The notes: a model not told the origin generated them from the letters alone. A stretch of DNA of 64,000 nucleotides from Candidatus Iainarchaeum sp. (GCA_028710695.1 JAQTTP010000003.1:8865-72864), one strand, 5' to 3'. Shown: positions 1 to 64,000, counted from the stretch's first letter. A program made the numbers and translations.

Positions 1-804
1 GAAACATTTGAAGAATTTTCAGCAGCTTTTTCTAATAAATTAGAAGTAAAGAATGATGTTTTATTAAATTTTGAAAAAATGGGTGTTGAATCTGAAGAAG
101 AAGCATTAGATAAAATAGGAAAATATGTTGCTCCTGGACAGATTGTAAGTTATAGATTAAGAAGAGCGCAAGAAGTAATTGACTCATTCTTATTGCCTCA
201 CATTGGTCAAGCACCACAGAAGAGATTAATGAAAGGATATTATCTGGCAACAATGGCAGAAAGAGCAATTGAAAGAGCATATGGAAAAAGAACAGAAGAT
301 GATAAAGACAATTATATGAACAAAAAAATTGATATGAGTGGAAAACTTTTAGCTCAGCAATTTAGATATGCTTTCAAATTTTTTGTAAGTGATATAAAAT
401 TCCAGATTGACAGAAATATTGTAAGAAGAAGAAAATTGAACATAAATACAGTAATAAGGCCAAGTGCTTTGACAGATAGACTTAATTTTGCAATGGCAAC
501 AGGAAGCTGGGCAGCAAGATTGCAAGGTGTTTCAAAGTATGTTGAAAAAATCAACTGGCTATCTAATTATATTGAATTAAGAAGAGTAAGATCAACTCTT
601 GACAGAACTAGGGAAAACTATGAAGCAAGAGATGTTCATGGCTCAGCTTTGGGAAGAATTTGCCCAATACAAACTCCGGACGGACCTATGTGTGGTTTAG
701 CAAAGAACTTAGCATTGATGTCAAAAGTTACAAATGAAATTGATTCTGATTCCGTTCAAGAAATTGTAACTAAATTAGGGGTTGTTGAAAGGAGCAAAAA
801 GTAA
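1..804 (+). CDS. rpoB2: DNA-directed RNA polymerase subunit B'' (C-terminal part; 5' end outside window)
   Basis: Frame 1 is open from nt 1 up to the track ATG at 79. Conserved beta-subunit segment GRICPIQTPDGPMCGLAKNLALM. Ends 11 nt before the B' ORF, giving the split B''/B' layout typical of archaea. Confidence 0.85.
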   Translation, partial: ETFEEFSAAFSNKLEVKNDVLLNFEKMGVESEEEALDKIGKYVAPGQIVSYRLRRAQEVIDSFLLPHIGQAPQKRLMKGYYLATMAERAIERAYGKRTEDDKDNYMNKKIDMSGKLLAQQFRYAFKFFVSDIKFQIDRNIVRRRKLNINTVIRPSALTDRLNFAMATGSWAARLQGVSKYVEKINWLSNYIELRRVRSTLDRTRENYEARDVHGSALGRICPIQTPDGPMCGLAKNLALMSKVTNEIDSDSVQEIVTKLGVVERSKK

Positions 805-815
805 CTGGTGGTACT

Positions 816-2621
816 ATGGATCAAGCAAAAGTTTATTTTGATGGAAGCTTACTTGGGTTTTACGAAGATCCTAAGAAATTAATGAAAGAAATAAAGAAAC
901 TTAGGCGAGAAAACAAGTTGAGTAGTAGTGTTAACATAAGTTACATGGACAGCACAAATGAAGTTTATATTAATACAAGTGCAGGAAGAATACAAAGACC
1001 ATTAATAGTTGTTGAAAATGGAAAACCAAAAGTTACTCCTGAGCACATAGAAAAAGTAAAAAAAGGAACTTTGACATTTGAAGATTTAGTAAAAAATGGA
1101 TTAGTTGAGTACCTGGATGCAGAGGAAGAAGATATTGCATTAGTTGCTATTTTTGAAAAAGATATAACAAAAGACCACACACACCTAGAATTAGACCCTG
1201 TTGTTTTATTTGGATTTGTAGTTGGAATGATTCCATATGTAAATCAGAATTCACCGGGTAAATCATTGCACGGAGCAAAGATGTTTAAACAGGCGGTAGG
1301 TTATTGTAGTCCAAACCAAGGATATAGAGTTGATACTGATTCTTATGAATTATATTATCCACAAAAGCACTTAGTAAAAACAAAAGTAATGGACTTATTT
1401 AATTCTGATGAGAGGCCAGTAATTCAAAATTTTGTTGTTGCAATTATGCCTTATTATGGTTATAACATGCAAGATGCTGTAATACTAAATAAAGGTGCAA
1501 TAGATAGAGGATTAGGGAGACTATCTTATTATAGAACTTATACTTCTGAAGAAACAATTTATCCCGGTGGATTAAAAGATTCAATTTGCTATCCAGATGA
1601 AGATGTAGATGACTATTTGGGTCTAGAAGCATATTCTGTTTTGGGTTCAGATGGAATTGCAGAAGTAGAAACATTTGTTTCAAGAAAAAATGTGATTATT
1701 GGAAAAACAAGTCCACCAAAATATGTTGAAGAAATTTCAGAATTTGGTGTATTAAAAGAAAAAAGAATAGACAGTTCAATGGAAATAAGAAAAAATAAAG
1801 AAGGATATGTTGATAAAGTATTTTTGAACAGCGACGGAATTGCAAAAAGAATAAAAGTAAAAATAAGAACTCCAAAAATCCCGGAACTTGGAGATAAATT
1901 TGCTTCCAAGCATGGACAGAAAGGTGTTGTAGGTTATGTTGCTAATGAGGAAGACATGCCTTTTAGTGTAAATGGCTTGAAGCCAGATTTGATACTGAAC
2001 CCACACTCAATTCCATCAAGAATGACTGTTGGTCACTTAGTTGAAATGCTTGCAGGAACTGCTGCTTGTGCGTCAGGAAAAGAAGTTGATGGAACAGTAT
2101 ATTCTGGTTCTAATGTTGAAGATTTGAAAAAGATATTAGCGGATAATGGATTTTCTCCAACTGGAACAGAAACTTTTTATGACGGTTTAACAGGTAAAAA
2201 AGTTGTTGGAGAAGTATTTACTGGACAAATTTCTTATAGAAGATTATACCACTTTGTTTCACATAAGATGCAGGCAAGATCAAGAGGTCCTGTGCAAATG
2301 TTAACAAGGCAACCTACTGAAGGAATGGAAAAAGAAGGTGGATTAAAATTCGGAGAGATGGAAACCGATTGTTTAATTGGTTATGGAGCAACAATGTTGT
2401 TGAATGAGAAATTATTGGACGACTCAGATAAAATTGTTGTGCCTGTTTGTAAAAGATGTGGTATTGTTGCTGTTAGCGATAATGTCCAGAAAAAAACTTA
2501 TTGTAATATGTGTAATAAATCAGAAATCGTAAGGGTTGCAATGCCATATGCATTCAAAATCTTTATGGATGAACTGAGGGCTTTGATGATTTATCCGAGG
2601 CTTTCTGTTAAGGAGTTCTAA
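816..2621 (+). CDS. rpoB1: DNA-directed RNA polymerase subunit B'
   Basis: 601 aa. Motifs GDKFASKHGQKGVVG, RSRGPVQMLTRQPTEG, GGLKFGEMETDCL and a C-terminal Cys4 zinc ribbon (CKRCG...CNMCN). Confidence 0.95.
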   Translation: MDQAKVYFDGSLLGFYEDPKKLMKEIKKLRRENKLSSSVNISYMDSTNEVYINTSAGRIQRPLIVVENGKPKVTPEHIEKVKKGTLTFEDLVKNGLVEYLDAEEEDIALVAIFEKDITKDHTHLELDPVVLFGFVVGMIPYVNQNSPGKSLHGAKMFKQAVGYCSPNQGYRVDTDSYELYYPQKHLVKTKVMDLFNSDERPVIQNFVVAIMPYYGYNMQDAVILNKGAIDRGLGRLSYYRTYTSEETIYPGGLKDSICYPDEDVDDYLGLEAYSVLGSDGIAEVETFVSRKNVIIGKTSPPKYVEEISEFGVLKEKRIDSSMEIRKNKEGYVDKVFLNSDGIAKRIKVKIRTPKIPELGDKFASKHGQKGVVGYVANEEDMPFSVNGLKPDLILNPHSIPSRMTVGHLVEMLAGTAACASGKEVDGTVYSGSNVEDLKKILADNGFSPTGTETFYDGLTGKKVVGEVFTGQISYRRLYHFVSHKMQARSRGPVQMLTRQPTEGMEKEGGLKFGEMETDCLIGYGATMLLNEKLLDDSDKIVVPVCKRCGIVAVSDNVQKKTYCNMCNKSEIVRVAMPYAFKIFMDELRALMIYPRLSVKEF

Positions 2622-2630
2622 GGTGAGATT

Positions 2631-5237
2631 ATGTTAGCAAAAATAAACGGATTAAAATTTGGAATTTTGCCCCCAGACCAAGTAAGAAAAATGTCTGTGA
2701 TAGAAGTAAAAACTCACGAACTCTATGATAAAGATGGCTATCCAATTGAGGGTGGAATAATGGACCCACATTTGGGAGTTGTTGAAAAAGGAAGAAAGTG
2801 TAAAACTTGTGGAAACGCAGTTGATAGATGTCACGGACATTTTGGACATCTAGAGTTAGTTAGACCAGTTGTGCACGCAGGATATTATAGAAAAGTAGAA
2901 CAATTAGTTTTTTCAACTTGTAAAGGTTGTGGAAGAGCATTATTAACTGCAGAAGAATTAACTGCAGCAAAAAAAATAAAAGAATTAGAAATAAGAATGA
3001 AATATATTTTAGCAAAATCTGCAACTAAAAAAACATGTCCTTATTGTGGTGAAACAAAATTAGTTTACAGATTGGATCCTCCAACAAATTTTTCTATTGT
3101 AAATGAAAGTTCTGAAGAAGATATGAAAAGATTATACCCAACAGAAATAAGAGAATGGTTTGAAAAATTGCAAGATGATGATTTAGCAATCTTTGGGTAT
3201 AAAGATTTGAGACCAGAATGGTTTATACTTACTGTTTTGCCAATACCGCCAGTTTCATTGCATCCATCAATTGTTTTAGAAACTGGAACAAGATCAGAAG
3301 ATGATCTAACATTCAAATTAGTTGATATAATACTAAATAATAATAGATTAAGAGATAATATAAATGCTGGAGCACCACAATTAATGATAGAGGATTTGTG
3401 GAATCTTTTGCAACACAATATTACAACTTATTTTAACAACAATACTCCTGCTGTGCCTCCATCTAAACATAGATCAGGAAGATTACTTAAGACATTAGTT
3501 CAAAGAATAAAAGGAAAAACTGGAATTATAAGACAGAACTTAATGGGAAAGAGAGTAAACTTTGCAGCAAGATCTACAATTACTCCAGATATTTTTATTA
3601 AGCCTGATGAAGTTGGAGTTCCTGTTGCTTTTGCAGAAGAACTAACTGTTGCAGAAAAAGTTACAGATTATAATGTTGAAGCAATGAGAGAACTAATAAA
3701 GAATACGGCATTGGTAAGATATGTAATAAAGAAAGTTGGTGGAAGAAAGAAAGTAATTGATATAGTAAAAGATAGTATCTCAACTGAACTTGAAGCAGGG
3801 GATATAATTGAAAGAGTTCTAAAAAACGGGGACGAAGTTTTATTTAATAGATATCCATCATTGCACAGAGTTTCTATAATGACACATAAGGTAAAAATAG
3901 TTGACGGAAAGGCAATTAGAATGCACCCAACAACTTGTAAGCCTTATAACGCAGACCACGATGGAGATGAAATGAACATCCACGTTCCACAAAGGGAAGA
4001 AGGAAAAACAGAAGCAATAGAACTTTTAAGTGTTGAAAAAAACATAATATCTCCAAGAGATGGATCAATAATTGTTATCCCAATTGAAGATATTGTTTCT
4101 GGTGCATTCATTTTAACATTGCCAACAACAAAAATTTCTAGAGAAGACGCAATGAACTATTTTAATATTGCAGGAATTGACAAGATTCCAAAACCAGATT
4201 TGGGAGATTACTATTCTGGAAAAGTAATATTTAGTTCATTACTTCCAAAAGGAATAAATCTAAGATATCTTTCAGATGTAAATAGATTTGTTGATGCGGA
4301 AAAGAAAACAAATAAACAAATAAAAGATGCAGTAGAAGTAATAATTGAAGATGGTGAATTAAAACAAGGAATGATTGATAAAAAAGGTTTAGCAAGTGGT
4401 TCTGCAAAAATAATATTTGCTATCCAAAGAAAGCACGGAAATACAGCAGTAATTGACTTTTACAATAAACTTACAAGAGTTGCATTAGATGTTTGTACAA
4501 GATATGGATTAACAACAGCAATTGACGACAATGCAATGCAAAAAGACTTCTATACTTGGAAAGAAAAAAAGATGGAAGAGCTTGTAGATGTTTCTTTAGA
4601 TTTAGAAAAAAGATATAAGAATAGATCATTAGAAAAAATGCCTGGAAAGAACATACACAATTCATTTGAGGCATATATTATGAGAGAGGGATACTCAACA
4701 AAGAAAGAAATTGAGTCCAGAATTGTTGGAAAACTTATTGACAATATTTTTGTTGATGAACCAAAGTTTAATTCTTTGATTATGATCCTAAGTGGAGCTA
4801 GAGGAAAGGTAGACAACTTAACAAACATGGGTGGAACTGTTGGGCAGGCAGCTGTAAGAGAGAAGAGGCCATCAAGAGGATTCACAGATAGAGTTTTAAG
4901 TTACTACAAAAGAGATATGGACTCTGCACTACCAAGAGGATACATCACAAAATCATATTATGAGGGATTGCTTCCACACGAGTTATACTTTATGAGTATG
5001 GGTGCAAGACAGGGAGAAGTTGATACTGGTGTTTCAACAAAAATCTCAGGATATTTGTATAGAAGAATATCACACGCAACAAGAGATTTATTCACTGCTG
5101 AAGACCTAAGTGTAAGAAACACAGACAACAAAATAATACAATTTATGTACGGTGAAGATGGAATATATCCTCAGAATTTAGAGGGCCGTGATCTGGTTGG
5201 AGATAGTTTCTTTTCAGATTATATAAAGAAGAAGTGA
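2631..5237 (+). CDS. rpoA1: DNA-directed RNA polymerase subunit A'
   Basis: 868 aa. N-terminal zinc motif CKTCGNAVDRCHGHFGHLEL. Catalytic loop reads YNADHDGDEMNIHVPQ, with His where Phe is expected. RQNLMGKRVNFAARS also present. Confidence 0.95.
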   Translation: MLAKINGLKFGILPPDQVRKMSVIEVKTHELYDKDGYPIEGGIMDPHLGVVEKGRKCKTCGNAVDRCHGHFGHLELVRPVVHAGYYRKVEQLVFSTCKGCGRALLTAEELTAAKKIKELEIRMKYILAKSATKKTCPYCGETKLVYRLDPPTNFSIVNESSEEDMKRLYPTEIREWFEKLQDDDLAIFGYKDLRPEWFILTVLPIPPVSLHPSIVLETGTRSEDDLTFKLVDIILNNNRLRDNINAGAPQLMIEDLWNLLQHNITTYFNNNTPAVPPSKHRSGRLLKTLVQRIKGKTGIIRQNLMGKRVNFAARSTITPDIFIKPDEVGVPVAFAEELTVAEKVTDYNVEAMRELIKNTALVRYVIKKVGGRKKVIDIVKDSISTELEAGDIIERVLKNGDEVLFNRYPSLHRVSIMTHKVKIVDGKAIRMHPTTCKPYNADHDGDEMNIHVPQREEGKTEAIELLSVEKNIISPRDGSIIVIPIEDIVSGAFILTLPTTKISREDAMNYFNIAGIDKIPKPDLGDYYSGKVIFSSLLPKGINLRYLSDVNRFVDAEKKTNKQIKDAVEVIIEDGELKQGMIDKKGLASGSAKIIFAIQRKHGNTAVIDFYNKLTRVALDVCTRYGLTTAIDDNAMQKDFYTWKEKKMEELVDVSLDLEKRYKNRSLEKMPGKNIHNSFEAYIMREGYSTKKEIESRIVGKLIDNIFVDEPKFNSLIMILSGARGKVDNLTNMGGTVGQAAVREKRPSRGFTDRVLSYYKRDMDSALPRGYITKSYYEGLLPHELYFMSMGARQGEVDTGVSTKISGYLYRRISHATRDLFTAEDLSVRNTDNKIIQFMYGEDGIYPQNLEGRDLVGDSFFSDYIKKK

Positions 5238-5242
5238 TAATT

Positions 5243-6373
5243 ATGACTGGTTTGCCATTGAACGTTCAAAATAAGATAAGCAAATATGTTGAAAAACGTA
5301 AGCTAAGCAAGGACGACGAAAAAGAATTACATAAAAGAGCAAAAATTCTTTATGAAGATTCTAAAGTAACTCCTTATGACACAGTGGGTTTATTAGCAGC
5401 ACACTCAATGGCAGAGCCTGCTACTCAGATGGTTTTAAGAACAAAGCACTTCGCAGGTGCTGCGGAAGTATCTGTTGGATCAGGAATAGAAATTCTATCA
5501 TCTTTAGTTGATGCAAGAAGTAAGGTAAGGTATCCAATAATGCACGTTCATCTAAAAGGGGAACTGGCAAAAGATGAGAAGAAAGCAAAAGAATGTATGA
5601 GCCACTTGGTTTATTCTGTGTTGGCTGATGTTACTGAAATAACTGAGGATTTGGAAACAAAGAAAATCACTGTAAAAATTGATAATAAAGCTCTTGCGGA
5701 AAGAGGTCTAGAAAAAACAGAAATATTTGAACTTTTGAAGAAACAATACAAGAAAAAAGCAACCGACGAAAAGGATACAGTAACAATATTATTTGATGAT
5801 GTTAACCTGCAAACAATAAGAAAAAATTTCTTAAAGTTAAGGAAAATGAAGATCACTGGTCTTGAAGGGATTACCGAAGCAATACTTTTAAAAGATGATG
5901 GTGAATATTATATTACTACTGAGGGCAGCAATCTAAAGGGAGTCTTCGAGTTAGATTTTGTTGATACCGACAAAACATATACTAATGATGTAATGGAAAC
6001 TGCCAAGGTTTTGGGCATAGAAGCCGCAAGGCAGTTGCTTGTTAATGAATTGGTAAAAGTTTACCAAGATAACAACATTAGTATTGACGCAAGACATCTG
6101 CTTTTATTGGCGGATGTAATGTGCTTCGAAGGAATTATTAGAGGAACAGTAAGATCCGGAATAGTAAGCACTAAGGAAAGTCCACTTGCAAGAGCATCTT
6201 TTGAACAAACTGAAAAAGTTTTATTTGATGCGGCTTTTGCAGGGGAAAATGAGAAGTTTAAAGGTATTATTGAAAACATTTTGGCAGGTTTGCCAATTAA
6301 TGTTGGTGTAGGAAGAATAGAATTAGTTATGGATAATCTTGGGAAAAAAGAAAAAGTAAAAGGTGGTAAGTAA
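5243..6373 (+). CDS. rpoA2: DNA-directed RNA polymerase subunit A''
   Basis: Follows A' directly. Motifs GLLAAHSMAEPATQMVLRTKHFAG and SPLARASFEQT. ATG 5243 preferred over the in-frame GTG 5234, which is part of the GTGAT SD motif. Confidence 0.9.
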   Translation: MTGLPLNVQNKISKYVEKRKLSKDDEKELHKRAKILYEDSKVTPYDTVGLLAAHSMAEPATQMVLRTKHFAGAAEVSVGSGIEILSSLVDARSKVRYPIMHVHLKGELAKDEKKAKECMSHLVYSVLADVTEITEDLETKKITVKIDNKALAERGLEKTEIFELLKKQYKKKATDEKDTVTILFDDVNLQTIRKNFLKLRKMKITGLEGITEAILLKDDGEYYITTEGSNLKGVFELDFVDTDKTYTNDVMETAKVLGIEAARQLLVNELVKVYQDNNISIDARHLLLLADVMCFEGIIRGTVRSGIVSTKESPLARASFEQTEKVLFDAAFAGENEKFKGIIENILAGLPINVGVGRIELVMDNLGKKEKVKGGK

Positions 6374-6678
6374 TGGCATTCATGGATCAATTAAGAAACG
6401 CAATAAGAAGTGGAAAATTTGCTTATGGGACAAGACAAAGCGAAGAACAGATCTTGACTGGAAAAGCAAAGGCAATAATTCTATCAGAAAAAGCAGAAGA
6501 ATTAATGGTTGAAAGAATAAAATATTTAGCAGAAGTTGGAAAGATTCCAATAAAAGTATTGAATTTGTCAACTAAAGAACTTGGTGAGACATTCACATTG
6601 GCTTACCCAGTATCAGTTGCAGTAGTTTTAGATGAAGGAGATTCAAAGATAATTTCAGAGATAAAGACTGAAAAATAA
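6373..6678 (+). CDS. rpl30e: 50S ribosomal protein L30e
   Basis: 101 aa, L7Ae/L30e-like sequence ([26 protein letters not shown]). Sits in the conserved position after rpoA''. Confidence 0.8.
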
Positions 6679-6700
6679 ATTTATTTTTAAAGTGATTTTT

Positions 6701-7132
6701 ATGGGTAGTGGAGAATACGCAGCAGGACAATTACAAAAGAAAAGAAAAAAATGGAGAAAGAAATCAAAGAAATACTTAAAACAAGCTGAAAGACGGCAAA
6801 ACCAGTTCAAAGGTGCTCTTAAAGGCGCTCCAATGGGCAGTGGAATTGTTATTGGTAAGAAAGCTGTTGAAGCTAGGCAGCCAAACTCAGCTTTGAGAAA
6901 ATGTGTTGTTGTTCAACTTAAGAAAAATGGAATAAAAGTTGCTGCATTTGCTCCAAGAGATAAAGCAATAACTTTTATTGATGAGCACGACGAAGTAGTA
7001 ATTTCCGGAATTAACGGAAAGAAAGGTGGGCCTTATGGAGATCTATGGGGTGTAAGATACAAGGTTGAAAAAGTAAACAACATTTCCCTAGAGATGCTAA
7101 GGACTAAGAGAAAAGAAAAAGTAAGAAGGTAA
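6701..7132 (+). CDS. rps12: 30S ribosomal protein S12
   Basis: Motif [26 protein letters not shown]. Operon position fits. ATG 6701 lies behind SD GTGAT at 6692-6696. Confidence 0.9.
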
Positions 7133-7154
7133 AGGCTAAAAATTGGGTGAAAAT

Positions 7155-7757
7155 ATGCTTAAAATGTTTGATAAATGGGCTTGTAATGAAGTTAAGGTTG
7201 CTGATCCTGGGCTTGCAAAGTATTTAGGATTGGAAGATATGTTAATCCCACATACTTTTGGTGCGGAATCTGGCAGGAAATATGTTAAAAAAAGTATAAA
7301 TGTTGTTGAAAGACTTGTTAACAAGCTGATGAGAACTGGCCAAGGAAAGAAAAAACTTGGTGGTAAATTTATAAGAGGTAGAGGCTACCCAGCAAACAAA
7401 TTAAAAGTTATGAAAATTGTTGAAACTGCTTTTGCAATTGTTGAAGAAAAAACAAAAAGCAACCCAATACAGCAATTGGCAATGGCTATTCAAAATAGTA
7501 GTCCAAGAGAAGATGTAACAAGATTAAAAAAAGGAGGAGTTGCATACTCTGAATCAGTAGATATTTCTCCAATAAGAAGATTAGATGAAGCAATAAAAAA
7601 TATTGCACTTGCTGCTTTTGCAACATCATTTGACAATAATAAAAGCGCAGCTGATGCTTTGGCAGAAGAAATATTGCTTGCTGCAAAGAATGATAATAAA
7701 AGTTATGCAGTAAGAAGAAAAGATGAAATGGAAAGAATTGCAAAGTCTTCAAGATAA
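7155..7757 (+). CDS. rps7: 30S ribosomal protein S7
   Basis: N-terminus FDKW..EVKVADPGL and motif NPIQQLAMAIQNSSPRED. Operon position fits. The exact start (7155 or 7164) is uncertain. Confidence 0.9.
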   Translation: MLKMFDKWACNEVKVADPGLAKYLGLEDMLIPHTFGAESGRKYVKKSINVVERLVNKLMRTGQGKKKLGGKFIRGRGYPANKLKVMKIVETAFAIVEEKTKSNPIQQLAMAIQNSSPREDVTRLKKGGVAYSESVDISPIRRLDEAIKNIALAAFATSFDNNKSAADALAEEILLAAKNDNKSYAVRRKDEMERIAKSSR

Positions 7758-7803
7758 TAGCTAATAATTATGTGAATGTTTTGAAATGTTTTAAGTGATT
7801 TTG

Positions 7804-10002
7804 ATGGTAAGAAAAGAAGATGTAGTAAAGATTGCAGGAAAATTGATGGACGATTCAAAGTTTGTAAGAAACATCGGAATTGTTGCACACATTGACCACG
7901 GTAAAACAACTTTATCAGACAATATGATTGCAGCAAACGGATTAATTTCCCAAGAACTTTCCGGTAAACAATGTTTCATGGATTCCTACTCTTTAGAACA
8001 GGAGAGAGGAATCACAATTAACGCATCTAATATTTCATTAATCTCAAAAATAGATGGTACAGATTATCTAATTAATTTAATTGACACCCCAGGTCACGTA
8101 GACTTTGGAGGAGATGTAATTAGAGCAATGAGAGCAGTTGATGGTGCTGTTGTTGTTATTGATATTGTTGAAGGTGTAATGCCTCAGACAGAAACAGTTT
8201 TAAAAGAAGCATTAAGAGAATATGTAAAGCCAATTTTATTCTTTAATAAAGTTGATAGATTAGTTAATGAATTAAAAATTGATTTTGATGAAATGCAAAG
8301 AAGATTTGTAAAAGTTATATCTGCAGTGAATCAAATAATTCTAAAGAACGCACCAGAAGAATTTAGGGATAAATGGCAAGTTAAAGTTCAAGATGATAGT
8401 GTTGGATTTGGTTCAGCATATAACAATTGGGCAGTAACTATGTCTTCAATGCAGAAAACAAAAATTGGATTTAAAGATGTTTATGAATTCTGTCAAAAAG
8501 GAGATCAAAAAACACTTGCACAAAAAAGCCCTTTAGCAGAAGTATTAATTGGAATGGTTGTTAAGCATATACCTAACCCAATACAAGCTCAGAAATACAG
8601 AGTTCCAAAAATTTGGAAAGGAGATTTAACTTCCGAAGAAGGAAAAGCAATGCTAAATTGTGATCCAAACGGCCCTTTTGCAATGATGGTAACAGATGTT
8701 GTTGTTGACCCTCACGCAGGAGATGTTGTAACTGGAAGAATATTTTCAGGACGAGTTAACAAGGGAGATGAACTTATATTAGTTGGCCAAAACAAGAAAG
8801 CAAAGATACAGCAAATGGCTTTATTTATGGGGCCTGACAGAATTCCAATTGATGGATTATCTGCAGGAAACATAGGATCTATTCTTGGATTAAAAGAGGC
8901 ATACGCAGGAAATGCAATTGCTTCAAAAGAGATACAAGAATTTGAGCAATTTATGACTAATGTTGAACCAGTTATTACAATGTCAGTAGAAGCAAAGGAT
9001 CCAAAACAACTTCCTAAACTTATTGAAGCTGTAAAGCAAGTTGTGAAAGAAGATCCAAATGTAAGAGTAAACATAAACCCAGACACTGGAGAGCACTTGA
9101 TTTCTGGAATGGGAGAATTGCACTTAGAAATTGTAAGATATAGATTAGAGCACGATATGAAAATACCTTTGGATGTAAGTCCACCAATTGTATTGTACAA
9201 TGAAGCAATAACTAAACAATCACAATTGATTTGGGCAAAATCACCAAACAAGCACAACAAGTTTAAGATGATTATTCAGCCAGTTCCACCTGCAGTATTA
9301 GAAAAACTGAAGGAATTCAAGCTTAATGGAAAGATTAGAGAAAACAAAGATGAAGACAAGATCCAAAAGCTTATGGAAGCAGGAATTGAAAAAGAAGAAG
9401 CTAAGAAAACTTGGGCTTTGAATAATAATTCTTTAATAATAAATAGAACTAGAGGTGTAATCCACATAGGTGAAGTTAAAGAACTTTTAGTTCAAGCATT
9501 TATGGAAGCCACAAATGAAGGCCCATTAGCTAAAGAAAAAGTATGTGGAATAATTATTTATATTGAGGATGCAATATTGCACGAGGATGCAATACACAGA
9601 GGCCCAGCACAGATAATCCCTTGTATGACAAGAGGAATTTATGCCGGATTGATGACTGCAGATCCAATTATATTGGAGCCAAAGCAGAAATTGTTTATCA
9701 CAATACCAAATGATTTCATGGGTTCAATGACAAAAGAACTACAATCAAGAAGAGTTCAGATGGAAGACATGAAGACAGAGGGTGATGACACAATTATAAT
9801 TACTAAGGCACCAGTAAGAGAATTAATTGGGTTTAGTGCAGCAGCAAGAGCAGCATCCCAAGGAAGGGCAATCTGGACTGCAGAGTACTGGGGTTATGAA
9901 CCATTACCTAAGGAATTGCAGAAGAAGGTTGTTGCTGAAATAAGAACAAGAAAAGGAATGGATCCTGAACCAAAGAGAGCAGAAGAATATATGGATGAGT
10001 AA
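7804..10002 (+). CDS. fusA: Elongation factor 2 (aEF-2)
   Basis: G motifs AHIDHGKTTLSD, DTPGHVDF and NKVDR. Diphthamide-site context HEDAIHRGPAQ, with the His codon at 9595-9597. Confidence 0.95.
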   Translation: MVRKEDVVKIAGKLMDDSKFVRNIGIVAHIDHGKTTLSDNMIAANGLISQELSGKQCFMDSYSLEQERGITINASNISLISKIDGTDYLINLIDTPGHVDFGGDVIRAMRAVDGAVVVIDIVEGVMPQTETVLKEALREYVKPILFFNKVDRLVNELKIDFDEMQRRFVKVISAVNQIILKNAPEEFRDKWQVKVQDDSVGFGSAYNNWAVTMSSMQKTKIGFKDVYEFCQKGDQKTLAQKSPLAEVLIGMVVKHIPNPIQAQKYRVPKIWKGDLTSEEGKAMLNCDPNGPFAMMVTDVVVDPHAGDVVTGRIFSGRVNKGDELILVGQNKKAKIQQMALFMGPDRIPIDGLSAGNIGSILGLKEAYAGNAIASKEIQEFEQFMTNVEPVITMSVEAKDPKQLPKLIEAVKQVVKEDPNVRVNINPDTGEHLISGMGELHLEIVRYRLEHDMKIPLDVSPPIVLYNEAITKQSQLIWAKSPNKHNKFKMIIQPVPPAVLEKLKEFKLNGKIRENKDEDKIQKLMEAGIEKEEAKKTWALNNNSLIINRTRGVIHIGEVKELLVQAFMEATNEGPLAKEKVCGIIIYIEDAILHEDAIHRGPAQIIPCMTRGIYAGLMTADPIILEPKQKLFITIPNDFMGSMTKELQSRRVQMEDMKTEGDDTIIITKAPVRELIGFSAAARAASQGRAIWTAEYWGYEPLPKELQKKVVAEIRTRKGMDPEPKRAEEYMDE

Positions 10003-10090
10003 CCTAAAGAAAAAAGGTATTTGTTTTTATAGGTTTTGGACCAGAAAAATATGAGATATATTTAATGAGGAGTTATAAGGAGGAGTTAAT

Positions 10091-11389
10091 ATGGCTGCAG
10101 AAAAAAAGAAATATAACATAGTATTTATTGGGCACGTTGACCATGGAAAATCAACTCTTGTTGGTAGACTAATGTATGATTCAGGAAACGTACCTGAAAC
10201 AGTTATGCAAAAGTTGAAGAAAGAAGCTGAAGAAAGAGGAAAAGGAACATTCTCATTGGCTTATTTCATGGACAATCTGAAAGAAGAAAGAGAAAGAGGA
10301 GTAACAATTGATGTAAACTATAAACAATTGGAAACCCCTAAGAAAAAAATAACTGTAATTGATGCACCAGGCCACCAGGACTTTATTAAGAACATGATAA
10401 AGGGAACTAGCCAGGCAGATGTTGCTGTTTTAGTTGTAGCATCAAAAGAAGGTGTAATGCCTCAGACTAAAGAGCACGCATTCATTGCACAAGTTATGGG
10501 TATAAAGCAAATAATTGTTGCTGTTAATAAGATGGATGAAGTAAATTATGAGCAAGCAAAATATAACCAAGTTGCTGATGATGCAAAGAAATTGCTTGTA
10601 AGTACTGGGTTTAAAGCTGAAAACATTATAACAATCCCTTTATCAGCATGGATTGGAGACAACGTTGTTAAGAAATATGACAAAATGGCTTGGTATAATG
10701 GAAAGACTTTAATTGAATTATTGGATGAAATGGATCCACCAACATTGCCAACAGGAAAGCCATTAAGATTGCCAATTGAAGATGTTTATAACATTAAAGG
10801 AATTGGATTAGTGCCTGTAGGTAGAATTGAAACAGGTGTTTTAAAGCCTGGTGACAAAGTTATAGTTGAGCCTTCCCACAAAGTAGGAGAAGTTAAGACT
10901 GTAGAAGCTCACCACACATCAATACCTCAAGCAGAGCCTGGTGACAACATCGGATTCAGTGTAAGAGGATGGACTAAAGAAGATATTGGAAAGGGAGATG
11001 TAGTTGGATTAGAGAGTAACCCTCCAACAGTTGCAGTTGAGTTTACAGCACAAATAATTGTGTTGAACCACCCAACAGCTATGGCTGTAGGATATACTCC
11101 TGTATTCCACATGCACACTGCACAAGCATCCTGTACTATTACAGAATTAGTGAAGAAGTTGGACCCTAAGACTGGTGCAACATTACAAGAGAACCCACAA
11201 TTCTTGAAGACCGGAGATGCAGCAATAGTAAAAGTAAAACCATTGAAGCCAGTTGCAATGGAGAGTTATAAAGACTATCCACAGTTAGGAAGATTTGCAA
11301 TTAGGGATATGGGAAGAACAGTTGCTGCTGGAATTGTAGTAAGTGTAGTTCCAAGAGGTAATGTTAAGGAAGCAGCACCAAAAAAGTAA
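10091..11389 (+). CDS. tuf: Elongation factor 1-alpha (aEF-1a)
   Basis: G motifs GHVDHGKST, DAPGHQDF and NKMD. Full-length 432 aa. Strong SD AAGGAGGAG upstream. Confidence 0.95.
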   Translation: MAAEKKKYNIVFIGHVDHGKSTLVGRLMYDSGNVPETVMQKLKKEAEERGKGTFSLAYFMDNLKEERERGVTIDVNYKQLETPKKKITVIDAPGHQDFIKNMIKGTSQADVAVLVVASKEGVMPQTKEHAFIAQVMGIKQIIVAVNKMDEVNYEQAKYNQVADDAKKLLVSTGFKAENIITIPLSAWIGDNVVKKYDKMAWYNGKTLIELLDEMDPPTLPTGKPLRLPIEDVYNIKGIGLVPVGRIETGVLKPGDKVIVEPSHKVGEVKTVEAHHTSIPQAEPGDNIGFSVRGWTKEDIGKGDVVGLESNPPTVAVEFTAQIIVLNHPTAMAVGYTPVFHMHTAQASCTITELVKKLDPKTGATLQENPQFLKTGDAAIVKVKPLKPVAMESYKDYPQLGRFAIRDMGRTVAAGIVVSVVPRGNVKEAAPKK

Positions 11390-11397
11390 TATCCAAT

Positions 11398-11420
11398 AGG
11401 AAGTAACCCTTCCTTTTTTT
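11398..11420 (+). terminator. Hairpin plus T-run between tuf and rps10
   Basis: Stem AGGAAG / CTTCCT around loop TAACC, followed by T7. Confidence 0.45.
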
Positions 11421-11453
11421 ATTTTTTTAATATGAAAAAGAAAAGTGATAATT

Positions 11454-11759
11454 ATGGCGATGGCAAGAATAAAATTAAGTAGCCCAAATATAGAGCTATT
11501 GAACAAGATCAGCAATACTGTTATTGACATGGCTCAGAAAACGGGTATAAAGCATTCAGGAGTAATACCATTGCCTACAAAGAAAATGGTTATCCCTGTA
11601 AGAAAATCACCTTGTGGTGGTGGAACAGAATCTTATGAAAAGTGGCAAATGAGAGTTCATAAGAGAATAATAGACATTAACTCCGATGAGAGATTGCTGA
11701 AGAGATTAATGCATTTGGAATTACCAGATGATGTGTATATAGAAATAGAAATGAAATAG
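11454..11759 (+). CDS. rps10: 30S ribosomal protein S10
   Basis: Sequence ARIKLSS...GIKHSGVIPLPTKK and RVHKRIIDI. Operon position after tuf. Confidence 0.9.
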   Translation: MAMARIKLSSPNIELLNKISNTVIDMAQKTGIKHSGVIPLPTKKMVIPVRKSPCGGGTESYEKWQMRVHKRIIDINSDERLLKRLMHLELPDDVYIEIEMK

Positions 11760-11771
11760 AACTAATTAACT

Positions 11772-11807
11772 TGCAGACGTAAAGTCTGCATAACTCCTCA
11801 TTTTTTT
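11772..11807 (+). terminator. Operon-end hairpin plus T7
   Basis: TGCAGAC-GTAAA-GTCTGCA (7-bp stem), then T7 at 11801-11807. Confidence 0.6.
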
Positions 11808-11904
11808 ATACCTACACAACAACAATGAATTGACAAATTTTCTTGAATGTGTTGGTATATTTTATTTCGATAAGTTTTAAAAAAGGTGATTTATTATTAT
11901 TAAT

Positions 11905-12651
11905 ATGGTAGAATTTAGTGGAATTAGATCAAAAATGTATAAGGCTTGTTTAAAAGAATTTCCTCACGCAAGAGAAGAAGATATTGAAATTATGGAAAAA
12001 TATCTTGTACCTAAAAAAGATGAAACAATTTTAGAAGTTGGTGCAGGGAGTGGGATTTTTTCTAAACCTTTAGCTAATATTGTCAAAAAATTAATTGTGT
12101 CTGATCCATCTAAAGAACAATTAGATGAAATAAAATTATTACAATTAAAAAATATTGAATTAATTGAACAAGGCGCAGATACTTTAACATTAAAATCTGA
12201 AACTGTCAATGCAATTTGGTCTTTTGGTGCAATGCACCATTGCTTTAACAAAACTAAAGCCTTTCAAAATTTTGCAAAAGTTTTAAAGAAAAGTGGGCGA
12301 TTAGTTTTGGCAGATGTGTGGTGTGGCTCAAAATTAGCTAAGCATTTTGATACTCAAGTTGCTAAGTTTTGTGTTACTGGACACGAAGTTGCATTTTGGA
12401 CTGACGAATTTGCAGAAAGCCTTTGTTTTTTAACTGGATTTGAAAAACCAAAAATTCTAGATTTACAGATTCAATGGAAGTTTAAATCAAAAAAAGATAT
12501 TGGAATATTTTTGTATAAAATTCACGCAATGACTAAAACAACTCCTGAAAACTGCCTAAAAGGTGCTGAAGAAATTCTTGGAATTGAAAAAAAGAAAGGA
12601 TTATATTGTTTAAATTGGCCTATGAAGATAATAGTCTCTAAAAAAATTTAG
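11905..12651 (+). CDS. Class I SAM-dependent methyltransferase
   Basis: Motif I ILEVGAGSGIFS, followed by LVLADV. Confidence 0.7.
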   Translation: MVEFSGIRSKMYKACLKEFPHAREEDIEIMEKYLVPKKDETILEVGAGSGIFSKPLANIVKKLIVSDPSKEQLDEIKLLQLKNIELIEQGADTLTLKSETVNAIWSFGAMHHCFNKTKAFQNFAKVLKKSGRLVLADVWCGSKLAKHFDTQVAKFCVTGHEVAFWTDEFAESLCFLTGFEKPKILDLQIQWKFKSKKDIGIFLYKIHAMTKTTPENCLKGAEEILGIEKKKGLYCLNWPMKIIVSKKI

Positions 12652-12665
12652 TTATTAGTGATTTT

Positions 12666-13337
12666 ATGAAAGACGGTCTTGCTTGGAATAAAAAACACTA
12701 TAATGTTAGTAACTTTGAACAATATGATTTAACTCCGGCCCCATTTCTTGTAAGTAATTTGCATTACTTAAAAGAAAATAATTCTAAACTTATTTTAGAT
12801 GCGGGTTGTGGACAAGGAAGAAATTTGCTTTTCTTGTTAGAAAATGGATTTGAAGTAATTGGTGTTGATGGTGCACCCAATGCATTACAAGTTGCAAGTG
12901 ATCTTTTAAGATCAAAAAAAATGAAAAAATATACTTTAATTAATCAAGAATTACAAGATATTTCTAAATTAAAAAATGAAACTGTTGATGCAATTGTTAG
13001 CATAACAGTTTTAACACATATTTTTGATCCAGAAAAAGTAATTGGGGAATTTTCTAGAATATTAAAAAAAGACGGGCTACTTATTGTGGACTTTGCAACA
13101 ATTAGAGATTCTACTTATGAATATATTTCTAAAGGAACAAAATTAGGGCAAAATATGTTTTTAGAGCAAGGTACAAAAGTGAAATATATTGAAGATAAAA
13201 AAGAGATAATACCACTGTTTAAGGCCTTTGAAATAATTTCTATTAACGAGGAATCTTTTATTGAACCAGGCCACCCTGGCTCAAGGCCTTTTGAACATGA
13301 ACATAGTTCATATGTTGTTATAGCAAAAAAGAAGTGA
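12666..13337 (+). CDS. Class I SAM-dependent methyltransferase
   Basis: Motif I ILDAGCGQGRNLLFL, then EVIGVDGAP and GLLIVDF. Confidence 0.75.
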   Translation: MKDGLAWNKKHYNVSNFEQYDLTPAPFLVSNLHYLKENNSKLILDAGCGQGRNLLFLLENGFEVIGVDGAPNALQVASDLLRSKKMKKYTLINQELQDISKLKNETVDAIVSITVLTHIFDPEKVIGEFSRILKKDGLLIVDFATIRDSTYEYISKGTKLGQNMFLEQGTKVKYIEDKKEIIPLFKAFEIISINEESFIEPGHPGSRPFEHEHSSYVVIAKKK

Positions 13338-13342
13338 TTATT

Positions 13343-14323
13343 ATGCAACTAACTCCATCTCAGGAAAAAATGCTAAAAGGCAGGCAATATGGGCTTGTGG
13401 GAAAGCAAGGCGCTGTTCAGATATGTGAATGGACCAAGAAAAGCTTGCGAGATCAGGATGACTGCTACAAAAACAAGTTCTATGGTGTGAAAACCTATTC
13501 CTGTGCACAAATAACTCCTAATGTCTTGACTTGTGACCAGAACTGTATATTCTGTTGGCGGCCGCTTGAGATGTATAATACTAAGAAAATATCCAAGAAA
13601 GAGGCAATAAAGCCAAAAGAGCTTGTAGACAAGCTTGTTAAAGAAAGAAGGCTGCTGTTGATTGGCTTTAAAGGCTATGAAAAGGTGAACAGGAAGAAAC
13701 TAACTGCTTCTATTGAGGAATTCCCTAAGCACTGGGCAATCTCCCTTTCTGGAGAGCCTACTCTTTACCCTTATCTGCCGGAGTTGGTAAAAGAGCTCAA
13801 AAAGCACAAGGTGGAGAGCATATTTGTAGTTACAAATGGCCAGAACCCAGAAATGCTAAAGAAACTAAAGGAAAAGAAGGCTTTGCCTTCACAATTATAC
13901 CTCTCTTTGGTTGCCTATGATCCCAAATCCTATGCTCAGATAAACAAAGGAGTGAGTAGAGATGGCTTTAAAGCCCTAAAGAAGAGCCTAAATCTGCTGA
14001 AAACCCTAAAAGTAAGGTCTGTAATCAGGGTTACCCTAATCAAAGGCTATAACACTGAAAAGGAGCAATTAGAGAAACTTGCGGGACTTATCGAAGGTTC
14101 TGGGGCGGATTTTGTAGAAGTAAAGGCCTATATGTGGATAGGGGATTCTAGAAAGAAGCTCGGGCAGGAAAATATGCCTTTGTTTAGTGAAATCAAGGAT
14201 TACACAAAGATCTTGCTAAAGTCTTTGAAAGATTACAAAAAAGAAAACGAATGTGAAGCATCAAGGATCATTTTGCTAAAGAATAAGAAAAGTAAATATA
14301 ATACAAAATTAATTGCCCGCTAG
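13343..14323 (+). CDS. taw1: 4-demethylwyosine synthase (radical SAM TYW1/Taw1)
   Basis: Radical-SAM cluster CDQNCIFCWRP. Motif HWAISLSGEPTLYPYLPELV...FVVTNGQNPE...QLYLSL. Noticeably more GC-rich than its flanks. Confidence 0.8.
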   Translation: MQLTPSQEKMLKGRQYGLVGKQGAVQICEWTKKSLRDQDDCYKNKFYGVKTYSCAQITPNVLTCDQNCIFCWRPLEMYNTKKISKKEAIKPKELVDKLVKERRLLLIGFKGYEKVNRKKLTASIEEFPKHWAISLSGEPTLYPYLPELVKELKKHKVESIFVVTNGQNPEMLKKLKEKKALPSQLYLSLVAYDPKSYAQINKGVSRDGFKALKKSLNLLKTLKVRSVIRVTLIKGYNTEKEQLEKLAGLIEGSGADFVEVKAYMWIGDSRKKLGQENMPLFSEIKDYTKILLKSLKDYKKENECEASRIILLKNKKSKYNTKLIAR

Positions 14324-14374
14324 TTTTTACACAATTCCCAAAGATAAATAAACCTAACTTGTGACTAGGATATA

Positions 14375-14971
14375 ATGGTTAAAAAACAGGCAGACAAAGA
14401 AACTGGATTTTTACAAGGTCTTTTGTATGGTCTAATTCCACATGCGGGTTGTATTGCATTTGTATTGTTTTCAATATTTGGTGCTACTGCAGCAGCATCT
14501 ATTTTTAGGCCATTATTATTGAAATCATATTTCTTTTATGGCCTTTTGGGCTTGTCTTTTTTATTTGCTACAATCTCAGCAATATTTTATCTTAGCAAAC
14601 ATAAAGCCTTATCTGCAGAAGGTGTGAAAAAAAGATGGAAATATTTGTCAATTTTGTATGGCACAACAATTAGTATTAATTTGCTACTGTTTTTTGTAGT
14701 ATTTCCTTATGCAGTAAATTTGTCTGCCCCAACAATTCAAGTTGATAATGTTGATAATCTGAACACAGTTGTGCTTAATGTAGATATTCCTTGTTCAGGG
14801 CATGCTCCATTAATAACTACTGAACTTTATGGTTTACAAGGCATAACTAAAGTAGATTACAGTATTCCTACTGAGTTTAAAGTGCAATTTGATTCTTCTA
14901 AAATTTCAAAAACAGAAATACTAAGTTTAGAAATATTTAAAGAATTTAAAGCAACAGAAATAAGTTCTTGA
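14375..14971 (+). CDS. Membrane protein with C-terminal ferredoxin-fold (HMA-like) domain
   Basis: About 4 hydrophobic helices. C-terminal VVLNVDIPCSGHAPLITTELYGLQGITKVDY resembles a heavy-metal-associated domain but lacks CxxC. Confidence 0.4.
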   Translation: MVKKQADKETGFLQGLLYGLIPHAGCIAFVLFSIFGATAAASIFRPLLLKSYFFYGLLGLSFLFATISAIFYLSKHKALSAEGVKKRWKYLSILYGTTISINLLLFFVVFPYAVNLSAPTIQVDNVDNLNTVVLNVDIPCSGHAPLITTELYGLQGITKVDYSIPTEFKVQFDSSKISKTEILSLEIFKEFKATEISS

Positions 14972-14979
14972 ATAAAATA

Positions 14980-15851
14980 TTATTTTCCAAAAACTAAAGG
15001 AATTATTTTAGTATATCTTTTTTTGTCTATTCTATATGCTAAATAATATGGGCTTAGGGAACGTATGAACAGTAAAAATTTGTTTTGAAAGTTTTTTTTG
15101 CTTTTCAAGCCATTTATTTTTTTTACTTTGTATTTGTCATTTCCGATCGGCTCTGACCAAAAATTGCAAAAATCTAATGCTCCACGCATATTATTAATAC
15201 AATTTATTCTTAACCCACGTTCCCATCGTCTATTTTTAAATAACTTTTTCTGTCTTGTTTTTTCCATTTCTGTTTTTAATCTGTCGGCTATTTTTGTAGG
15301 CGTAACAATAATTTCATCTTGTTTTGTTTCATAAAATATCATTTGTAAAATTGATCCCAAACATTCGATTACATCTACTTGTGCTAGTTGATACATTGAA
15401 GAGTTATAAGAAAAAATGTTTTTAGGTATGAACCCCCAACACTTTAATAATTTTTGGTCTAAAAAGCCATTTGAGGATGATGGGAATGGTTTGTATCTAA
15501 ATCGGCCATGATAATGATCTATTCCATTGTTAATCCTAATAGTTACGGGTATTATGTCTTTGCCATTTTTTACTTTGAACGCATATTTTAAATCTTTTTT
15601 ATTACGATTAAAGCCAATAAGATCTATGTCACTAGTATCTGTGGCGCCGTTATAATCGACACTACCATATACAATTAAATCTTCGCAAATTTTTGGCTGT
15701 AAAAATAGTGTTCTTATTTCTTGAGAAATTGGCCCTAACGTTTCTTTTCTTGAACCATTAAAATTATATTTTAATATTTTGTTTGTGTAATAAAAGTCCC
15801 AAGTAAGGCCTCTGATCCTTTTGAAGCTATTTAAAAAATCTTGATGCTCAT
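14980..15851 (-). pseudogene. Pol-beta-superfamily nucleotidyltransferase-domain protein with a frame break near the 5' end
   Basis: The frame of track ORF 14980-15396 stays open upstream to 15876 with no ATG/GTG/TTG. It encodes YGSVDYNGATDTSDIDLIGF (GS...DxD NTase motif). ATG 15851 is one frame off and would join if the A6 run at 15833-15838 had one more base. Confidence 0.5.
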
Positions 15852-15893
15852 CTTGTATATTAACTATAAAAACACCCTAATAAATATAAAGCT

Positions 15894-16427
15894 TTATTTT
15901 TTAGTTAGCCAACTTTTATGTAAGTTTTCGTACAATATTTTTATTTCTTTCCAGGGAGCCGTATTCTTGTCTTCCATAAACGTTATCATTAATTTATATG
16001 CCTCTTCTTTTAATAGTTCTCCATCAATCTTTGGCCAATTATTTTTATACCAATTTTTTAGGCTGTTTTGATTTATGTTCGTAGCGCCGCCATGTGGATC
16101 TGGACAGGCAAAAACAATTCTTGAAATTCTATGGAGTACTGCAGATCCAAGGCACATTAAACAAGGCTCCAAGGTTGTAAATAACTCAATGTTTGCATGA
16201 TCAGTTTTTATGCTTTTTTTAATTGCTGCGGAACATTTTGCCATTAGTTTTGCTTCAGCATGTGATGCCCAATCCATTTTTGTAAGAATAGAATTCCTTG
16301 TTTTACCCACCACCTTGTTATTTATTACTAAAACTGCACCTACTGGATAATCGCCCTTATTTAAGGCCTGCTTTGCTTCTTTTAGGGCAATCTTCATGAA
16401 TTTTGTGTCGTTAGTTGAGAATGTCAT
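15894..16427 (-). CDS. CMP/dCMP-type zinc deaminase (TadA / guanine deaminase-like)
   Basis: Motifs HAEAKLM and EPCLMCLGA (H-A-E ... PCxxC). Confidence 0.8.
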   Translation of the reverse strand: MTFSTNDTKFMKIALKEAKQALNKGDYPVGAVLVINNKVVGKTRNSILTKMDWASHAEAKLMAKCSAAIKKSIKTDHANIELFTTLEPCLMCLGSAVLHRISRIVFACPDPHGGATNINQNSLKNWYKNNWPKIDGELLKEEAYKLMITFMEDKNTAPWKEIKILYENLHKSWLTKK

Positions 16428-16485
16428 AACAAATATGTCTTGGATTTATATTATAAAACTAGCTTGTTAAATTGGTTCAAATAAT

Positions 16486-16514
16486 AAAAAAAGTATAATC
16501 TGCCCCGAAGGGCA
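16486..16514 (-). terminator. C(UUCG)G tetraloop hairpin plus T-run downstream of csp
   Basis: Minus strand reads TGCCC-TTCG-GGGCA, then T7 (A7 at 16486-16492 on the + strand). Confidence 0.5.
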
Positions 16515-16522
16515 AATTGATC

Positions 16523-16708
16523 TTAAGCTTTAGCAACGTTTACTGCTTTAGGGCCTTTTTCTCCCTTTTCTACATCGAAAGTAACTGCTTCATCTTTGTT
16601 TATACTTTCCTTTAATCCAGTCTGATGAACAAAGTAATCTTTGTTATCTTCTCCAGATATAAATCCGAAACCTTTAGTTTCATTGTAAAATTTTACTACG
16701 CCATTCAT
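16523..16708 (-). CDS. csp: Cold-shock domain protein
   Basis: VVKFYNETKGFGFI and DYFVH (RNP1/RNP2-like motifs). 61 aa. Full SD GGAGGAGA upstream. Confidence 0.9.
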   Translation of the reverse strand: MNGVVKFYNETKGFGFISGEDNKDYFVHQTGLKESINKDEAVTFDVEKGEKGPKAVNVAKA

Positions 16709-16821
16709 TTAATTCTCCTCCGAAAAACTTTAGAAATAGATTAACTCAATTTGAACTATTAAAATACTTCTATGATTATTGGGCAACAGTGTGCTTTTAA
16801 ATGCTTTGCTTTTGTTTGTGA

Positions 16822-17643
16822 TTAGATTAGCAGTTTAGGCCAGAATAATATGATAATCCCTAATACCACCATTATTAGCCCAGTAATTAGCTTTATCCAC
16901 TGCATTTGCTTCTTTGAAATTGTTTTTTCTTTGAAAGAATAGATGAACCACCCAGAAATCGCAAGTAACGGGATTACATAAATTAGGCAATATAATAGTA
17001 TGTAAAGATAATGTGAGAATCCCAAAGCATTTTGTGATAAAATTGTTGTATAAATTAATGGTAGCCCAACAGTACAAGGAATCTCAATCATAGAGGTAAA
17101 TAAAGCCAATAATACACTTGCACCAATTAAACTTAGGATCGTTCCGGAAGTTATTTTGTCTTTTAATGCTTGTATCTTCCCAGTTACTTTTGCTTTGTCT
17201 TTATCTTGTATCATCAAAGTTATGCCTTTTCTGAACCAGATAAATTCTTTCCAGTTTATTAGTCCGGCAATTATTGCAATGATTCCCACAATAATTCTTA
17301 AAATATCTACAAATCCGATAACGCTCAGAACTGTAAGCCATGCAGACATGAAAAGGAAATAAATCACAAAAACAACAATGATGAATGATAATGCAACCGC
17401 AAGCATCTTTTTTCTTGAATCTGAAACCGAAACAAGTAAGCTTAGAATCAAACCAAATACAAAAAATGTGCAAGGATTAAAACCATCTAATAGACCAACA
17501 AGAATTGTTAAAATTGGCAACGGCAATGAACCAGCAAAATTCTTTATTGAATCTTGATTTATTAAACTTAAAACTATGAATATAAGTATTATTCCAACAA
17601 GTAGGCTTAAACTAATGATTAATCTTTTTTTGTTGGGAGTCAT
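16822..17643 (-). CDS. Polytopic membrane protein, CcdA/DsbD-like thiol-disulfide transporter candidate
   Basis: About 7 TM helices with intramembrane Cys in GFNPCTFFVF and IEIPCTVGLP. Adjacent to a thioredoxin-fold gene. Confidence 0.45.
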   Translation of the reverse strand: MTPNKKRLIISLSLLVGIILIFIVLSLINQDSIKNFAGSLPLPILTILVGLLDGFNPCTFFVFGLILSLLVSVSDSRKKMLAVALSFIIVVFVIYFLFMSAWLTVLSVIGFVDILRIIVGIIAIIAGLINWKEFIWFRKGITLMIQDKDKAKVTGKIQALKDKITSGTILSLIGASVLLALFTSMIEIPCTVGLPLIYTTILSQNALGFSHYLYILLYCLIYVIPLLAISGWFIYSFKEKTISKKQMQWIKLITGLIMVVLGIIILFWPKLLI

Positions 17644-17650
17644 TAAATGA

Positions 17651-18112
17651 TCACTTTTGCTCTAATGCATATTTACTTAGTGTTTCTAGTAAAGTATTTT
17701 CATCCATAAATCCAATATAAGCATCCCCGCCAATTATTGTTGTGGGTGTATATTGGAAATCAACCATTAATGTATCTTCAATATAACTTCTTTGTTCTGA
17801 TTCTGAAACATCATATTTATGGAAAACATAATTTGTGTCTTGTTCTACTTTTTCAATTGTTTTTAAAAATTCTTTACATGCTCCACAATATTTTGACTCT
17901 ATAACCACAATCTTGTCTTTTATGTTTCCTGCTTCAACATTGGCAGCAGGAATTGGGCCGTCTTTGGCTATAAAAAAAGTCTTTAACACATTACTATCAG
18001 AATTTGTGTCATTGTTGCTATTATTTGAATTGCCTGAAAGTACCATCAAAACTACTATTACTATTACTAATAAAACAAGTACAATTGTGGAGTAAAGATT
18101 CTTTTTGTCCAT
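17651..18112 (-). CDS. Membrane-anchored thioredoxin-fold protein
   Basis: N-terminal TM helix and CGAC (CxxC) motif in VVIESKYCGACKEF. Confidence 0.65.
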   Translation of the reverse strand: MDKKNLYSTIVLVLLVIVIVVLMVLSGNSNNSNNDTNSDSNVLKTFFIAKDGPIPAANVEAGNIKDKIVVIESKYCGACKEFLKTIEKVEQDTNYVFHKYDVSESEQRSYIEDTLMVDFQYTPTTIIGGDAYIGFMDENTLLETLSKYALEQK

Positions 18113-18257
18113 AAAGATAACACCCTTTATTTATGGGCCTGAAACAATTTGCCTTTTTTGTAAATTGCTTTCTTGTCCATAAAGATAACACCTATGGTTT
18201 ATTAAAAGCTCAACATGTTTAAAAATATATCTCTGTACTGTGCAAATTAGGGGGGAA

Positions 18258-20297
18258 TTACTTTTTCTTTAATTCTAATTTTTCAATGGAGAGGTTATGG
18301 TTATATTCTCCTTCAGAATGTTTTGTTGATTTTACTATTTCTACTTTCTTTTTGAAACTTGGAGAGTCTAAAACAAAGGATTCATACTCTCCGCCTTCTC
18401 CTGCAATATTGAAACCGAGCTTTTCGTTTATCTTTTTAAGTTTTTCCAACATTTTTTTGTCTATCTCTTTTCCAAGATCTTCTTGAGTTAGACCGTGGGC
18501 ACAAATTTTTGTGATTATTGCTTTTATTCCTCTGCTTATTAGTTCATTAACTTCTTGTTCTTGGTTTTTGTGCCATAACGGCGCCAAGCATTTTAAACCT
18601 AATTTTTCAGTAATAATTTCAATTCTATCTCTTTGATATTCTGAAAATATTGCTCCACTTGCAATTGAATTTATATTATATTTTTCTTTTGCAATCTTTA
18701 TTGCTTTTTCTAATTCTTTTAACTCAAGTTCTTTTTCTCCTTTTGTTTTTAATACAATAATTGGAATCTCTAATGCCTTTGCCTGAAGTTTTGCTAAAGA
18801 AATGTTTGGTGTATGGTACATGTAAGAATCTTTATTTTTACTATCAATTGTAATTAAACATTTAATATCATAATTCATGCTTTTTAAAATTTCTAAAGTC
18901 AAAACAGAATCTTTTCCGCCTGTAAAAAGAATTCCAACATTATCATTATTTTTTGAAATATATTTTTTGTAGTATTCTCCTTTTTGTTTTAACTCGCCCT
19001 TTGCAAGTTTTGTTATTGCTTTATCAAATCCGCTGCTAAATTGTGCTGCCTTTCTTGCTCTAAATGCAATTTCTTTTGGGAGATAATCTGATGCAATTTC
19101 TCTCAAAATATATTTCTTTATTTTATCCTTTATTTTGTGCTTTATATCAATATTTATTGCATACTTTACTAGTTCTTTGTCCAGGAGCGGTACTCTAAGC
19201 TCAATAGAATTATTCATACAAATTAAATCGTCTCTATAAAGGTCTCTGTGGAAAATATTCTTTAAACCATAAAGCCCGTCTTTGTTTGAAGTGTATCTGT
19301 CGTATCCAATAAACACATCTTCACTGCCTAATCCACTTAGCATAACTTTGATTCCGTCTTTCTTTGCTTCTTTTGTGCAAAAGTAGAATGGTAATGCAAC
19401 TCCAATTTTTACAGGATCCGATGTTTCTAATATTTTTATAATTTCTGGCAGTGCTTTAAGAATTTCTTTTTCTGTTGCAATAATTTTTTTTAGTTTTAAT
19501 CCTAAATGTTTTGCAACAATTTCCGCGTATTTTTCGTCTTCGCTTTTTGTTATCGCAGACGCAACATAGCAAGTAATATTTTTGTTGTACTTCTTGGCGA
19601 TTGCTGTTATAATACTTGAATCTACTCCGCCAGAAAGAAGTATTCCTATTTTCTTGTTTGTGTTTACTCTTTTTTTAACTGCCTGTTCAAGTAGGGCCTT
19701 AATGTCCTGTTTTTCTTTGCCTAAGTTTACTTTGCAGGTTAGTTCTTTGTAAAAATCAATAAAATGAGTATTTGTTTTTTTTGTTTTTAAATTATATTCT
19801 AAAATATTTCTTGGGTGTAAATCTTGTGCAGTTTCTTGTGCGAACTTTGGTAATGCCTTTTTTTCAGATGCAAAATAAAATCCTTTTTTTGTGTTTGAAT
19901 ACCAAATTGGTTTTAACCCAAAAAAATCTCTTGCAAGTAGGGCAATATTTTTATCAGCATATACAAAAGCGTAATCACCGTCTAATTCTTTAATGGCATC
20001 TATATTTTTTTTCTTTAATAATTTAAATAAAAGTTCAGCATCATTTTTTGCACCAAGTTTGTATTTTTTGTTTAGTTCTTCCCAATTATAAATTTCACAA
20101 TTAGCAGCTAATATTGCCTCTTTGTCAGATATTGGCTGTGGAATGTTTTCAACAATAGCAAGTAGGTTTTGTCCAAAGGTAGAATTATTCCAAGAAACGA
20201 CTTTTGAAGAGTCTGGGCCCCTGTGTTTTAGCACAAGAAGCATTTCTTTCACAGTTTTCTCATCCTTCTTGTTGATTATTCCTGCTATTCCGCACAT
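18258..20297 (-). CDS. Fusion of asparagine synthetase-like protein (class II glutamine amidotransferase + PP-loop) with a diphthine-ammonia ligase (Dph6/MJ0570-type) domain
   Basis: N-terminus MCGIAGI (Ntn Cys) and PP-loop GILLSGGVDSS. The C-terminal ~230 aa carry LFTGGKDS, DSYMYHT, SGAIFSEYQRDRIE, LAPLW and GEGGEYESFVLDSP, which are Dph6-family signatures. Confidence 0.8.
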   Translation of the reverse strand: MCGIAGIINKKDEKTVKEMLLVLKHRGPDSSKVVSWNNSTFGQNLLAIVENIPQPISDKEAILAANCEIYNWEELNKKYKLGAKNDAELLFKLLKKKNIDAIKELDGDYAFVYADKNIALLARDFFGLKPIWYSNTKKGFYFASEKKALPKFAQETAQDLHPRNILEYNLKTKKTNTHFIDFYKELTCKVNLGKEKQDIKALLEQAVKKRVNTNKKIGILLSGGVDSSIITAIAKKYNKNITCYVASAITKSEDEKYAEIVAKHLGLKLKKIIATEKEILKALPEIIKILETSDPVKIGVALPFYFCTKEAKKDGIKVMLSGLGSEDVFIGYDRYTSNKDGLYGLKNIFHRDLYRDDLICMNNSIELRVPLLDKELVKYAINIDIKHKIKDKIKKYILREIASDYLPKEIAFRARKAAQFSSGFDKAITKLAKGELKQKGEYYKKYISKNNDNVGILFTGGKDSVLTLEILKSMNYDIKCLITIDSKNKDSYMYHTPNISLAKLQAKALEIPIIVLKTKGEKELELKELEKAIKIAKEKYNINSIASGAIFSEYQRDRIEIITEKLGLKCLAPLWHKNQEQEVNELISRGIKAIITKICAHGLTQEDLGKEIDKKMLEKLKKINEKLGFNIAGEGGEYESFVLDSPSFKKKVEIVKSTKHSEGEYNHNLSIEKLELKKK

Positions 20298-20406
20298 AAT
20301 GTAAATCAGGTAGGAATTAATTTATAAGTTTGTTTCTCTTTTGTCACAAAGGTTTAAATAATTTATGTGTATTACATATATTATGTATGTGCTGGGGGTT
20401 GAGATT

Positions 20407-20625
20407 ATGCCTGCGATAACTTTATCAGTTCCACAAGATTTAAAGTCTGAGATGGATAAATCTAAGTTTATAAACTGGTCCGAAGTTGCTAGAGAAGCGA
20501 TAAAGGAAAAAGTGGTTCAACTTAGAATTCTTGATGATATTGCAAAAAAATCAAAATTGACTGAAAAAGATGCAATAGACATTAGCAAAAAAATAAACCA
20601 GGGAATGAGCAAAAGATATAAGTGA
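20407..20625 (+). CDS. Putative antitoxin (VapB-like)
   Basis: 72 aa, MPAITLSVPQDLKSEMDK. Ends 4 nt before the PIN gene. ATG 20407 preferred over the upstream start in the track. Confidence 0.5.
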   Translation: MPAITLSVPQDLKSEMDKSKFINWSEVAREAIKEKVVQLRILDDIAKKSKLTEKDAIDISKKINQGMSKRYK

Positions 20626-20629
20626 TTTT

Positions 20630-21040
20630 ATGGATCTAGTTATAGATACAAACATACTAATATCTGCTTTAATAAGTAGTAATGGAAAAATAAGAGAACT
20701 AATCTTTTCAGATAAATTTAAACTTTTTGCCCCAGAATATGTGTTTTTGGAAATCTATGAACATAAACAAGAAATAATCAAAAAAGCAGAACTTTCTGAA
20801 TCAGAGTTTGAGTTAGCACTTTCTGTATTATTTACGAAGATTATTATAACTCCTTCTGAAGAAATCAAAGTTTTTTCTGAAAAAGCAAAACAAGTTTGCC
20901 CTGATTTTGACGACTGGCCTTTTTTTGCACTGGCTATATTGAAGAATATTCCTCTTTGGAGTGATGACAAGGATTTAAAACAACAAGACGTGATAAAAGT
21001 GATGTCTACTAAAGAAATAATTGCCCTATTTTTGTCCTAA
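20630..21040 (+). CDS. vapC: PIN-domain ribonuclease (VapC-like toxin)
   Basis: MDLVIDTNILISAL (first acidic residue), then E, D and a C-terminal SDDKD. Confidence 0.8.
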   Translation: MDLVIDTNILISALISSNGKIRELIFSDKFKLFAPEYVFLEIYEHKQEIIKKAELSESEFELALSVLFTKIIITPSEEIKVFSEKAKQVCPDFDDWPFFALAILKNIPLWSDDKDLKQQDVIKVMSTKEIIALFLS

Positions 21041-21084
21041 TACCTAATAATTTCTTTTTAATCTTTCCGCTACATAAAGATATT

Positions 21085-21146
21085 GGAACGATGATGATGT
21101 TAACCCCTGCTGAATATGGTGATGATTGATTGGCGGGCTGAGTTCC
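21085..21146 (+). ncRNA. C/D box sRNA (2'-O-methylation guide)
   Basis: GGAAC-g-[ATGATGA C box 21091-97]-12 nt TGTTAACCCCTG-[CTGA D' 21110-13]-ATATG-[GTGATGA C' 21119-25]-12 nt TTGATTGGCGGG-[CTGA D 21138-41]-GTTCC. The 5-bp terminal stem GGAAC/GTTCC closes it. The element is intergenic. Confidence 0.8.
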
Positions 21147-21148
21147 TA

Positions 21149-21182
21149 AGCTTTTTCTTTCTTAAAAAGAAAGGAAAAAGCT
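21149..21182. terminator. Pyrimidine-arm/purine-arm palindrome right after the sRNA
   Basis: AGCTTTTTCTTTCTT-AAAA-AGAAAGGAAAAAGCT (one mismatch). Two further hairpins follow at 21207-21223 and 21241-21255, in a convergent intergenic zone. Confidence 0.5.
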
Positions 21183-21274
21183 ACAGTCTTGCAAAAAGAA
21201 AGAATGCAGACCACAAGGGTCTGTTTATAAAGAAAAAAAGTGGACGTAAAGTCCATGTGAACTTTAAAAAATTT

Positions 21275-22351
21275 TTATCTCATTAAATCTTCTTCGTCCA
21301 TTTCTGATGCAAATTTGTCTAGTTCTTTTGGACCTGTTCTTACGGCCACATTTAAAATTGCAGTAACATAATTGAACAAAGCTCTTTCAGGAACATTATT
21401 TTTTGATCCCCAAGCCACAATTTCTGCTAATTTACTAAATAAGTAAGTATCACTTATTTGTGCCCCGTATTTTCTTTTATACATTTCTTCTGCAGTTAAT
21501 AAAGATTCAAAACATTCCAATCTTTTTTCTGGATCTCTTATTGCAGATAATATTCTGCTTGTTCTATGAAATTCAGGATCTGTTGCCCCGTCATAAAAAG
21601 AAAGATTACTTCCTCTTTCTATTGCCTCAAAACTTTTAGCTACCATTTTTTTCATTGTTTCAATTGGCATGCCTTCACAATATCTTGTAATCTGAGATAT
21701 TGCATAAAGTACGTTAGAATACCTTCCTTTTAAAAGTCTGCTATTTTTTGGATAATTATTGCCAATATTATTTAGCCAAAAATAAAACTTTTCTCTTTCT
21801 CTTGGGCTTAAATTTGTTCTTGATTCAATTTCTCCATGAAAATATTCGCTTAATATGCTAGTAATCCAAGGATCGCGGGAACGTTTTTTTTCGTCATATC
21901 TACTAAGTTCTGCTCTTTTTTCTATTGCTGATCTCTCAAGTTCTCTTAATTTTGCGGCCCTTTCTTGTCTTTTTTTACGTTCCCAAAATTTAAATGTTTT
22001 TGCTTCTAACTCTTTTGCTCTTCTACCTTGCTCAGCAATAACAAAATTCCGTCTTGCATTTTCATCAGTAATTAGTTTATCATAAACTTGTTTTGAAGCA
22101 TATTGTTCTTTACTTAAAGGTGATGAAATTCTATTTAATCTATGATTTAACATTTCTAAAATTCGTAATCCTTGTGGTCTGTTTACTCTTCCTACTTCTA
22201 TTCCTTTTGTTACTGCTTGTATCTGTCTTTGTATTTGTGATACAACTTTACGTCTTTGAGTTTCTAGTTGAACTGGTCGTAGTTTGTGTATTTCAAATAT
22301 TTTTTCTTTGGGCAATTCTCGTCTTTCTAGTTCTCTTACTCTGACAGCCAT
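21275..22351 (-). CDS. Hypothetical protein, Arg/Lys/Glu-rich N-terminal half
   Basis: 358-aa ORF with no motif I recognise. Coding-like composition and a long helical charged N-terminus. Confidence 0.5.
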   Translation of the reverse strand: MAVRVRELERRELPKEKIFEIHKLRPVQLETQRRKVVSQIQRQIQAVTKGIEVGRVNRPQGLRILEMLNHRLNRISSPLSKEQYASKQVYDKLITDENARRNFVIAEQGRRAKELEAKTFKFWERKKRQERAAKLRELERSAIEKRAELSRYDEKKRSRDPWITSILSEYFHGEIESRTNLSPREREKFYFWLNNIGNNYPKNSRLLKGRYSNVLYAISQITRYCEGMPIETMKKMVAKSFEAIERGSNLSFYDGATDPEFHRTSRILSAIRDPEKRLECFESLLTAEEMYKRKYGAQISDTYLFSKLAEIVAWGSKNNVPERALFNYVTAILNVAVRTGPKELDKFASEMDEEDLMR

Positions 22352-22564
22352 AATTAATATAGTTTTGAAAACTAATAAATACTTATTGTGTCATATAATG
22401 TCTTTGAATGGGGTAAAAATATGGATATTAGAAATTTATATTTGCTTGTTCATCCATTATTTGGCTTGTATATTGGTAAACTTGAAAGTCAAAAAATAAT
22501 TACACGTTATGAACTTGATGGTTATAATAAAAAACAAACAGTGAGACATTTATTGAGTTAATAT

Positions 22565-23035
22565 TTGGATGCTGCCAATTTGGTGAAAAAAGATGCTAAT
22601 GCTGCGTTAGTAGTGGTATATTATCCAGATACAACTTTTACTAATTCTTGTGAAAGGGACTTGAAATTTGTAGATAAAACAACTTGGACAGATCAAGAGA
22701 AAGAACAAGCAAAAAGATTAGTAATTGCACATTATGAAAAATTAAAAAAAGTACAAGCATTACTTATGGGTGCATTAAGAAAAAAACTTGGACCCAAATT
22801 ATTTGTTTCAGAAAATTGGATATCTGCAGAAGCAATTTCTGAGTTAAGAGCGCAAGGGATTGGAAAGCACACAAAACTAATTGCTTTTGGAGAACAAGAA
22901 GATGTGTGTGTTAGAGAGAATGCAAAACAGATAGAATTTGATTTGGGCCTTAGAAATAGAAATGTACATTATGATCGACAAAGAACAAATAAGGGAATAC
23001 CCGATGTCTGTAAAGCCCATATTAGACGGATTTGA
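22565..23035 (+). CDS. Hypothetical protein (may continue upstream across an in-frame TAA)
   Basis: TTG-start ORF. An ATG ORF at 22421-22558 is in the same frame, separated only by TAA at 22559-22561. Confidence 0.45.
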   Translation: MDAANLVKKDANAALVVVYYPDTTFTNSCERDLKFVDKTTWTDQEKEQAKRLVIAHYEKLKKVQALLMGALRKKLGPKLFVSENWISAEAISELRAQGIGKHTKLIAFGEQEDVCVRENAKQIEFDLGLRNRNVHYDRQRTNKGIPDVCKAHIRRI

Positions 23036-23045
23036 ATAATGTGTG

Positions 23046-24086
23046 TTATTTAATTTGCACAAATTCTCCATTCTGTATTTGTTTAATTATTATTTCTGTT
23101 TTCACATCTCCATTTTTGTCAAAATAGTTTGAAAGATCTAACTTTTCTTTTACTAACTTAGGGTCATCTTTCCCAGTATTGTTTATTGCTTTTGCAAGAA
23201 TCATTAGGGCGTCATAGGAATTTGATAAAAATAAATCCCCTTTTGTGTTTGCATCATCAGAATATGGGTAAATAATTCCATTTGAAAATTCGGGATACTG
23301 CGTGATTAGATCTTTGTTTTCTGCCCCAAATGAGCATAGCCAGATAGGATTAAATCCAAGTTCGTGTGCTTGTTTTATTAAATCACCAAGTGCTGGTGTT
23401 GTTGCATGTAAGTTTAAAACTGCTTGCGGATTTGTTTCTTTTATTTTTAAAATTTCTGTTTTTAAATCCTTTTCTTTTAGTTCAAAAAATTCTACCTCTG
23501 TAATTTTTCCGCCCAATTTTTCAAATGCCAATTTAAAGTCATTAACATGCTCTTTTCCATAGGGTGTATTTTGACTTAAAATCCCAACTGTTTTTACATT
23601 TAAGTCAAAGAAAGTATAATTTACTAATGGTTCCATAAAGTATTCAATTTTTGGGATTGTTCTATAAAAATAATCATTTTCACTTAAACTATCTAGAATA
23701 GCAACAGGGGATATTAGAATTATTTCGTCTTTATTTATTATTGGAACCAAAGCAACAGTTGTAGATGTCCACGAATCTCCAATTATATAATTTATATTGT
23801 CTTTTTCAATTAATTTTTGTATTGCTAGGGCAGCTTCTTTTGGATCTGCTTTGCTGTCTTCTACTATCAGTTCAACTTGTTTTCCAAGAATTCCTCCCGA
23901 GTTATTAATTTCTTCTACTGCTAATTCTAAGCCCTTTACTTCTTGTTGACCTTGGTATTGTCCAATTTCTGTTAATGTTGCGATTACTCCGATTTTTATT
24001 GTATTGTTGCTAGTGCCAAAGTAAGCAAATAAAATGACTAATGCAACAAAGGTTGTGCCCAAAATTATAAAAAAAATCTTATTCAT
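23046..24086 (-). CDS. ABC transporter substrate-binding protein, Leu/Ile/Val-binding (type I PBP) family
   Basis: N-terminal anchor. IKIGVIATLTE..G...KGLELAVEEINNSGGILGKQVELIVEDSKADP matches the LivJ-type pattern. No permease or ATPase gene nearby. Confidence 0.8.
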   Translation of the reverse strand: MNKIFFIILGTTFVALVILFAYFGTSNNTIKIGVIATLTEIGQYQGQQEVKGLELAVEEINNSGGILGKQVELIVEDSKADPKEAALAIQKLIEKDNINYIIGDSWTSTTVALVPIINKDEIILISPVAILDSLSENDYFYRTIPKIEYFMEPLVNYTFFDLNVKTVGILSQNTPYGKEHVNDFKLAFEKLGGKITEVEFFELKEKDLKTEILKIKETNPQAVLNLHATTPALGDLIKQAHELGFNPIWLCSFGAENKDLITQYPEFSNGIIYPYSDDANTKGDLFLSNSYDALMILAKAINNTGKDDPKLVKEKLDLSNYFDKNGDVKTEIIIKQIQNGEFVQIK

Positions 24087-24172
24087 GAATAAATATTAGT
24101 GGATTTTCAGTACTTTTATGTTTGTCCTCCTTAAAAGGAGTATTTAAAAACTAATTGCTTCGTAATTTGGGT

Positions 24173-24886
24173 ATGGATCTAAAAATATTACAAGATATTG
24201 GCTTTACAGAAAGTGAAGTAAAAATTTACCTTGCTTTGCTTGAATTAGGAGAAAGCACAGCAAAAGCAATATTAGAAAAAACTAATTTGTATAATTCTGT
24301 TCTGCATTCTTCTTTGAATAGACTTATTGCAAAAGGGTTTGTTTCCTATATTTACAAAGGCAGAATGCGTTACTATTGTGCAGCAGAACCACAAATAATT
24401 CAAGATTATCTTTCTGAAAAACAAAAGCAGTTAGATGTAGTTATGCCCTATTTGTTAGAACATTCTGCAAACAAACGTGAAATTTTTAAAGTGGATATTT
24501 TTGAAGGTTATAAGGGGGTAATGAATTTGCTTTTGCATTTGATTAAAGATTCAAAGAAAGGAGAAGAGTTTTTGTTCTTTCCACCAAATGTTCCAGAATT
24601 AAATGAAGATATCCAAAAGTTTTATACAAAATATGATATTAAAAGAAAATCAAAAGGATTAGTAACAAAAGGTATTGTTTTCGCATTACAAAAAAAATAT
24701 TTTGAAAAAAGAAAATATTTAAAAATAAAATATGTTGACTTTCCTATTCCATCAGATATTTCTATTTGTGGAAATAAAATGGCAATGATTTCATTTAAAG
24801 ATAAGCCCAGAGGAATATTAATTGATTGTGAAGAAATAGTAACTCAGCACAGGAACTTCTTCAACAGCATCTGGAACTTAAAATAA
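24173..24886 (+). CDS. TrmB-family transcriptional regulator
   Basis: LQDIGFTESEVKIYLALLELGESTAKAILEKTNL is a TrmB-type wHTH. Confidence 0.8.
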   Translation: MDLKILQDIGFTESEVKIYLALLELGESTAKAILEKTNLYNSVLHSSLNRLIAKGFVSYIYKGRMRYYCAAEPQIIQDYLSEKQKQLDVVMPYLLEHSANKREIFKVDIFEGYKGVMNLLLHLIKDSKKGEEFLFFPPNVPELNEDIQKFYTKYDIKRKSKGLVTKGIVFALQKKYFEKRKYLKIKYVDFPIPSDISICGNKMAMISFKDKPRGILIDCEEIVTQHRNFFNSIWNLK

Positions 24887-24975
24887 AATGGTAAGCTGTT
24901 AATAATAAAGATTTGATTGAATTGACTAAATCTAATATAACAAACTAATTTAAATCCTATTTTCTAATATTATTT

Positions 24976-25674
24976 ATGCCTGTAAAAAAGCCCTATACAA
25001 AACCATCAGTGCAAACTCCTAAATTTTCAAAAGTCCCTTTGTGTAAAGCACACCGAGCTCAATTGGCATCTGGAAAAGAAATATTTAGAACGAGATTAAA
25101 ACCTAAAGCTTATTTACTTGAGCAAAAACTTAGGTCAAAAGGGATACCTGTTCCAGATGAATTAATTGTGAGACATTTAGAGGGGGGCTTTGTAGAAGTA
25201 TACCACAAAGGGCATGGCGTATCAATGGGAGATATTTTAGAGGGAGTAAATAGAAAAAAACAGGCTCAGATTATTGCGTCCGCGGTAGAGAATCTTGCAA
25301 AAATGCATACTCTTGGAGTATATCATGCAGATCTTCATGAAGAAAACATAATTGTGGATCCAGAAACAAATAAAGTGAGATTTATTGATTTTGAATATTC
25401 TGAAAACTTGTCGAAATTAAAGGGTGTAGAAGACCTGAATGCAAAAAAATTATTTGATGATTTGGAGTCAATTCTTGAGATAGTTGATTATTATGTTGCA
25501 CCACAGCGGGTGCGAACTTCAAAACAAAAATTTGAGTTTCTTGTTTCTGTTTTTGGGACTTATCTCGAGCATTATAATGATTCCGAATTTCCCGGATTAA
25601 AGGGAAGAATCAAAGAACGAATTGTAGAATACTTACAAACAAAATTTCCCACATTTATGAAATATTCAAAATAA
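24976..25674 (+). CDS. Small protein-kinase-fold protein (Bud32/RIO/Kdo-kinase-like)
   Basis: Catalytic-loop-like LGVYHADLHEENIIV followed by RFIDFEYS (DFG-equivalent). No glycine-rich loop seen. Confidence 0.55.
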   Translation: MPVKKPYTKPSVQTPKFSKVPLCKAHRAQLASGKEIFRTRLKPKAYLLEQKLRSKGIPVPDELIVRHLEGGFVEVYHKGHGVSMGDILEGVNRKKQAQIIASAVENLAKMHTLGVYHADLHEENIIVDPETNKVRFIDFEYSENLSKLKGVEDLNAKKLFDDLESILEIVDYYVAPQRVRTSKQKFEFLVSVFGTYLEHYNDSEFPGLKGRIKERIVEYLQTKFPTFMKYSK

Positions 25675-26340
25675 TTTCTTCTGCATTCCTTTGCTATTCT
25701 CTAATCTTTCTATAATTGTCTTTGTGGTTTCCCAACTATAACGAATGTATTTGCTTTTGCTCTTTATTAACTGCTCTAAAGCTTTCTTTGTAATTGGGTC
25801 TGCAGGATATCCGCTGCCTAACTCTATGCCTGTTTCTTCTTTGATCTTTTTTATTTCTTCATCTCTGTCTACTTTTGCAATTATCGATGCCGCAGAAACA
25901 ATTGGATATTTATCGTCCGCCTTGTGCTCTGCAATTACATTTGTATTTGTTATCTGTGCAAGAACATTTCCATATTTTGTAAAATTAGTTTCTGGGCAAT
26001 CAACATATATCTTTAGCTCTTCGCCTTTGCAGAATTCCTTTGCTTTTTGAATTAATTTTGTTGTTGTTAATTCTTCTAATTTGTTTAAATTTATTTTGTC
26101 TTTGTTTGTGGCATCAATAAGAGTTGCAGGTATTATTTCTACAAAAAACTTGCACATTTTTTTTACTTGTGGATATAATTCTTCTCTTTGTTTTGGGGTT
26201 AATTTCTTTGAATCTTTTACTCCAAGATTTTTTAAGTCCTTTTCATATTTTGCATCGATTACACAAGCACACATAACCATTGGCCCAATTACTGGCCCTC
26301 TTCCTGCTTCATCTATTCCGCATAAGTACATAAAAATCAT
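25666..26340 (-). CDS. rnhB: Ribonuclease HII
   Basis: CGIDEAGRGPVIGPMV and VSAASIIAK. The start may be ATG 26331 instead. Confidence 0.9.
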   Translation of the reverse strand: MIFMYLCGIDEAGRGPVIGPMVMCACVIDAKYEKDLKNLGVKDSKKLTPKQREELYPQVKKMCKFFVEIIPATLIDATNKDKINLNKLEELTTTKLIQKAKEFCKGEELKIYVDCPETNFTKYGNVLAQITNTNVIAEHKADDKYPIVSAASIIAKVDRDEEIKKIKEETGIELGSGYPADPITKKALEQLIKSKSKYIRYSWETTKTIIERLENSKGMQKKLF

Positions 26341-27737
26341 TATCCCTTTATAGTGTAAAGTGGTTTCATTCTTGCTACTGGTTTTGCTAATTCATTTAGT
26401 TCTAAAACCTTAACAACTTCATTTACATCTTTGTAAGCAAGTGGTGCTTCTTCCACAATACTTGCATTTGTTGCAGATAAAACAGAAACATTTATTTTGC
26501 CCAAGTCTTTGATAATTGTTTTTACATCGAATCGTTTTTTTGCAGCACTTCTACTTAGTGCTCTTCCTGCGCCATGTGAAACACTGCCTAGACTTTTTTC
26601 TTCTGCTTTGTCTCCAACTAAAACATAAGAACAGGTTCCCATGCTTCCTGGAATTACAACTGGCTGGCCAGTGGAAATATATTTCTCAGGAAGAGTTTTA
26701 TTGCCCACAGAAAATGCTCTTGTTGCTCCTTTTCTATGTACTAATAACTTTTGTTTTTTGTAAGTTTCTTCCTTTGCAATGTTGTGCGCAACATCATAAA
26801 CTAATTCTGCTTTAATTCCTAATTCTTTTAGAGCTTCTCTTACTTTGAAAGTCATTACTTGTCTATTTACATAAGCATAATTTGCTGCTGCTCGCATGGA
26901 ATCTAAATACTTTTCTCCTTCTTTTGAGCTAATAGGAATTGATACTAAATCTTTATCAAGTAATTTTAAATTGTATTTTTGATAATTTTTTAAAAATATT
27001 TCTATATAATCTGATGCTATCTGGTGTCCTAAACCACGAGAGCCGGAATGTATCATAAAAGTAATTTGGTTTTCTTTTAGGCCCCATTTTTTTGCAAGTT
27101 CTTTGTCGTAGATTTTGTCAATATATTGTAGTTCAATAAAATGATTTCCACTACCTAAAGTTCCAGATTGTTTTAGTCCGCGGGATACTGCTTTTTGGGA
27201 CAAGAATTCTGCAGATGTTTTTAATTTTCCGTAGTCTTCAATACACTCTATGTCTTTCTTTGTAGCTTCGCCATTTTTTATAGAATAATCAATTCCTTTT
27301 GCAAGCATATCAAGCAATTCTTCTTTTGTAATTCTTTCCTTATTTTCTGAGCCCACGCCAGTAGGTATGGATCTAAATAGCTTTTCAAATTGTTTTTTTG
27401 AGAATAGTTTTTCAAAATCTTTTTTATCTGTGTTAGTTTTTACTAGCCTTACCCCGCAGTTGATATCGAAACCAATTCCACCCGGACTTACAACTCCCTT
27501 TTCTAAATCAAAACCTGCAACCCCCCCAATAGGAAATCCATATCCAGAATGCATATCTGGCATAGCATATGCTTTGTCTTTTATTCCGGGAAGAGATGCA
27601 ACATTAATAATTTGCTGGATTGCATCTTGTTCTACCCCCTTCATTAGATTTTCCGATAAATAGAGAATAACGTCAGAGTTCATATCTTTGTTTTTTTTAA
27701 TGATGTAGTGGTTTTTTTCTTTTATAGGGGTAAACAT
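26340..27737 (-). CDS. rtcB: RNA-splicing ligase RtcB
   Basis: GGIGFDINCGVRL, GSGNHFIELQ, HSGSRGLGHQIA, HRKGATRAF and SHGAGR. Confidence 0.95.
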   Translation of the reverse strand: MFTPIKEKNHYIIKKNKDMNSDVILYLSENLMKGVEQDAIQQIINVASLPGIKDKAYAMPDMHSGYGFPIGGVAGFDLEKGVVSPGGIGFDINCGVRLVKTNTDKKDFEKLFSKKQFEKLFRSIPTGVGSENKERITKEELLDMLAKGIDYSIKNGEATKKDIECIEDYGKLKTSAEFLSQKAVSRGLKQSGTLGSGNHFIELQYIDKIYDKELAKKWGLKENQITFMIHSGSRGLGHQIASDYIEIFLKNYQKYNLKLLDKDLVSIPISSKEGEKYLDSMRAAANYAYVNRQVMTFKVREALKELGIKAELVYDVAHNIAKEETYKKQKLLVHRKGATRAFSVGNKTLPEKYISTGQPVVIPGSMGTCSYVLVGDKAEEKSLGSVSHGAGRALSRSAAKKRFDVKTIIKDLGKINVSVLSATNASIVEEAPLAYKDVNEVVKVLELNELAKPVARMKPLYTIKG

Positions 27738-27790
27738 ATATATATCTTAAAAACAATTATTATTAAAATTGCTTTGGTTATGTGATCACT

Positions 27791-28279
27791 ATGGATTCTG
27801 TTTTGATGGAAAATGCAAAGAAAATGCTTGATTCTGGAATTTCTAAAGATGAAGTTGTAAAGATGTTAGTTTCTTTGGGATATAGTGAAAAAGATGCATC
27901 TACTGCAGTAGGTGGACAATACAAAGCAGAAAAACCATCTGAAGAAACTGAAGAATCAGACAATATGGTTGTAGAAGAAAATACAAAGAATTATGCACAT
28001 CATGCAGAGTTAGCAAGCTCTATGGCAATGAATGTTGTGGATAGTGCAACAAAAACCTTGGATGAACATAAAGAACACATGAGGGCCTTAAATGAAAATA
28101 TGACAAAAACTTATGATAAATTGGATTCTATTTCTTTAGATAAAATTGATACTGCGCATGATGATATTGCAGAAATAAAAAGATCTTTGGCAGATTTGGG
28201 CGCAAAAACAAATGTAACTCTTGATTTAATGAAAAAGATTTTAGAGAATCAGAGAGAATTGATAATGAAATTAAAATAA
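27791..28279 (+). CDS. Hypothetical protein with UBA-like N-terminus
   Basis: GISKDEVVKMLVSLGYSEKDASTAV. The rest is helical and acidic. Confidence 0.4.
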   Translation: MDSVLMENAKKMLDSGISKDEVVKMLVSLGYSEKDASTAVGGQYKAEKPSEETEESDNMVVEENTKNYAHHAELASSMAMNVVDSATKTLDEHKEHMRALNENMTKTYDKLDSISLDKIDTAHDDIAEIKRSLADLGAKTNVTLDLMKKILENQRELIMKLK

Positions 28280-28290
28280 TCAATTGTGTT

Positions 28291-28764
28291 TTATTCTTTT
28301 TGTAATTCTTCTGTTTTTTTCTTTAAGTCTTTTGTCATTTCTATTGGATCTTTAGAGAATACTTGTGTCTCAGCAAGAGTGGTAAGAAACCCAATATCTC
28401 CTTGATAACGAGGAACTATGTGCCAATGCAAATGTTTTTTGCTTCTTCCAGATCCATCTCCTAAGTTTATCCCGATATTGTAACCAATTGGTTTTAGTTC
28501 TGCGTTTAGTATTTTTTTTGAGAAAAGAACATTTTCTAAAATTTCGTTTAATTCATCTTTTGATAAATCTTCTAATTCTTCTACATGTCTTTTTGGAGTG
28601 ACTAACAAATGGCCATATATGTAAGGAAACCTGTTTGATATGATGTATGAATTTTTTGATTCAAAAATAATTACATTTTTATCTGGATTACAAAAAGGGC
28701 ATTTTTGTTCTGAACTTTTTACTGTATAATATTCGTATCTTCTTTTTGCTAATATCGGATTCAT
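28291..28764 (-). CDS. HIT-family nucleotide hydrolase/transferase
   Basis: Histidine triad HLHWHIVPRY and N-terminal CPFCNP. ATG 28764 preferred because it sits behind GTGAT. Confidence 0.8.
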   Translation of the reverse strand: MNPILAKRRYEYYTVKSSEQKCPFCNPDKNVIIFESKNSYIISNRFPYIYGHLLVTPKRHVEELEDLSKDELNEILENVLFSKKILNAELKPIGYNIGINLGDGSGRSKKHLHWHIVPRYQGDIGFLTTLAETQVFSKDPIEMTKDLKKKTEELQKE

Positions 28765-28829
28765 TTCCATCACTAAAACAAGATTCGTGCCATTCCTGGC
28801 ACCCAAGTTTTTTCTTTGGTGAACTTATG

Positions 28830-28853
28830 CTTTCTTTTTTACAAAAAAGAAAG
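28830..28853. terminator. Pyrimidine-arm/purine-arm palindrome next to the tRNA-Gln 3' end
   Basis: CTTTCTTTTTT-AC-AAAAAAGAAAG, 3 nt from the tRNA end. Confidence 0.45.
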
Positions 28854-28855
28854 AA

Positions 28856-28928
28856 TAGTCCGACGGAGATTCGAACTCCGGTCTCGGGGTTCAAAGCCCC
28901 GAGTGATAGACCCCTACACTATCGGACT
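28856..28928 (-). tRNA. tRNA-Gln (anticodon UUG)
   Basis: Reverse complement reads AGTCCGA-TA-GTGTAGGGGTCTATCAC-T-CGGGG-CTTTGAA-CCCCG-AGAC-CGGAG-TTCGAAT-CTCCG-TCGGACT-A. This gives a 7-bp acceptor, a T-loop TTCGAAT and anticodon TTG. Confidence 0.85.
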
Positions 28929-28995
28929 GTATTTCTATAATATACTAGATTACTTTGAGGAAAATATTTAAAAAGCATGCCCTTAATTGTTTCTT

Positions 28996-29565
28996 ATGGT
29001 AAAAATAATAAAAGTGGGAAAAAACCTTGATTTTGCAATAAATCTTATGGCATCAGCAATAATGGAAAATAAGGTGTTTATCTATCCTACTGACACGATT
29101 TATGGTATTGGCGGAAATGCTTTAAGTAAAGAAGTTAGGAACAGAATAGACAAAATAAAGCAAAGGGCGGGTTCAAAAAGATATTCAATTATTGTACCAA
29201 GCAAGAGCTACATCCCAACACTTTGTAAAATTAATTCTTATGCAAGGGACTGCCTGAAAAAATACCTCCCGGGGGCATATACTGTAGTCTTTCCACTTAA
29301 AAAAGAATTTTTTGGAAAAAAGGATGAAGTTGGAATAAGAATGGTGGATCTTGATCTATTGAAAAAAGCAGTAAAGAAATCAAAAAAACCAATCATAACA
29401 ACAAGCATAAATTTTTCTGGAGAAAAGCCAATAAAAGCAATAAAAGCAATAAACAAGGAAATTCTTGATAAAGTAGATTATGTTTTTGATTATGGAAAAA
29501 TAGGGAGTGGAAAACCATCTACTATTGTTGATACAATAAGAAAAGAAATAATAAGGCGAAATTAA
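28996..29565 (+). CDS. tsaC: L-threonylcarbamoyladenylate synthase (TsaC/Sua5, YrdC domain only)
   Basis: IYPTDTIYGIGGNA and PGAYTVVF, then ITTSINFSGEKP. Confidence 0.85.
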   Translation: MVKIIKVGKNLDFAINLMASAIMENKVFIYPTDTIYGIGGNALSKEVRNRIDKIKQRAGSKRYSIIVPSKSYIPTLCKINSYARDCLKKYLPGAYTVVFPLKKEFFGKKDEVGIRMVDLDLLKKAVKKSKKPIITTSINFSGEKPIKAIKAINKEILDKVDYVFDYGKIGSGKPSTIVDTIRKEIIRRN

Positions 29566-30053
29566 GCTTTTCGCAAAAGCTTACGCCCATTCCAAAGATT
29601 CAATGCAGTTTCATAATCTTCTCTTCTCTGTGGCAATGCATCTTCGTAGCCTTCTAAATAGTCTTTCCATTGTTTTAGGCTATCTGCTTCCATTTTTGCA
29701 TCTAATGCATTAAATTCTGATCCTTTTGCTTGTCTTTTTCTTCTCCATACTGCAATTTCTTTTGTATACATTGCTCTTACTTCTTTGATTGTCCTTTGTA
29801 AATTAACATACCTTTCTTTTGATCTAACAAGTGTTGAATATAATTCTCTTTCTTCAGGCCTCATTCTGGCAATTCTCTTTTTTTCAAAATCTGCGGCCAT
29901 TTTTTTAATTTTTTCACCTAAAGTTGGCCCTTTGTTCTTTGTTTGTGGCGGTTCCCAAGCCCTTTTGTTGTCTTGTGGCTTCCTTGGATCATAATTGGCA
30001 CCATGTGGTTTTTTTATTGTTAAAGGTTCTATTCTTCTTTCTTTTGGGGTCAT
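29562..30053 (-). CDS. Hypothetical basic protein
   Basis: 163-aa Arg/Lys/Glu-rich ORF behind GTGAT. No recognised motif. Confidence 0.45.
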   Translation of the reverse strand: MTPKERRIEPLTIKKPHGANYDPRKPQDNKRAWEPPQTKNKGPTLGEKIKKMAADFEKKRIARMRPEERELYSTLVRSKERYVNLQRTIKEVRAMYTKEIAVWRRKRQAKGSEFNALDAKMEADSLKQWKDYLEGYEDALPQRREDYETALNLWNGRKLLRKA

Positions 30054-30132
30054 AAACATCACTAAAAATATATAAATTAGTAAAGTATATAATTGCTAGG
30101 TTTATATTTTATATAACTTTTAAGTGAACTAT

Positions 30133-31560
30133 ATGGCTGAGTGGGCAGTATTATTCCAAGGAACTTACGACCAACACGATCTTAAAGTGTCAATTTTGGA
30201 TAGTTTTATTTTGTCTGAACTTTATAGTTCTGATAAAAAATCTCTTGTTTTAAATGTTGTTTATGTTGGATCCGCAGATGGGGATCTAGAATCTTTTGCT
30301 GAAACCTTACCAAAAGACAATATGTTATATTTGATGCATAACTCTAAAACTACAAAAAAGTTCTTCTGTTTGACTGTGCCATCAACAATTATTGACGTGG
30401 GCAAAGTAGAAATGGATAGAGAAATAACAAAACAAATACAAATGTTAGTTAAAACAAGAAAAATAGTTTTGGATATTGCAGAAACCTATGACATAAAAAT
30501 AACTGATTTACACGAATCTAGTAAAGAAATACAAGGAATGTTTTTTACAAATCCATTAAATATTTTTAAAACTTTAAGAAAGCCAGAAGAATTGCAAAAA
30601 ATAGACGAAGTAAAACTTAATTTTGGTCACATGATTTCTTTTGGAAAGTACAAATCTTCTGAAGAATACTCTTCTGACGAATTAGATGCATTTAGAAAAA
30701 CAATGATCTTTGGTGCAAAAGAAAACAACAAAAAATTGCTTTATGATTTTATAGAAGAATTTTCTTTGAGTGCAACGCCAGTTGTTATATTTGATTTTTA
30801 TGAAATTTTTTCCGGGCTTAAATCTGCAAATCCACATTCTAAAGAAGTGAAAGCATTTAATTCTAATTCGGAACCAACTGGATTTCCCATAGAAAACTTA
30901 ATTTATGATGGTTCGGATAAATCTGATTTGCATATTGATTTGTCACTAGTTTCTGTTGATAGCTTTTGTGAGCTTTTTGGAATTGTAAAAGAATATAAAG
31001 AAATTTTTAAGAGGGCATACGAATCTAATCCTGAAAAAATAACTGATTTAATATCTTCAATTCAAAAGGTTAGTCCTGACGAGCAGTTAAAAGAATACGA
31101 TATTTATCTTGCAAAAAGAATGACACAAACTTTGAATATAATGTATCCAAATTTATTTACTGGAAAAATAGAAACAAGTGGCATGCAAAAAAATGTGGCA
31201 AATAAAATTGGAAAAATAACTTTGATTTCAATAAAAGGAAATGAAATTGAAAAATCTTTAATAGTTCAAAATGTTTTAAGCTTACTTGGCTCTGCAAATA
31301 ATCTTTGTATAGTTTTGACCGATGGCTGGAAATTTTGTCCAAAAACAACAAACTCAATACAAAATGAGATTACAAATGCATTGCTTTCTTTTAATGGATA
31401 CTTTGCAGTTTCGGCAACAGATAGTGCAGATTTAAATGATAATTTACAAAAATACAAATCAGCACAGATTAATGTAATTGATTTAGAAGATATTGCTCTA
31501 AAAATTGGGAACTCCAGTCCACAAAGAATTATACTGCGTCCAACACTATCTAATTTGTAA
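30133..31560 (+). CDS. Hypothetical protein
   Basis: 475-aa ORF with no motif I can name. Confidence 0.5.
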   Translation: MAEWAVLFQGTYDQHDLKVSILDSFILSELYSSDKKSLVLNVVYVGSADGDLESFAETLPKDNMLYLMHNSKTTKKFFCLTVPSTIIDVGKVEMDREITKQIQMLVKTRKIVLDIAETYDIKITDLHESSKEIQGMFFTNPLNIFKTLRKPEELQKIDEVKLNFGHMISFGKYKSSEEYSSDELDAFRKTMIFGAKENNKKLLYDFIEEFSLSATPVVIFDFYEIFSGLKSANPHSKEVKAFNSNSEPTGFPIENLIYDGSDKSDLHIDLSLVSVDSFCELFGIVKEYKEIFKRAYESNPEKITDLISSIQKVSPDEQLKEYDIYLAKRMTQTLNIMYPNLFTGKIETSGMQKNVANKIGKITLISIKGNEIEKSLIVQNVLSLLGSANNLCIVLTDGWKFCPKTTNSIQNEITNALLSFNGYFAVSATDSADLNDNLQKYKSAQINVIDLEDIALKIGNSSPQRIILRPTLSNL

Positions 31561-31590
31561 TTGTCTAACTAAAAAATAAGAAAAAAAGAA

Positions 31591-32646
31591 TTAGTAGAAA
31601 GTATCTCTTTCTTTTACTATTCTTCTTTTTACTTTTTGTATTGCAAGCTCAATTGCCTGATCTAGTCCCCAGCCCTCTACAGAAATGTTTTCACTGTTTC
31701 TTGGGCTTACTATCCTTAATCTACAATGAACTAATGGGGATCCTTTATACTTTTCATTTCCTAAAGTTAGATGCACAAAGATATGTGTTTCTTCATCGTC
31801 TCTAAAGAACCTGCTTAACTGTTCTACTTTTTTGTTAACTACATCAACCGGAAGCTTGTCTAACTTTGAAGTTATCTGGACTGAAAAATTCTGTTTCTTT
31901 TGTGTTGCCAAATACTTTTCTAAAATATCTGTTTTTGTTAAAATTCCCTTTATATCCTTGTTTTCGTGCACAACTAATGAAGATGTTTTTCCCCCAGTTA
32001 GTTTTTTTATTGCATCAGAGATGTGCTTGCTCGGGCCAATTGAAATTATGTCCTCTTTCATTACATCTTTTACTTTTGTGTTTCTTAGATTGTCTAAATT
32101 TATTCTATCTCCACTTACAAAATAATTGAAAATGTTTGTGATAGTTATAACTCCCGCTAGTTCACCATTATCTAAAGCAACTAATTTTTTTATTCCGTGC
32201 TCTTTTAGTAATGCTAAAACCTGTGCTATGTTGTCATTTACATTTATGAAAACAACATTTTTTGACATTACTTCTTCTACAGTAACATTTAGCTCTGGTA
32301 AAATAATATTTTCTAGAACTTTGTTTCTTGAAATATATCCAATAATATCTTTATTTTCAAAATAAGGTAGTTTTTCTAAATTGGACTCAACAAATGCTTC
32401 AACCATCGCTTGAGGAGTAGTTTTTTTACTTAATTCTGGAACACTTTTTGCGATATTTTTTACCTTTATTTTTGAGAGGTCTGTTCCTAATAACATAAAG
32501 CTCTTTTTTGAAATTGCACCATAAAGTTTAGTCTTGTCTTTTACAAATACTACTTTTTCACTTCGTAATTTGTTAATAATTTTTGATAATTGTTCGTCTG
32601 GTTCAACAAAATAGATGTTTTTTTCAACAAGGTTTTTGTAGTCCAT
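31591..32646 (-). CDS. Four-CBS-domain protein with C-terminal RaiA/HPF-like domain
   Basis: Repeated CBS pattern (for example VMSKNVVFINVNDNIAQVLALLKEHGIKKLVALDNGELAGVITITNI). The C-terminal ~100 aa, FSVQITSK...VEQLSRFF...HIFVHLTL...HCRLRIVSP...AIELAIQKVKRRIVKER, follow the beta-alpha-beta3-alpha pattern of ribosome hibernation factors. Confidence 0.6.
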   Translation of the reverse strand: MDYKNLVEKNIYFVEPDEQLSKIINKLRSEKVVFVKDKTKLYGAISKKSFMLLGTDLSKIKVKNIAKSVPELSKKTTPQAMVEAFVESNLEKLPYFENKDIIGYISRNKVLENIILPELNVTVEEVMSKNVVFINVNDNIAQVLALLKEHGIKKLVALDNGELAGVITITNIFNYFVSGDRINLDNLRNTKVKDVMKEDIISIGPSKHISDAIKKLTGGKTSSLVVHENKDIKGILTKTDILEKYLATQKKQNFSVQITSKLDKLPVDVVNKKVEQLSRFFRDDEETHIFVHLTLGNEKYKGSPLVHCRLRIVSPRNSENISVEGWGLDQAIELAIQKVKRRIVKERDTFY

Positions 32647-32752
32647 AGCACCACCTCTTAACTACGTATAAAGAAGAATAGGATAGTATAAAAAGGTATT
32701 TGATTTACAGTTTTTGGAAACTAATAAATACACTTCTAGATCTAGATTAATT

Positions 32753-33949
32753 ATGAAAAAAATAGAAATTCTTGTGGGTGTTGGAAGTTGGGAATCTTTG
32801 AATGCTGCAGCACAAGCCAAAGCTGATGCGGTATATCTTGGCTTGAAAGACTTTAATCTTAGGGCTTTTGCAAAGAACTTTGAATTGTCTGAACTTAAAA
32901 AAATTGTTGATTTCTGCCACAAGAACAAAATGAAGGTCTATTTAGCTTTGAATTCAATTGTTTATGATAATGAACTTGGTAAGGTAGGAAAGATTTTGAC
33001 TGAAGCAAAGAAAGCAAAAATTGATGCAATAATCTGTTCTGATCTTGCAGTAATGAAGCTAGCAAAAGCAAGAGGTTTGCCAATACATGTGAGTACCCAG
33101 ATGTCAATAAGTAATAGCTTGGCTGCTCAACAATTAGAAAAAATGTTTGGGACTGAAAGAATTGTTCTTGCGAGAGAACTTTCTTTAGAAAAAATTAAAG
33201 AATTTAAGAAAAAAACAAAAGTTGGAATTGAAGTTTTTTGTCATGGGAGCATGTGCATTTCTATTTCCGGGCGTTGCTTTTTGAGTTTGAATTGTTTTGA
33301 TAAAAGTGCAAATAAAGGCGAATGTACCCAGGTTTGTAGACGTACGTTCTATATGAAAGAATGTGAAGAAAGTTTAGATGTTGTTGGAAATACAATTTTT
33401 AGTTCAAAAGATCTTTGTACAATTGAGTTCTTAGATAAAATTGTTGGGCTTGGACCGGTGGCCTTGAAAATAGAGGGGCGAACAAAGCCAGCAGAATATG
33501 TTTATGTTGTTACAAAAGTTTACAAATCTGCGCTAAAAGATATTGCAGAAAAAAAGTTCACTGAAAAGAAAAAGAAAGCTTATTTGAAAGAATTAGAAAC
33601 TGTTTACAATCGTGGATTCACTTCTGGATTTTATTTTTCAACTCCTGGAAAGGAAAGTATACACACACAAGATGCATCTTTAGAAACAGAAAGCAAAATC
33701 TATTTAGGAAATGTTTCTAACTATTATGCAAAAATTGGGGTTGGGGAACTAAAATTACAAAATGAGGCAAAGGTTGGAGATGAACTCCAGGCAGAAGGTA
33801 AGACAACTTTTTTTAGACAAAAGGTCAGTTCAATCCAAAAAGATGGGAAGAATATAAAAGTTGGAAAGAAAGGAGAAAAAGTTGGATTTAAACTAAAAGA
33901 TCGTGTGAGGATAAAAGACAAGTTATTTTTAATAAAAAAATCAAATTAA
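32753..33949 (+). CDS. Peptidase U32 family protein
   Basis: EILVGVGSWESLNAAAQAKADAVYLGLKDFNLRAFAKNFELSELK and HVSTQMS, plus a Cys cluster CHGSMCISISGRC. Confidence 0.8.
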   Translation: MKKIEILVGVGSWESLNAAAQAKADAVYLGLKDFNLRAFAKNFELSELKKIVDFCHKNKMKVYLALNSIVYDNELGKVGKILTEAKKAKIDAIICSDLAVMKLAKARGLPIHVSTQMSISNSLAAQQLEKMFGTERIVLARELSLEKIKEFKKKTKVGIEVFCHGSMCISISGRCFLSLNCFDKSANKGECTQVCRRTFYMKECEESLDVVGNTIFSSKDLCTIEFLDKIVGLGPVALKIEGRTKPAEYVYVVTKVYKSALKDIAEKKFTEKKKKAYLKELETVYNRGFTSGFYFSTPGKESIHTQDASLETESKIYLGNVSNYYAKIGVGELKLQNEAKVGDELQAEGKTTFFRQKVSSIQKDGKNIKVGKKGEKVGFKLKDRVRIKDKLFLIKKSN

Positions 33950-34594
33950 TAGCTTTAATACTTGTTCAATGGTTTTTCTCTGGCTTTCTTCTGAGCTATT
34001 GAAAACTAAGCCATGCCCCGCAAGCAGTATTTTGAAATCAAGTTCTCTAACTTTTTTTAGGCTTGAAATTAATTCTGCTTTGCTTGAAGAAATCAAATCA
34101 AATCGCCCACAACTGTCTTCAAATAGCAAATCTCCTGAGATGAAAATCCCATTTTTTTTATCATACAAAGATATTGAACCCGATGTATGTCCAGGTGTAA
34201 TTAAAACTTTATATTTTGAACTTCCTAAATCTATGTATTCCTCGTTTTTTAAAAAAGACAAATTATCTGGGTAATAATGATTTACAAAAAACTCTGACAT
34301 TGTATAAAAGTCATCTTTTGTTTTTAGATATAAGCCATCTTGTTCAGAAATAAAAAACCTTGCTTTTGGAAAATACTTTCCTGATGCAAAGTGGTCTGCA
34401 TGTGCATGAGTCAAAACAATCTTTTTAATATCCGAAAGCTTGTAGCCGTGTGATTTCAAAAAAGCCCCTAAATGCTCTTTACTGTGTAGTCCAGGGTCTA
34501 TAAGTAAAGGCTCACGCCCAGTGATTAAGTAAGTATTAGATGAAAAGTTGTTTGTTTCTGGATATAACACAAATACCTCAGTTGTGACCTGCAT
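33941..34594 (-). CDS. MBL-fold metallo-hydrolase
   Basis: LTHAHADHF, then TPGHTSGS and a C-terminal GHG. Confidence 0.85.
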   Translation of the reverse strand: MQVTTEVFVLYPETNNFSSNTYLITGREPLLIDPGLHSKEHLGAFLKSHGYKLSDIKKIVLTHAHADHFASGKYFPKARFFISEQDGLYLKTKDDFYTMSEFFVNHYYPDNLSFLKNEEYIDLGSSKYKVLITPGHTSGSISLYDKKNGIFISGDLLFEDSCGRFDLISSSKAELISSLKKVRELDFKILLAGHGLVFNSSEESQRKTIEQVLKLLI

Positions 34595-34793
34595 ATAATA
34601 ATTACTTTAAGATATATTATATAATTTTCGGCCAGTAGGGCGAGAACCTGTTTTGGTCAGGACACAAATATGCTATTAGGTAAGACAAATAATATCAATT
34701 GAATGTCGTGGGCTAAACTTTGGCACCGATCTTTTTTGCATAAGTAAGATACATTTAAAAATGTTCAACATATAATATAATCAGGTGATTGTA

Positions 34794-35345
34794 ATGTGGT
34801 GGTTGTGGCTTATACTTGGTATTGTTGCACTGTTTATAATAATTCTAATCTATTATTACAATAGAATTGTTGTTCTTTGTAACAGAATTGAAAACGCATT
34901 CTCCCAGATCGATGTTCAACTAAAGAAGAGAAATGATCTAATTCCTAACTTAGTTGAAACTGTAAAGGGTTATGCTAAACACGAGAAAGAAGTTTTTGCT
35001 GATGTAACTAAAGCAAGAAAAGAGATGATGGCATCTGGCTCTTTTGAGACTAAGATGAAGGCAAGCGACATGATGTCAAATGCTTTGAAATCAATATTTG
35101 CTTTAGCAGAGAATTATCCTGACTTGAAAGCAAACACAAACTTCATGGAATTGCAGAGAGAGTTGTCTGATATAGAGTCAAAGATTGCTTATACAAGGCA
35201 ATTTTACAATGATTCAATATTATTCTACAACACAATAGTTGAGACATTCCCTGGAAATGTATTTGCTAAGTTGTTTGGGAAAAGTAAACAAACATATTTT
35301 GAAGCAACAGCAGAAGAAAGAAAGAATGTTAAAGTTCAATTTTGA
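34794..35345 (+). CDS. lemA: LemA family protein
   Basis: N-terminal TM helix, then YNRIV...IDVQLKKRNDLIPNLVETVKGYAKHEKEVF. Confidence 0.85.
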   Translation: MWWLWLILGIVALFIIILIYYYNRIVVLCNRIENAFSQIDVQLKKRNDLIPNLVETVKGYAKHEKEVFADVTKARKEMMASGSFETKMKASDMMSNALKSIFALAENYPDLKANTNFMELQRELSDIESKIAYTRQFYNDSILFYNTIVETFPGNVFAKLFGKSKQTYFEATAEERKNVKVQF

Positions 35346-35382
35346 ATAAGGAATTCCCTTATTCTTTTTTATTCTATTTATT

Positions 35383-36300
35383 ATGGTGCCAAGTATGGAT
35401 GACTACTTCAAAAAATATCAAAAAATTAGTTTTTATGACCAAGTAAGAAAGAACAAAATACAGTCAGTTTTTTTGATTATTGTAGTTATTCTTATTATAA
35501 TCGTTCTTGGTTATGTTATTGGCTACTTTTACAATCCAGACATGATCTGGTTCTTCATAATAATTGCAACTGTTATTTCGGTAATTTATACTTTAATTGG
35601 GCTCTATGCCGGATCTGGGATTGCTTTGGCGTCTGTTGGCGCAAAAGAAGCAGATCCTTTACAGTACAAAGATTTGCATTCTTTGGTTGAGGGGCTATCT
35701 TTAGGATCTGGTTTGCCTAAACCTAAAATCTATGTTATGCCCGTAGAAGAAATTAATGCATTTGCATCTGGGCGGAATCCAGAACATGCAGTTATATGTG
35801 TTAGTGTTGGTGCATTAAAGTTCCTGACAAAAAAAGAATTAGAAGGGGTTCTTGCACACGAGTTAAGCCACATAGGAAATTATGATATTAGATTTATGAC
35901 TCTGGCTGCAGTTATGGTTGGTATAATTTCTATAATTGCTCAGTTGTTTTTGAGAAGCTTGTGGTTTTCATCTGGAGATGGCGACAACAAAAATGGAATT
36001 TTTATAATAATTGGAATTGCTTTTGCAATCTTGGCCCCAGTTTTTGCAACTCTTGTACAAATGGCTATTTCTAGAAGAAGAGAATATATGGCAGATGCAA
36101 GTGCAGTTAAGTTAGCGAGAGATAATACTGGCTTAATTGGTGCCTTGAAAAAGATTGGCGGATATTACGAACAGAAACAAAGTAAGCTTGGAAGCGGGGC
36201 AGTATCCTCTTTGTTTATTGCAGAGCCAACCATCACTCAGAAATTGTTTTCATCCCACCCTCCTTTGAAAGATAGAATTAAAGCATTGGAAAATATGTAA
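35383..36300 (+). CDS. htpX: M48 family zinc metalloprotease (HtpX-like)
   Basis: HELSHIGNYD (HExxH), four TM segments, and pairing with lemA. Confidence 0.85.
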   Translation: MVPSMDDYFKKYQKISFYDQVRKNKIQSVFLIIVVILIIIVLGYVIGYFYNPDMIWFFIIIATVISVIYTLIGLYAGSGIALASVGAKEADPLQYKDLHSLVEGLSLGSGLPKPKIYVMPVEEINAFASGRNPEHAVICVSVGALKFLTKKELEGVLAHELSHIGNYDIRFMTLAAVMVGIISIIAQLFLRSLWFSSGDGDNKNGIFIIIGIAFAILAPVFATLVQMAISRRREYMADASAVKLARDNTGLIGALKKIGGYYEQKQSKLGSGAVSSLFIAEPTITQKLFSSHPPLKDRIKALENM

Positions 36301-36305
36301 GTGAT

Positions 36306-36836
36306 ATGATGAATAAAAAAATTGCAGAAGGCTGCTTATCTGTTTGTAAGAAAGAAAAATGCCCAGTTTCTTGTTGTGATGATGTTGGTGTTGAAGAATG
36401 GGTTATGGAATATTTGGCGTTTCATGATAGGGCAAGAGTTTTTTGGGAAAGTAAAGGAATAAAATTTAAGTTTAAAGGGGATAGAGTGGGAGTAACAAAT
36501 TGTTCCACAGGCAAAGAATGTAAATTTCTAAAATATTCGCTAAGCAAGGATTATGATCAAAGACCAATTGATTGTAAAATATATCCTTATTTTGTTGACT
36601 GGGAAGAGATAGACTTTAATAAAAAAAAGATAAATCTATATTTTGCTGATTTTGATTGTCCCCTAACTAAAGAACAGATGCCTCCAGAATTTAAGGACAA
36701 TGTTTCAAGAATAATAAAAAGAGATTTTAGTTTATTATTTTTCGGCGCAGATTTTGAGGTTATTTTTCATGACCAGTGTAAGTATGATATTTATAAAACA
36801 AAAAGAGTAGTGAAAATAGTCCGAGCTAAAAATTAA
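36306..36836 (+). CDS. Cys-rich YkgJ-like (zinc/iron-chelating domain) protein
   Basis: CLSVCKKEKCPVSCCDD cluster plus CKIYPY. Confidence 0.5.
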   Translation: MMNKKIAEGCLSVCKKEKCPVSCCDDVGVEEWVMEYLAFHDRARVFWESKGIKFKFKGDRVGVTNCSTGKECKFLKYSLSKDYDQRPIDCKIYPYFVDWEEIDFNKKKINLYFADFDCPLTKEQMPPEFKDNVSRIIKRDFSLLFFGADFEVIFHDQCKYDIYKTKRVVKIVRAKN

Positions 36837-37849
36837 ATTATTTTGATTTTTTTAAAATTCTCTTTGGATAAAAATAAAGTATAAGAATATGGCGAAATCT
36901 TGCCATACTTTTGCATTATTGCTTTCTTTAGAACATATCTTTTCTTGTACTGAAAATATTTCTTTATGTTGATGTAATGCTTCGCGCTTATAGGGAAAAG
37001 ATCAGCAATGGTTAGGTCTTGGCTGGTAGTGCAAATTGTTTTTAAGTTATTTTTCTTAAGCTCAATATTATTTACTGCTGAAATCCAAATGTTTTCACTT
37101 TCCAAAAGCCCTTGCTCTTTTTGTCTTTTTGTTGTTGTAAATCCTTCCCCTGTTTTTGGATTGTAATAAACGAAACCAAGATTTCTTTTTGCATTCTTTT
37201 TTATGACCTTAAAACAAACCTTTGCATAATGTCTTTCTGTGTATGCCAATAGGGGTTCAATTGATTTGTTATTTTCTCTTGCGAAAGATTCACAGAAGCC
37301 AAGTAGGGCCCTAATTCTCATCTCTTCTGCAAAGCCGTTCAAGTGTATTTTTGCATCATATATCTGGGCAGATTTAGTTGGATATTTTCCGCCAAGGACA
37401 GCAATATCTGTTGCAGTTGTGCACACAATAGAATTTAGTTTGCATGATTTTAGGACATTCTTTAAAGCTAAGGCTGGAGATCCAAAAGGATCTATAATAA
37501 AAAAGTCTTCTGAGCTAATAGGAAAAAGTTCGGCTTTAGAGAGGCAAGTGTTTATTTTTGTGTTGTTAAGCTTTGCATTTCTTTTTGTTTCTTCTAATGC
37601 TACTGGGCTTAAATCATTTGCTGTAACTTCTATGCCTAAGTCTTTTGCTAATGCAATGGAAAGTATTCCTGAGGCGCACATAAGATCTACTACCTTTTTT
37701 GCTTTGAATTTCTGTGCGATTAAAAAAGTAATTAGTCTGTTCTTGTACATTTCTTTGTTTAAGAATACAGGCATTGCTTTTCTAAGCTTCTCGTCTGTAT
37801 TAGTGCCCACCTTAATTTCAGAAATGTACTTCTCAGAATATGACTGCAT
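36833..37849 (-). CDS. trm1: tRNA (guanine26-N2)-dimethyltransferase Trm1
   Basis: PVFLNKEMYKNR, DLMCASGILSIALA, IIDPFGSPA, TTATDIAVLGG and EMRIRALLGF. Confidence 0.8.
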   Translation of the reverse strand: MQSYSEKYISEIKVGTNTDEKLRKAMPVFLNKEMYKNRLITFLIAQKFKAKKVVDLMCASGILSIALAKDLGIEVTANDLSPVALEETKRNAKLNNTKINTCLSKAELFPISSEDFFIIDPFGSPALALKNVLKSCKLNSIVCTTATDIAVLGGKYPTKSAQIYDAKIHLNGFAEEMRIRALLGFCESFARENNKSIEPLLAYTERHYAKVCFKVIKKNAKRNLGFVYYNPKTGEGFTTTKRQKEQGLLESENIWISAVNNIELKKNNLKTICTTSQDLTIADLFPISAKHYINIKKYFQYKKRYVLKKAIMQKYGKISPYSYTLFLSKENFKKIKII

Positions 37850-37872
37850 AACAAATTATTGATGTTCTAAGT

Positions 37873-38307
37873 TTAAAACTTTAACTCTGGGGTTCCTGCA
37901 GGTCTTTTTTTGTTGTATTCTTCTAAAAACTTTTCTTCGTTGTGGTATCTCTTATTAATAACGTGACTGTTCTTGAAATCTTTTATTAGAAGGTAGTATT
38001 CTTTTATTTTTTTGAATTTTGGATCTGATAAATATTTTTTATCTTTTTTCTTGTCAACTGCTTCTAGAAATTCAGAAAGAGTTAGTTTTGTTTTTAGCGA
38101 CCCTGTTCTTTTTTCTATTGCAAAAGGCGCTACTTGCTCACAATAATAATTTGAAACTAAAAAAAGTATTGCTCTTGCTCTGTTTAGATCTTCAAAAGTG
38201 GATTTTTTATTGTTTATTATTTTTGAATATTCTTTCCAATAATTGTCTAAACATTTTTTTATTTTTTTTATATCAAACAAATATGTGTAAGTCATTAAAT
38301 TAATCAT
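37873..38307 (-). CDS. Hypothetical protein
   Basis: 144-aa ORF whose start overlaps the stop of the upstream HAD gene by 4 nt. No recognised motif. Confidence 0.4.
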   Translation of the reverse strand: MINLMTYTYLFDIKKIKKCLDNYWKEYSKIINNKKSTFEDLNRARAILFLVSNYYCEQVAPFAIEKRTGSLKTKLTLSEFLEAVDKKKDKKYLSDPKFKKIKEYYLLIKDFKNSHVINKRYHNEEKFLEEYNKKRPAGTPELKF

Positions 38308-39032
38308 TTTAACCGTCTCCTTGCCCTTTCTGCTAAAATATGTTCTCTGATATTAAAACCAAGGTGATTGTCATATTCTTTTAGAACTTTATCCATTCTT
38401 GAAAATGAATTTAACACCCTCGCATTTCTGTCTGTTAATTCATTATGTTGTCTTTCTGACCTTCTTGGCCTAATACCGATAAAATGCGTTCCAACTTCTG
38501 TTGCCGCAGTATGGTCTAACTTGCTATCTCCAATAAATAAACATTCTCTTGGATTGATGCCTTTTGTTTGGAGCACTTCTTTTAGTGTTTGTGCTTTTTG
38601 TCGTGACATATTGATTTGTGAAAATATTCTTGGGTCTACCCCCATTTTTTCTAATGCCATAATTATTTTTTCTACTGGGCTTCCAGAAATGATAAATAAA
38701 AACATTTTTTCTTTTCCTAAACCTTTTAAAAATTTAATAACTCCTTTTGTTGCTAATTTCCTTGAAAACTTCAAAAATATTGACTCTCTAGCATCTAAAA
38801 AAACAGGTTCAAATTTTTTATAATCTCCATTAGTTGGAACTCTTTTTGCTGCAGCAAAATAATCGTTCATTCTTGGTGGTCTGCCTCTTAGCTCGGCAAA
38901 AACTTTTTTTGCAATTTGTGTTGAATTTCCGCCCCAAATTTTTACAAATTCTTGTGCTTGGGCTTGTACTTCTGCAAGCTCTCGTTCCATAATTGTATCA
39001 TCAAAGTCAAAACCTATGGCTTGTAGAGTCAT
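38304..39032 (-). CDS. HAD-superfamily hydrolase-like protein
   Basis: Motif I IGFDFDDTI, motif II FIISGS, motif IV FIGDSKLDH. Confidence 0.7.
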   Translation of the reverse strand: MTLQAIGFDFDDTIMERELAEVQAQAQEFVKIWGGNSTQIAKKVFAELRGRPPRMNDYFAAAKRVPTNGDYKKFEPVFLDARESIFLKFSRKLATKGVIKFLKGLGKEKMFLFIISGSPVEKIIMALEKMGVDPRIFSQINMSRQKAQTLKEVLQTKGINPRECLFIGDSKLDHTAATEVGTHFIGIRPRRSERQHNELTDRNARVLNSFSRMDKVLKEYDNHLGFNIREHILAERARRRLK

Positions 39033-39041
39033 ATAAATCAC

Positions 39042-39359
39042 TTAAAAACTAATTTCTCCTTTTGTACCATTTACAGTTATTTTTGTGTTATCTTTTATTT
39101 TTTTTGTTGCCTCTTTTGCTCCGACTATGCAAGGAATTCCAAGTTCTCTGCTTATTATTGATGGATGGCTTAAGATTCCCCCTTCGTCAGCAACAATGGC
39201 TGATGCCTTTTTCATAAGTGGTACCATGTCCGGTGTAGTAGTAACACAAACAATAATATCTTTTGGTTTTACTTTAGAATAATCTTTTTCAGAAAGAACT
39301 AATCTTGCAATTCCTTTTGCAATTCCACTGCTTGCCGCAACACCAGTAATAATAGTCAT
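39042..39359 (-). CDS. Stand-alone PEP-utilising-enzyme mobile (phosphohistidine swivel) domain protein
   Basis: 105 aa. GIAASSGIAKG and VTTTPDMVPLMKKASAIVADEGGILSHPSIISRELGIPCIVG. Confidence 0.8.
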   Translation of the reverse strand: MTIITGVAASSGIAKGIARLVLSEKDYSKVKPKDIIVCVTTTPDMVPLMKKASAIVADEGGILSHPSIISRELGIPCIVGAKEATKKIKDNTKITVNGTKGEISF

Positions 39360-39487
39360 AATTATTAAATGGCTACGATAAATAAATAAGTTTTGTGTAA
39401 ATGGTTAGAGTGTTCTTAATATGTTATACAAAAGTTTATAGTGTTTTTTGAACATAGATATTGGTATATTCTTTAAAGGAAGTCATT

Positions 39488-40306
39488 ATGTTAGAAGCAA
39501 TTGGGTTTGATTTTGACGACACAATAACAAAAAGCCAGAATATGAACTGGATTCTATTTGCTAGAGAAATACTAAAAAAATTTGGTGATCGTTTCCCGAA
39601 TCCGCCTCGAAATAAAGTAGAGTTCGAACAACTAGAGCGAGAAGTTGCAAGAAAGATTGTTGAACTAAGACAAAGAATCAAAACTGCAAAAACTATGGAT
39701 GTACTTAAAGAGTATGGCGTTTCTGCAAGCTTAGCTGAAATCCAATCTGTAGTGCATGATTATGGCACGAGCATTGATGAATATTATGCACGGCTAACAT
39801 CTAGTAGCTATGTTAAAGGATTTAAAAAATTTTTAGAACAATTAGTTAGAATAAAAGAATTAAGAGCAAGACAGGGTAAGAGATTAGTATTATTTATTGC
39901 TTCGGGTGCAGATCTTCCTAATTTGGAAGCGGCATTATATAACTTGGGCATTCGAAATCATTTTGATATTGTGCGAGGTAATGAAAAAAATAAAACTGAA
40001 ATAATGAGGGAAGTAATGGTTAGTCACAATATAACTCCAGATAATATGTTATTTTTTGGAGACCAGGCTGTAGATCATGAGGCTGCAAAAGAAACAGGTT
40101 GTAGATATATCGGATTAAAACCAAGAGTTCCGGGCCAAGACCATAGTACGGAAGAATTTAGACGAGTTGAGACAATATTAGAACATTATGACACGGTTGG
40201 TAAAAAAATTAAAAGAATTGACAGGTCATTTGGAACTGAATTAAGAGATGGGGTTCTTGCAAATAGAACATTAAGAAAGAGAAGTAGGCCAAAGTTAATG
40301 GCTTAA
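39488..40306 (+). CDS. HAD-superfamily hydrolase-like protein (paralog of 38304-39032)
   Basis: IGFDFDDTI, FIASGA and FFGDQAVDH. Same overall layout and basic C-terminal tail as its paralog. Confidence 0.7.
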   Translation: MLEAIGFDFDDTITKSQNMNWILFAREILKKFGDRFPNPPRNKVEFEQLEREVARKIVELRQRIKTAKTMDVLKEYGVSASLAEIQSVVHDYGTSIDEYYARLTSSSYVKGFKKFLEQLVRIKELRARQGKRLVLFIASGADLPNLEAALYNLGIRNHFDIVRGNEKNKTEIMREVMVSHNITPDNMLFFGDQAVDHEAAKETGCRYIGLKPRVPGQDHSTEEFRRVETILEHYDTVGKKIKRIDRSFGTELRDGVLANRTLRKRSRPKLMA

Positions 40307-41287
40307 TTCTTTTATTAATTTTTTTCTGTTTTTGAAACACCAATCTGCAAACATAATCGAATTTTCTATTCTTTTTTTGAAATCTTTTTTGTCTTTTCCT
40401 AAAACATAATCCCAATAAAATGCATTTAATGCTTCAGAGATTAAAACATCGGGCAGAATTAATAATTCCTCTTTTGACAATGAAAAAGTTTTATTGTATT
40501 CTTTGATGAACTGTTTTGCAAATGATATATCCAATTGCCCTTTAGTTTTTACTAAAGTCCTTACAAAGAATCTACAAATATCTTTTATTTTTATTTCATT
40601 TCTGCAATGTTCGAAATCTATTATTCCAGAAATTTTGTTTTTGTTAACTAAAATGTTTTCAGAATAAATTTCCCCCTGTATTGGGATCTTTGGCAAGGCA
40701 TCATAAATTTGTTTATTTGGAGAAAACAATAAATAGTCTGTAAGTTCTAATGCTATTTTTGAATGTTTAAAAAATATTTTGTCATAAGTTGTAAGCTTAA
40801 TGTTTTTTGGTTTATTTAATTCTTCTTCTATTTGTAATCTGAATCTACTTAGTGAATATGGTCCAGGCCATTTTTTAATATACTTTATTTTTATTGTTTT
40901 TGTTATTTTGTGGAATTCTGCGATTAGTTTTGCAATATTTTTTATGTTGTGTTTATTTAACTTAAATAAATCGCCCTCAACAAAATTATATGCCCAATAT
41001 TTTTTGTTTTTGTATTCAGTAATGAATTTTTTAGATTTGTTTTTAATTGGATTTGGGATTTTATATTTGAACCCATTTTTTGTTAACTTGTTTAGTAGTT
41101 CAAATTCAAATAGAATATCTTGTTCTGATTCGTCGTCTCTGATCTCACGTAGAACTAATTTTGATTTATTTATTTTAATTATCCAATTTTTGTGTGAAAT
41201 CCCAGTTTTTGGTTTTTTTACCTTAAAGTCAGAAATGATTTTATAATTAGCAAGTATGTTTTTTAGATCTGCATTAGACAAAGACAT
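40295..41287 (-). CDS. Aminoglycoside/choline/homoserine-kinase-type phosphotransferase (APH fold)
   Basis: Brenner-like region ISGIIDFEHCRNE and an upstream QGEIYSENILV. 330 aa. Confidence 0.7.
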   Translation of the reverse strand: MSLSNADLKNILANYKIISDFKVKKPKTGISHKNWIIKINKSKLVLREIRDDESEQDILFEFELLNKLTKNGFKYKIPNPIKNKSKKFITEYKNKKYWAYNFVEGDLFKLNKHNIKNIAKLIAEFHKITKTIKIKYIKKWPGPYSLSRFRLQIEEELNKPKNIKLTTYDKIFFKHSKIALELTDYLLFSPNKQIYDALPKIPIQGEIYSENILVNKNKISGIIDFEHCRNEIKIKDICRFFVRTLVKTKGQLDISFAKQFIKEYNKTFSLSKEELLILPDVLISEALNAFYWDYVLGKDKKDFKKRIENSIMFADWCFKNRKKLIKELSH

Positions 41288-41338
41288 AATAGATATTATT
41301 CTTGGAAAGTATAAAATCTTATCCCTAAAAGTAAGAAA

Positions 41339-41412
41339 TGGTCGAGGCAGGATTTGAACCTGCGACCTTTGGCGTATAAGACCACTGCTCTACCAAGCTG
41401 AGCTACACGACC
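41339..41412 (-). tRNA. tRNA-Ile (anticodon UAU)
   Basis: Reverse complement reads GGTCGTG-TA-GCTC-AGCTTGGTA-GAGC-A-GTGGT-CTTATAC-GCCAA-AGGTC-GCAGG-TTCAAAT-CCTGC-CTCGACC-A. One U-U mismatch in the acceptor and one G-A at the base of the anticodon stem. Confidence 0.75.
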
Positions 41413-41526
41413 ACATAAAATATATATCTTTGATATGGGAAAAGTTTAAAAAGATACTTAATAGGAAGTGGTGTTTTGCCTCTTTAAACAGATATATTCT
41501 TATATCTATTGGATATAACTTTATAT

Positions 41527-41817
41527 ATGGTTACTTTAGCTAAGAGCTATGACTTCACAGAATATTCGGTAAGGCATTCTCCAACCCTTAATACAGTTCT
41601 AATGGTGGAAGAGTTTATCCGAGAATCTAAGCAAGCAGTTGGAATAGCAAAAATAAAAAAAAGCTTGCCAAAAAGGATAATGCATTCTACCCTTATGCAA
41701 ATATTGGAATACCTAGAGCAAAGTGGGAAAGTTCTATTTACTTCTAAAGGAATAGTTTGGATTTTTACTGAAAGGAAAGAACTTGAAAGATTGAAAAATA
41801 AGGGTTTGGAGTTATGA
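41527..41817 (+). CDS. Small winged-helix-like protein
   Basis: IMHSTLMQILEYLEQSGKVLFTSKGIVW resembles a wHTH recognition helix plus wing. Lies directly upstream of the surface-protein cluster. Confidence 0.4.
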   Translation: MVTLAKSYDFTEYSVRHSPTLNTVLMVEEFIRESKQAVGIAKIKKSLPKRIMHSTLMQILEYLEQSGKVLFTSKGIVWIFTERKELERLKNKGLEL

Positions 41818-41941
41818 CTAGAAGTAGAAGTTATCTGTTTTGTGTTAGACATAATTCCACATGATGAATATAACAAAATTTTTGGATATAGAAAGAATTG
41901 ATTGCCCTAATGTTTATAAATTCTAGTTCTGTATCTTTATA

Positions 41942-43366
41942 ATGCTAAACTTTGATCTGCAGGGGAAAAAAGGGTTTACTCTTTTTACTGCTCTTGTGGG
42001 TTTTATAGTAATTGGAATTACTGTACTTGTTCTTCAGCATCTTGATAATAGCGAATCAAACTATAATCAAATTTTTATTACAATGCAGGCACAAACTGAG
42101 ATCAACACCTTGAAAGATATTTTGCGTTTAGACAGCTATAGTTATGTGAGCCTGCTTCTTGTGGAAAGAATTGCGGCTTATTTTAATGGCCAAACATTTG
42201 TTTTATCCCAAAAACCATGGGGGGATCAAACTAATACTTTTGAAAAGGAATACTTCTTGGGAACCAGTACTTCAACCCCCGTGACGAACTTTTTAGTTAA
42301 TGCTTATGCTACTCAAATGGAGAACTTTTCTGGGGATTACAAAACAAAATATAAATTCTTAATTTATGACCCAACTCAGCTTCAAATACCAAACTCTGGA
42401 ATTGACTTGTTTGGGCCCAATTTTAAACCAAATACTGCTTTAGGAAAAACATCACAAGTTTTATCAAATTCTGTAAAAAATTATGCTGCCCAGCAAACAA
42501 CCCAACTAAAGTTATTGGATGTTGTTGGTTGTGATGATTTTGGAACTGAATTATATGCTGGAGAATGTGAAAATGGGACTTTTTACATACCATTAGATCT
42601 ATCTAAACTTAATGATCCTCAAGAGTACGAAAATATTTTGAGAATTCTGATATATAGGTACTTAGATAAAGCAAGTCTAGATGATGCTATTTTGCCAAAG
42701 AACAAGATTAAGCTTTATGTTCCTATTAGATTGTTTGGTGCAATGTCAAAATTTATGGAAACAATAGATAGTTTTAATACAAATGCTTATGAACAAGCCG
42801 GGCTCAAAGATTTGTCCTTTGGATCTTGTGAGCCAAGCTGTTGGCCAAGTTCTATCGACGTTAAAATGGCTTGTTACCAAACTGGCTTAGATGAACAAAC
42901 TTGTACCGAAGATACTACTGTTGATGGCCTGGATTTTGTTAATGCCTTACCTCCGCATTTTGTACAATTGGATTTAGAGAATACTACAAAATTATTTTGT
43001 GATGATTACCTCAAAAAAGAGTTTGAAGATTTTGCTATTGAAACTCCTGGCCTAGAATTTGGAGATTGTGAAGTAAAGTTAAATATGGGCGACACAGAAT
43101 TCTATAAAGCTGCAAACTATAATACTGGGCAGCCACTTTTTACTGCCCCCTGTAATTATCTTGATTCTGTTGAAATTCAATTCTCAATAGTGGATATAAA
43201 TCCTCTATTCATGTTTGATACTCCGATAACCTATGTTTTTGATATCGTTTTAGATAATAGAGGTTACACAAGTACTCTTGGCTTGCCGAAAAGTGTTACT
43301 TGTTCATATACTCAGAGCTCTGGTGTAATGCTTACTTTAGATAGTGAACAAGTCGATTACCAATAA
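41942..43366 (+). CDS. Cys-rich secreted protein with class III (type IV prepilin-like) signal peptide
   Basis: The N-terminus MLNFDLQGKKG-FTLFTALVGFIVIGITVLVL has a charged leader, a Gly, then a hydrophobic helix. The mature part has 10 Cys. Confidence 0.55.
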   Translation: MLNFDLQGKKGFTLFTALVGFIVIGITVLVLQHLDNSESNYNQIFITMQAQTEINTLKDILRLDSYSYVSLLLVERIAAYFNGQTFVLSQKPWGDQTNTFEKEYFLGTSTSTPVTNFLVNAYATQMENFSGDYKTKYKFLIYDPTQLQIPNSGIDLFGPNFKPNTALGKTSQVLSNSVKNYAAQQTTQLKLLDVVGCDDFGTELYAGECENGTFYIPLDLSKLNDPQEYENILRILIYRYLDKASLDDAILPKNKIKLYVPIRLFGAMSKFMETIDSFNTNAYEQAGLKDLSFGSCEPSCWPSSIDVKMACYQTGLDEQTCTEDTTVDGLDFVNALPPHFVQLDLENTTKLFCDDYLKKEFEDFAIETPGLEFGDCEVKLNMGDTEFYKAANYNTGQPLFTAPCNYLDSVEIQFSIVDINPLFMFDTPITYVFDIVLDNRGYTSTLGLPKSVTCSYTQSSGVMLTLDSEQVDYQ

Positions 43367-43481
43367 CTCTTAAAAAATAGGGCAAATTTTGGCTAAACAA
43401 TTGTATATGTTTTTAAAGTTAATATATATAAATATTTATGTAGTCTATTTAACAACGACTTGAAATATATGTGTGATGTCT

Positions 43482-46400
43482 ATGGGTCTGAAAGATTTCT
43501 ATTTTGGTTTAGAAGAAAAATACTACAATTTCTTAGATTGGTTGGATTCAAAAGGAATCCCTTTGTACAAAGTTGATGACTGGCTTCATAATAAAGGAAT
43601 TGCCGGCTTCCCTGTTTTTATGATATTTTGTTTGATAATCCTTGCTTTAATTGTTTGGGGTATACTTGCCTTGACAATTGGCTTCGGACCTGATCAAGCA
43701 ACAGTTTACCTAACCTTTAAGGATACTACAAGAAATATGCTTGTTGAAGGGTTAGAAGTAAAAGTATTGCTTGATAGCGAGACAACCTTTACAACAGATA
43801 AGAGTGGAAAACTTTCATTTGTTGCTAATGTGGGTAGTGTAATACCTTTGGCAATATCAGACCCAAATTACAAGTTGTTAGAAGAAACAGTAAGTATTGA
43901 AGAAAATGGACAGAGTTCTATAATTGAGTTAGAATACAAAGGCGGACTACTATCAAAAACTATTTTCTTTTATGATGGAAAGGATGAGACTGGACAGACA
44001 CTATTTAGCGGAAACGTTGATGCAATAGTTACTTGTACTGATAATAGCAGTTATATGTCTGAAGTAAGCACTTCAGAAGGAAAAGCAACATTGAGTGATA
44101 TTTCAATAGATTGTGGAGAATTAGTAGTTACATTATCCTCTCCTGCATATGCTTCAGAGACATTCTCTTTAGATGAGGCAACACCATCAATGACTGTTGA
44201 AGAAGAAGATGGCGGATTTGGAAATATTAGTATAACAGTTTTAGATGCGGACGGAAGCCCGAAAGCAAATGCTTCAGTTCAGGCAATGAATTCTGAATAT
44301 AATTTAAAGGCAGCACAAGGAATTACTCAAGCTTCTGGTGTTGTTGCTTTAGAAGTTCCTTCAGATGCAACTTATTATTTGGTTGTTAGTGATTTAGAAG
44401 GAATTTATGCTACAGAGTATACAAATTCACCAATATTTTCAGAGAATAGTTTTTCTCAGAGTGTTGGAAAGAATGAAACTATTAGCGCAATAATTAAATT
44501 AAACAAGAAAACTGTTGGATCAATAAAATTGACAATAAAAGACACTTTAGGAAATTTGGTTCCACAAGCAGTAATTAAGGTTTACAAAAATGGAAGTAAT
44601 ATTGAAGAAGTAACTGGACAACTTTCAGAGCCAGGGACTTTCCAGTTTTATGCTGGAGAAAATGTTCCATATAGATTTGTAATAGATGCAGAAAACTTCA
44701 TGCTTGAAGAGGTAGATAACTTGTCTGCTTCAGAAAGTGCATACACCGTAACTTTGAAACCAATAAAACAGAGTCCGGAACTAGTTGTGTTAGTAAATGG
44801 AACAGACAATGAGCCAGTTTACAATGCTTCAGTTCAGTTATTCACTGTTGACAAGCAAGCTTTGTTGCTAACAAAAACAACAGATGTTGCTGGCGGAGTG
44901 AGTTTTAATAACTTGAGCGCAGGAAAAAGCTACTATGTAAAAGTAGTAAAAGGAAACTTTTCAGCAGACTCATCACCAATAACTTTGAGTGGAAAAGTAA
45001 ATAATATTTTGACAGTAAAATTGAACATCGGAAACGGAGACTTGACAATAAAGGCAGTAAATAAGGATAATTTGCCAGTTCAAGGCGCAGAGGTAACAAT
45101 TTATGATATTGCCACCGATGCTAAACTAAACCAAGCTCCTTTGTTTACTGATGAAACAGGAAGCGTATACTATACCTTGAGAGCTGATAGAGTAGTATAT
45201 GTAAAAATTGTAAAAGATAGTTCAGTATTCTATAGTTTGCCAATACAGGCAGATGTAGATGCTGCAAAAGAAGTAATGGGATATGTTTATGATAAGCCAG
45301 CAAATTTAGGAATGGATTTAATATCTATTTACGACTTACAGGGAAGTAAGATAGAATCAAGCCCTAAACCAATAGTTCAGGGAACTGATTATATTGGGTA
45401 TTTCTTGTTAAGAGTTCCTGAAGGATTGGCATATGACGAATTAGGAATTTTCTTTAAAGCAGACGATGCGTTGATTTTAGAAAAATCACAGATGTACATA
45501 AAATCATTAGAGTTCTTCAATGCATCAGTAAAGATGGGAACTACTTATAGTCCACCAACTGGATTTGCAGATGATATGCAGAACTTAACTTCAAAAGAAG
45601 GGTTGTGGGCAATGGCATCAACAACAAAAGTACTGCCAGGAAATTATTTAGTTAAAGTTGTTTTTAACACAACAAGTGCAGAAAAAAGTTTGTTGTCTTT
45701 GAATTATAGAAGTTGGTTAAAGAACGGATCAACTTATACAAGAGAACCATTTGATTCCGAATTAGGAACTTCCTCAGGCGGAGACAAAGATGGATTATAC
45801 GCAAAGCTAAATCAAACTTTGTTTAAGATGGGAAATGCAGTTTGTTCTGGAACAATATGTTCTGAAGTTGTTGTTTCAGGAGAAGGCGCAAAACAAAAAG
45901 TTGTTGATAATGTATTTGCAAAGTTGAATGGAATATATAATATAGATATAATAATGAAAAGTATTTCAGTAAAGGAATACAACAACGTTACTTTGAATAT
46001 AGAAAGTGTTAACAAAGGAATTGACTTTAAAGTAAAAAGCTTTACAATTGGTGGAAAGAGTGTAAGCCCACAGAATAAGGGAACATCAGTTTCTACTGGC
46101 GGAGTTACAATTAATTCATCTTTCAATGCTTCAACAACTTTAGAGTTTATGGCAATGAAAGAAGGACAGAATATTGTAAAAATATCTCTAGTTGGAGCAG
46201 ATGGAACTGTAATATATGAGAGAACATTAACTGTTGATGTTCAACCATCACAGGAATTATTATTAGATATAGTTCCAAGCACAATTGTTCCATATGTTCA
46301 AAACAGTTTGAGTGTTAAAGCAGTAAGTGTTGATGTAAACGAGCCAATAGTTGGTGCTTTAGCTAATTTATTTATTGAGGGCAAATTGATAAGTTCAGTA

Positions 46401-49400
46401 AAAACTGATTATGATGGATTTGCATTATTTGATGTTCCTGCTTTAGGAGTTGGAACAAAGGTAATGTTACAAATAATGGCATCAGGATACAAGAAAGTTG
46501 AGCAAGAAATAATTGTTTCAGAAAATATTTTGATGACTGATGTTCCGGAATTGACAATAACTATTGATAGATCAATAGGGGATATTGTTGAAGGATCAGT
46601 AACAATGACTAATTTGACTCCTTTGAAATTGAAAATTGTGAAATTATATGTTGTTGAAGGGGCATTTAAAGAGTTCTTGAACTTTGATTTCAAGAAAAAA
46701 TACGATGGAATGTTTTTAGTAAACGACACAAACACAATGAATATTGAATACAAAGCAGAATTAACAAAAGGAAAGAATTTACTAGAGCCAAAAGAATTTG
46801 AAACAAAGATGATGATAGAATTAGAAGCAAGCGGCTTGGGATATAAATGGAATATGTCCTTGCCTGTAAAATTCTATATTAAATTGGCTGGTGGAATAGA
46901 TTCAACAGATTGTTTAAAATTGAAACCATTAACTGATACAGAAGACGAAATTTGGCAGATCTTACTGTCTGAAGAAAAAGAAAAAACATCAATGCAATTT
47001 GAAATAGAGAATAGCTGTAAAGCAAATTCACAAGATGTATACCTATACAATCCAACTATTGAATTAGTGTGGAAAGGAAAGGTACTTGGAGAATTCTACG
47101 CAGATAGTGTTAAATTAGGAAAGAAAGAAATTGCATTATCTAGTGAAACATCTGGAAATGTTTTAGCACCTGGTACAACAGAAATTGGATTTGACTTTTT
47201 ATCACTTGGAGATGTTGTTAGCGGTAAATCAGATGTAACTTTGAGAATAAAAGCACAGAACCCAACAAACAACGGATTACAAGAAGTAAAAGGCGAAGCT
47301 AAAGCACAAGTTGTAATTTCTATTTTGAAAAAATGTTTACAAGTAGTATCTGCTCAAGGAAGTGGAATGCAAGTTAACGGAGTTCCGGTTGTAATATTAA
47401 GTGCAAACAACTACGGAATGATGGGCTTCAGTGGAGCAGGATACGGAATGAGCTCAATGATGGGTTATAACTCATTAGGTGCAAGCTCTATGCTTGGTGG
47501 AAATAATGTATATAATACACCATACTTTACTCAGACTGGTGCAGGTTTAGCTAATAGGCCTGGCGCAGTTGCTCAGAATAATTGGGCAATGAATTCTGCG
47601 AATCCAAACATGGCTTACCAATACAACCAATATGATCCTTATAGTAGTGGAATGTATGGTGGTCAAGGTGGCTATGGAAATACAATGGGCGGATACGGTG
47701 GAAACATGGGCGGTTATGGTGCAGGAATGGGCTACCAAAACCAAATGTATGGCGGAGCTTCATTACCATCAATTGCAGCTTTGCAAATAAGAAATACTTG
47801 TGAGTTCCCAGTTCAGATTGAGTTGCAAGCTATGCCTCAATTATGGATTGAAAGCCCAAGTTTTAATTTAACATCAGGTCAAACTGGATCTTTTAAGATA
47901 AGTGCAACTTCAATGGTTGGACAGTACGCAGTATATGTTGCTGCTGGTGTTAACAACGGATTAATGTTGCAAATAAGCCAGATCCCAGTAATTGTAAGAG
48001 ATTTTATGAACGAGACAAGCAATGATTGTTTTGTAATTGAAGGTGGAAAGAAAATTGATTTCACTGGTTCAGGAATAACAAGTGGATCAATAAAACAAGT
48101 AAGAATGTGGAATAAGTGTTATGCTAGAGGCCTAACAATGGACAAAGCAGAACCAGTAACATATAACAATTTAGAGGCTATTGATCAAATAACTGGCCAA
48201 GGAAAAGGAACATTCTATGCAACTGCACAAGTTGTTGAATCTCCTGAGCCAACAACATATGAAGGAATAATGGCAGAAAAATTCTTGGTGTTGTTTACAA
48301 AGAATTTAGAAATAATGCAAGCAAGTCAAGAGCTTTCAAAAAGCGACGGAACCTTGAGTGGCGGTGTTAGTGCATTTAGTGATTTAAGAAAAGCGGGCGG
48401 CCAAACATATGAGCTTGTGAATATGCCTGCATTATTGACATTCAAATATAATTTATCATATGTTCCAAGATCATCCTCAATCTTAGTTTATATTTCAGAT
48501 AAGATGAATATCTTGGGTGCATTAGCAAAATTGTCTGGTGCATACTTGGAAGGAAATAAAGATTGTGGACCTAATGACTGGGATAATTATATACATGCAG
48601 TTCCAGAACAACTTAAAGTTGCGGAAGATGTAAAGAATAACATGTTCTCAAACAACGAATATACTTCTGAAGAAATTGTTGTAATGGAAGTAAGCAAAGA
48701 TTGTTTTGGATCTATGGATTCAATAAAATACTTTGGAAACTTAGAGTCTGATGAAGACACAGCAGATGGCGGAGCAAAGATACATGTTACAATAATACCT
48801 GACGATAAAGGTCAGAATATTGTTGTGAAATTTAGGAAGCCAACTGTATTAGCTAAAGGTGCACACCCAGTTAGTGTTAACTTCCAGGGGAAGGTAATAA
48901 AGACTGGAGCTAATAAAACAAAAACATACAACTTTACTTTGACTGCAACTCTTTATGGAGATGACAAGGCAGACAAGAGTAGCGGAACAATAACAACTGA
49001 TATGATTAAAGACAAAGAAAAAGAAGGTGCTGGCGGAGAAGGCGGAACAACAGTATCTGAGGCAGAGACAAAGTGTTATTCTCTGTACGGAAATGTTGGT
49101 TTGTACCTGAACAATAATGTTTACTCTGACATAAAGTATGAATGGGCACCAAGCAAGATTAACGACGGATTCTGTAAAGTAAAAGACGATCCTTACAAAG
49201 GTGAAGGATACTTCTGTGATCAATACCAATTTACTGCAGCTTTGAGTAAATCCTATAATGATATAAAAACGTTATTCGGAGATTCAAAGACAGTGAAAGA
49301 AATTATAACTAAAGCAGTAAATAGCAGCAAAACCGATAAAGGATTTGTAAAGTCAGGAACCTCTTTGCTAGAATATATTGGATACCTTGGCGGATATGAC

Positions 49401-51194
49401 TTAACTAACTTAAAGAGTTCAATGGAAGCATCTGCGAAAGGCGGAACAATATCTTTAGATAGCGCAAAGAAGGCAGTAGAAGGAATGACAAAATGTTATT
49501 TCACTGATGCTACTGGTGCTTGTATTAGTGGCAAAAAACAAGATGTAGATAGATTCTATGTAAGAGTGAGCGGCCAAGCAGTTTGTACTAAAGCAAAAAC
49601 TGGTGCGACATTAGGGTTGAATTATATGTCTGTTGATAGCGATGCAAGTTGTTATCTGAAGATGACAGATATTTTAAGCGCAGATTGGGGAACATCCTGG
49701 GCAGACGTTGCTAAGAGTATTTCAACTGGTCAGACAGTAATGCTATTCTATGCGGATGATCCTTGGACTCCTTTGGAGATAGAGAGATTCATAACTGCAT
49801 TAGGAGAGAACGGAACAGTTGGAAACTTGACAGCCGCAAATTTAAGAAAAGTGCTGTTTAAAGCAAACTTAATGAAAGGAAAGTATTCTGCAGAGTTTAA
49901 TAGCGGAGAATTTGAAACATCATATACTATAAAGGCAGAAGAAAGAGTAAAGTTGGCTACGAGCAAGAATGTAGACAAATCAGGAACATACTTTGTAGAA
50001 ATACAAAAAGATGAAAACAACTTTGTGTTTGTTCCAACTCTTGTTTCTGGAACTGAAAAGACAGAAATGATATACAATTTCCCAATAGAACTTCCAGTAA
50101 CAAAAGGCAGAACAATAACATTCAAAGGCAAGTTAATTGTTGACAAAACAGCAGCATCAAATATGGAAATTGATGGAACTGCGGGTGACTACACTGTAAG
50201 CACAAATAACAACCAATTATTGAATGGTGTTGTATTCAACTTGAGCGACAAAACAATTTACAATAACGACGGAATAAAATTCCTTGCTTTATCAACTGAT
50301 GACTTGAGCAAAGTTGGAGATGTGAAATTTAGTGTAAGCGGTGGATCTCAAACTGCTAAGTGGGTTCCAAAAGGAATGCTTGTAAGCTCTGATAACAAAA
50401 AATTAAGTAGCGAAGCATCTGGAGGAGCAACAACTGTGCTTTATGCGAGTGAAAATAAATCTTGGAAAGACTTATCTGAAGCTCAAAGAGGAAAGCTAAA
50501 GTACAGAACAAGTACTGGAGATAATTACAGTGGAAGCTTAGTAAGTACTCCAAGCCCAAGCTATGTTGATGCAAGTTACACTGGAATTGCAAACGCTTTC
50601 AGCGATGAGAGTAGAAGCAAGAGTAAGTACTGTGTTGTAGTTGATGACTCAAGCATAAAAGTTTGGGTAAACGATAACTGGGCAATGGGCAATAAAAGCC
50701 CATCTGATGCCGGTTATGTTGCAGTAAGTTCAGACGAATCTGCAGCAGCAGCAAATACTACTGCTAATACTGCAGGTAATTCTTCAGGAACTGGAGATCT
50801 AGAGAAAGCAAAAGCATTGCTTTCATCTAGTGGATTTGATACAAGCTTATTGCCTTTTGACAAAGTAGCAACAATATCGGTTTCTGGAAATCAAATAAAT
50901 GCAACATTATTAGAAACTGTTTGTGCAAAAGTTGACGGTTTGGGAACTTTGGTTGCAGGAAAAACTGATGGACACGCAATTTGTGCAGTTGTAACTTCTG
51001 GAGTAGTTGATAAATGTCCAGGTCAACAATTTATATATGGTATTACTGGATTAAAGCAAATAGGGGTAGTACCAGTAGAAGCAAATTTGAAAAAAATAAC
51101 AATAAATGGAGATAAATTTGATTTGGAAACAGATGTAATGAATACAAGCGTGGAGAAATCAAAAATGCAAAAAGTTGCATATATACCTTGTTAA
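43482..51194 (+). CDS. Giant N-terminally anchored surface protein, paralog 1 (2570 aa)
   Basis: Uninterrupted 7.7-kb ORF. Starts MGLKDFYFGLEEKYY followed by one TM helix, then repeated carboxypeptidase-regulatory-like/Ig-like modules and a Gly/Tyr/Met-rich low-complexity segment. Confidence 0.85.
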   Translation: MGLKDFYFGLEEKYYNFLDWLDSKGIPLYKVDDWLHNKGIAGFPVFMIFCLIILALIVWGILALTIGFGPDQATVYLTFKDTTRNMLVEGLEVKVLLDSETTFTTDKSGKLSFVANVGSVIPLAISDPNYKLLEETVSIEENGQSSIIELEYKGGLLSKTIFFYDGKDETGQTLFSGNVDAIVTCTDNSSYMSEVSTSEGKATLSDISIDCGELVVTLSSPAYASETFSLDEATPSMTVEEEDGGFGNISITVLDADGSPKANASVQAMNSEYNLKAAQGITQASGVVALEVPSDATYYLVVSDLEGIYATEYTNSPIFSENSFSQSVGKNETISAIIKLNKKTVGSIKLTIKDTLGNLVPQAVIKVYKNGSNIEEVTGQLSEPGTFQFYAGENVPYRFVIDAENFMLEEVDNLSASESAYTVTLKPIKQSPELVVLVNGTDNEPVYNASVQLFTVDKQALLLTKTTDVAGGVSFNNLSAGKSYYVKVVKGNFSADSSPITLSGKVNNILTVKLNIGNGDLTIKAVNKDNLPVQGAEVTIYDIATDAKLNQAPLFTDETGSVYYTLRADRVVYVKIVKDSSVFYSLPIQADVDAAKEVMGYVYDKPANLGMDLISIYDLQGSKIESSPKPIVQGTDYIGYFLLRVPEGLAYDELGIFFKADDALILEKSQMYIKSLEFFNASVKMGTTYSPPTGFADDMQNLTSKEGLWAMASTTKVLPGNYLVKVVFNTTSAEKSLLSLNYRSWLKNGSTYTREPFDSELGTSSGGDKDGLYAKLNQTLFKMGNAVCSGTICSEVVVSGEGAKQKVVDNVFAKLNGIYNIDIIMKSISVKEYNNVTLNIESVNKGIDFKVKSFTIGGKSVSPQNKGTSVSTGGVTINSSFNASTTLEFMAMKEGQNIVKISLVGADGTVIYERTLTVDVQPSQELLLDIVPSTIVPYVQNSLSVKAVSVDVNEPIVGALANLFIEGKLISSVKTDYDGFALFDVPALGVGTKVMLQIMASGYKKVEQEIIVSENILMTDVPELTITIDRSIGDIVEGSVTMTNLTPLKLKIVKLYVVEGAFKEFLNFDFKKKYDGMFLVNDTNTMNIEYKAELTKGKNLLEPKEFETKMMIELEASGLGYKWNMSLPVKFYIKLAGGIDSTDCLKLKPLTDTEDEIWQILLSEEKEKTSMQFEIENSCKANSQDVYLYNPTIELVWKGKVLGEFYADSVKLGKKEIALSSETSGNVLAPGTTEIGFDFLSLGDVVSGKSDVTLRIKAQNPTNNGLQEVKGEAKAQVVISILKKCLQVVSAQGSGMQVNGVPVVILSANNYGMMGFSGAGYGMSSMMGYNSLGASSMLGGNNVYNTPYFTQTGAGLANRPGAVAQNNWAMNSANPNMAYQYNQYDPYSSGMYGGQGGYGNTMGGYGGNMGGYGAGMGYQNQMYGGASLPSIAALQIRNTCEFPVQIELQAMPQLWIESPSFNLTSGQTGSFKISATSMVGQYAVYVAAGVNNGLMLQISQIPVIVRDFMNETSNDCFVIEGGKKIDFTGSGITSGSIKQVRMWNKCYARGLTMDKAEPVTYNNLEAIDQITGQGKGTFYATAQVVESPEPTTYEGIMAEKFLVLFTKNLEIMQASQELSKSDGTLSGGVSAFSDLRKAGGQTYELVNMPALLTFKYNLSYVPRSSSILVYISDKMNILGALAKLSGAYLEGNKDCGPNDWDNYIHAVPEQLKVAEDVKNNMFSNNEYTSEEIVVMEVSKDCFGSMDSIKYFGNLESDEDTADGGAKIHVTIIPDDKGQNIVVKFRKPTVLAKGAHPVSVNFQGKVIKTGANKTKTYNFTLTATLYGDDKADKSSGTITTDMIKDKEKEGAGGEGGTTVSEAETKCYSLYGNVGLYLNNNVYSDIKYEWAPSKINDGFCKVKDDPYKGEGYFCDQYQFTAALSKSYNDIKTLFGDSKTVKEIITKAVNSSKTDKGFVKSGTSLLEYIGYLGGYDLTNLKSSMEASAKGGTISLDSAKKAVEGMTKCYFTDATGACISGKKQDVDRFYVRVSGQAVCTKAKTGATLGLNYMSVDSDASCYLKMTDILSADWGTSWADVAKSISTGQTVMLFYADDPWTPLEIERFITALGENGTVGNLTAANLRKVLFKANLMKGKYSAEFNSGEFETSYTIKAEERVKLATSKNVDKSGTYFVEIQKDENNFVFVPTLVSGTEKTEMIYNFPIELPVTKGRTITFKGKLIVDKTAASNMEIDGTAGDYTVSTNNNQLLNGVVFNLSDKTIYNNDGIKFLALSTDDLSKVGDVKFSVSGGSQTAKWVPKGMLVSSDNKKLSSEASGGATTVLYASENKSWKDLSEAQRGKLKYRTSTGDNYSGSLVSTPSPSYVDASYTGIANAFSDESRSKSKYCVVVDDSSIKVWVNDNWAMGNKSPSDAGYVAVSSDESAAAANTTANTAGNSSGTGDLEKAKALLSSSGFDTSLLPFDKVATISVSGNQINATLLETVCAKVDGLGTLVAGKTDGHAICAVVTSGVVDKCPGQQFIYGITGLKQIGVVPVEANLKKITINGDKFDLETDVMNTSVEKSKMQKVAYIPC

Positions 51195-51215
51195 AGGTAG
51201 TCGATATTTTTAGGT

Positions 51216-51242
51216 AAAGAACCATTTTTTGGTTCTTTTTTT
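51216..51242 (+). terminator. Hairpin plus T-run after giant gene 1
   Basis: AAAGAACCA-TTTTT-TGGTTCTTT (9-bp stem) running into a T-tract. Confidence 0.6.
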
Positions 51243-51293
51243 AGTTATTATATTTATCTAATAATAATAGTATGAGGCATAAGAGGGAGATTT

Positions 51294-54200
51294 ATGGGTC
51301 TGAGAGAATTTTACTATAAAATGGAAGAAAAATATTACGCGTTTTTGGACAGCTTAGACAAAAAAGGAATACCTGTGTATTCTGTTGTTGATCCAATTGA
51401 TAAAGTTGTTCCATCCTTTGTTTTGTTTTTAGTTCTTTTTGGAATAATTATAATCGCAATAATTTATGCTTTAATTGTTGCATTTGGATTGCCAATGACA
51501 AACCAAGTTACAGTAACATTTTCTGATAAGATGGGCACCCCAATCCCTAATGCTTTAGTAAGCTTTTCTTTGGCAGACTCAAATGAAGAAATGACAACTG
51601 ATGCTTTTGGAACTATTAAGTTCGAAGCAGAACCAGGAAAAGAAATAATGTTCTCTCTAAAATACAATGATAAGACCTATGTGAAATCAGTAAAAATTGA
51701 AGACGATGTATTACAATACAAAGTAAGTATTGACCAATTGAATTTAAGCAAACAAAAATTATCTTTCTCTCTTTATACAACAGATAATACTCCTTTACAA
51801 GCAGTAGATATCTACTTTTCATGTTCTAATTCAAGTGCAGAAGCACCAGACAATATGATGGGCTATAGCACAAATGATGTTGACGTTGACGTAGATGGAG
51901 ATTGTGGGTACCTAATGGTAAGCACAGCATCAGAATTCTATAAGCCAACAGATGATACTCAGATAGACAACGGTGAAGCAATATATTTAGATCCTGTACA
52001 ATCATCAGGAGACTCTGCAATTGTTGTAAATGTAACTGACACAACAGGTGCAATAGTTACTGATTTTGAAGCAACACTATCTATTGGAATTTATGATGGT
52101 TATTATTCTTCAGGATATAGTAATGAAACAAGCCAAGTTCAATTCGCAAATCTTGCTGCAGGATTATATAAAATAACTGTAAGCAAATCTGGATACACAA
52201 ATGCAGTTGGCTCTGTAACTCTTGAAGAAACAGATGTTAAAACATTGAACTTGCAGATGACAAAGCTAGAAGGCGGAACTCAGGTAAGCATAAAGGTAAT
52301 GAACTTAGCATCAAAAGCTTTGCAAGGTGCAGAAGTTTGTTTTTATGATATTAATGGTGAAAGTTATACAAAAATTGGTTGTGCAACTACAAACGAAAGT
52401 GGGTTGGCAACTTATACTTTAGAAAAAGATAAATCACACAAATTTACAGTAACAAAAGAAGGATACTCATCAATAGTTTATACTGATCTTGCTGCAAATT
52501 CAGACACAATTGAAGTGAAATTGTCATCAGTAGATCCAAGCAAGTATAGATTGATGAAAGTAAAAGTAATTGACTCAGAAGGAAAGCCTGTTGAGAATGC
52601 AAAAGTAAATGTTTATGATGACAAAGGAAATATAGCGCCTTATGAGCCTGGAACAACAGACTTAAATGGAATGGCTTATCTGTCTTTTATTGAAGATGGA
52701 AAATACAAATTATTTGCATACAAGTTGAATTATTCTGGATTCTCAGATTTAGCAGACTTTGATAATCAAGATAATTTAGCAACAATTGATTACACAGTTT
52801 CAATGTATATTCCAAAAGGAATAATTGCAGTTTCAGTAGTTGACTCTTATGGAAGCAATGTTCCGAATGCAGTTGTAAAATTCTTTGATGCTTCTTGGAA
52901 TGAAATTACTGCTTTGGGTGGAAAACACACAGATGGTTATGGCCAATTGGGTGTTGAATATAGGGCAGACAAAAAATTATTTTTTGTAGTTCAAAAAGAA
53001 AGTTATGAAAATTATATTTCAAAATCAGAATATATAATTCCAGACACAACAACTGAAAAGAAAGTTGTAATGGAAAAGAAAAAATTAAAGCCTGAACCAA
53101 AAGTAGAATTTGTAAATTTAACAACAGAAGATGGAACTGATGTTTCTATTTTGGGTGCGGGAAATAAATATATTGCTAAATTTAAAATCACTTTGCCAGA
53201 AAAAGAGCAACCATTTGAAACAATGAGCGCATACTTTGTATCTGGAGATAAAGATATAGTTGAAAAAGATGGTTGGCATATAGAAAAAGTTGTGTATAGT
53301 GGATTAGGTACTTTGAGTAAAGGAAGAAGCTATACAGGAAATTATGATAATGATATAAAAGGGATAAACCAAGTTGGAAATGAAATTGAACAAGGAATGC
53401 CATTTGAAGATTCATTTAAATGGATTGGAATAAATTGGGATCTAGAAAAAATGGATTTAATTTCAGGAATATTCTTTGTTGATGTTTACTTGAAAGTAAA
53501 AGATACAACAAAGATTGGTGAAAACCTTCCAATAAACTTTAAGTTGTCAACAGAAAATAAAGATGAAAAATTCACAGATCCTTTGAACGAAGTTCCAGAA
53601 TTCCCAGACGCAAGCAAAACAAAACTGTATAACGAAAGTAAGAATAAATTCTTTACAGTTGGAACTGCTCAACAGACTTGTGACGAATTATTTTGTTTTG
53701 AAATAAACGTTGAAGACAATGACGAAGCAATAATCCAAGATATGGTTCCTGATACTCCCTATGTTTCAGAGTTAGGAAAGAACTATACTTTGAGATTTAA
53801 ATTAATAAATAACAACATAAAACCAGTAACAAATTATAGGGTAATAATAAAGAACGAGCAAGAAAATACTTTCTTTACAACTTCAAATATAAAAGGAGTT
53901 TCAGGAAATATAAGTCCTGTTTTGAACTCAGAAGTTGCAAAGCAAGAAAACAATTACCAGATTGTTTATAACGAAGATGTATATCAAGAATTGCAAAAGA
54001 ATGATCTTGTAATTGGAGAGATAAATTTCGAGCCAAGAAAGATTGGAAGCGGAAGTTTGAAGTTTATTGTAATACAAGATAAACAAGAATATTATTCAAA
54101 AGAATTCTTGATAAATGTAAATGCTTACAAAGAAATGACTGTAACTTTGGCTCCAGAAGTATTGCCGTCTTATATCCCTTTGAAAGTTGATTTATTAGCA

Positions 54201-57200
54201 AAGGATAAAGAAACAGGCGAATTAGTAACTGGTGCAAAAATATATGTGAAAGATAATTCAGGATTGGTTCTATTTATGGGGGCTACTGACGCAGAAGGAA
54301 AAGCAGTAATTGATTTGCCATCTCAAAAACCAAATGTTTTATTGAAATTATTAGTGTACAAGCCAAAGTATAAATCATTTGAATTTGAATACAAAACAAG
54401 TTCAGAATTTATAACTTTGAGCAAAGAAAAAATTGATATGAAAATAGATGCGAAATTAGGATTTGCAAAAGAGAGTTTGTTCTTGACAAACACAAGTGAA
54501 GTTCCTGTAAAGATTGAAGATATCTTCTTGCAAGGAAATTTTGCAGAAAAATTGTCATTAGCTCAAATAAATAAATACTTTGAAGTATCACATAAAGGAA
54601 AAATGGTTGATAAATCTTTGAAGTATGATTTAGCAATAAACCTTGCTTTGACAGAGTTAGGTCAGAACATAACTACAAATGAAGAGTATGATTCAATATT
54701 AGTAATTAAATTAAGTGCAATGGGCGGAAAATGGGAAATGAAAGTTCCAATGCACTTGCTTCTATCTGTTGGTGGAAGTGTTGATGACAGAACTTGTTTG
54801 GCTGCAGATTTAATTAATATGAAATTAGTTTCAACTGAAAATAAACAAGACAAGCAAACACTAACAATAACAAATGGCTGTACAATAAACGGAAAGCCAG
54901 TTTCATTGAATAATTTAGAAGCAAAATTAGAATGGAAAACAAATGCTTTGGGATCAATACAAATGACCAAAGAAGAATATTCAAATAATGTAATGCAAGC
55001 TTACTTTACAAGTTTGATTAACAAGTTGACTCCTAGTAGCGAGAATACTTTTGTAGTGAATATAGAACCAAAATCAAAAGTTTCTGGAAAAGGAGAAGCA
55101 ATATTACATTTAAGAGCTTTGAACAATACTGAAAGTGGAGTTGAATATATAATATTAGATATTCCATTGGAAGTTGATGTTGTGAATTATGGTGAATGTA
55201 TCCAGTTTGAGTTGCCAAATGCAGAAACAGATGTTGTTGCAACTTTAAGAGATGCAGACACAAGCTTTAAGGTAACAAACACATGTGCTGAAAAAATAGA
55301 AGTAACATTTAGCTTGAAGCCAGAGGATACTGTGCAGATAAGCCCAGACAAGATTTGGGTTAAAGCTAATGAAACAAAAGAAATTAAAGTAAAGCCGACA
55401 AATTCAGCAATTGGTGTTTATACTGTTGATGTATTTGGAAGAACTGAAGGCCACACAAATGAAGGAATAAGAGTAGGAATAAATGCTTTGAGGGTTCTAT
55501 TGCAACCTTTGACAACAGATTGTTTCTACTTAGAGAACTATGAGTTTGATATGGCAAGGAATCCAGAAGAAACAAAGTGGACAACTTTAGTAAATAAATG
55601 TGTAAACAAGCAAGCAGTTGTTCAATATGATTTGAAAATAGAAGTAGATGTTGATGGCTGGGATTATGTTTTAGGTATATTAGGTGGTGCAGCCGGTGGA
55701 GCAGTAGGTAATAAACTTGGCGGCATGATCGGTGAGCTTGGTGGTGGATTACTTGGCGGTTTAGGCGCAGGTAACTTCGGAATGGTAATGCTTGAAACTA
55801 AAGATGATTGTGAATTGGAATGTCTCTATAACTATTCTGGTGAAGAATATACTACCTGTGTGAATGTTTGTGCAAGTATGGGTCTTCCTGAAACAGAAGC
55901 CCCAAGTGGTACAACAGGTACTGGAAGTGGTGCTGGTGCAAGTGGAATTGGTGGAGATGTAAGTGGTACTCCTCCTGCAAATGGTACGGGTACAGGAACA
56001 GGTACTGGAGATAAACCGGCGGCAGATAAAAAGAAGTTTGACAAAGGAAGTTTTAAAGAGGCAATTACTGGTGGACTTGGTTCTGCAGCAGGATCTGCTG
56101 GAGTAAGTTACCTAATTGGAAGTCTAACTGGATTAGATCCTGAGACAAAGAAAGATACTACTAAATGGTCTGCGATTTTAGGTGGTGTTGGTGGTCTTGC
56201 GGGCAGCTGGATTGGAGGCCCAATGGGTATGGTTCTGGGTGGTTTAGGTGGTGCAGTAGGTAACATTATTGGATTAGCATCTAATGATGGAGACACTATA
56301 GAAACAATAACAAGAACAATCCCAACAATGGTTGAAGATTATATGACTATGAACGATGTTCTCCTGACTGAGGCGGCACAAAAGAGCATGCTGGGTGGAA
56401 ATATGGCTGCTTTAAAAGCAAAATCAATTGCAGATAAAGCAGGAACTGTGGCAGCAGAAATAATTAATGCTACGTCAGCTCTCTCTGGAAACGTAGTTTT
56501 TGAATCAGGTGGAACAATAGAAATAGAACTATCTAAAAAAATTGAAAGAACATTTAATAATCAAAATAAACTTGTAAAAGGAATTGGAGAGCAAGCAATT
56601 GAAATGTATCCAGTTGGATTTACAAAATCAAAAACAGGAATGGACAATAAAGTTGAAAGCTTGACTTTGTTATTGAATTATAATAGAAAGAATCTGAAGA
56701 GCTTAGTTGCAAGTCAGGATTATAGTACATCCGGATGGACAACACAGCCTAACCAGTATATGTCACAGATGGGCGGGTATGGTCAGTCAGGCCAATATGG
56801 AATGCAGAATGGCGGATACAATGGCTATGGTTATGGTTCAAGTATGGGCTATGGCGGTTATGGAACTGGAATGGGTTATAGCGGAATGGACTCATACGGA
56901 ATGCCATCTGCGTTTAGTACTATAGGACTACAAGCGGACTCAGATACAATATCCTATGAGGATGCTCAAGAAGACCAGAAAGTAGAAGAAATGGATAGAG
57001 AAAAAGTTGAAACATCTCTAGAGCCAGGAAATGTTGAAATAATAAATGAATATTCTCCGATAAGCATGTTATTTACTGATGTTGCTGATCAGCAAAAGAA
57101 ATATAACTTGCCAATAGAGAATTGTTTCTTGGCAAATGGCAAATCTGGAGCAACAGGTCCAGAAGCAAAACCAAAAGTTGCATTTACTTGGAGATGGAAT

Positions 57201-59105
57201 GATGTTGTAGATTACCAAGTAGGCTCTGGTGGATATATGTGTAGTGACGGAAACATATATTGTGATGCTACACAGTTTACAATAGAAGTAATAAACAGAT
57301 TAAAAATTGCAAATGGTTTATTGAAATCATTTAGTCCAGATTGTGAATATAGCCAAGCAATTTATAATGACACATTTGATGTTACTGATCAATATGTTGG
57401 TGTAAGTAGTGTTGTTGTTGAAAGACTTGGGAATTCATCAAGTAACTACAATTTAGTTGTGAAAGTACAGAATAATTCCTTGAATAAGCTTTCAGGAAAT
57501 TATATTGTAAAGGTAGTAGATACACAGCAAACAAAAGACCTTTACACATTTAATGGACAATTTGATTTGAGCAAGAAATCTAATGCTTCAGATGATGAAT
57601 TGGTAATAACAAATGAAGTTGAATTGTACTATAGCACATTCAAAGTTGAAGTTCAATTTAACTCTGTAAAGAACGAAGATACTACAGAAAAATTGCCATA
57701 CAATTATGTAATACCTTATAATGGCGAGCAATTTGCTTATGACTCAACAGCACTAATGGGCTTAGAAAAAAGCACAGATAAAATAATAGAGTGGGGCAAT
57801 TGTGCTAAGAAAGAAGGCGCAGCAACAACAATTTGGAATAAGTTGAACTTTGAAGCTTACCTAATGAAGGATGGATTTACAGATGACTTCTTGGCAGACT
57901 TCAAAGAATATGCTGTTAACCAGAAATTCTTAGATGCTCCTGGAGATGCAAAGAAAATAATAAACAACTTGCTTCCAAACAACCTAAAGTTCTTGCCAAA
58001 AGAATCTGCTTTGAATGCTATGGGCTATTCATTGCCGCAAGCAGGATTGTATAAAGTAGAAATTGTTGTGAAATATGGCGATACTCATATGGGCTGGGAT
58101 GTATTTGACAGCGATGGAAAAATAATTGAAGATGTAAACTCCATTGCAGTTTATTTAGAGCCAGTAAAGTTTAGTGATAATCCACTATACTATTTGCCAT
58201 TGGATGCAACTGTTGGTGTTGAGAATTATGAACTTAAGAGAATTGGATATGGTCTTGACTTTGGCGGAGACACTTTATGGTTCAACAAAGAAAGTGAAGA
58301 TAATCCAACTTTGATACCAACATTGGTTTCTAAGTCTAATCCACAAGTTCATGTTGAAACTGTTTCAAAGCAAGATATGGAAACTCTGAACACTTATAAA
58401 GGATTAGTTCTAAAGGTTGTTCCAACAGGAACAGTTGGAGACACAGTAGAAAGAACAATATATTATTATCCATCAGTTCCAGCACCAGTAGCAATGTATA
58501 TTAGTAAAGAATCAGATGGCCCAGCATATGGATCTTATTTGATTTCAAGAGCAAACAAGGGACCTGTAAACTCAGGAAACTCCTTGATGAACTGGTATGG
58601 ATTCTGTAACAAAGGAACTGAGATGTATGCTCCAGAAACAGATACAGAAAAGAAATATGCTTGTAAAGGATTCTCTGGCGAAGATATAATTGATCTTCAA
58701 GGATATCCTGATAAAGCAGGAACAAAGATAGACATACCTTTGGGAGAATTTAAAGCAAATGCTTATGGAATGTTCTTTGATGAGGATAGCTTGTTGAGAA
58801 CTCCAGAAACAAGCAAGGTATTCTTCAGAGGAATTATTTACCTAACACCGAACGAAACATCAACTTTCAAGAAGATAACTGCAAGTGATGAAATGAAGAT
58901 ATTATATCCTGAAGGAGCAAGCGATGAATTCACACTTGAGCCTTTGAATAAGGATGTATCTACAGTTCAAAGCATTTACGACTTGGTTGGAGATGGGTAT
59001 ATGTGTGTAACTAATCCACAAGGCGGTGCAGGAGTAGAATTCTGGTGGAACCCTAAGGCTGTATTTGATACCTTGGAGTCCGGAGACGCGGAAGGTAGTA
59101 GTTAA
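51294..59105 (+). CDS. Giant N-terminally anchored surface protein, paralog 2 (2603 aa)
   Basis: Uninterrupted 7.8-kb ORF. Starts MGLREFYYKMEEKYY followed by a TM helix. Collinear similarity to paralog 1. Contains internal glycine-zipper segments and a GY-rich segment. Confidence 0.85.
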   Translation: MGLREFYYKMEEKYYAFLDSLDKKGIPVYSVVDPIDKVVPSFVLFLVLFGIIIIAIIYALIVAFGLPMTNQVTVTFSDKMGTPIPNALVSFSLADSNEEMTTDAFGTIKFEAEPGKEIMFSLKYNDKTYVKSVKIEDDVLQYKVSIDQLNLSKQKLSFSLYTTDNTPLQAVDIYFSCSNSSAEAPDNMMGYSTNDVDVDVDGDCGYLMVSTASEFYKPTDDTQIDNGEAIYLDPVQSSGDSAIVVNVTDTTGAIVTDFEATLSIGIYDGYYSSGYSNETSQVQFANLAAGLYKITVSKSGYTNAVGSVTLEETDVKTLNLQMTKLEGGTQVSIKVMNLASKALQGAEVCFYDINGESYTKIGCATTNESGLATYTLEKDKSHKFTVTKEGYSSIVYTDLAANSDTIEVKLSSVDPSKYRLMKVKVIDSEGKPVENAKVNVYDDKGNIAPYEPGTTDLNGMAYLSFIEDGKYKLFAYKLNYSGFSDLADFDNQDNLATIDYTVSMYIPKGIIAVSVVDSYGSNVPNAVVKFFDASWNEITALGGKHTDGYGQLGVEYRADKKLFFVVQKESYENYISKSEYIIPDTTTEKKVVMEKKKLKPEPKVEFVNLTTEDGTDVSILGAGNKYIAKFKITLPEKEQPFETMSAYFVSGDKDIVEKDGWHIEKVVYSGLGTLSKGRSYTGNYDNDIKGINQVGNEIEQGMPFEDSFKWIGINWDLEKMDLISGIFFVDVYLKVKDTTKIGENLPINFKLSTENKDEKFTDPLNEVPEFPDASKTKLYNESKNKFFTVGTAQQTCDELFCFEINVEDNDEAIIQDMVPDTPYVSELGKNYTLRFKLINNNIKPVTNYRVIIKNEQENTFFTTSNIKGVSGNISPVLNSEVAKQENNYQIVYNEDVYQELQKNDLVIGEINFEPRKIGSGSLKFIVIQDKQEYYSKEFLINVNAYKEMTVTLAPEVLPSYIPLKVDLLAKDKETGELVTGAKIYVKDNSGLVLFMGATDAEGKAVIDLPSQKPNVLLKLLVYKPKYKSFEFEYKTSSEFITLSKEKIDMKIDAKLGFAKESLFLTNTSEVPVKIEDIFLQGNFAEKLSLAQINKYFEVSHKGKMVDKSLKYDLAINLALTELGQNITTNEEYDSILVIKLSAMGGKWEMKVPMHLLLSVGGSVDDRTCLAADLINMKLVSTENKQDKQTLTITNGCTINGKPVSLNNLEAKLEWKTNALGSIQMTKEEYSNNVMQAYFTSLINKLTPSSENTFVVNIEPKSKVSGKGEAILHLRALNNTESGVEYIILDIPLEVDVVNYGECIQFELPNAETDVVATLRDADTSFKVTNTCAEKIEVTFSLKPEDTVQISPDKIWVKANETKEIKVKPTNSAIGVYTVDVFGRTEGHTNEGIRVGINALRVLLQPLTTDCFYLENYEFDMARNPEETKWTTLVNKCVNKQAVVQYDLKIEVDVDGWDYVLGILGGAAGGAVGNKLGGMIGELGGGLLGGLGAGNFGMVMLETKDDCELECLYNYSGEEYTTCVNVCASMGLPETEAPSGTTGTGSGAGASGIGGDVSGTPPANGTGTGTGTGDKPAADKKKFDKGSFKEAITGGLGSAAGSAGVSYLIGSLTGLDPETKKDTTKWSAILGGVGGLAGSWIGGPMGMVLGGLGGAVGNIIGLASNDGDTIETITRTIPTMVEDYMTMNDVLLTEAAQKSMLGGNMAALKAKSIADKAGTVAAEIINATSALSGNVVFESGGTIEIELSKKIERTFNNQNKLVKGIGEQAIEMYPVGFTKSKTGMDNKVESLTLLLNYNRKNLKSLVASQDYSTSGWTTQPNQYMSQMGGYGQSGQYGMQNGGYNGYGYGSSMGYGGYGTGMGYSGMDSYGMPSAFSTIGLQADSDTISYEDAQEDQKVEEMDREKVETSLEPGNVEIINEYSPISMLFTDVADQQKKYNLPIENCFLANGKSGATGPEAKPKVAFTWRWNDVVDYQVGSGGYMCSDGNIYCDATQFTIEVINRLKIANGLLKSFSPDCEYSQAIYNDTFDVTDQYVGVSSVVVERLGNSSSNYNLVVKVQNNSLNKLSGNYIVKVVDTQQTKDLYTFNGQFDLSKKSNASDDELVITNEVELYYSTFKVEVQFNSVKNEDTTEKLPYNYVIPYNGEQFAYDSTALMGLEKSTDKIIEWGNCAKKEGAATTIWNKLNFEAYLMKDGFTDDFLADFKEYAVNQKFLDAPGDAKKIINNLLPNNLKFLPKESALNAMGYSLPQAGLYKVEIVVKYGDTHMGWDVFDSDGKIIEDVNSIAVYLEPVKFSDNPLYYLPLDATVGVENYELKRIGYGLDFGGDTLWFNKESEDNPTLIPTLVSKSNPQVHVETVSKQDMETLNTYKGLVLKVVPTGTVGDTVERTIYYYPSVPAPVAMYISKESDGPAYGSYLISRANKGPVNSGNSLMNWYGFCNKGTEMYAPETDTEKKYACKGFSGEDIIDLQGYPDKAGTKIDIPLGEFKANAYGMFFDEDSLLRTPETSKVFFRGIIYLTPNETSTFKKITASDEMKILYPEGASDEFTLEPLNKDVSTVQSIYDLVGDGYMCVTNPQGGAGVEFWWNPKAVFDTLESGDAEGSS

Positions 59106-59218
59106 TAACTACTCTTTCTTTCTTTTTTATTTTTTTGTGATTTAAATGCCAAGTTTGAATTTATGCTCAAAATCGCAAAAATGTCAAACAGAGACATTAA
59201 AATCAAAAGGTGATTTAA

Positions 59219-59848
59219 ATGCAAACCACATTAGAAGATTTTTTTGAGATTGCATCCAAGCCTACTTGGAGATCACTTCTTCTGGATATTATTAAAAAAA
59301 ATCAAATAGATCTTTGGAAAATTGATGTTTCTTTGATTGCTGAAAAATATCTTAAAGAAATAGAATTCTTAAAAGTAAGTAATTTTGAAATACCTTTGAA
59401 TGGGGTTTTGATTTGTTCTATTTTGCTAAAATATAAAGCAAATAGGCTTGTTTCTTTCTTTGAGCTTGCAAAAGAGATTGAGGAAGAACTTAAAGCAGAA
59501 GAAAAACTGGAAAACTTTGAGGAAATCTCTCAAGAAGAAACTAAGCTTGATAGTTTTGTAGAATCTTTAAAAGGTCTGACAGGCCCTGAAAAGAAAAAGT
59601 ATCCTAAAAAGATACATTATGTGGAGTTAAAAAGGCCACAAAAAGACTTCAAAACGATCTTGCAATACATAGAGGAAGAGGCAAGGAAAATCGAAGGAAA
59701 AACAACGTTTTTTGACTTTAAGCAGAGATTCTCAGATACAAGTCCTGCAGAAGTGTTTTACTCTTTGTTGTTTATACATAAAGAAGAGAAAATCGCCCTT
59801 GTACAGAACGATCAATATGGGGATTTTACTATAAAAGCAGGTAAATAG
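59219..59848 (+). CDS. scpA: Segregation and condensation protein A (kleisin)
   Basis: WRSLLLDIIKKNQIDLWKIDVSLIAEKYL and VLICSILLKYKANRL, with a C-terminal wHTH-like VFYSLLFIHKEEKIALVQNDQYGDFTI. Confidence 0.75.
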   Translation: MQTTLEDFFEIASKPTWRSLLLDIIKKNQIDLWKIDVSLIAEKYLKEIEFLKVSNFEIPLNGVLICSILLKYKANRLVSFFELAKEIEEELKAEEKLENFEEISQEETKLDSFVESLKGLTGPEKKKYPKKIHYVELKRPQKDFKTILQYIEEEARKIEGKTTFFDFKQRFSDTSPAEVFYSLLFIHKEEKIALVQNDQYGDFTIKAGK

Positions 59849-59925
59849 TTCGATTAGATAGAAGGATATGTATATATTCTTTTTCTCTAGAAAGAATATT
59901 ATTGTATTTTTAAGGAGATGTTAAC

Positions 59926-60081
59926 ATGGTAATGAATCCTATAGCAGAAAATAGATATTTAAAGGGAAAATGGGTTTGTATGAACTGTAACGCTACTATG
60001 AGGGGCAGCAAGCAGCCAATAAAATGTAGAAAATGCGGTTTAACCCAAATCAGACAGAAGAAAAAACAAAGAAAGAAGTAG
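59926..60081 (+). CDS. rpl40e: 50S ribosomal protein L40e (51 aa; below the ORF-track size cut-off)
   Basis: MVMNPIAENRYLKGKWVCMNCNATMRGSKQPIKCRKCGLTQIRQKKKQRKK: a CxxC...CxxC zinc ribbon with a basic tail. SD-like GGAG upstream. Confidence 0.8.
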   Translation: MVMNPIAENRYLKGKWVCMNCNATMRGSKQPIKCRKCGLTQIRQKKKQRKK

Positions 60082-60143
60082 AGTTACTATTTTTTCCGAA
60101 GAATTGTCGAGCTTTGGCGAGACTTTTCTTTGGGCAACTTACA

Positions 60144-60164
60144 CTTTCTTTTAATAAAAGAAAG
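60144..60164. terminator. Pyrimidine-arm/purine-arm palindrome between rpl40e and tRNA-Arg
   Basis: CTTTCTTTT-AAT-AAAAGAAAG, 6 nt before the tRNA 5' end. Confidence 0.45.
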
Positions 60165-60170
60165 GGCAGT

Positions 60171-60244
60171 GACCTTGTAGCCTAATCGGATAAGGCACCA
60201 GCCTTCTAAGCTGGGGATTGTGGGTTCGAGTCCCACCGAGGTCG
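60171..60244 (+). tRNA. tRNA-Arg (anticodon UCU)
   Basis: GACCTTG-TA-GCCT-AATCGGATA-AGGC-A-CCAGC-CTTCTAA-GCTGG-GGATT-GTGGG-TTCGAGT-CCCAC-CGAGGTC-G. The acceptor has 7 bp, including one G-U. Confidence 0.85.
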
Positions 60245-60249
60245 TTCCA

Positions 60250-60274
60250 AGCTTTTCTTTGATAAAGAAAAGCT
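60250..60274. terminator. Pyrimidine-arm/purine-arm palindrome after tRNA-Arg
   Basis: AGCTTTTCTTT-GAT-AAAGAAAAGCT (11-bp stem), 6 nt after the tRNA. Confidence 0.5.
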
Positions 60275-60339
60275 CCGGTCCATCAAAAGAAACCCCTGCG
60301 GGCGCAAATTGGCTTTTTGCATTTTTTCTAAAAATACCG

Positions 60340-60353
60340 GAGTCCCACCGAGG
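60340..60353 (+). repeat. Direct repeat of the tRNA-Arg 3' end (att-like)
   Basis: GAGTCCCACCGAGG is identical to tRNA positions 60228-60241, 112 nt upstream. Confidence 0.6.
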
Positions 60354-60355
60354 AT

Positions 60356-61081
60356 CTAAAGAATTTGTTCTATAATTGAACCCATTCTTTTGATTAACTC
60401 TTCTTTTATTTTCTGAGTGGTGGGATAATTATTTATTATTTCTTCAAGTAGAGCTAGAATCCGTTTTTCTCCAAAATATTCATAATGATTGTATAAAATG
60501 CACATATAATCTTCTCTAAATGCTCTAAATATGTTTGCTGGGTCAGACCAATCAATCTGTTTTCTTTTTGCAAGAGAAAAATCAATAAAATAAACTTTTC
60601 CATCTTTGTATGTTGCATTCTGGAAATGCGGGTGTCCATGTTCTACGCCCAAAGCATGCATTTTTCCTAATTCTCTAAAAAAAGCAGGGAATATGTGTGG
60701 GTTAGATGGGTCTTCTAAGACACTTTGTGTAATACTTTTGCCCATATCCATAAAGGCCATAGGGTGGTGCCCATTTTCTGGAACCTCAAATCTAAAAGGC
60801 TCTTCAACATTTACCCCAGAATTATGTAAATATTTAACAATATCAAGCTCGTGTTTTGAAACATTTCGAAGGTAAACTTTTTTTCCGCTTTTTGTTATAG
60901 CAACACGAGTACATTTTGCAAGTAGTTTCATATGCCGATCTCTTAATTCTGGGTTACCGTGTCTAACTGCTAGCATTGCTGATGCTTTTATAGCTGTATC
61001 TGTGGAATAAATAGATATTTCTTTTGGTTCTAGTCTTGTTACTTCTGGCCTTTCATAGGGCCGTTTTATTGGCTTTCTCAT
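60356..61081 (-). CDS. Kinase-fold protein, paralog of 24976-25674 with a degenerate catalytic loop
   Basis: LGVEHGHPHFQNATY replaces the HxDLHxxN loop, while YFIDFSLA is retained. The N-terminus IKRPYERPEV parallels VKKPYTKPSV of the paralog. Confidence 0.5.
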   Translation of the reverse strand: MRKPIKRPYERPEVTRLEPKEISIYSTDTAIKASAMLAVRHGNPELRDRHMKLLAKCTRVAITKSGKKVYLRNVSKHELDIVKYLHNSGVNVEEPFRFEVPENGHHPMAFMDMGKSITQSVLEDPSNPHIFPAFFRELGKMHALGVEHGHPHFQNATYKDGKVYFIDFSLAKRKQIDWSDPANIFRAFREDYMCILYNHYEYFGEKRILALLEEIINNYPTTQKIKEELIKRMGSIIEQIL

Positions 61082-61243
61082 AATATATAATCAGTTAAGA
61101 AAAATATATACTTTGTGGCTTTTGTGGTCACAGAAACTCTAATTATTTTACACTTGTTTTAGAACCTTGGTTTCTGGGGGCCAAAAGATAAGCTTTTTAA
61201 TACCTATAATTATATATATACAGCGATTATCTCTGGTGTTTTT

Positions 61244-64000
61244 ATGGGCTTAAGGGACTTTTATTTTGGTTTAGAAGATAAATACTATAAAATGATCGAT
61301 AAACTTGATACTATTTTTCCTGCACATGCGATTGTGGATAGAATAGATAAAGTAATGCCTTCAATGATCCTGTTCTTTATTTTATTTGTAGTTATAATTG
61401 TTCTAATAATTTGGGCTGTAATTCCGTCCTATGCTCAAATAAATGTTTCTTTCTTTAATGATGGCTTGAGTTTGAAGGAAAAAATCCCTTTTAGTATGTA
61501 TATTGGGGATGAAAACTACTCCTTTGTTTCTGACGGAGGGTCAGCAATAGTAAAAATACCAAAAAGTGATCTGTATAGAATAAAAGTTGATACTTCTAAG
61601 TATTCAATAGACAAAGATTACTCTTTTAGTGATGAAATAAAAGTTTTATTAGATAAAAAGAAAAAAAATATTCCAATACAAATTTATTTTAAATCTGGAT
61701 ATTCTGATGTAGAATCCGCAAGCGCAATATTTGATTGTGATAATATTTCAATACCGGATTCTGAAGCAAGTAAAGAAACAAATAATGGATATATTGAGAT
61801 AACTGTGCCAGAAGATTGTGGAATTTTGAATATTTCTGCAAGTGCAGAAGGTTATAATTCTAAGAATGATGTTTGTGATTCAACTTCTTGTGTAATTAAT
61901 TTTGAAAGTGCTACAAGCGTTAGTGATAATGGAAAAACAAATATTCCGACTGCAAATATAGTTGTAAAAATTGCAGATAATTTGGGCTCAAAAGATGGAC
62001 AGGTAACTATTTATGATTCTTCTGATTTGATAAACCCTGTTGAAACAGGATATTCTTTAAACGGGTATTATAACTCTAAAGCTTTGGCTGTTGGGGGCTA
62101 TAAAGTTGCTGTTAATGTTGGAACTTATTTGCCACAAACAAAAACAATAGTTTTGACTGAAGCAGGAATGAATGTTGATTTCATGGTTATGAAAAACACA
62201 TTAGGAAATGTATTATTAAAAGTTGATGAAGAAACAGAATTTTCATATAAGTTGAAAGATTTAAATAATAATATATTGGATTCTGGAAATAGTGACAAAG
62301 AAGTTGCATTCCTTCCTGTATTTGAGTACGGAAAATACCTGATTGATTTGACTCCAGATAGTAATGAATTTGGAGTAATCTCAAATGAGCAAGTTGAATT
62401 TAAAGAAGGCACTTCAGAAATTACCTTGGATTTGAAAGAGATAACTTCTTTTAACGCTGTTTTAGTTAAATTGCATGTAATTGATGAATCAGAATCTCCA
62501 ATACAAGGCGCAAAAGCATTTGTGCAAGATTTGTTTAGCGGATTTGAAGTGTTTAGTTATAACTTCCCAGAAACTGATGAAAATGGAGACACTCAACTTC
62601 CCATTACTGAAGAAGGGGCTTACTCTTTTAGAGTTTACAAAGGTTATTCAGAAGGAATGAGCGAGCAAGTAACAATTACTTTTGAGCCAGGAACTGAAAT
62701 GCCAGAAGAAGAGTTGGATGTTGTAATTTATTTGGGAAATGGAAGTTTTAATATAACTGTTTTGGATGAATTAGATTATGTTGTGCCATTTGCACAAATT
62801 GATTTTTATACAAAAGGACTGACAAAAAAATCAGGAACAAAATTAACTGATAATGCTGGAAAATTATTATTTTCATTAAAAGCAGGAACAGAAAAATTCT
62901 TTGTGGCATCTAAAGAAGGCTATATGCCATTCTATAGTGAAGCAAGGTTTTTAACTCCTGCAAATATTTGGGATATAAATGCAAATTTAGAACCACAAAA
63001 ACTAAAAGAGGATGATGAAAAAGCAAGAGTTGAATACTTGGGTGTATTTGATGCTCTTGGCGGAGAACCAACTAATTTCGAAGTTGATAAAGCAGTATAT
63101 TTGGGTTATGATATCCACCTTTACACTGATGTGGATGAAATGAACTTCGAATATACTACTGGAAAAGAAACAACAACTGTAGAACAAGATTCTTTATTTA
63201 TTTTTGATAGTAGTTCTTCATCACAAGTGGATTCAATGTATGAAGATCTGGAAAAAACAATTTACACTGAGGATAAAGGAAAAATATTAACTGCAAAATG
63301 GACTACTGGATTGGATTCTGCAAAAGTGGAAAAAGGAATTTATAGGATCTATGTGAAAGTAATGGTTAGAAATGATAGCTCAGTATCTTTGTACGAACCA
63401 TTGAATATAAAATGGAAATTATATTTGGATGAAAAGTTAAATTCAAGCGAAGAAAAAGAATATTTCTTAGGAAGTAGTTTGGATTGTAGTGATATGTTTT
63501 GTGCAAAAACATCTTTATTGGACATTGAAAACCAAATCTATGTTGAAAATATTGGAAATGTAAATAAAAATGAACAAAAATATCCTTTAGTAATTGGAAA
63601 GAAGTATAAAACTGAATTCACCTTAATGAACGGAATAACTGCAAGCGATGGAGAAATTGAAAATGGATACTTGAAAGCACACACAGCAACAAGTTCAGAT
63701 ACAAGTTTCATGGCTGTTGAAAATGATGTTGATAAATATAATTTCTATCAATTTTCAAATATATCTTTGAGTGGACCAAACAGCGAGAGCCAATATTATG
63801 GCGCCGCAAAAACAATTTTAGTAGATAAATATAATTTCACAAAATTCTTTGCAAATAAAACAATTTCTGGAAGCTTTAATTTAATTCCAACTTATGATAA
63901 TGGGAATTACATTAACTTTTGGGTTATAGATTCTGATAAACAAGTTCCAGTAAGGGGGGCTCCAGCATTTAATTATTGGTTTGTGCCTGATGCACCACAC
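61244..64000 (+). CDS. Giant surface protein, paralog 3 (partial; open to the window edge, at least 919 aa)
   Basis: I translated the frame by hand from ATG 61244 and found no stop through nt 64000 (2757 nt, exactly 919 codons). Starts MGLRDFYFGLEDKYY followed by a TM helix. It is absent from the ORF track, presumably because no stop is reached. Confidence 0.8.
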   Translation, partial: MGLRDFYFGLEDKYYKMIDKLDTIFPAHAIVDRIDKVMPSMILFFILFVVIIVLIIWAVIPSYAQINVSFFNDGLSLKEKIPFSMYIGDENYSFVSDGGSAIVKIPKSDLYRIKVDTSKYSIDKDYSFSDEIKVLLDKKKKNIPIQIYFKSGYSDVESASAIFDCDNISIPDSEASKETNNGYIEITVPEDCGILNISASAEGYNSKNDVCDSTSCVINFESATSVSDNGKTNIPTANIVVKIADNLGSKDGQVTIYDSSDLINPVETGYSLNGYYNSKALAVGGYKVAVNVGTYLPQTKTIVLTEAGMNVDFMVMKNTLGNVLLKVDEETEFSYKLKDLNNNILDSGNSDKEVAFLPVFEYGKYLIDLTPDSNEFGVISNEQVEFKEGTSEITLDLKEITSFNAVLVKLHVIDESESPIQGAKAFVQDLFSGFEVFSYNFPETDENGDTQLPITEEGAYSFRVYKGYSEGMSEQVTITFEPGTEMPEEELDVVIYLGNGSFNITVLDELDYVVPFAQIDFYTKGLTKKSGTKLTDNAGKLLFSLKAGTEKFFVASKEGYMPFYSEARFLTPANIWDINANLEPQKLKEDDEKARVEYLGVFDALGGEPTNFEVDKAVYLGYDIHLYTDVDEMNFEYTTGKETTTVEQDSLFIFDSSSSSQVDSMYEDLEKTIYTEDKGKILTAKWTTGLDSAKVEKGIYRIYVKVMVRNDSSVSLYEPLNIKWKLYLDEKLNSSEEKEYFLGSSLDCSDMFCAKTSLLDIENQIYVENIGNVNKNEQKYPLVIGKKYKTEFTLMNGITASDGEIENGYLKAHTATSSDTSFMAVENDVDKYNFYQFSNISLSGPNSESQYYGAAKTILVDKYNFTKFFANKTISGSFNLIPTYDNGNYINFWVIDSDKQVPVRGAPAFNYWFVPDAPH

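Follow-up and report, generated by a model that had tools for sequence, protein, structure and literature searches.

A phylum-wide locus in Iainarchaeota combines a pilin-like gene with three giant, predicted membrane-anchored surface proteins

Genes and domain content of the locus

An archaeal gene cluster (RNAP B/A subunit, L30e, S12, S7, EF-2, EF-1a and S10) was detected in the window, the whole 64-kb stretch of DNA analysed, and the giant protein G2 described below was 100% identical to a protein deposited at NCBI for a Candidatus Iainarchaeum MAG (DPANN). Both bear out the small-genome archaeon proposed in an earlier reading made from the DNA without database searches (the sequence-only reading). 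The locus occupies the last 22 kb of the window and comprises a pilin-like gene, ORF1, and three giant genes, G1, G2 and G3. A viral origin of the locus and a diversity-generating retroelement (DGR) were excluded.

ORF1 (41942..43366, plus strand) encodes a 474-aa pilin-like protein whose N-terminus reads MLNFDLQGKKGFTLFTALVGFIVIGITVLVL and which, by published criteria (PMC4371748) applied to its sequence, carries an archaeal class III signal. The signal N-region, MLNFDLQGKKG (41942..41974), has a predicted prepilin-peptidase cut after G11 and precedes a hydrophobic H-domain, FTLFTALVGFIVIGITVLVLQ (aa 12-32; 41975..42037), with a mean hydropathy of 2.63. Within the ORF1 family G11 is invariant, position -2 is K or R (8/8 members) and the H-domain holds the invariant motif FTLFTALV.F..I; by a simple rule, this was the sole start-proximal class III-like signal in the window. 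All of the 10 Cys counted in ORF1 lie in its mature part (positions 197-454). The invariant KKG followed by FTLFTALV, together with this Cys count, confirms the prepilin-like, Cys-rich protein first read at these coordinates. Its Cys-rich C-terminal half evolves fast, with 25-37% identity between close relatives compared with 72% at the N-terminus. ORF1 found no match in Pfam, NCBIfam or PDB, and its low-confidence AF2 model (mean pLDDT 66), a helix over residues 9-81 followed by an alpha/beta domain, matched no known pilin fold.

The giants lie on the plus strand, with the sizes and the open end previously read: G1 (2570 aa; 43482..51194, with the start given as 43473 or 43482), G2 (2603 aa; 51294..59105) and G3, open from 61244 past the window edge at 64000, which comprises the first 918 aa of a third giant. 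All three begin MGL(K/R)(D/E)FY..E(E/D)KYY and continue into one transmembrane helix (19-residue Kyte-Doolittle means 3.1-3.6), also as first described. This conserved N-terminal module spans aa 1-44 of G1 (43482..43613), aa 1-42 of G2 (MGLREFYYKMEEKYYAFLDSLDKKGIPVYSVVDPIDKVVPSF; 51294..51419) and aa 1-41 of G3 (61244..61366), and the predicted signal-anchor helices occupy 43614..43682, 51420..51488 and 61367..61426, respectively. The module was the best-conserved segment of the family, with 51% mean column identity (43 sequences) against 20% for whole proteins, and was confined to giants in the loci examined. A hydropathy scan gave one N-terminal hydrophobic helix and no C-terminal anchor in the giants. 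K/R residues were in excess on the N-side of the helix over the C-side in 46/55 family members, which argues for an N-in, C-out topology with a cytoplasmic N-module; the net charge of the module is slightly negative, and this counts against the surface apparatus proposed below.

The paralogy of the giants is far beyond chance: G1 and G2 are collinear over residues 1-1300 at 22% identity (BLASTP E 7e-37), G3 matches G2 over residues 1-840 (E 2e-26), and G3 matches G1 in the N-terminal 230 aa only (E 3e-11). Further collinear matches picked out in the sequence-only reading held as well, with KWNMSLPV/KWEMKVPM falling within the G1/G2 BLAST alignment and CDxxQF corresponding to the invariant family columns C66, D67 and Q70 and the nearly invariant F71. 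Repeat-driven misassembly or decayed pseudogenes, to which the frequent fragmentation of giant genes in other MAGs is the sole pointer, would be an extremely improbable source of these genes. The ORFs run uninterrupted over 7.7 and 7.8 kb, the only DNA repeat among the three genes is 63 nt at their starts (N-module, 68-75% identity), and the same gene order was independently assembled in the L006 genome and many other contigs.

C-terminal to the helix, Pfam detected extracellular-type domains (PF13620, Big_1, bMG3 and MG4), with PF13620 CarboxypepD_reg above its gathering cut-off in the three giants (E 1e-18, 2e-21 and 2e-9). G1 carries five membrane-proximal CarboxypepD_reg-like beta-sandwich repeats (aa 75-598; 43704..45275) and an isolated sixth (aa 943-1016; 46308..46529), G2 carries five CarboxypepD_reg/Big_1-like repeats (aa 72-588; 51507..53057) and an isolated, bMG3-like sixth (aa 965-1039; 54186..54410), and those of G3 lie at aa 162-573 (61727..62962), all on the plus strand; a purpose-built HMM counted six, six and, in the G3 fragment, four. 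The repeat type thus agreed with the sequence-only reading, while its picture of repeat-bearing giants had to be narrowed to only about six repeats each, five of them within the first 600 residues, and this repeat does not make up most of any giant. The C..DCG module it had seen in all three lies inside the five-repeat arrays of G1 (aa 185-211) and G2 (aa 177-204; 51822-51905) and among the repeats of G3 (aa 165-192), and both Cys (C177 and C204 in G2) were invariant in a 20-member family alignment. Low-complexity linkers are G/Y/M/N/Q-rich in G1 (aa 1284-1447; 47331..47822), where the linker is shared by just 22/114 family members, and G/Y/M-rich in G2 (aa 1793-1894; 56670..56975). G2 also contains glycine-rich, moderately hydrophobic, glycine-zipper-like segments (aa 1455-1665; 55656..56288), which could be extra membrane-embedded stretches and would then complicate the topology; they are not family-conserved, the GxxxGxxxGxxxG motif occurring in only 34/114 members.

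G2 ends in a conserved head domain (aa 1925-2603; 57066..59102), and G1 in a divergent counterpart (aa 1860-2570; 49059..51191) that keeps the CDxxQF motif and a terminal Cys. Columns of the head alignment (A3) averaged 35% identity and included invariant C, W, D, G and P, and the head (~700 aa) matched 825 50%-identity clusters, always C-terminal in proteins of 2,200-3,250 aa. The A3 profile scored 440-870 bits against B and C giants and 30-90 bits against other type A giants, and did not detect the C-terminal region of G1. The C-terminal third of G1 is its fastest-evolving part, 41-53% identical to the L006 ortholog compared with 80% at the N-terminus; the outer parts of both ORF1 and G1 thus diverge fastest between close relatives, which fits exposed surfaces. 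Neither the N-module nor the head matched a Pfam or NCBIfam model, the G2 head had no match in PDB, and Foldseek with its low-confidence AF2 model (mean pLDDT 57.9) returned one generic Ig-like sandwich only, with no recognisable binding or catalytic fold.

The invariant head columns and the glycine-zipper-like segments of G2 might be read as signs of a contact-dependent effector or enzyme, whose C-terminal domain would reach a partner cell and act there as a new type of hydrolase, toxin or pore-former. Such a role would follow the proposal for SPEARE proteins of Nanohaloarchaeota, and giant DPANN proteins with protease and toxin domains set a precedent (PMC6642349). We consider it very unlikely, since no catalytic, toxin or pore family was matched (Pfam, NCBIfam, PDB sequence and Foldseek) and most members of the family lack the glycine-rich segments. 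Beyond generic Ig-like repeats the giants matched no characterised family in Pfam, NCBIfam or PDB, in line with the lineage specificity first suggested for them, and by these searches they belong to an undescribed family.

Conservation and orthology across Iainarchaeota

The order ORF1-like gene, giant A, giant B, giant C was found in at least eight other genomes. The conserved operon was seen in L008, L013, L014, L017, L022, L023, L029 (a complete genome), L001, L003 and L006, and ORF1 homologs lie directly upstream of giants in L001, L003, L006, L008, L014, L017, L022, L023 and L025. Orthology tracks position (A-A 55/56, B-B 56/56, C-C 40/56). The best match of G1 was the A-position giant, and that of G2 the B-position giant, in 7/7 other genomes, and by sequence they are types A and B, G1 being the first of the conserved triad; G3 best matched the C-position giant in 3/7, an assignment made ambiguous by the end of its sequence at the window edge, and is probably type C. 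The G1 ortholog in L006 is 61.5% identical, and G2 orthologs are 87% (L005) and 64% (L006) identical. Comparing synteny and paralogs in related genomes, a check suggested with the sequence-only reading, recovered ORF1 and three giants in a kept order, and this order across many Iainarchaeota genomes supports the apparatus-like unit it had envisaged.

In this genome only, giants B and C are parted by housekeeping genes outside the system (59219..61081), and in L013, L014, L022, L023 and L029 they adjoin. G3 is displaced by scpA (59219-59848, plus strand; ScpA PF02616), rpl40e (59926-60081, plus; L40e, NCBIfam PRK04136, E 3e-10, below cut-off), tRNA-Arg(TCT) (60170-60245, plus) and a Bud32-like kinase-fold gene (60356-61081, minus), the same four genes previously recognised there. 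Also as previously read, Pfam gave no pilus ATPase, prepilin peptidase or S-layer family in the other scanned ORFs of the window, and no pilus ATPase, platform protein or prepilin peptidase lay beside the locus in the related contigs inspected.

This lack of assembly genes, and the four genes between G2 and G3, would suit giants that are independent, partly redundant adhesins beside an unrelated class III-signal neighbour. ORF1 might, for example, belong to a pilus or bindosome whose other genes lie elsewhere, as its pilin or its substrate-binding protein; in archaea the class III signal is also carried by many proteins other than pilins (PMC4371748). The separation of G3 from G2 does mean that strict co-transcription is not required. 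We nevertheless find the lack of a joint apparatus unlikely: an ORF1-like gene lies immediately 5' of giant A wherever the region is available, the genomes keeping this neighbourhood share only 22-30% protein identity, and the position-by-position orthology of A, B and C speaks against redundancy. The description of the cluster as led by a prepilin-signal protein holds for gene order, and synteny is what suggests that ORF1 may work with the giants. Part of this conservation of order could stem from common descent within a single phylum, not from joint function.

A putative surface fibre, coat or contact apparatus

The locus thus places, throughout a phylum of tiny archaea, a pilin-like protein beside three anciently duplicated surface proteins of ~2,500 residues that are predicted to be membrane-anchored. 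From the observed gene structure, paralogy, domain content, conservation and synteny, we infer a topology, processing, complex formation and a contact function, and suggest with about even confidence that the giants and ORF1 form a hetero-oligomeric, N-anchored surface fibre or coat, or contact apparatus. The single signal-anchor helix would insert each giant into the cytoplasmic membrane, with the highly conserved 40-residue module ahead of it remaining cytoplasmic and the other ~2,500 residues outside the cell. There, Ig-like (CarboxypepD_reg-type) beta-sandwiches and Cys-stapled beta modules would form a stalk next to the membrane, leading through variable linkers to the family-specific C-terminal head of ~700 residues, which is conserved in B and C giants and has diverged in type A. 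ORF1 would be exported via its class III signal and then probably cut after G11 by a prepilin peptidase whose gene lies elsewhere, leaving a hydrophobic N-terminal helix; the type IV pilus genes reported in Diapherotrites genomes (PMC8561730; PMC6642349) count in favour of this proposal. The three paralogs and ORF1 may then build one surface fibre or coat tens of nanometres long, joint action being most likely because their identity and gene order are kept across the phylum. Such a structure may bring a very small cell into contact with other cells, with particles or with surfaces, while the N-module may act as a targeting or assembly handle, like the extended signal regions of giant bacterial adhesins. 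The lack of neighbouring pilus assembly genes, the low confidence of both AF2 models and the absence of a pilin fold in ORF1 or of a recognisable fold in the head weigh against this proposal. A possible free-living lifestyle has been described for Iainarchaeota (PMC10936187; PMC6642349), so a host-contact role is not needed, and the cell-cell or host attachment put forward in the sequence-only reading is a hypothetical purpose.

The giants could instead be a structural envelope coat that protects and shapes the cell and does not serve attachment. They would then make up the S-layer, or a canopy or sheath above it, in which C-terminal heads carried on Ig-like stalks interact sideways with one another. 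The presence of the locus throughout the phylum, its stable A, B and C orthologs in place of strain-variable copies, and the ~23 kb of a ~1 Mb genome taken up by the three giant genes would all suit a coat; the conserved type B/C head fits lattice contacts, and in archaeal S-layer proteins Ig-like domains are typical and long stalks can occur (bioRxiv 10.1101/2024.05.28.596244). We regard this as unlikely, since a different, predicted S-layer protein (A0A2G9N319, 1039 aa) has been assigned to Iainarchaeota and the main text of the same survey lists no archaeal anchoring mode that combines an N-anchor with a conserved cytoplasmic module (bioRxiv 10.1101/2024.05.28.596244), and since the giants have no sequence similarity to any solved S-layer protein.

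Resemblance to known systems

Giant surface proteins of DPANN archaea are already known, and the Iainarchaeota giants fall among that kind. The SPEARE proteins of Nanohaloarchaeota (3,300-8,500 aa), proposed to mediate cell contact, are likewise giant, single-pass membrane-anchored and mostly extracytoplasmic proteins of a small-genome DPANN archaeon, with several copies amounting to a few percent of the genome and with adhesion-type beta domains (PMC6642349). However, the Iainarchaeota giants show no sequence relationship to SPEARE and none of its serine protease, laminin-G and cytoplasmic restriction-endonuclease domains (Pfam, NCBIfam). They are anchored N-terminally where the SPEARE anchor is usually C-terminal (PMC6642349), have only the 40-residue module as a predicted cytoplasmic part, and stand next to a pilin-like gene as three paralogs in a set order. 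Archaeal type IV filament loci also encode large adhesin-like proteins rich in Ig folds, such as arCOG05616, whose neighbours are class III-signal (pilin-like) genes and small membrane proteins and for which adhesion or recognition has been suggested (bioRxiv 10.64898/2026.04.22.720090). By their description those loci carry a secretion ATPase and a platform protein, whereas the loci of the giants have neither. Archaeal S-layer proteins (Ig-like with stalks, Halobacteriota and Thermoproteota types) are similarly multi-domain beta-sandwich, membrane-anchored, lineage-universal and highly divergent in sequence (bioRxiv 10.1101/2024.05.28.596244). The giants differ in their N-terminal anchor, in a length two to three times greater and in forming a set of three paralogs.

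The N-module recalls the extended signal regions of giant bacterial adhesins (ESPR of autotransporters, YSIRK, and KxYKxGKxW of serine-rich-repeat adhesins), where very large surface proteins likewise carry, at the N-terminus, a conserved block ahead of the hydrophobic core. By analogy, the N-module may have a dedicated role in targeting or pacing. Cleavage removes the bacterial signals, whereas the helix of the giants is predicted to be retained as an anchor, and the giants had no Pfam or NCBIfam match to these motifs; the likeness is one of mechanism, not family membership. Compared with typical archaeal type IV pilins (PibD/FlaK substrates), ORF1 is far larger (474 aa), contains a Cys-rich globular part for which no fold match was obtained, has Thr, not Glu, at position +5, and has no assembly genes adjacent to it. 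The ORF1 family resembles them in G at -1 and K/R at -2, in the placement of the cleavage motif before an invariant hydrophobic domain, and in the long helix predicted at the N-terminus.

A phylum-wide locus of one class III-signal gene and three giant genes

We found an ordered locus, present across the phylum, in which one protein with a class III signal is accompanied by three ancient giant paralogs. The giants are built of a conserved N-terminal module (N-module), a single helix and Ig-like repeats, and reveal a large unannotated family of C-terminal domains. The gene map drawn in the sequence-only reading was reproduced: ORF1 (41942-43366, plus strand), which encodes a 474-aa pilin-like protein, precedes the first giant, G1 (2570 aa; from a GTG at 43473 or an MGL start at 43482 to 51194), the second, G2 (2603 aa; 51294-59105), and the third, G3, whose frame stays open from 61244 to the window end. 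Between G2 and G3, as that reading also had it, lie genes for ScpA, L40e, a tRNA-Arg and a kinase fold; the tRNA is tRNA-Arg(TCT), and the kinase fold, encoded on the minus strand, is Bud32-like. An Rfam scan gave no further non-coding RNA at threshold. G2 and ORF1 each match, at 100% identity, an NCBI protein from a Candidatus Iainarchaeum MAG; on its 101-kb contig G2 is annotated as 'carboxypeptidase-like regulatory domain-containing protein' and ORF1 as 'hypothetical protein PHH82_02385'. The proposed paralogy of the giants was evident in BLASTP comparisons, in which G1 and G2 are collinear over residues 1-1300 at 22% identity (E 7e-37), G3 matches G2 over residues 1-840 (E 2e-26), and G3 matches G1 over the N-terminal 230 residues only (E 3e-11).

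Repeat-driven misassembly was rejected on the sequence side because the three giant genes share no DNA repeats beyond a 63-nt block around their start codons (68-75% identity). Tandem repeats are trivial, we detected no repeat of at least 50 nt besides the start-codon block and one pair at 71% identity, and the ORF1-giant order is reproduced in independent assemblies. A viral origin was rejected because IMG/VR viral contigs contain no relatives, and DGR diversification because no template/variable repeat pair was found and no reverse transcriptase among the ORFs scanned. We likewise rejected an archaeal secretion complex predicted earlier (Makarova et al. 2015; arCOG01314 / arCOG02884), since its defining domains, vWA, MoxR ATPase and DUF4350, are all absent.

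Scanning one genome per GTDB species with the N-module profile yielded 64 loci, nearly all labelled Iainarchaeum, Diapherotrites or uncultured archaeon, with a few labelled Micrarchaeota. Three of these loci (L031, L041 and L042) lie on MAGs labelled Chloroflexi, Falkowbacteria and Thaumarchaeota, which a single study produced (AB_1215 bins), and are probably mis-binned Iainarchaeota contigs. When synteny and paralog number were compared among related loci on contigs of other genomes (L numbers), an ORF1-like gene (400-580 aa) was followed by three tandem giants wherever contigs were long enough (L008, L013, L014, L017, L022, L023, L029 on the complete genome CP064981.1, L001, L003 and L006). 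With the giants typed A, B and C by position, positional orthology by summed BLAST scores held in 55/56 genome comparisons for the first giants, 56/56 for the second and 40/56 for the third, the misses stemming from two truncated sequences. Orthology thus follows position, which argues that the giant triplication is ancient and that the paralogs are not interchangeable. By sequence, G1 is assigned to type A and G2 to type B, and G3 is probably type C, displaced by the four housekeeping genes. In CP064981.1 the type A giant is broken up between two frames, at 770-7114 and 7298-8803 (L029:770-8803), reflecting either a frameshift/sequencing error or a pseudogenised copy.

At eight loci (L003:17471-19542, L001, L013, L014, L022, L023, L029 and L057), the last giant is followed directly by four small multi-TM/hydrophobic proteins of ~132, 107, 76 and 108 aa, which gave no family match. 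These may be further components, and in this genome their genes are probably located immediately past nt 64000. After them, the eight related loci encode a coiled-coil protein and a ~504-aa protein; for the latter, L001, L003, L013, L014 and L057 have homologs a short way downstream of the giants. A homolog of the ~504-aa protein (30124-31560, plus strand; 478 aa, tblastn E 2e-35) lies ~10 kb upstream of ORF1 in the window, and a protein weakly similar to the coiled-coil partner of related loci is encoded at 27782-28279. We considered the ~504-aa protein as a secretion ATPase and rejected it, since it has no P-loop and no Pfam, NCBIfam or PDB match.

Modules of the giant proteins

Each giant opens with the shared start picked out from the sequence alone, MGL(K/R)(D/E)FY..E(E/D)KYY, and carries a single, strongly hydrophobic helix around residue 45. 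Across the family, the N-module spans 40-45 residues with the consensus ..LK..YY..EDKYY..LD..D..IPVYKVIDPIDK..PSF, and it is the best-conserved segment of the giants, at 51% mean column identity over 43 sequences versus 20% for whole proteins. All 69 N-modules in the loci examined are on a giant ORF with a transmembrane helix directly after, and in 46/55 members the 15 residues before the uncharged stretch contain more K/R than the 15 after it, an excess that supports an N-in, C-out signal anchor. G1-G3 fit the family definition, namely Y..xE[DE][KR][YW]Y..D..(I/V)D.ID..(V/I)PSF with a TM helix, a collinear body and the ORF1-A-B-C position, the second half of the G1 module being a variant (DDWLHNKGIAGFPVF) common to its L006 ortholog. 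When the N-module alone was used as a search profile, all matches were fragments of 54-94 aa at contig edges, and no new architectures emerged. The G1 module ends in ..HNKG/IAGFPVF (aa 37-44, 43590-43613), a class III-like pattern of [KR]G before a hydrophobic residue ~40 residues in that is also present in the L006 ortholog; at that boundary most family members have DK(V/I)(V/I)PSF or (Q/K/R)N-IPSFP, with no G/A/S at position -1.

The carboxypeptidase-regulatory-like repeats described earlier were recovered in all three giants, where CarboxypepD_reg (PF13620) scores above the gathering cut-off of 32.3 bits (67.7 in G1, 76.5 in G2 and 38.3 in G3), a match that describes a domain, not a function. 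Big_1 passes its cut-off in G2 (49.1 vs 34.9 bits), weaker Big_1, bMG3 and MG4 matches were also detected, and all Pfam matches fall within the first ~1,050 residues. A purpose-built repeat HMM located six repeats each in G1 and G2; residues 70-600 hold five of them, and the sixth is near residue 1000. Only 16 relatives, of 1,600-3,200 aa and 21-27% identity, were returned by a word-indexed search with G2, and a 20-member alignment of the giants is collinear end to end. Sequence and profile searches of the PDB with G2, the full-length giant alignment and the C-terminal alignment found nothing beyond Ig-like domains such as NOMO2. The middle of G2 (aa 1455-1665, 55656-56288) contains glycine-zipper-like, moderately hydrophobic segments (GILGGAAGGAVGNKLGGMIGELGGGLLGGLGAG..., ILGGVGGLAGSWIGGPMGMVLGGLGGAVGNIIGLA), which are not conserved in the giant family and could insert into a membrane.

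The last ~680 residues of G2 (aa 1925-2603) form a conserved domain, the C-terminal head. Its column identity is 35%, and residues C, W, D, G and P occupy invariant positions. Searched against a library of 1.84 billion proteins, its profile matched 825 representatives at 50% identity (536 with E <= 1e-30), always at the C-terminus of 2,200-3,250-aa proteins or of fragments, and the named members are Iainarchaeum, Diapherotrites or unclassified 'archaeon'. The strict N-module pattern is passed by only about one-third of the full-length matches; of the remaining matches, many differ from it at one or two positions, and the others carry half of the module or a simple N-terminal anchor. Types B and C score 440-870 bits against the head profile and type A elsewhere 30-90 bits; in G1 the head is undetectable by profile, with only motifs such as CDxxQF kept. 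Neither the N-module nor the C-terminal domain had a Pfam, NCBIfam or PDB sequence match, and a Pfam scan of all members of the C-terminal alignment was empty, so the earlier failure to recognise a characterised family beyond the repeats still stands. An AF2 model of the head from an 11-sequence alignment had a mean pLDDT of 57.9, and Foldseek matched one generic Ig-like sandwich of ~120 residues. A Cys within the last 15 residues is found in 110 of 114 full-length family members, G2 being one of the four exceptions, and the C-terminus of G1 reads ...AYIPC (51177-51191). The likeliest explanation for this near-terminal Cys is a disulfide staple or an intermolecular link.

The signal and mature part of ORF1

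The prepilin-like signal first noticed in ORF1 was upheld: its N-terminus reads MLNFDLQGKKGFTLFTALVGFIVIGITVLVL, and the ORF1 family, comprising 8 clusters and tblastn matches in 10 loci, has an invariant G11-FTLFTALV-F..I block, with Q32 and E38 also conserved. Archaeal class III signals are characterized by G/A/S at position -1, a charged residue at -2 that is critical for archaeal peptidases, and a site before a ~20-residue H-domain near the N-terminus (PMC4371748). In the ORF1 family, G11 at -1 is invariant (8/8 members) and -2 is K or R (8/8), and the predicted site of ORF1, after residue 11, lies ahead of an H-domain at residues 13-31 with a mean hydropathy of 2.63. By a simple rule, this is the sole start-proximal class III-like signal in the 64-kb window. 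Sequence features therefore support placing ORF1 among the class III (prepilin-type) signal proteins, the substrates of archaeal PibD/FlaK. The mature part contains ten Cys, the number counted before, all between residues 197 and 454.

The AF2 model of ORF1 (mean pLDDT 66) has a helix over residues 9-81 and then an alpha/beta domain. Searching the PDB with this model, Foldseek found no match at E<=1e-3, and none of its top-ranked matches is a pilin. PDB sequence and profile searches with ORF1 and its family alignment gave nothing beyond Ig-like domains, and a Pfam scan of all members of that alignment gave no match. The window ORFs scanned include no pilus ATPase, prepilin peptidase or S-layer gene, in agreement with the sequence-only reading, and likewise no platform protein. 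We found no prepilin peptidase (peptidase A24) in the 64-kb window, and neither the window nor the L001 and L003 flanks contain PilB/FlaI-type ATPase or PilC/FlaJ platform genes. As a filament subunit, ORF1 is a candidate. Its assembly by machinery encoded elsewhere is possible, and type IV pilus genes have been reported in Diapherotrites (PMC8561730; PMC6642349). Compared with their nearest relatives, residues 1-100 are 72% identical in ORF1 and 80% identical in G1, with 25-37% identity over residues 300-474 of ORF1 and 41-53% over residues 1700-2400 of G1. N-terminal parts are thus the most conserved and distal parts the least, as expected of exposed surfaces.

A candidate surface structure and its genomic surroundings

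Giant surface proteins are already known in DPANN archaea; what is new here is the N-module, the C-terminal head and the fixed A/B/C triad led by a pilin-like gene, and we found no published description of the giant family in the literature searched. Among known systems, two come nearest as functional analogues: the Nanohaloarchaeota SPEARE giants and, from archaeal type IV filament loci, Ig-rich adhesin-like proteins. SPEARE proteins are defined by serine protease, laminin-G adhesion and cytoplasmic type III restriction-endonuclease domains (PMC6642349), but Pfam and NCBIfam scans detected none of these in G1-G3, which places the giants outside SPEARE. Archaeal type IV filament loci are defined by ATPase and platform genes (bioRxiv 10.64898/2026.04.22.720090), which are absent here.

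We suggest that the giants would adopt a type II topology with ~2,500 residues outside the cell, that ORF1 would be processed by a prepilin peptidase encoded elsewhere, and that A, B, C and ORF1 may together build a single long surface structure that serves in contact. Giant bacterial adhesins have extended signal regions, and the cytoplasmic N-module may play an analogous part in targeting or assembly; Pfam and NCBIfam scans showed no homology between the two.

The main rival explanation is that the giants form a structural coat or S-layer-like canopy. PDB profile searches of the giants return only generic Ig-like domains and do not mark them as S-layer proteins, and the coat reading is weakened by the separate, different S-layer protein of 1039 aa predicted for Iainarchaeota (bioRxiv 10.1101/2024.05.28.596244). 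As for what a contact structure would bind, the host attachment first proposed is possible but unsupported, and Iainarchaeota have repeatedly been described as possibly free-living (PMC10936187; PMC6642349).

The locus occupies ~2% of a roughly 1-Mb genome, keeps its order across the phylum and contains almost no family-assigned sequence, making it the obvious candidate for the phylum's main surface/contact structure. It bears on how DPANN archaea contact or exploit other cells and on whether Iainarchaeota need a host. Three unannotated protein families are defined by it, the N-module, the ORF1 family and the C-terminal domain (at least 825 representative clusters), whose only present labels are 'carboxypeptidase-like regulatory domain-containing' or 'hypothetical', and it supplies targets for metaproteomics, cryo-ET labelling and multimer modelling. 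A bolder reading, which we consider rather doubtful, is that ORF1, the three giants and the four small membrane proteins constitute an unrecognised, Iainarchaeota-universal cell-surface organelle, a hetero-oligomeric fibre/grappling apparatus central to partner contact, with N-module-recruited subunits possibly cut at (I/V)PSF by a dedicated enzyme and heads of a new fold.

The window has a GC content of ~32% and begins with a cluster of archaeal RNA polymerase B/A subunit, L30e, S12, S7, EF-2, EF-1a and S10 genes, followed from 12 to 41 kb by housekeeping genes including methyltransferases, a wyosine radical-SAM enzyme, RtcB, RNase HII, Sua5, Trm1, LemA and an M48 peptidase. Immediately upstream of the giant cluster is a tRNA-Ile (41338-41413, minus strand) with anticodon TAT (UAU) and not the usual modified CAU. 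Between this tRNA and ORF1 lies a ~96-aa ORF (41527-41817, plus strand) that resembles a winged-helix DNA-binding protein, has no Pfam match and could be a local regulator; L023 encodes a homolog with 43% identity ~2 kb downstream of its giants. We also detected a 679-aa fusion (18258-20297, minus strand) of glutamine amidotransferase, asparagine-synthase-like and diphthamide synthase (Diphthami_syn_2) domains, an unusual single polypeptide that possibly carries out glutamine-dependent diphthine amidation, and a protein (31591-32646, minus strand) that joins a CBS pair to a ribosome hibernation (S30AE/HPF) domain.
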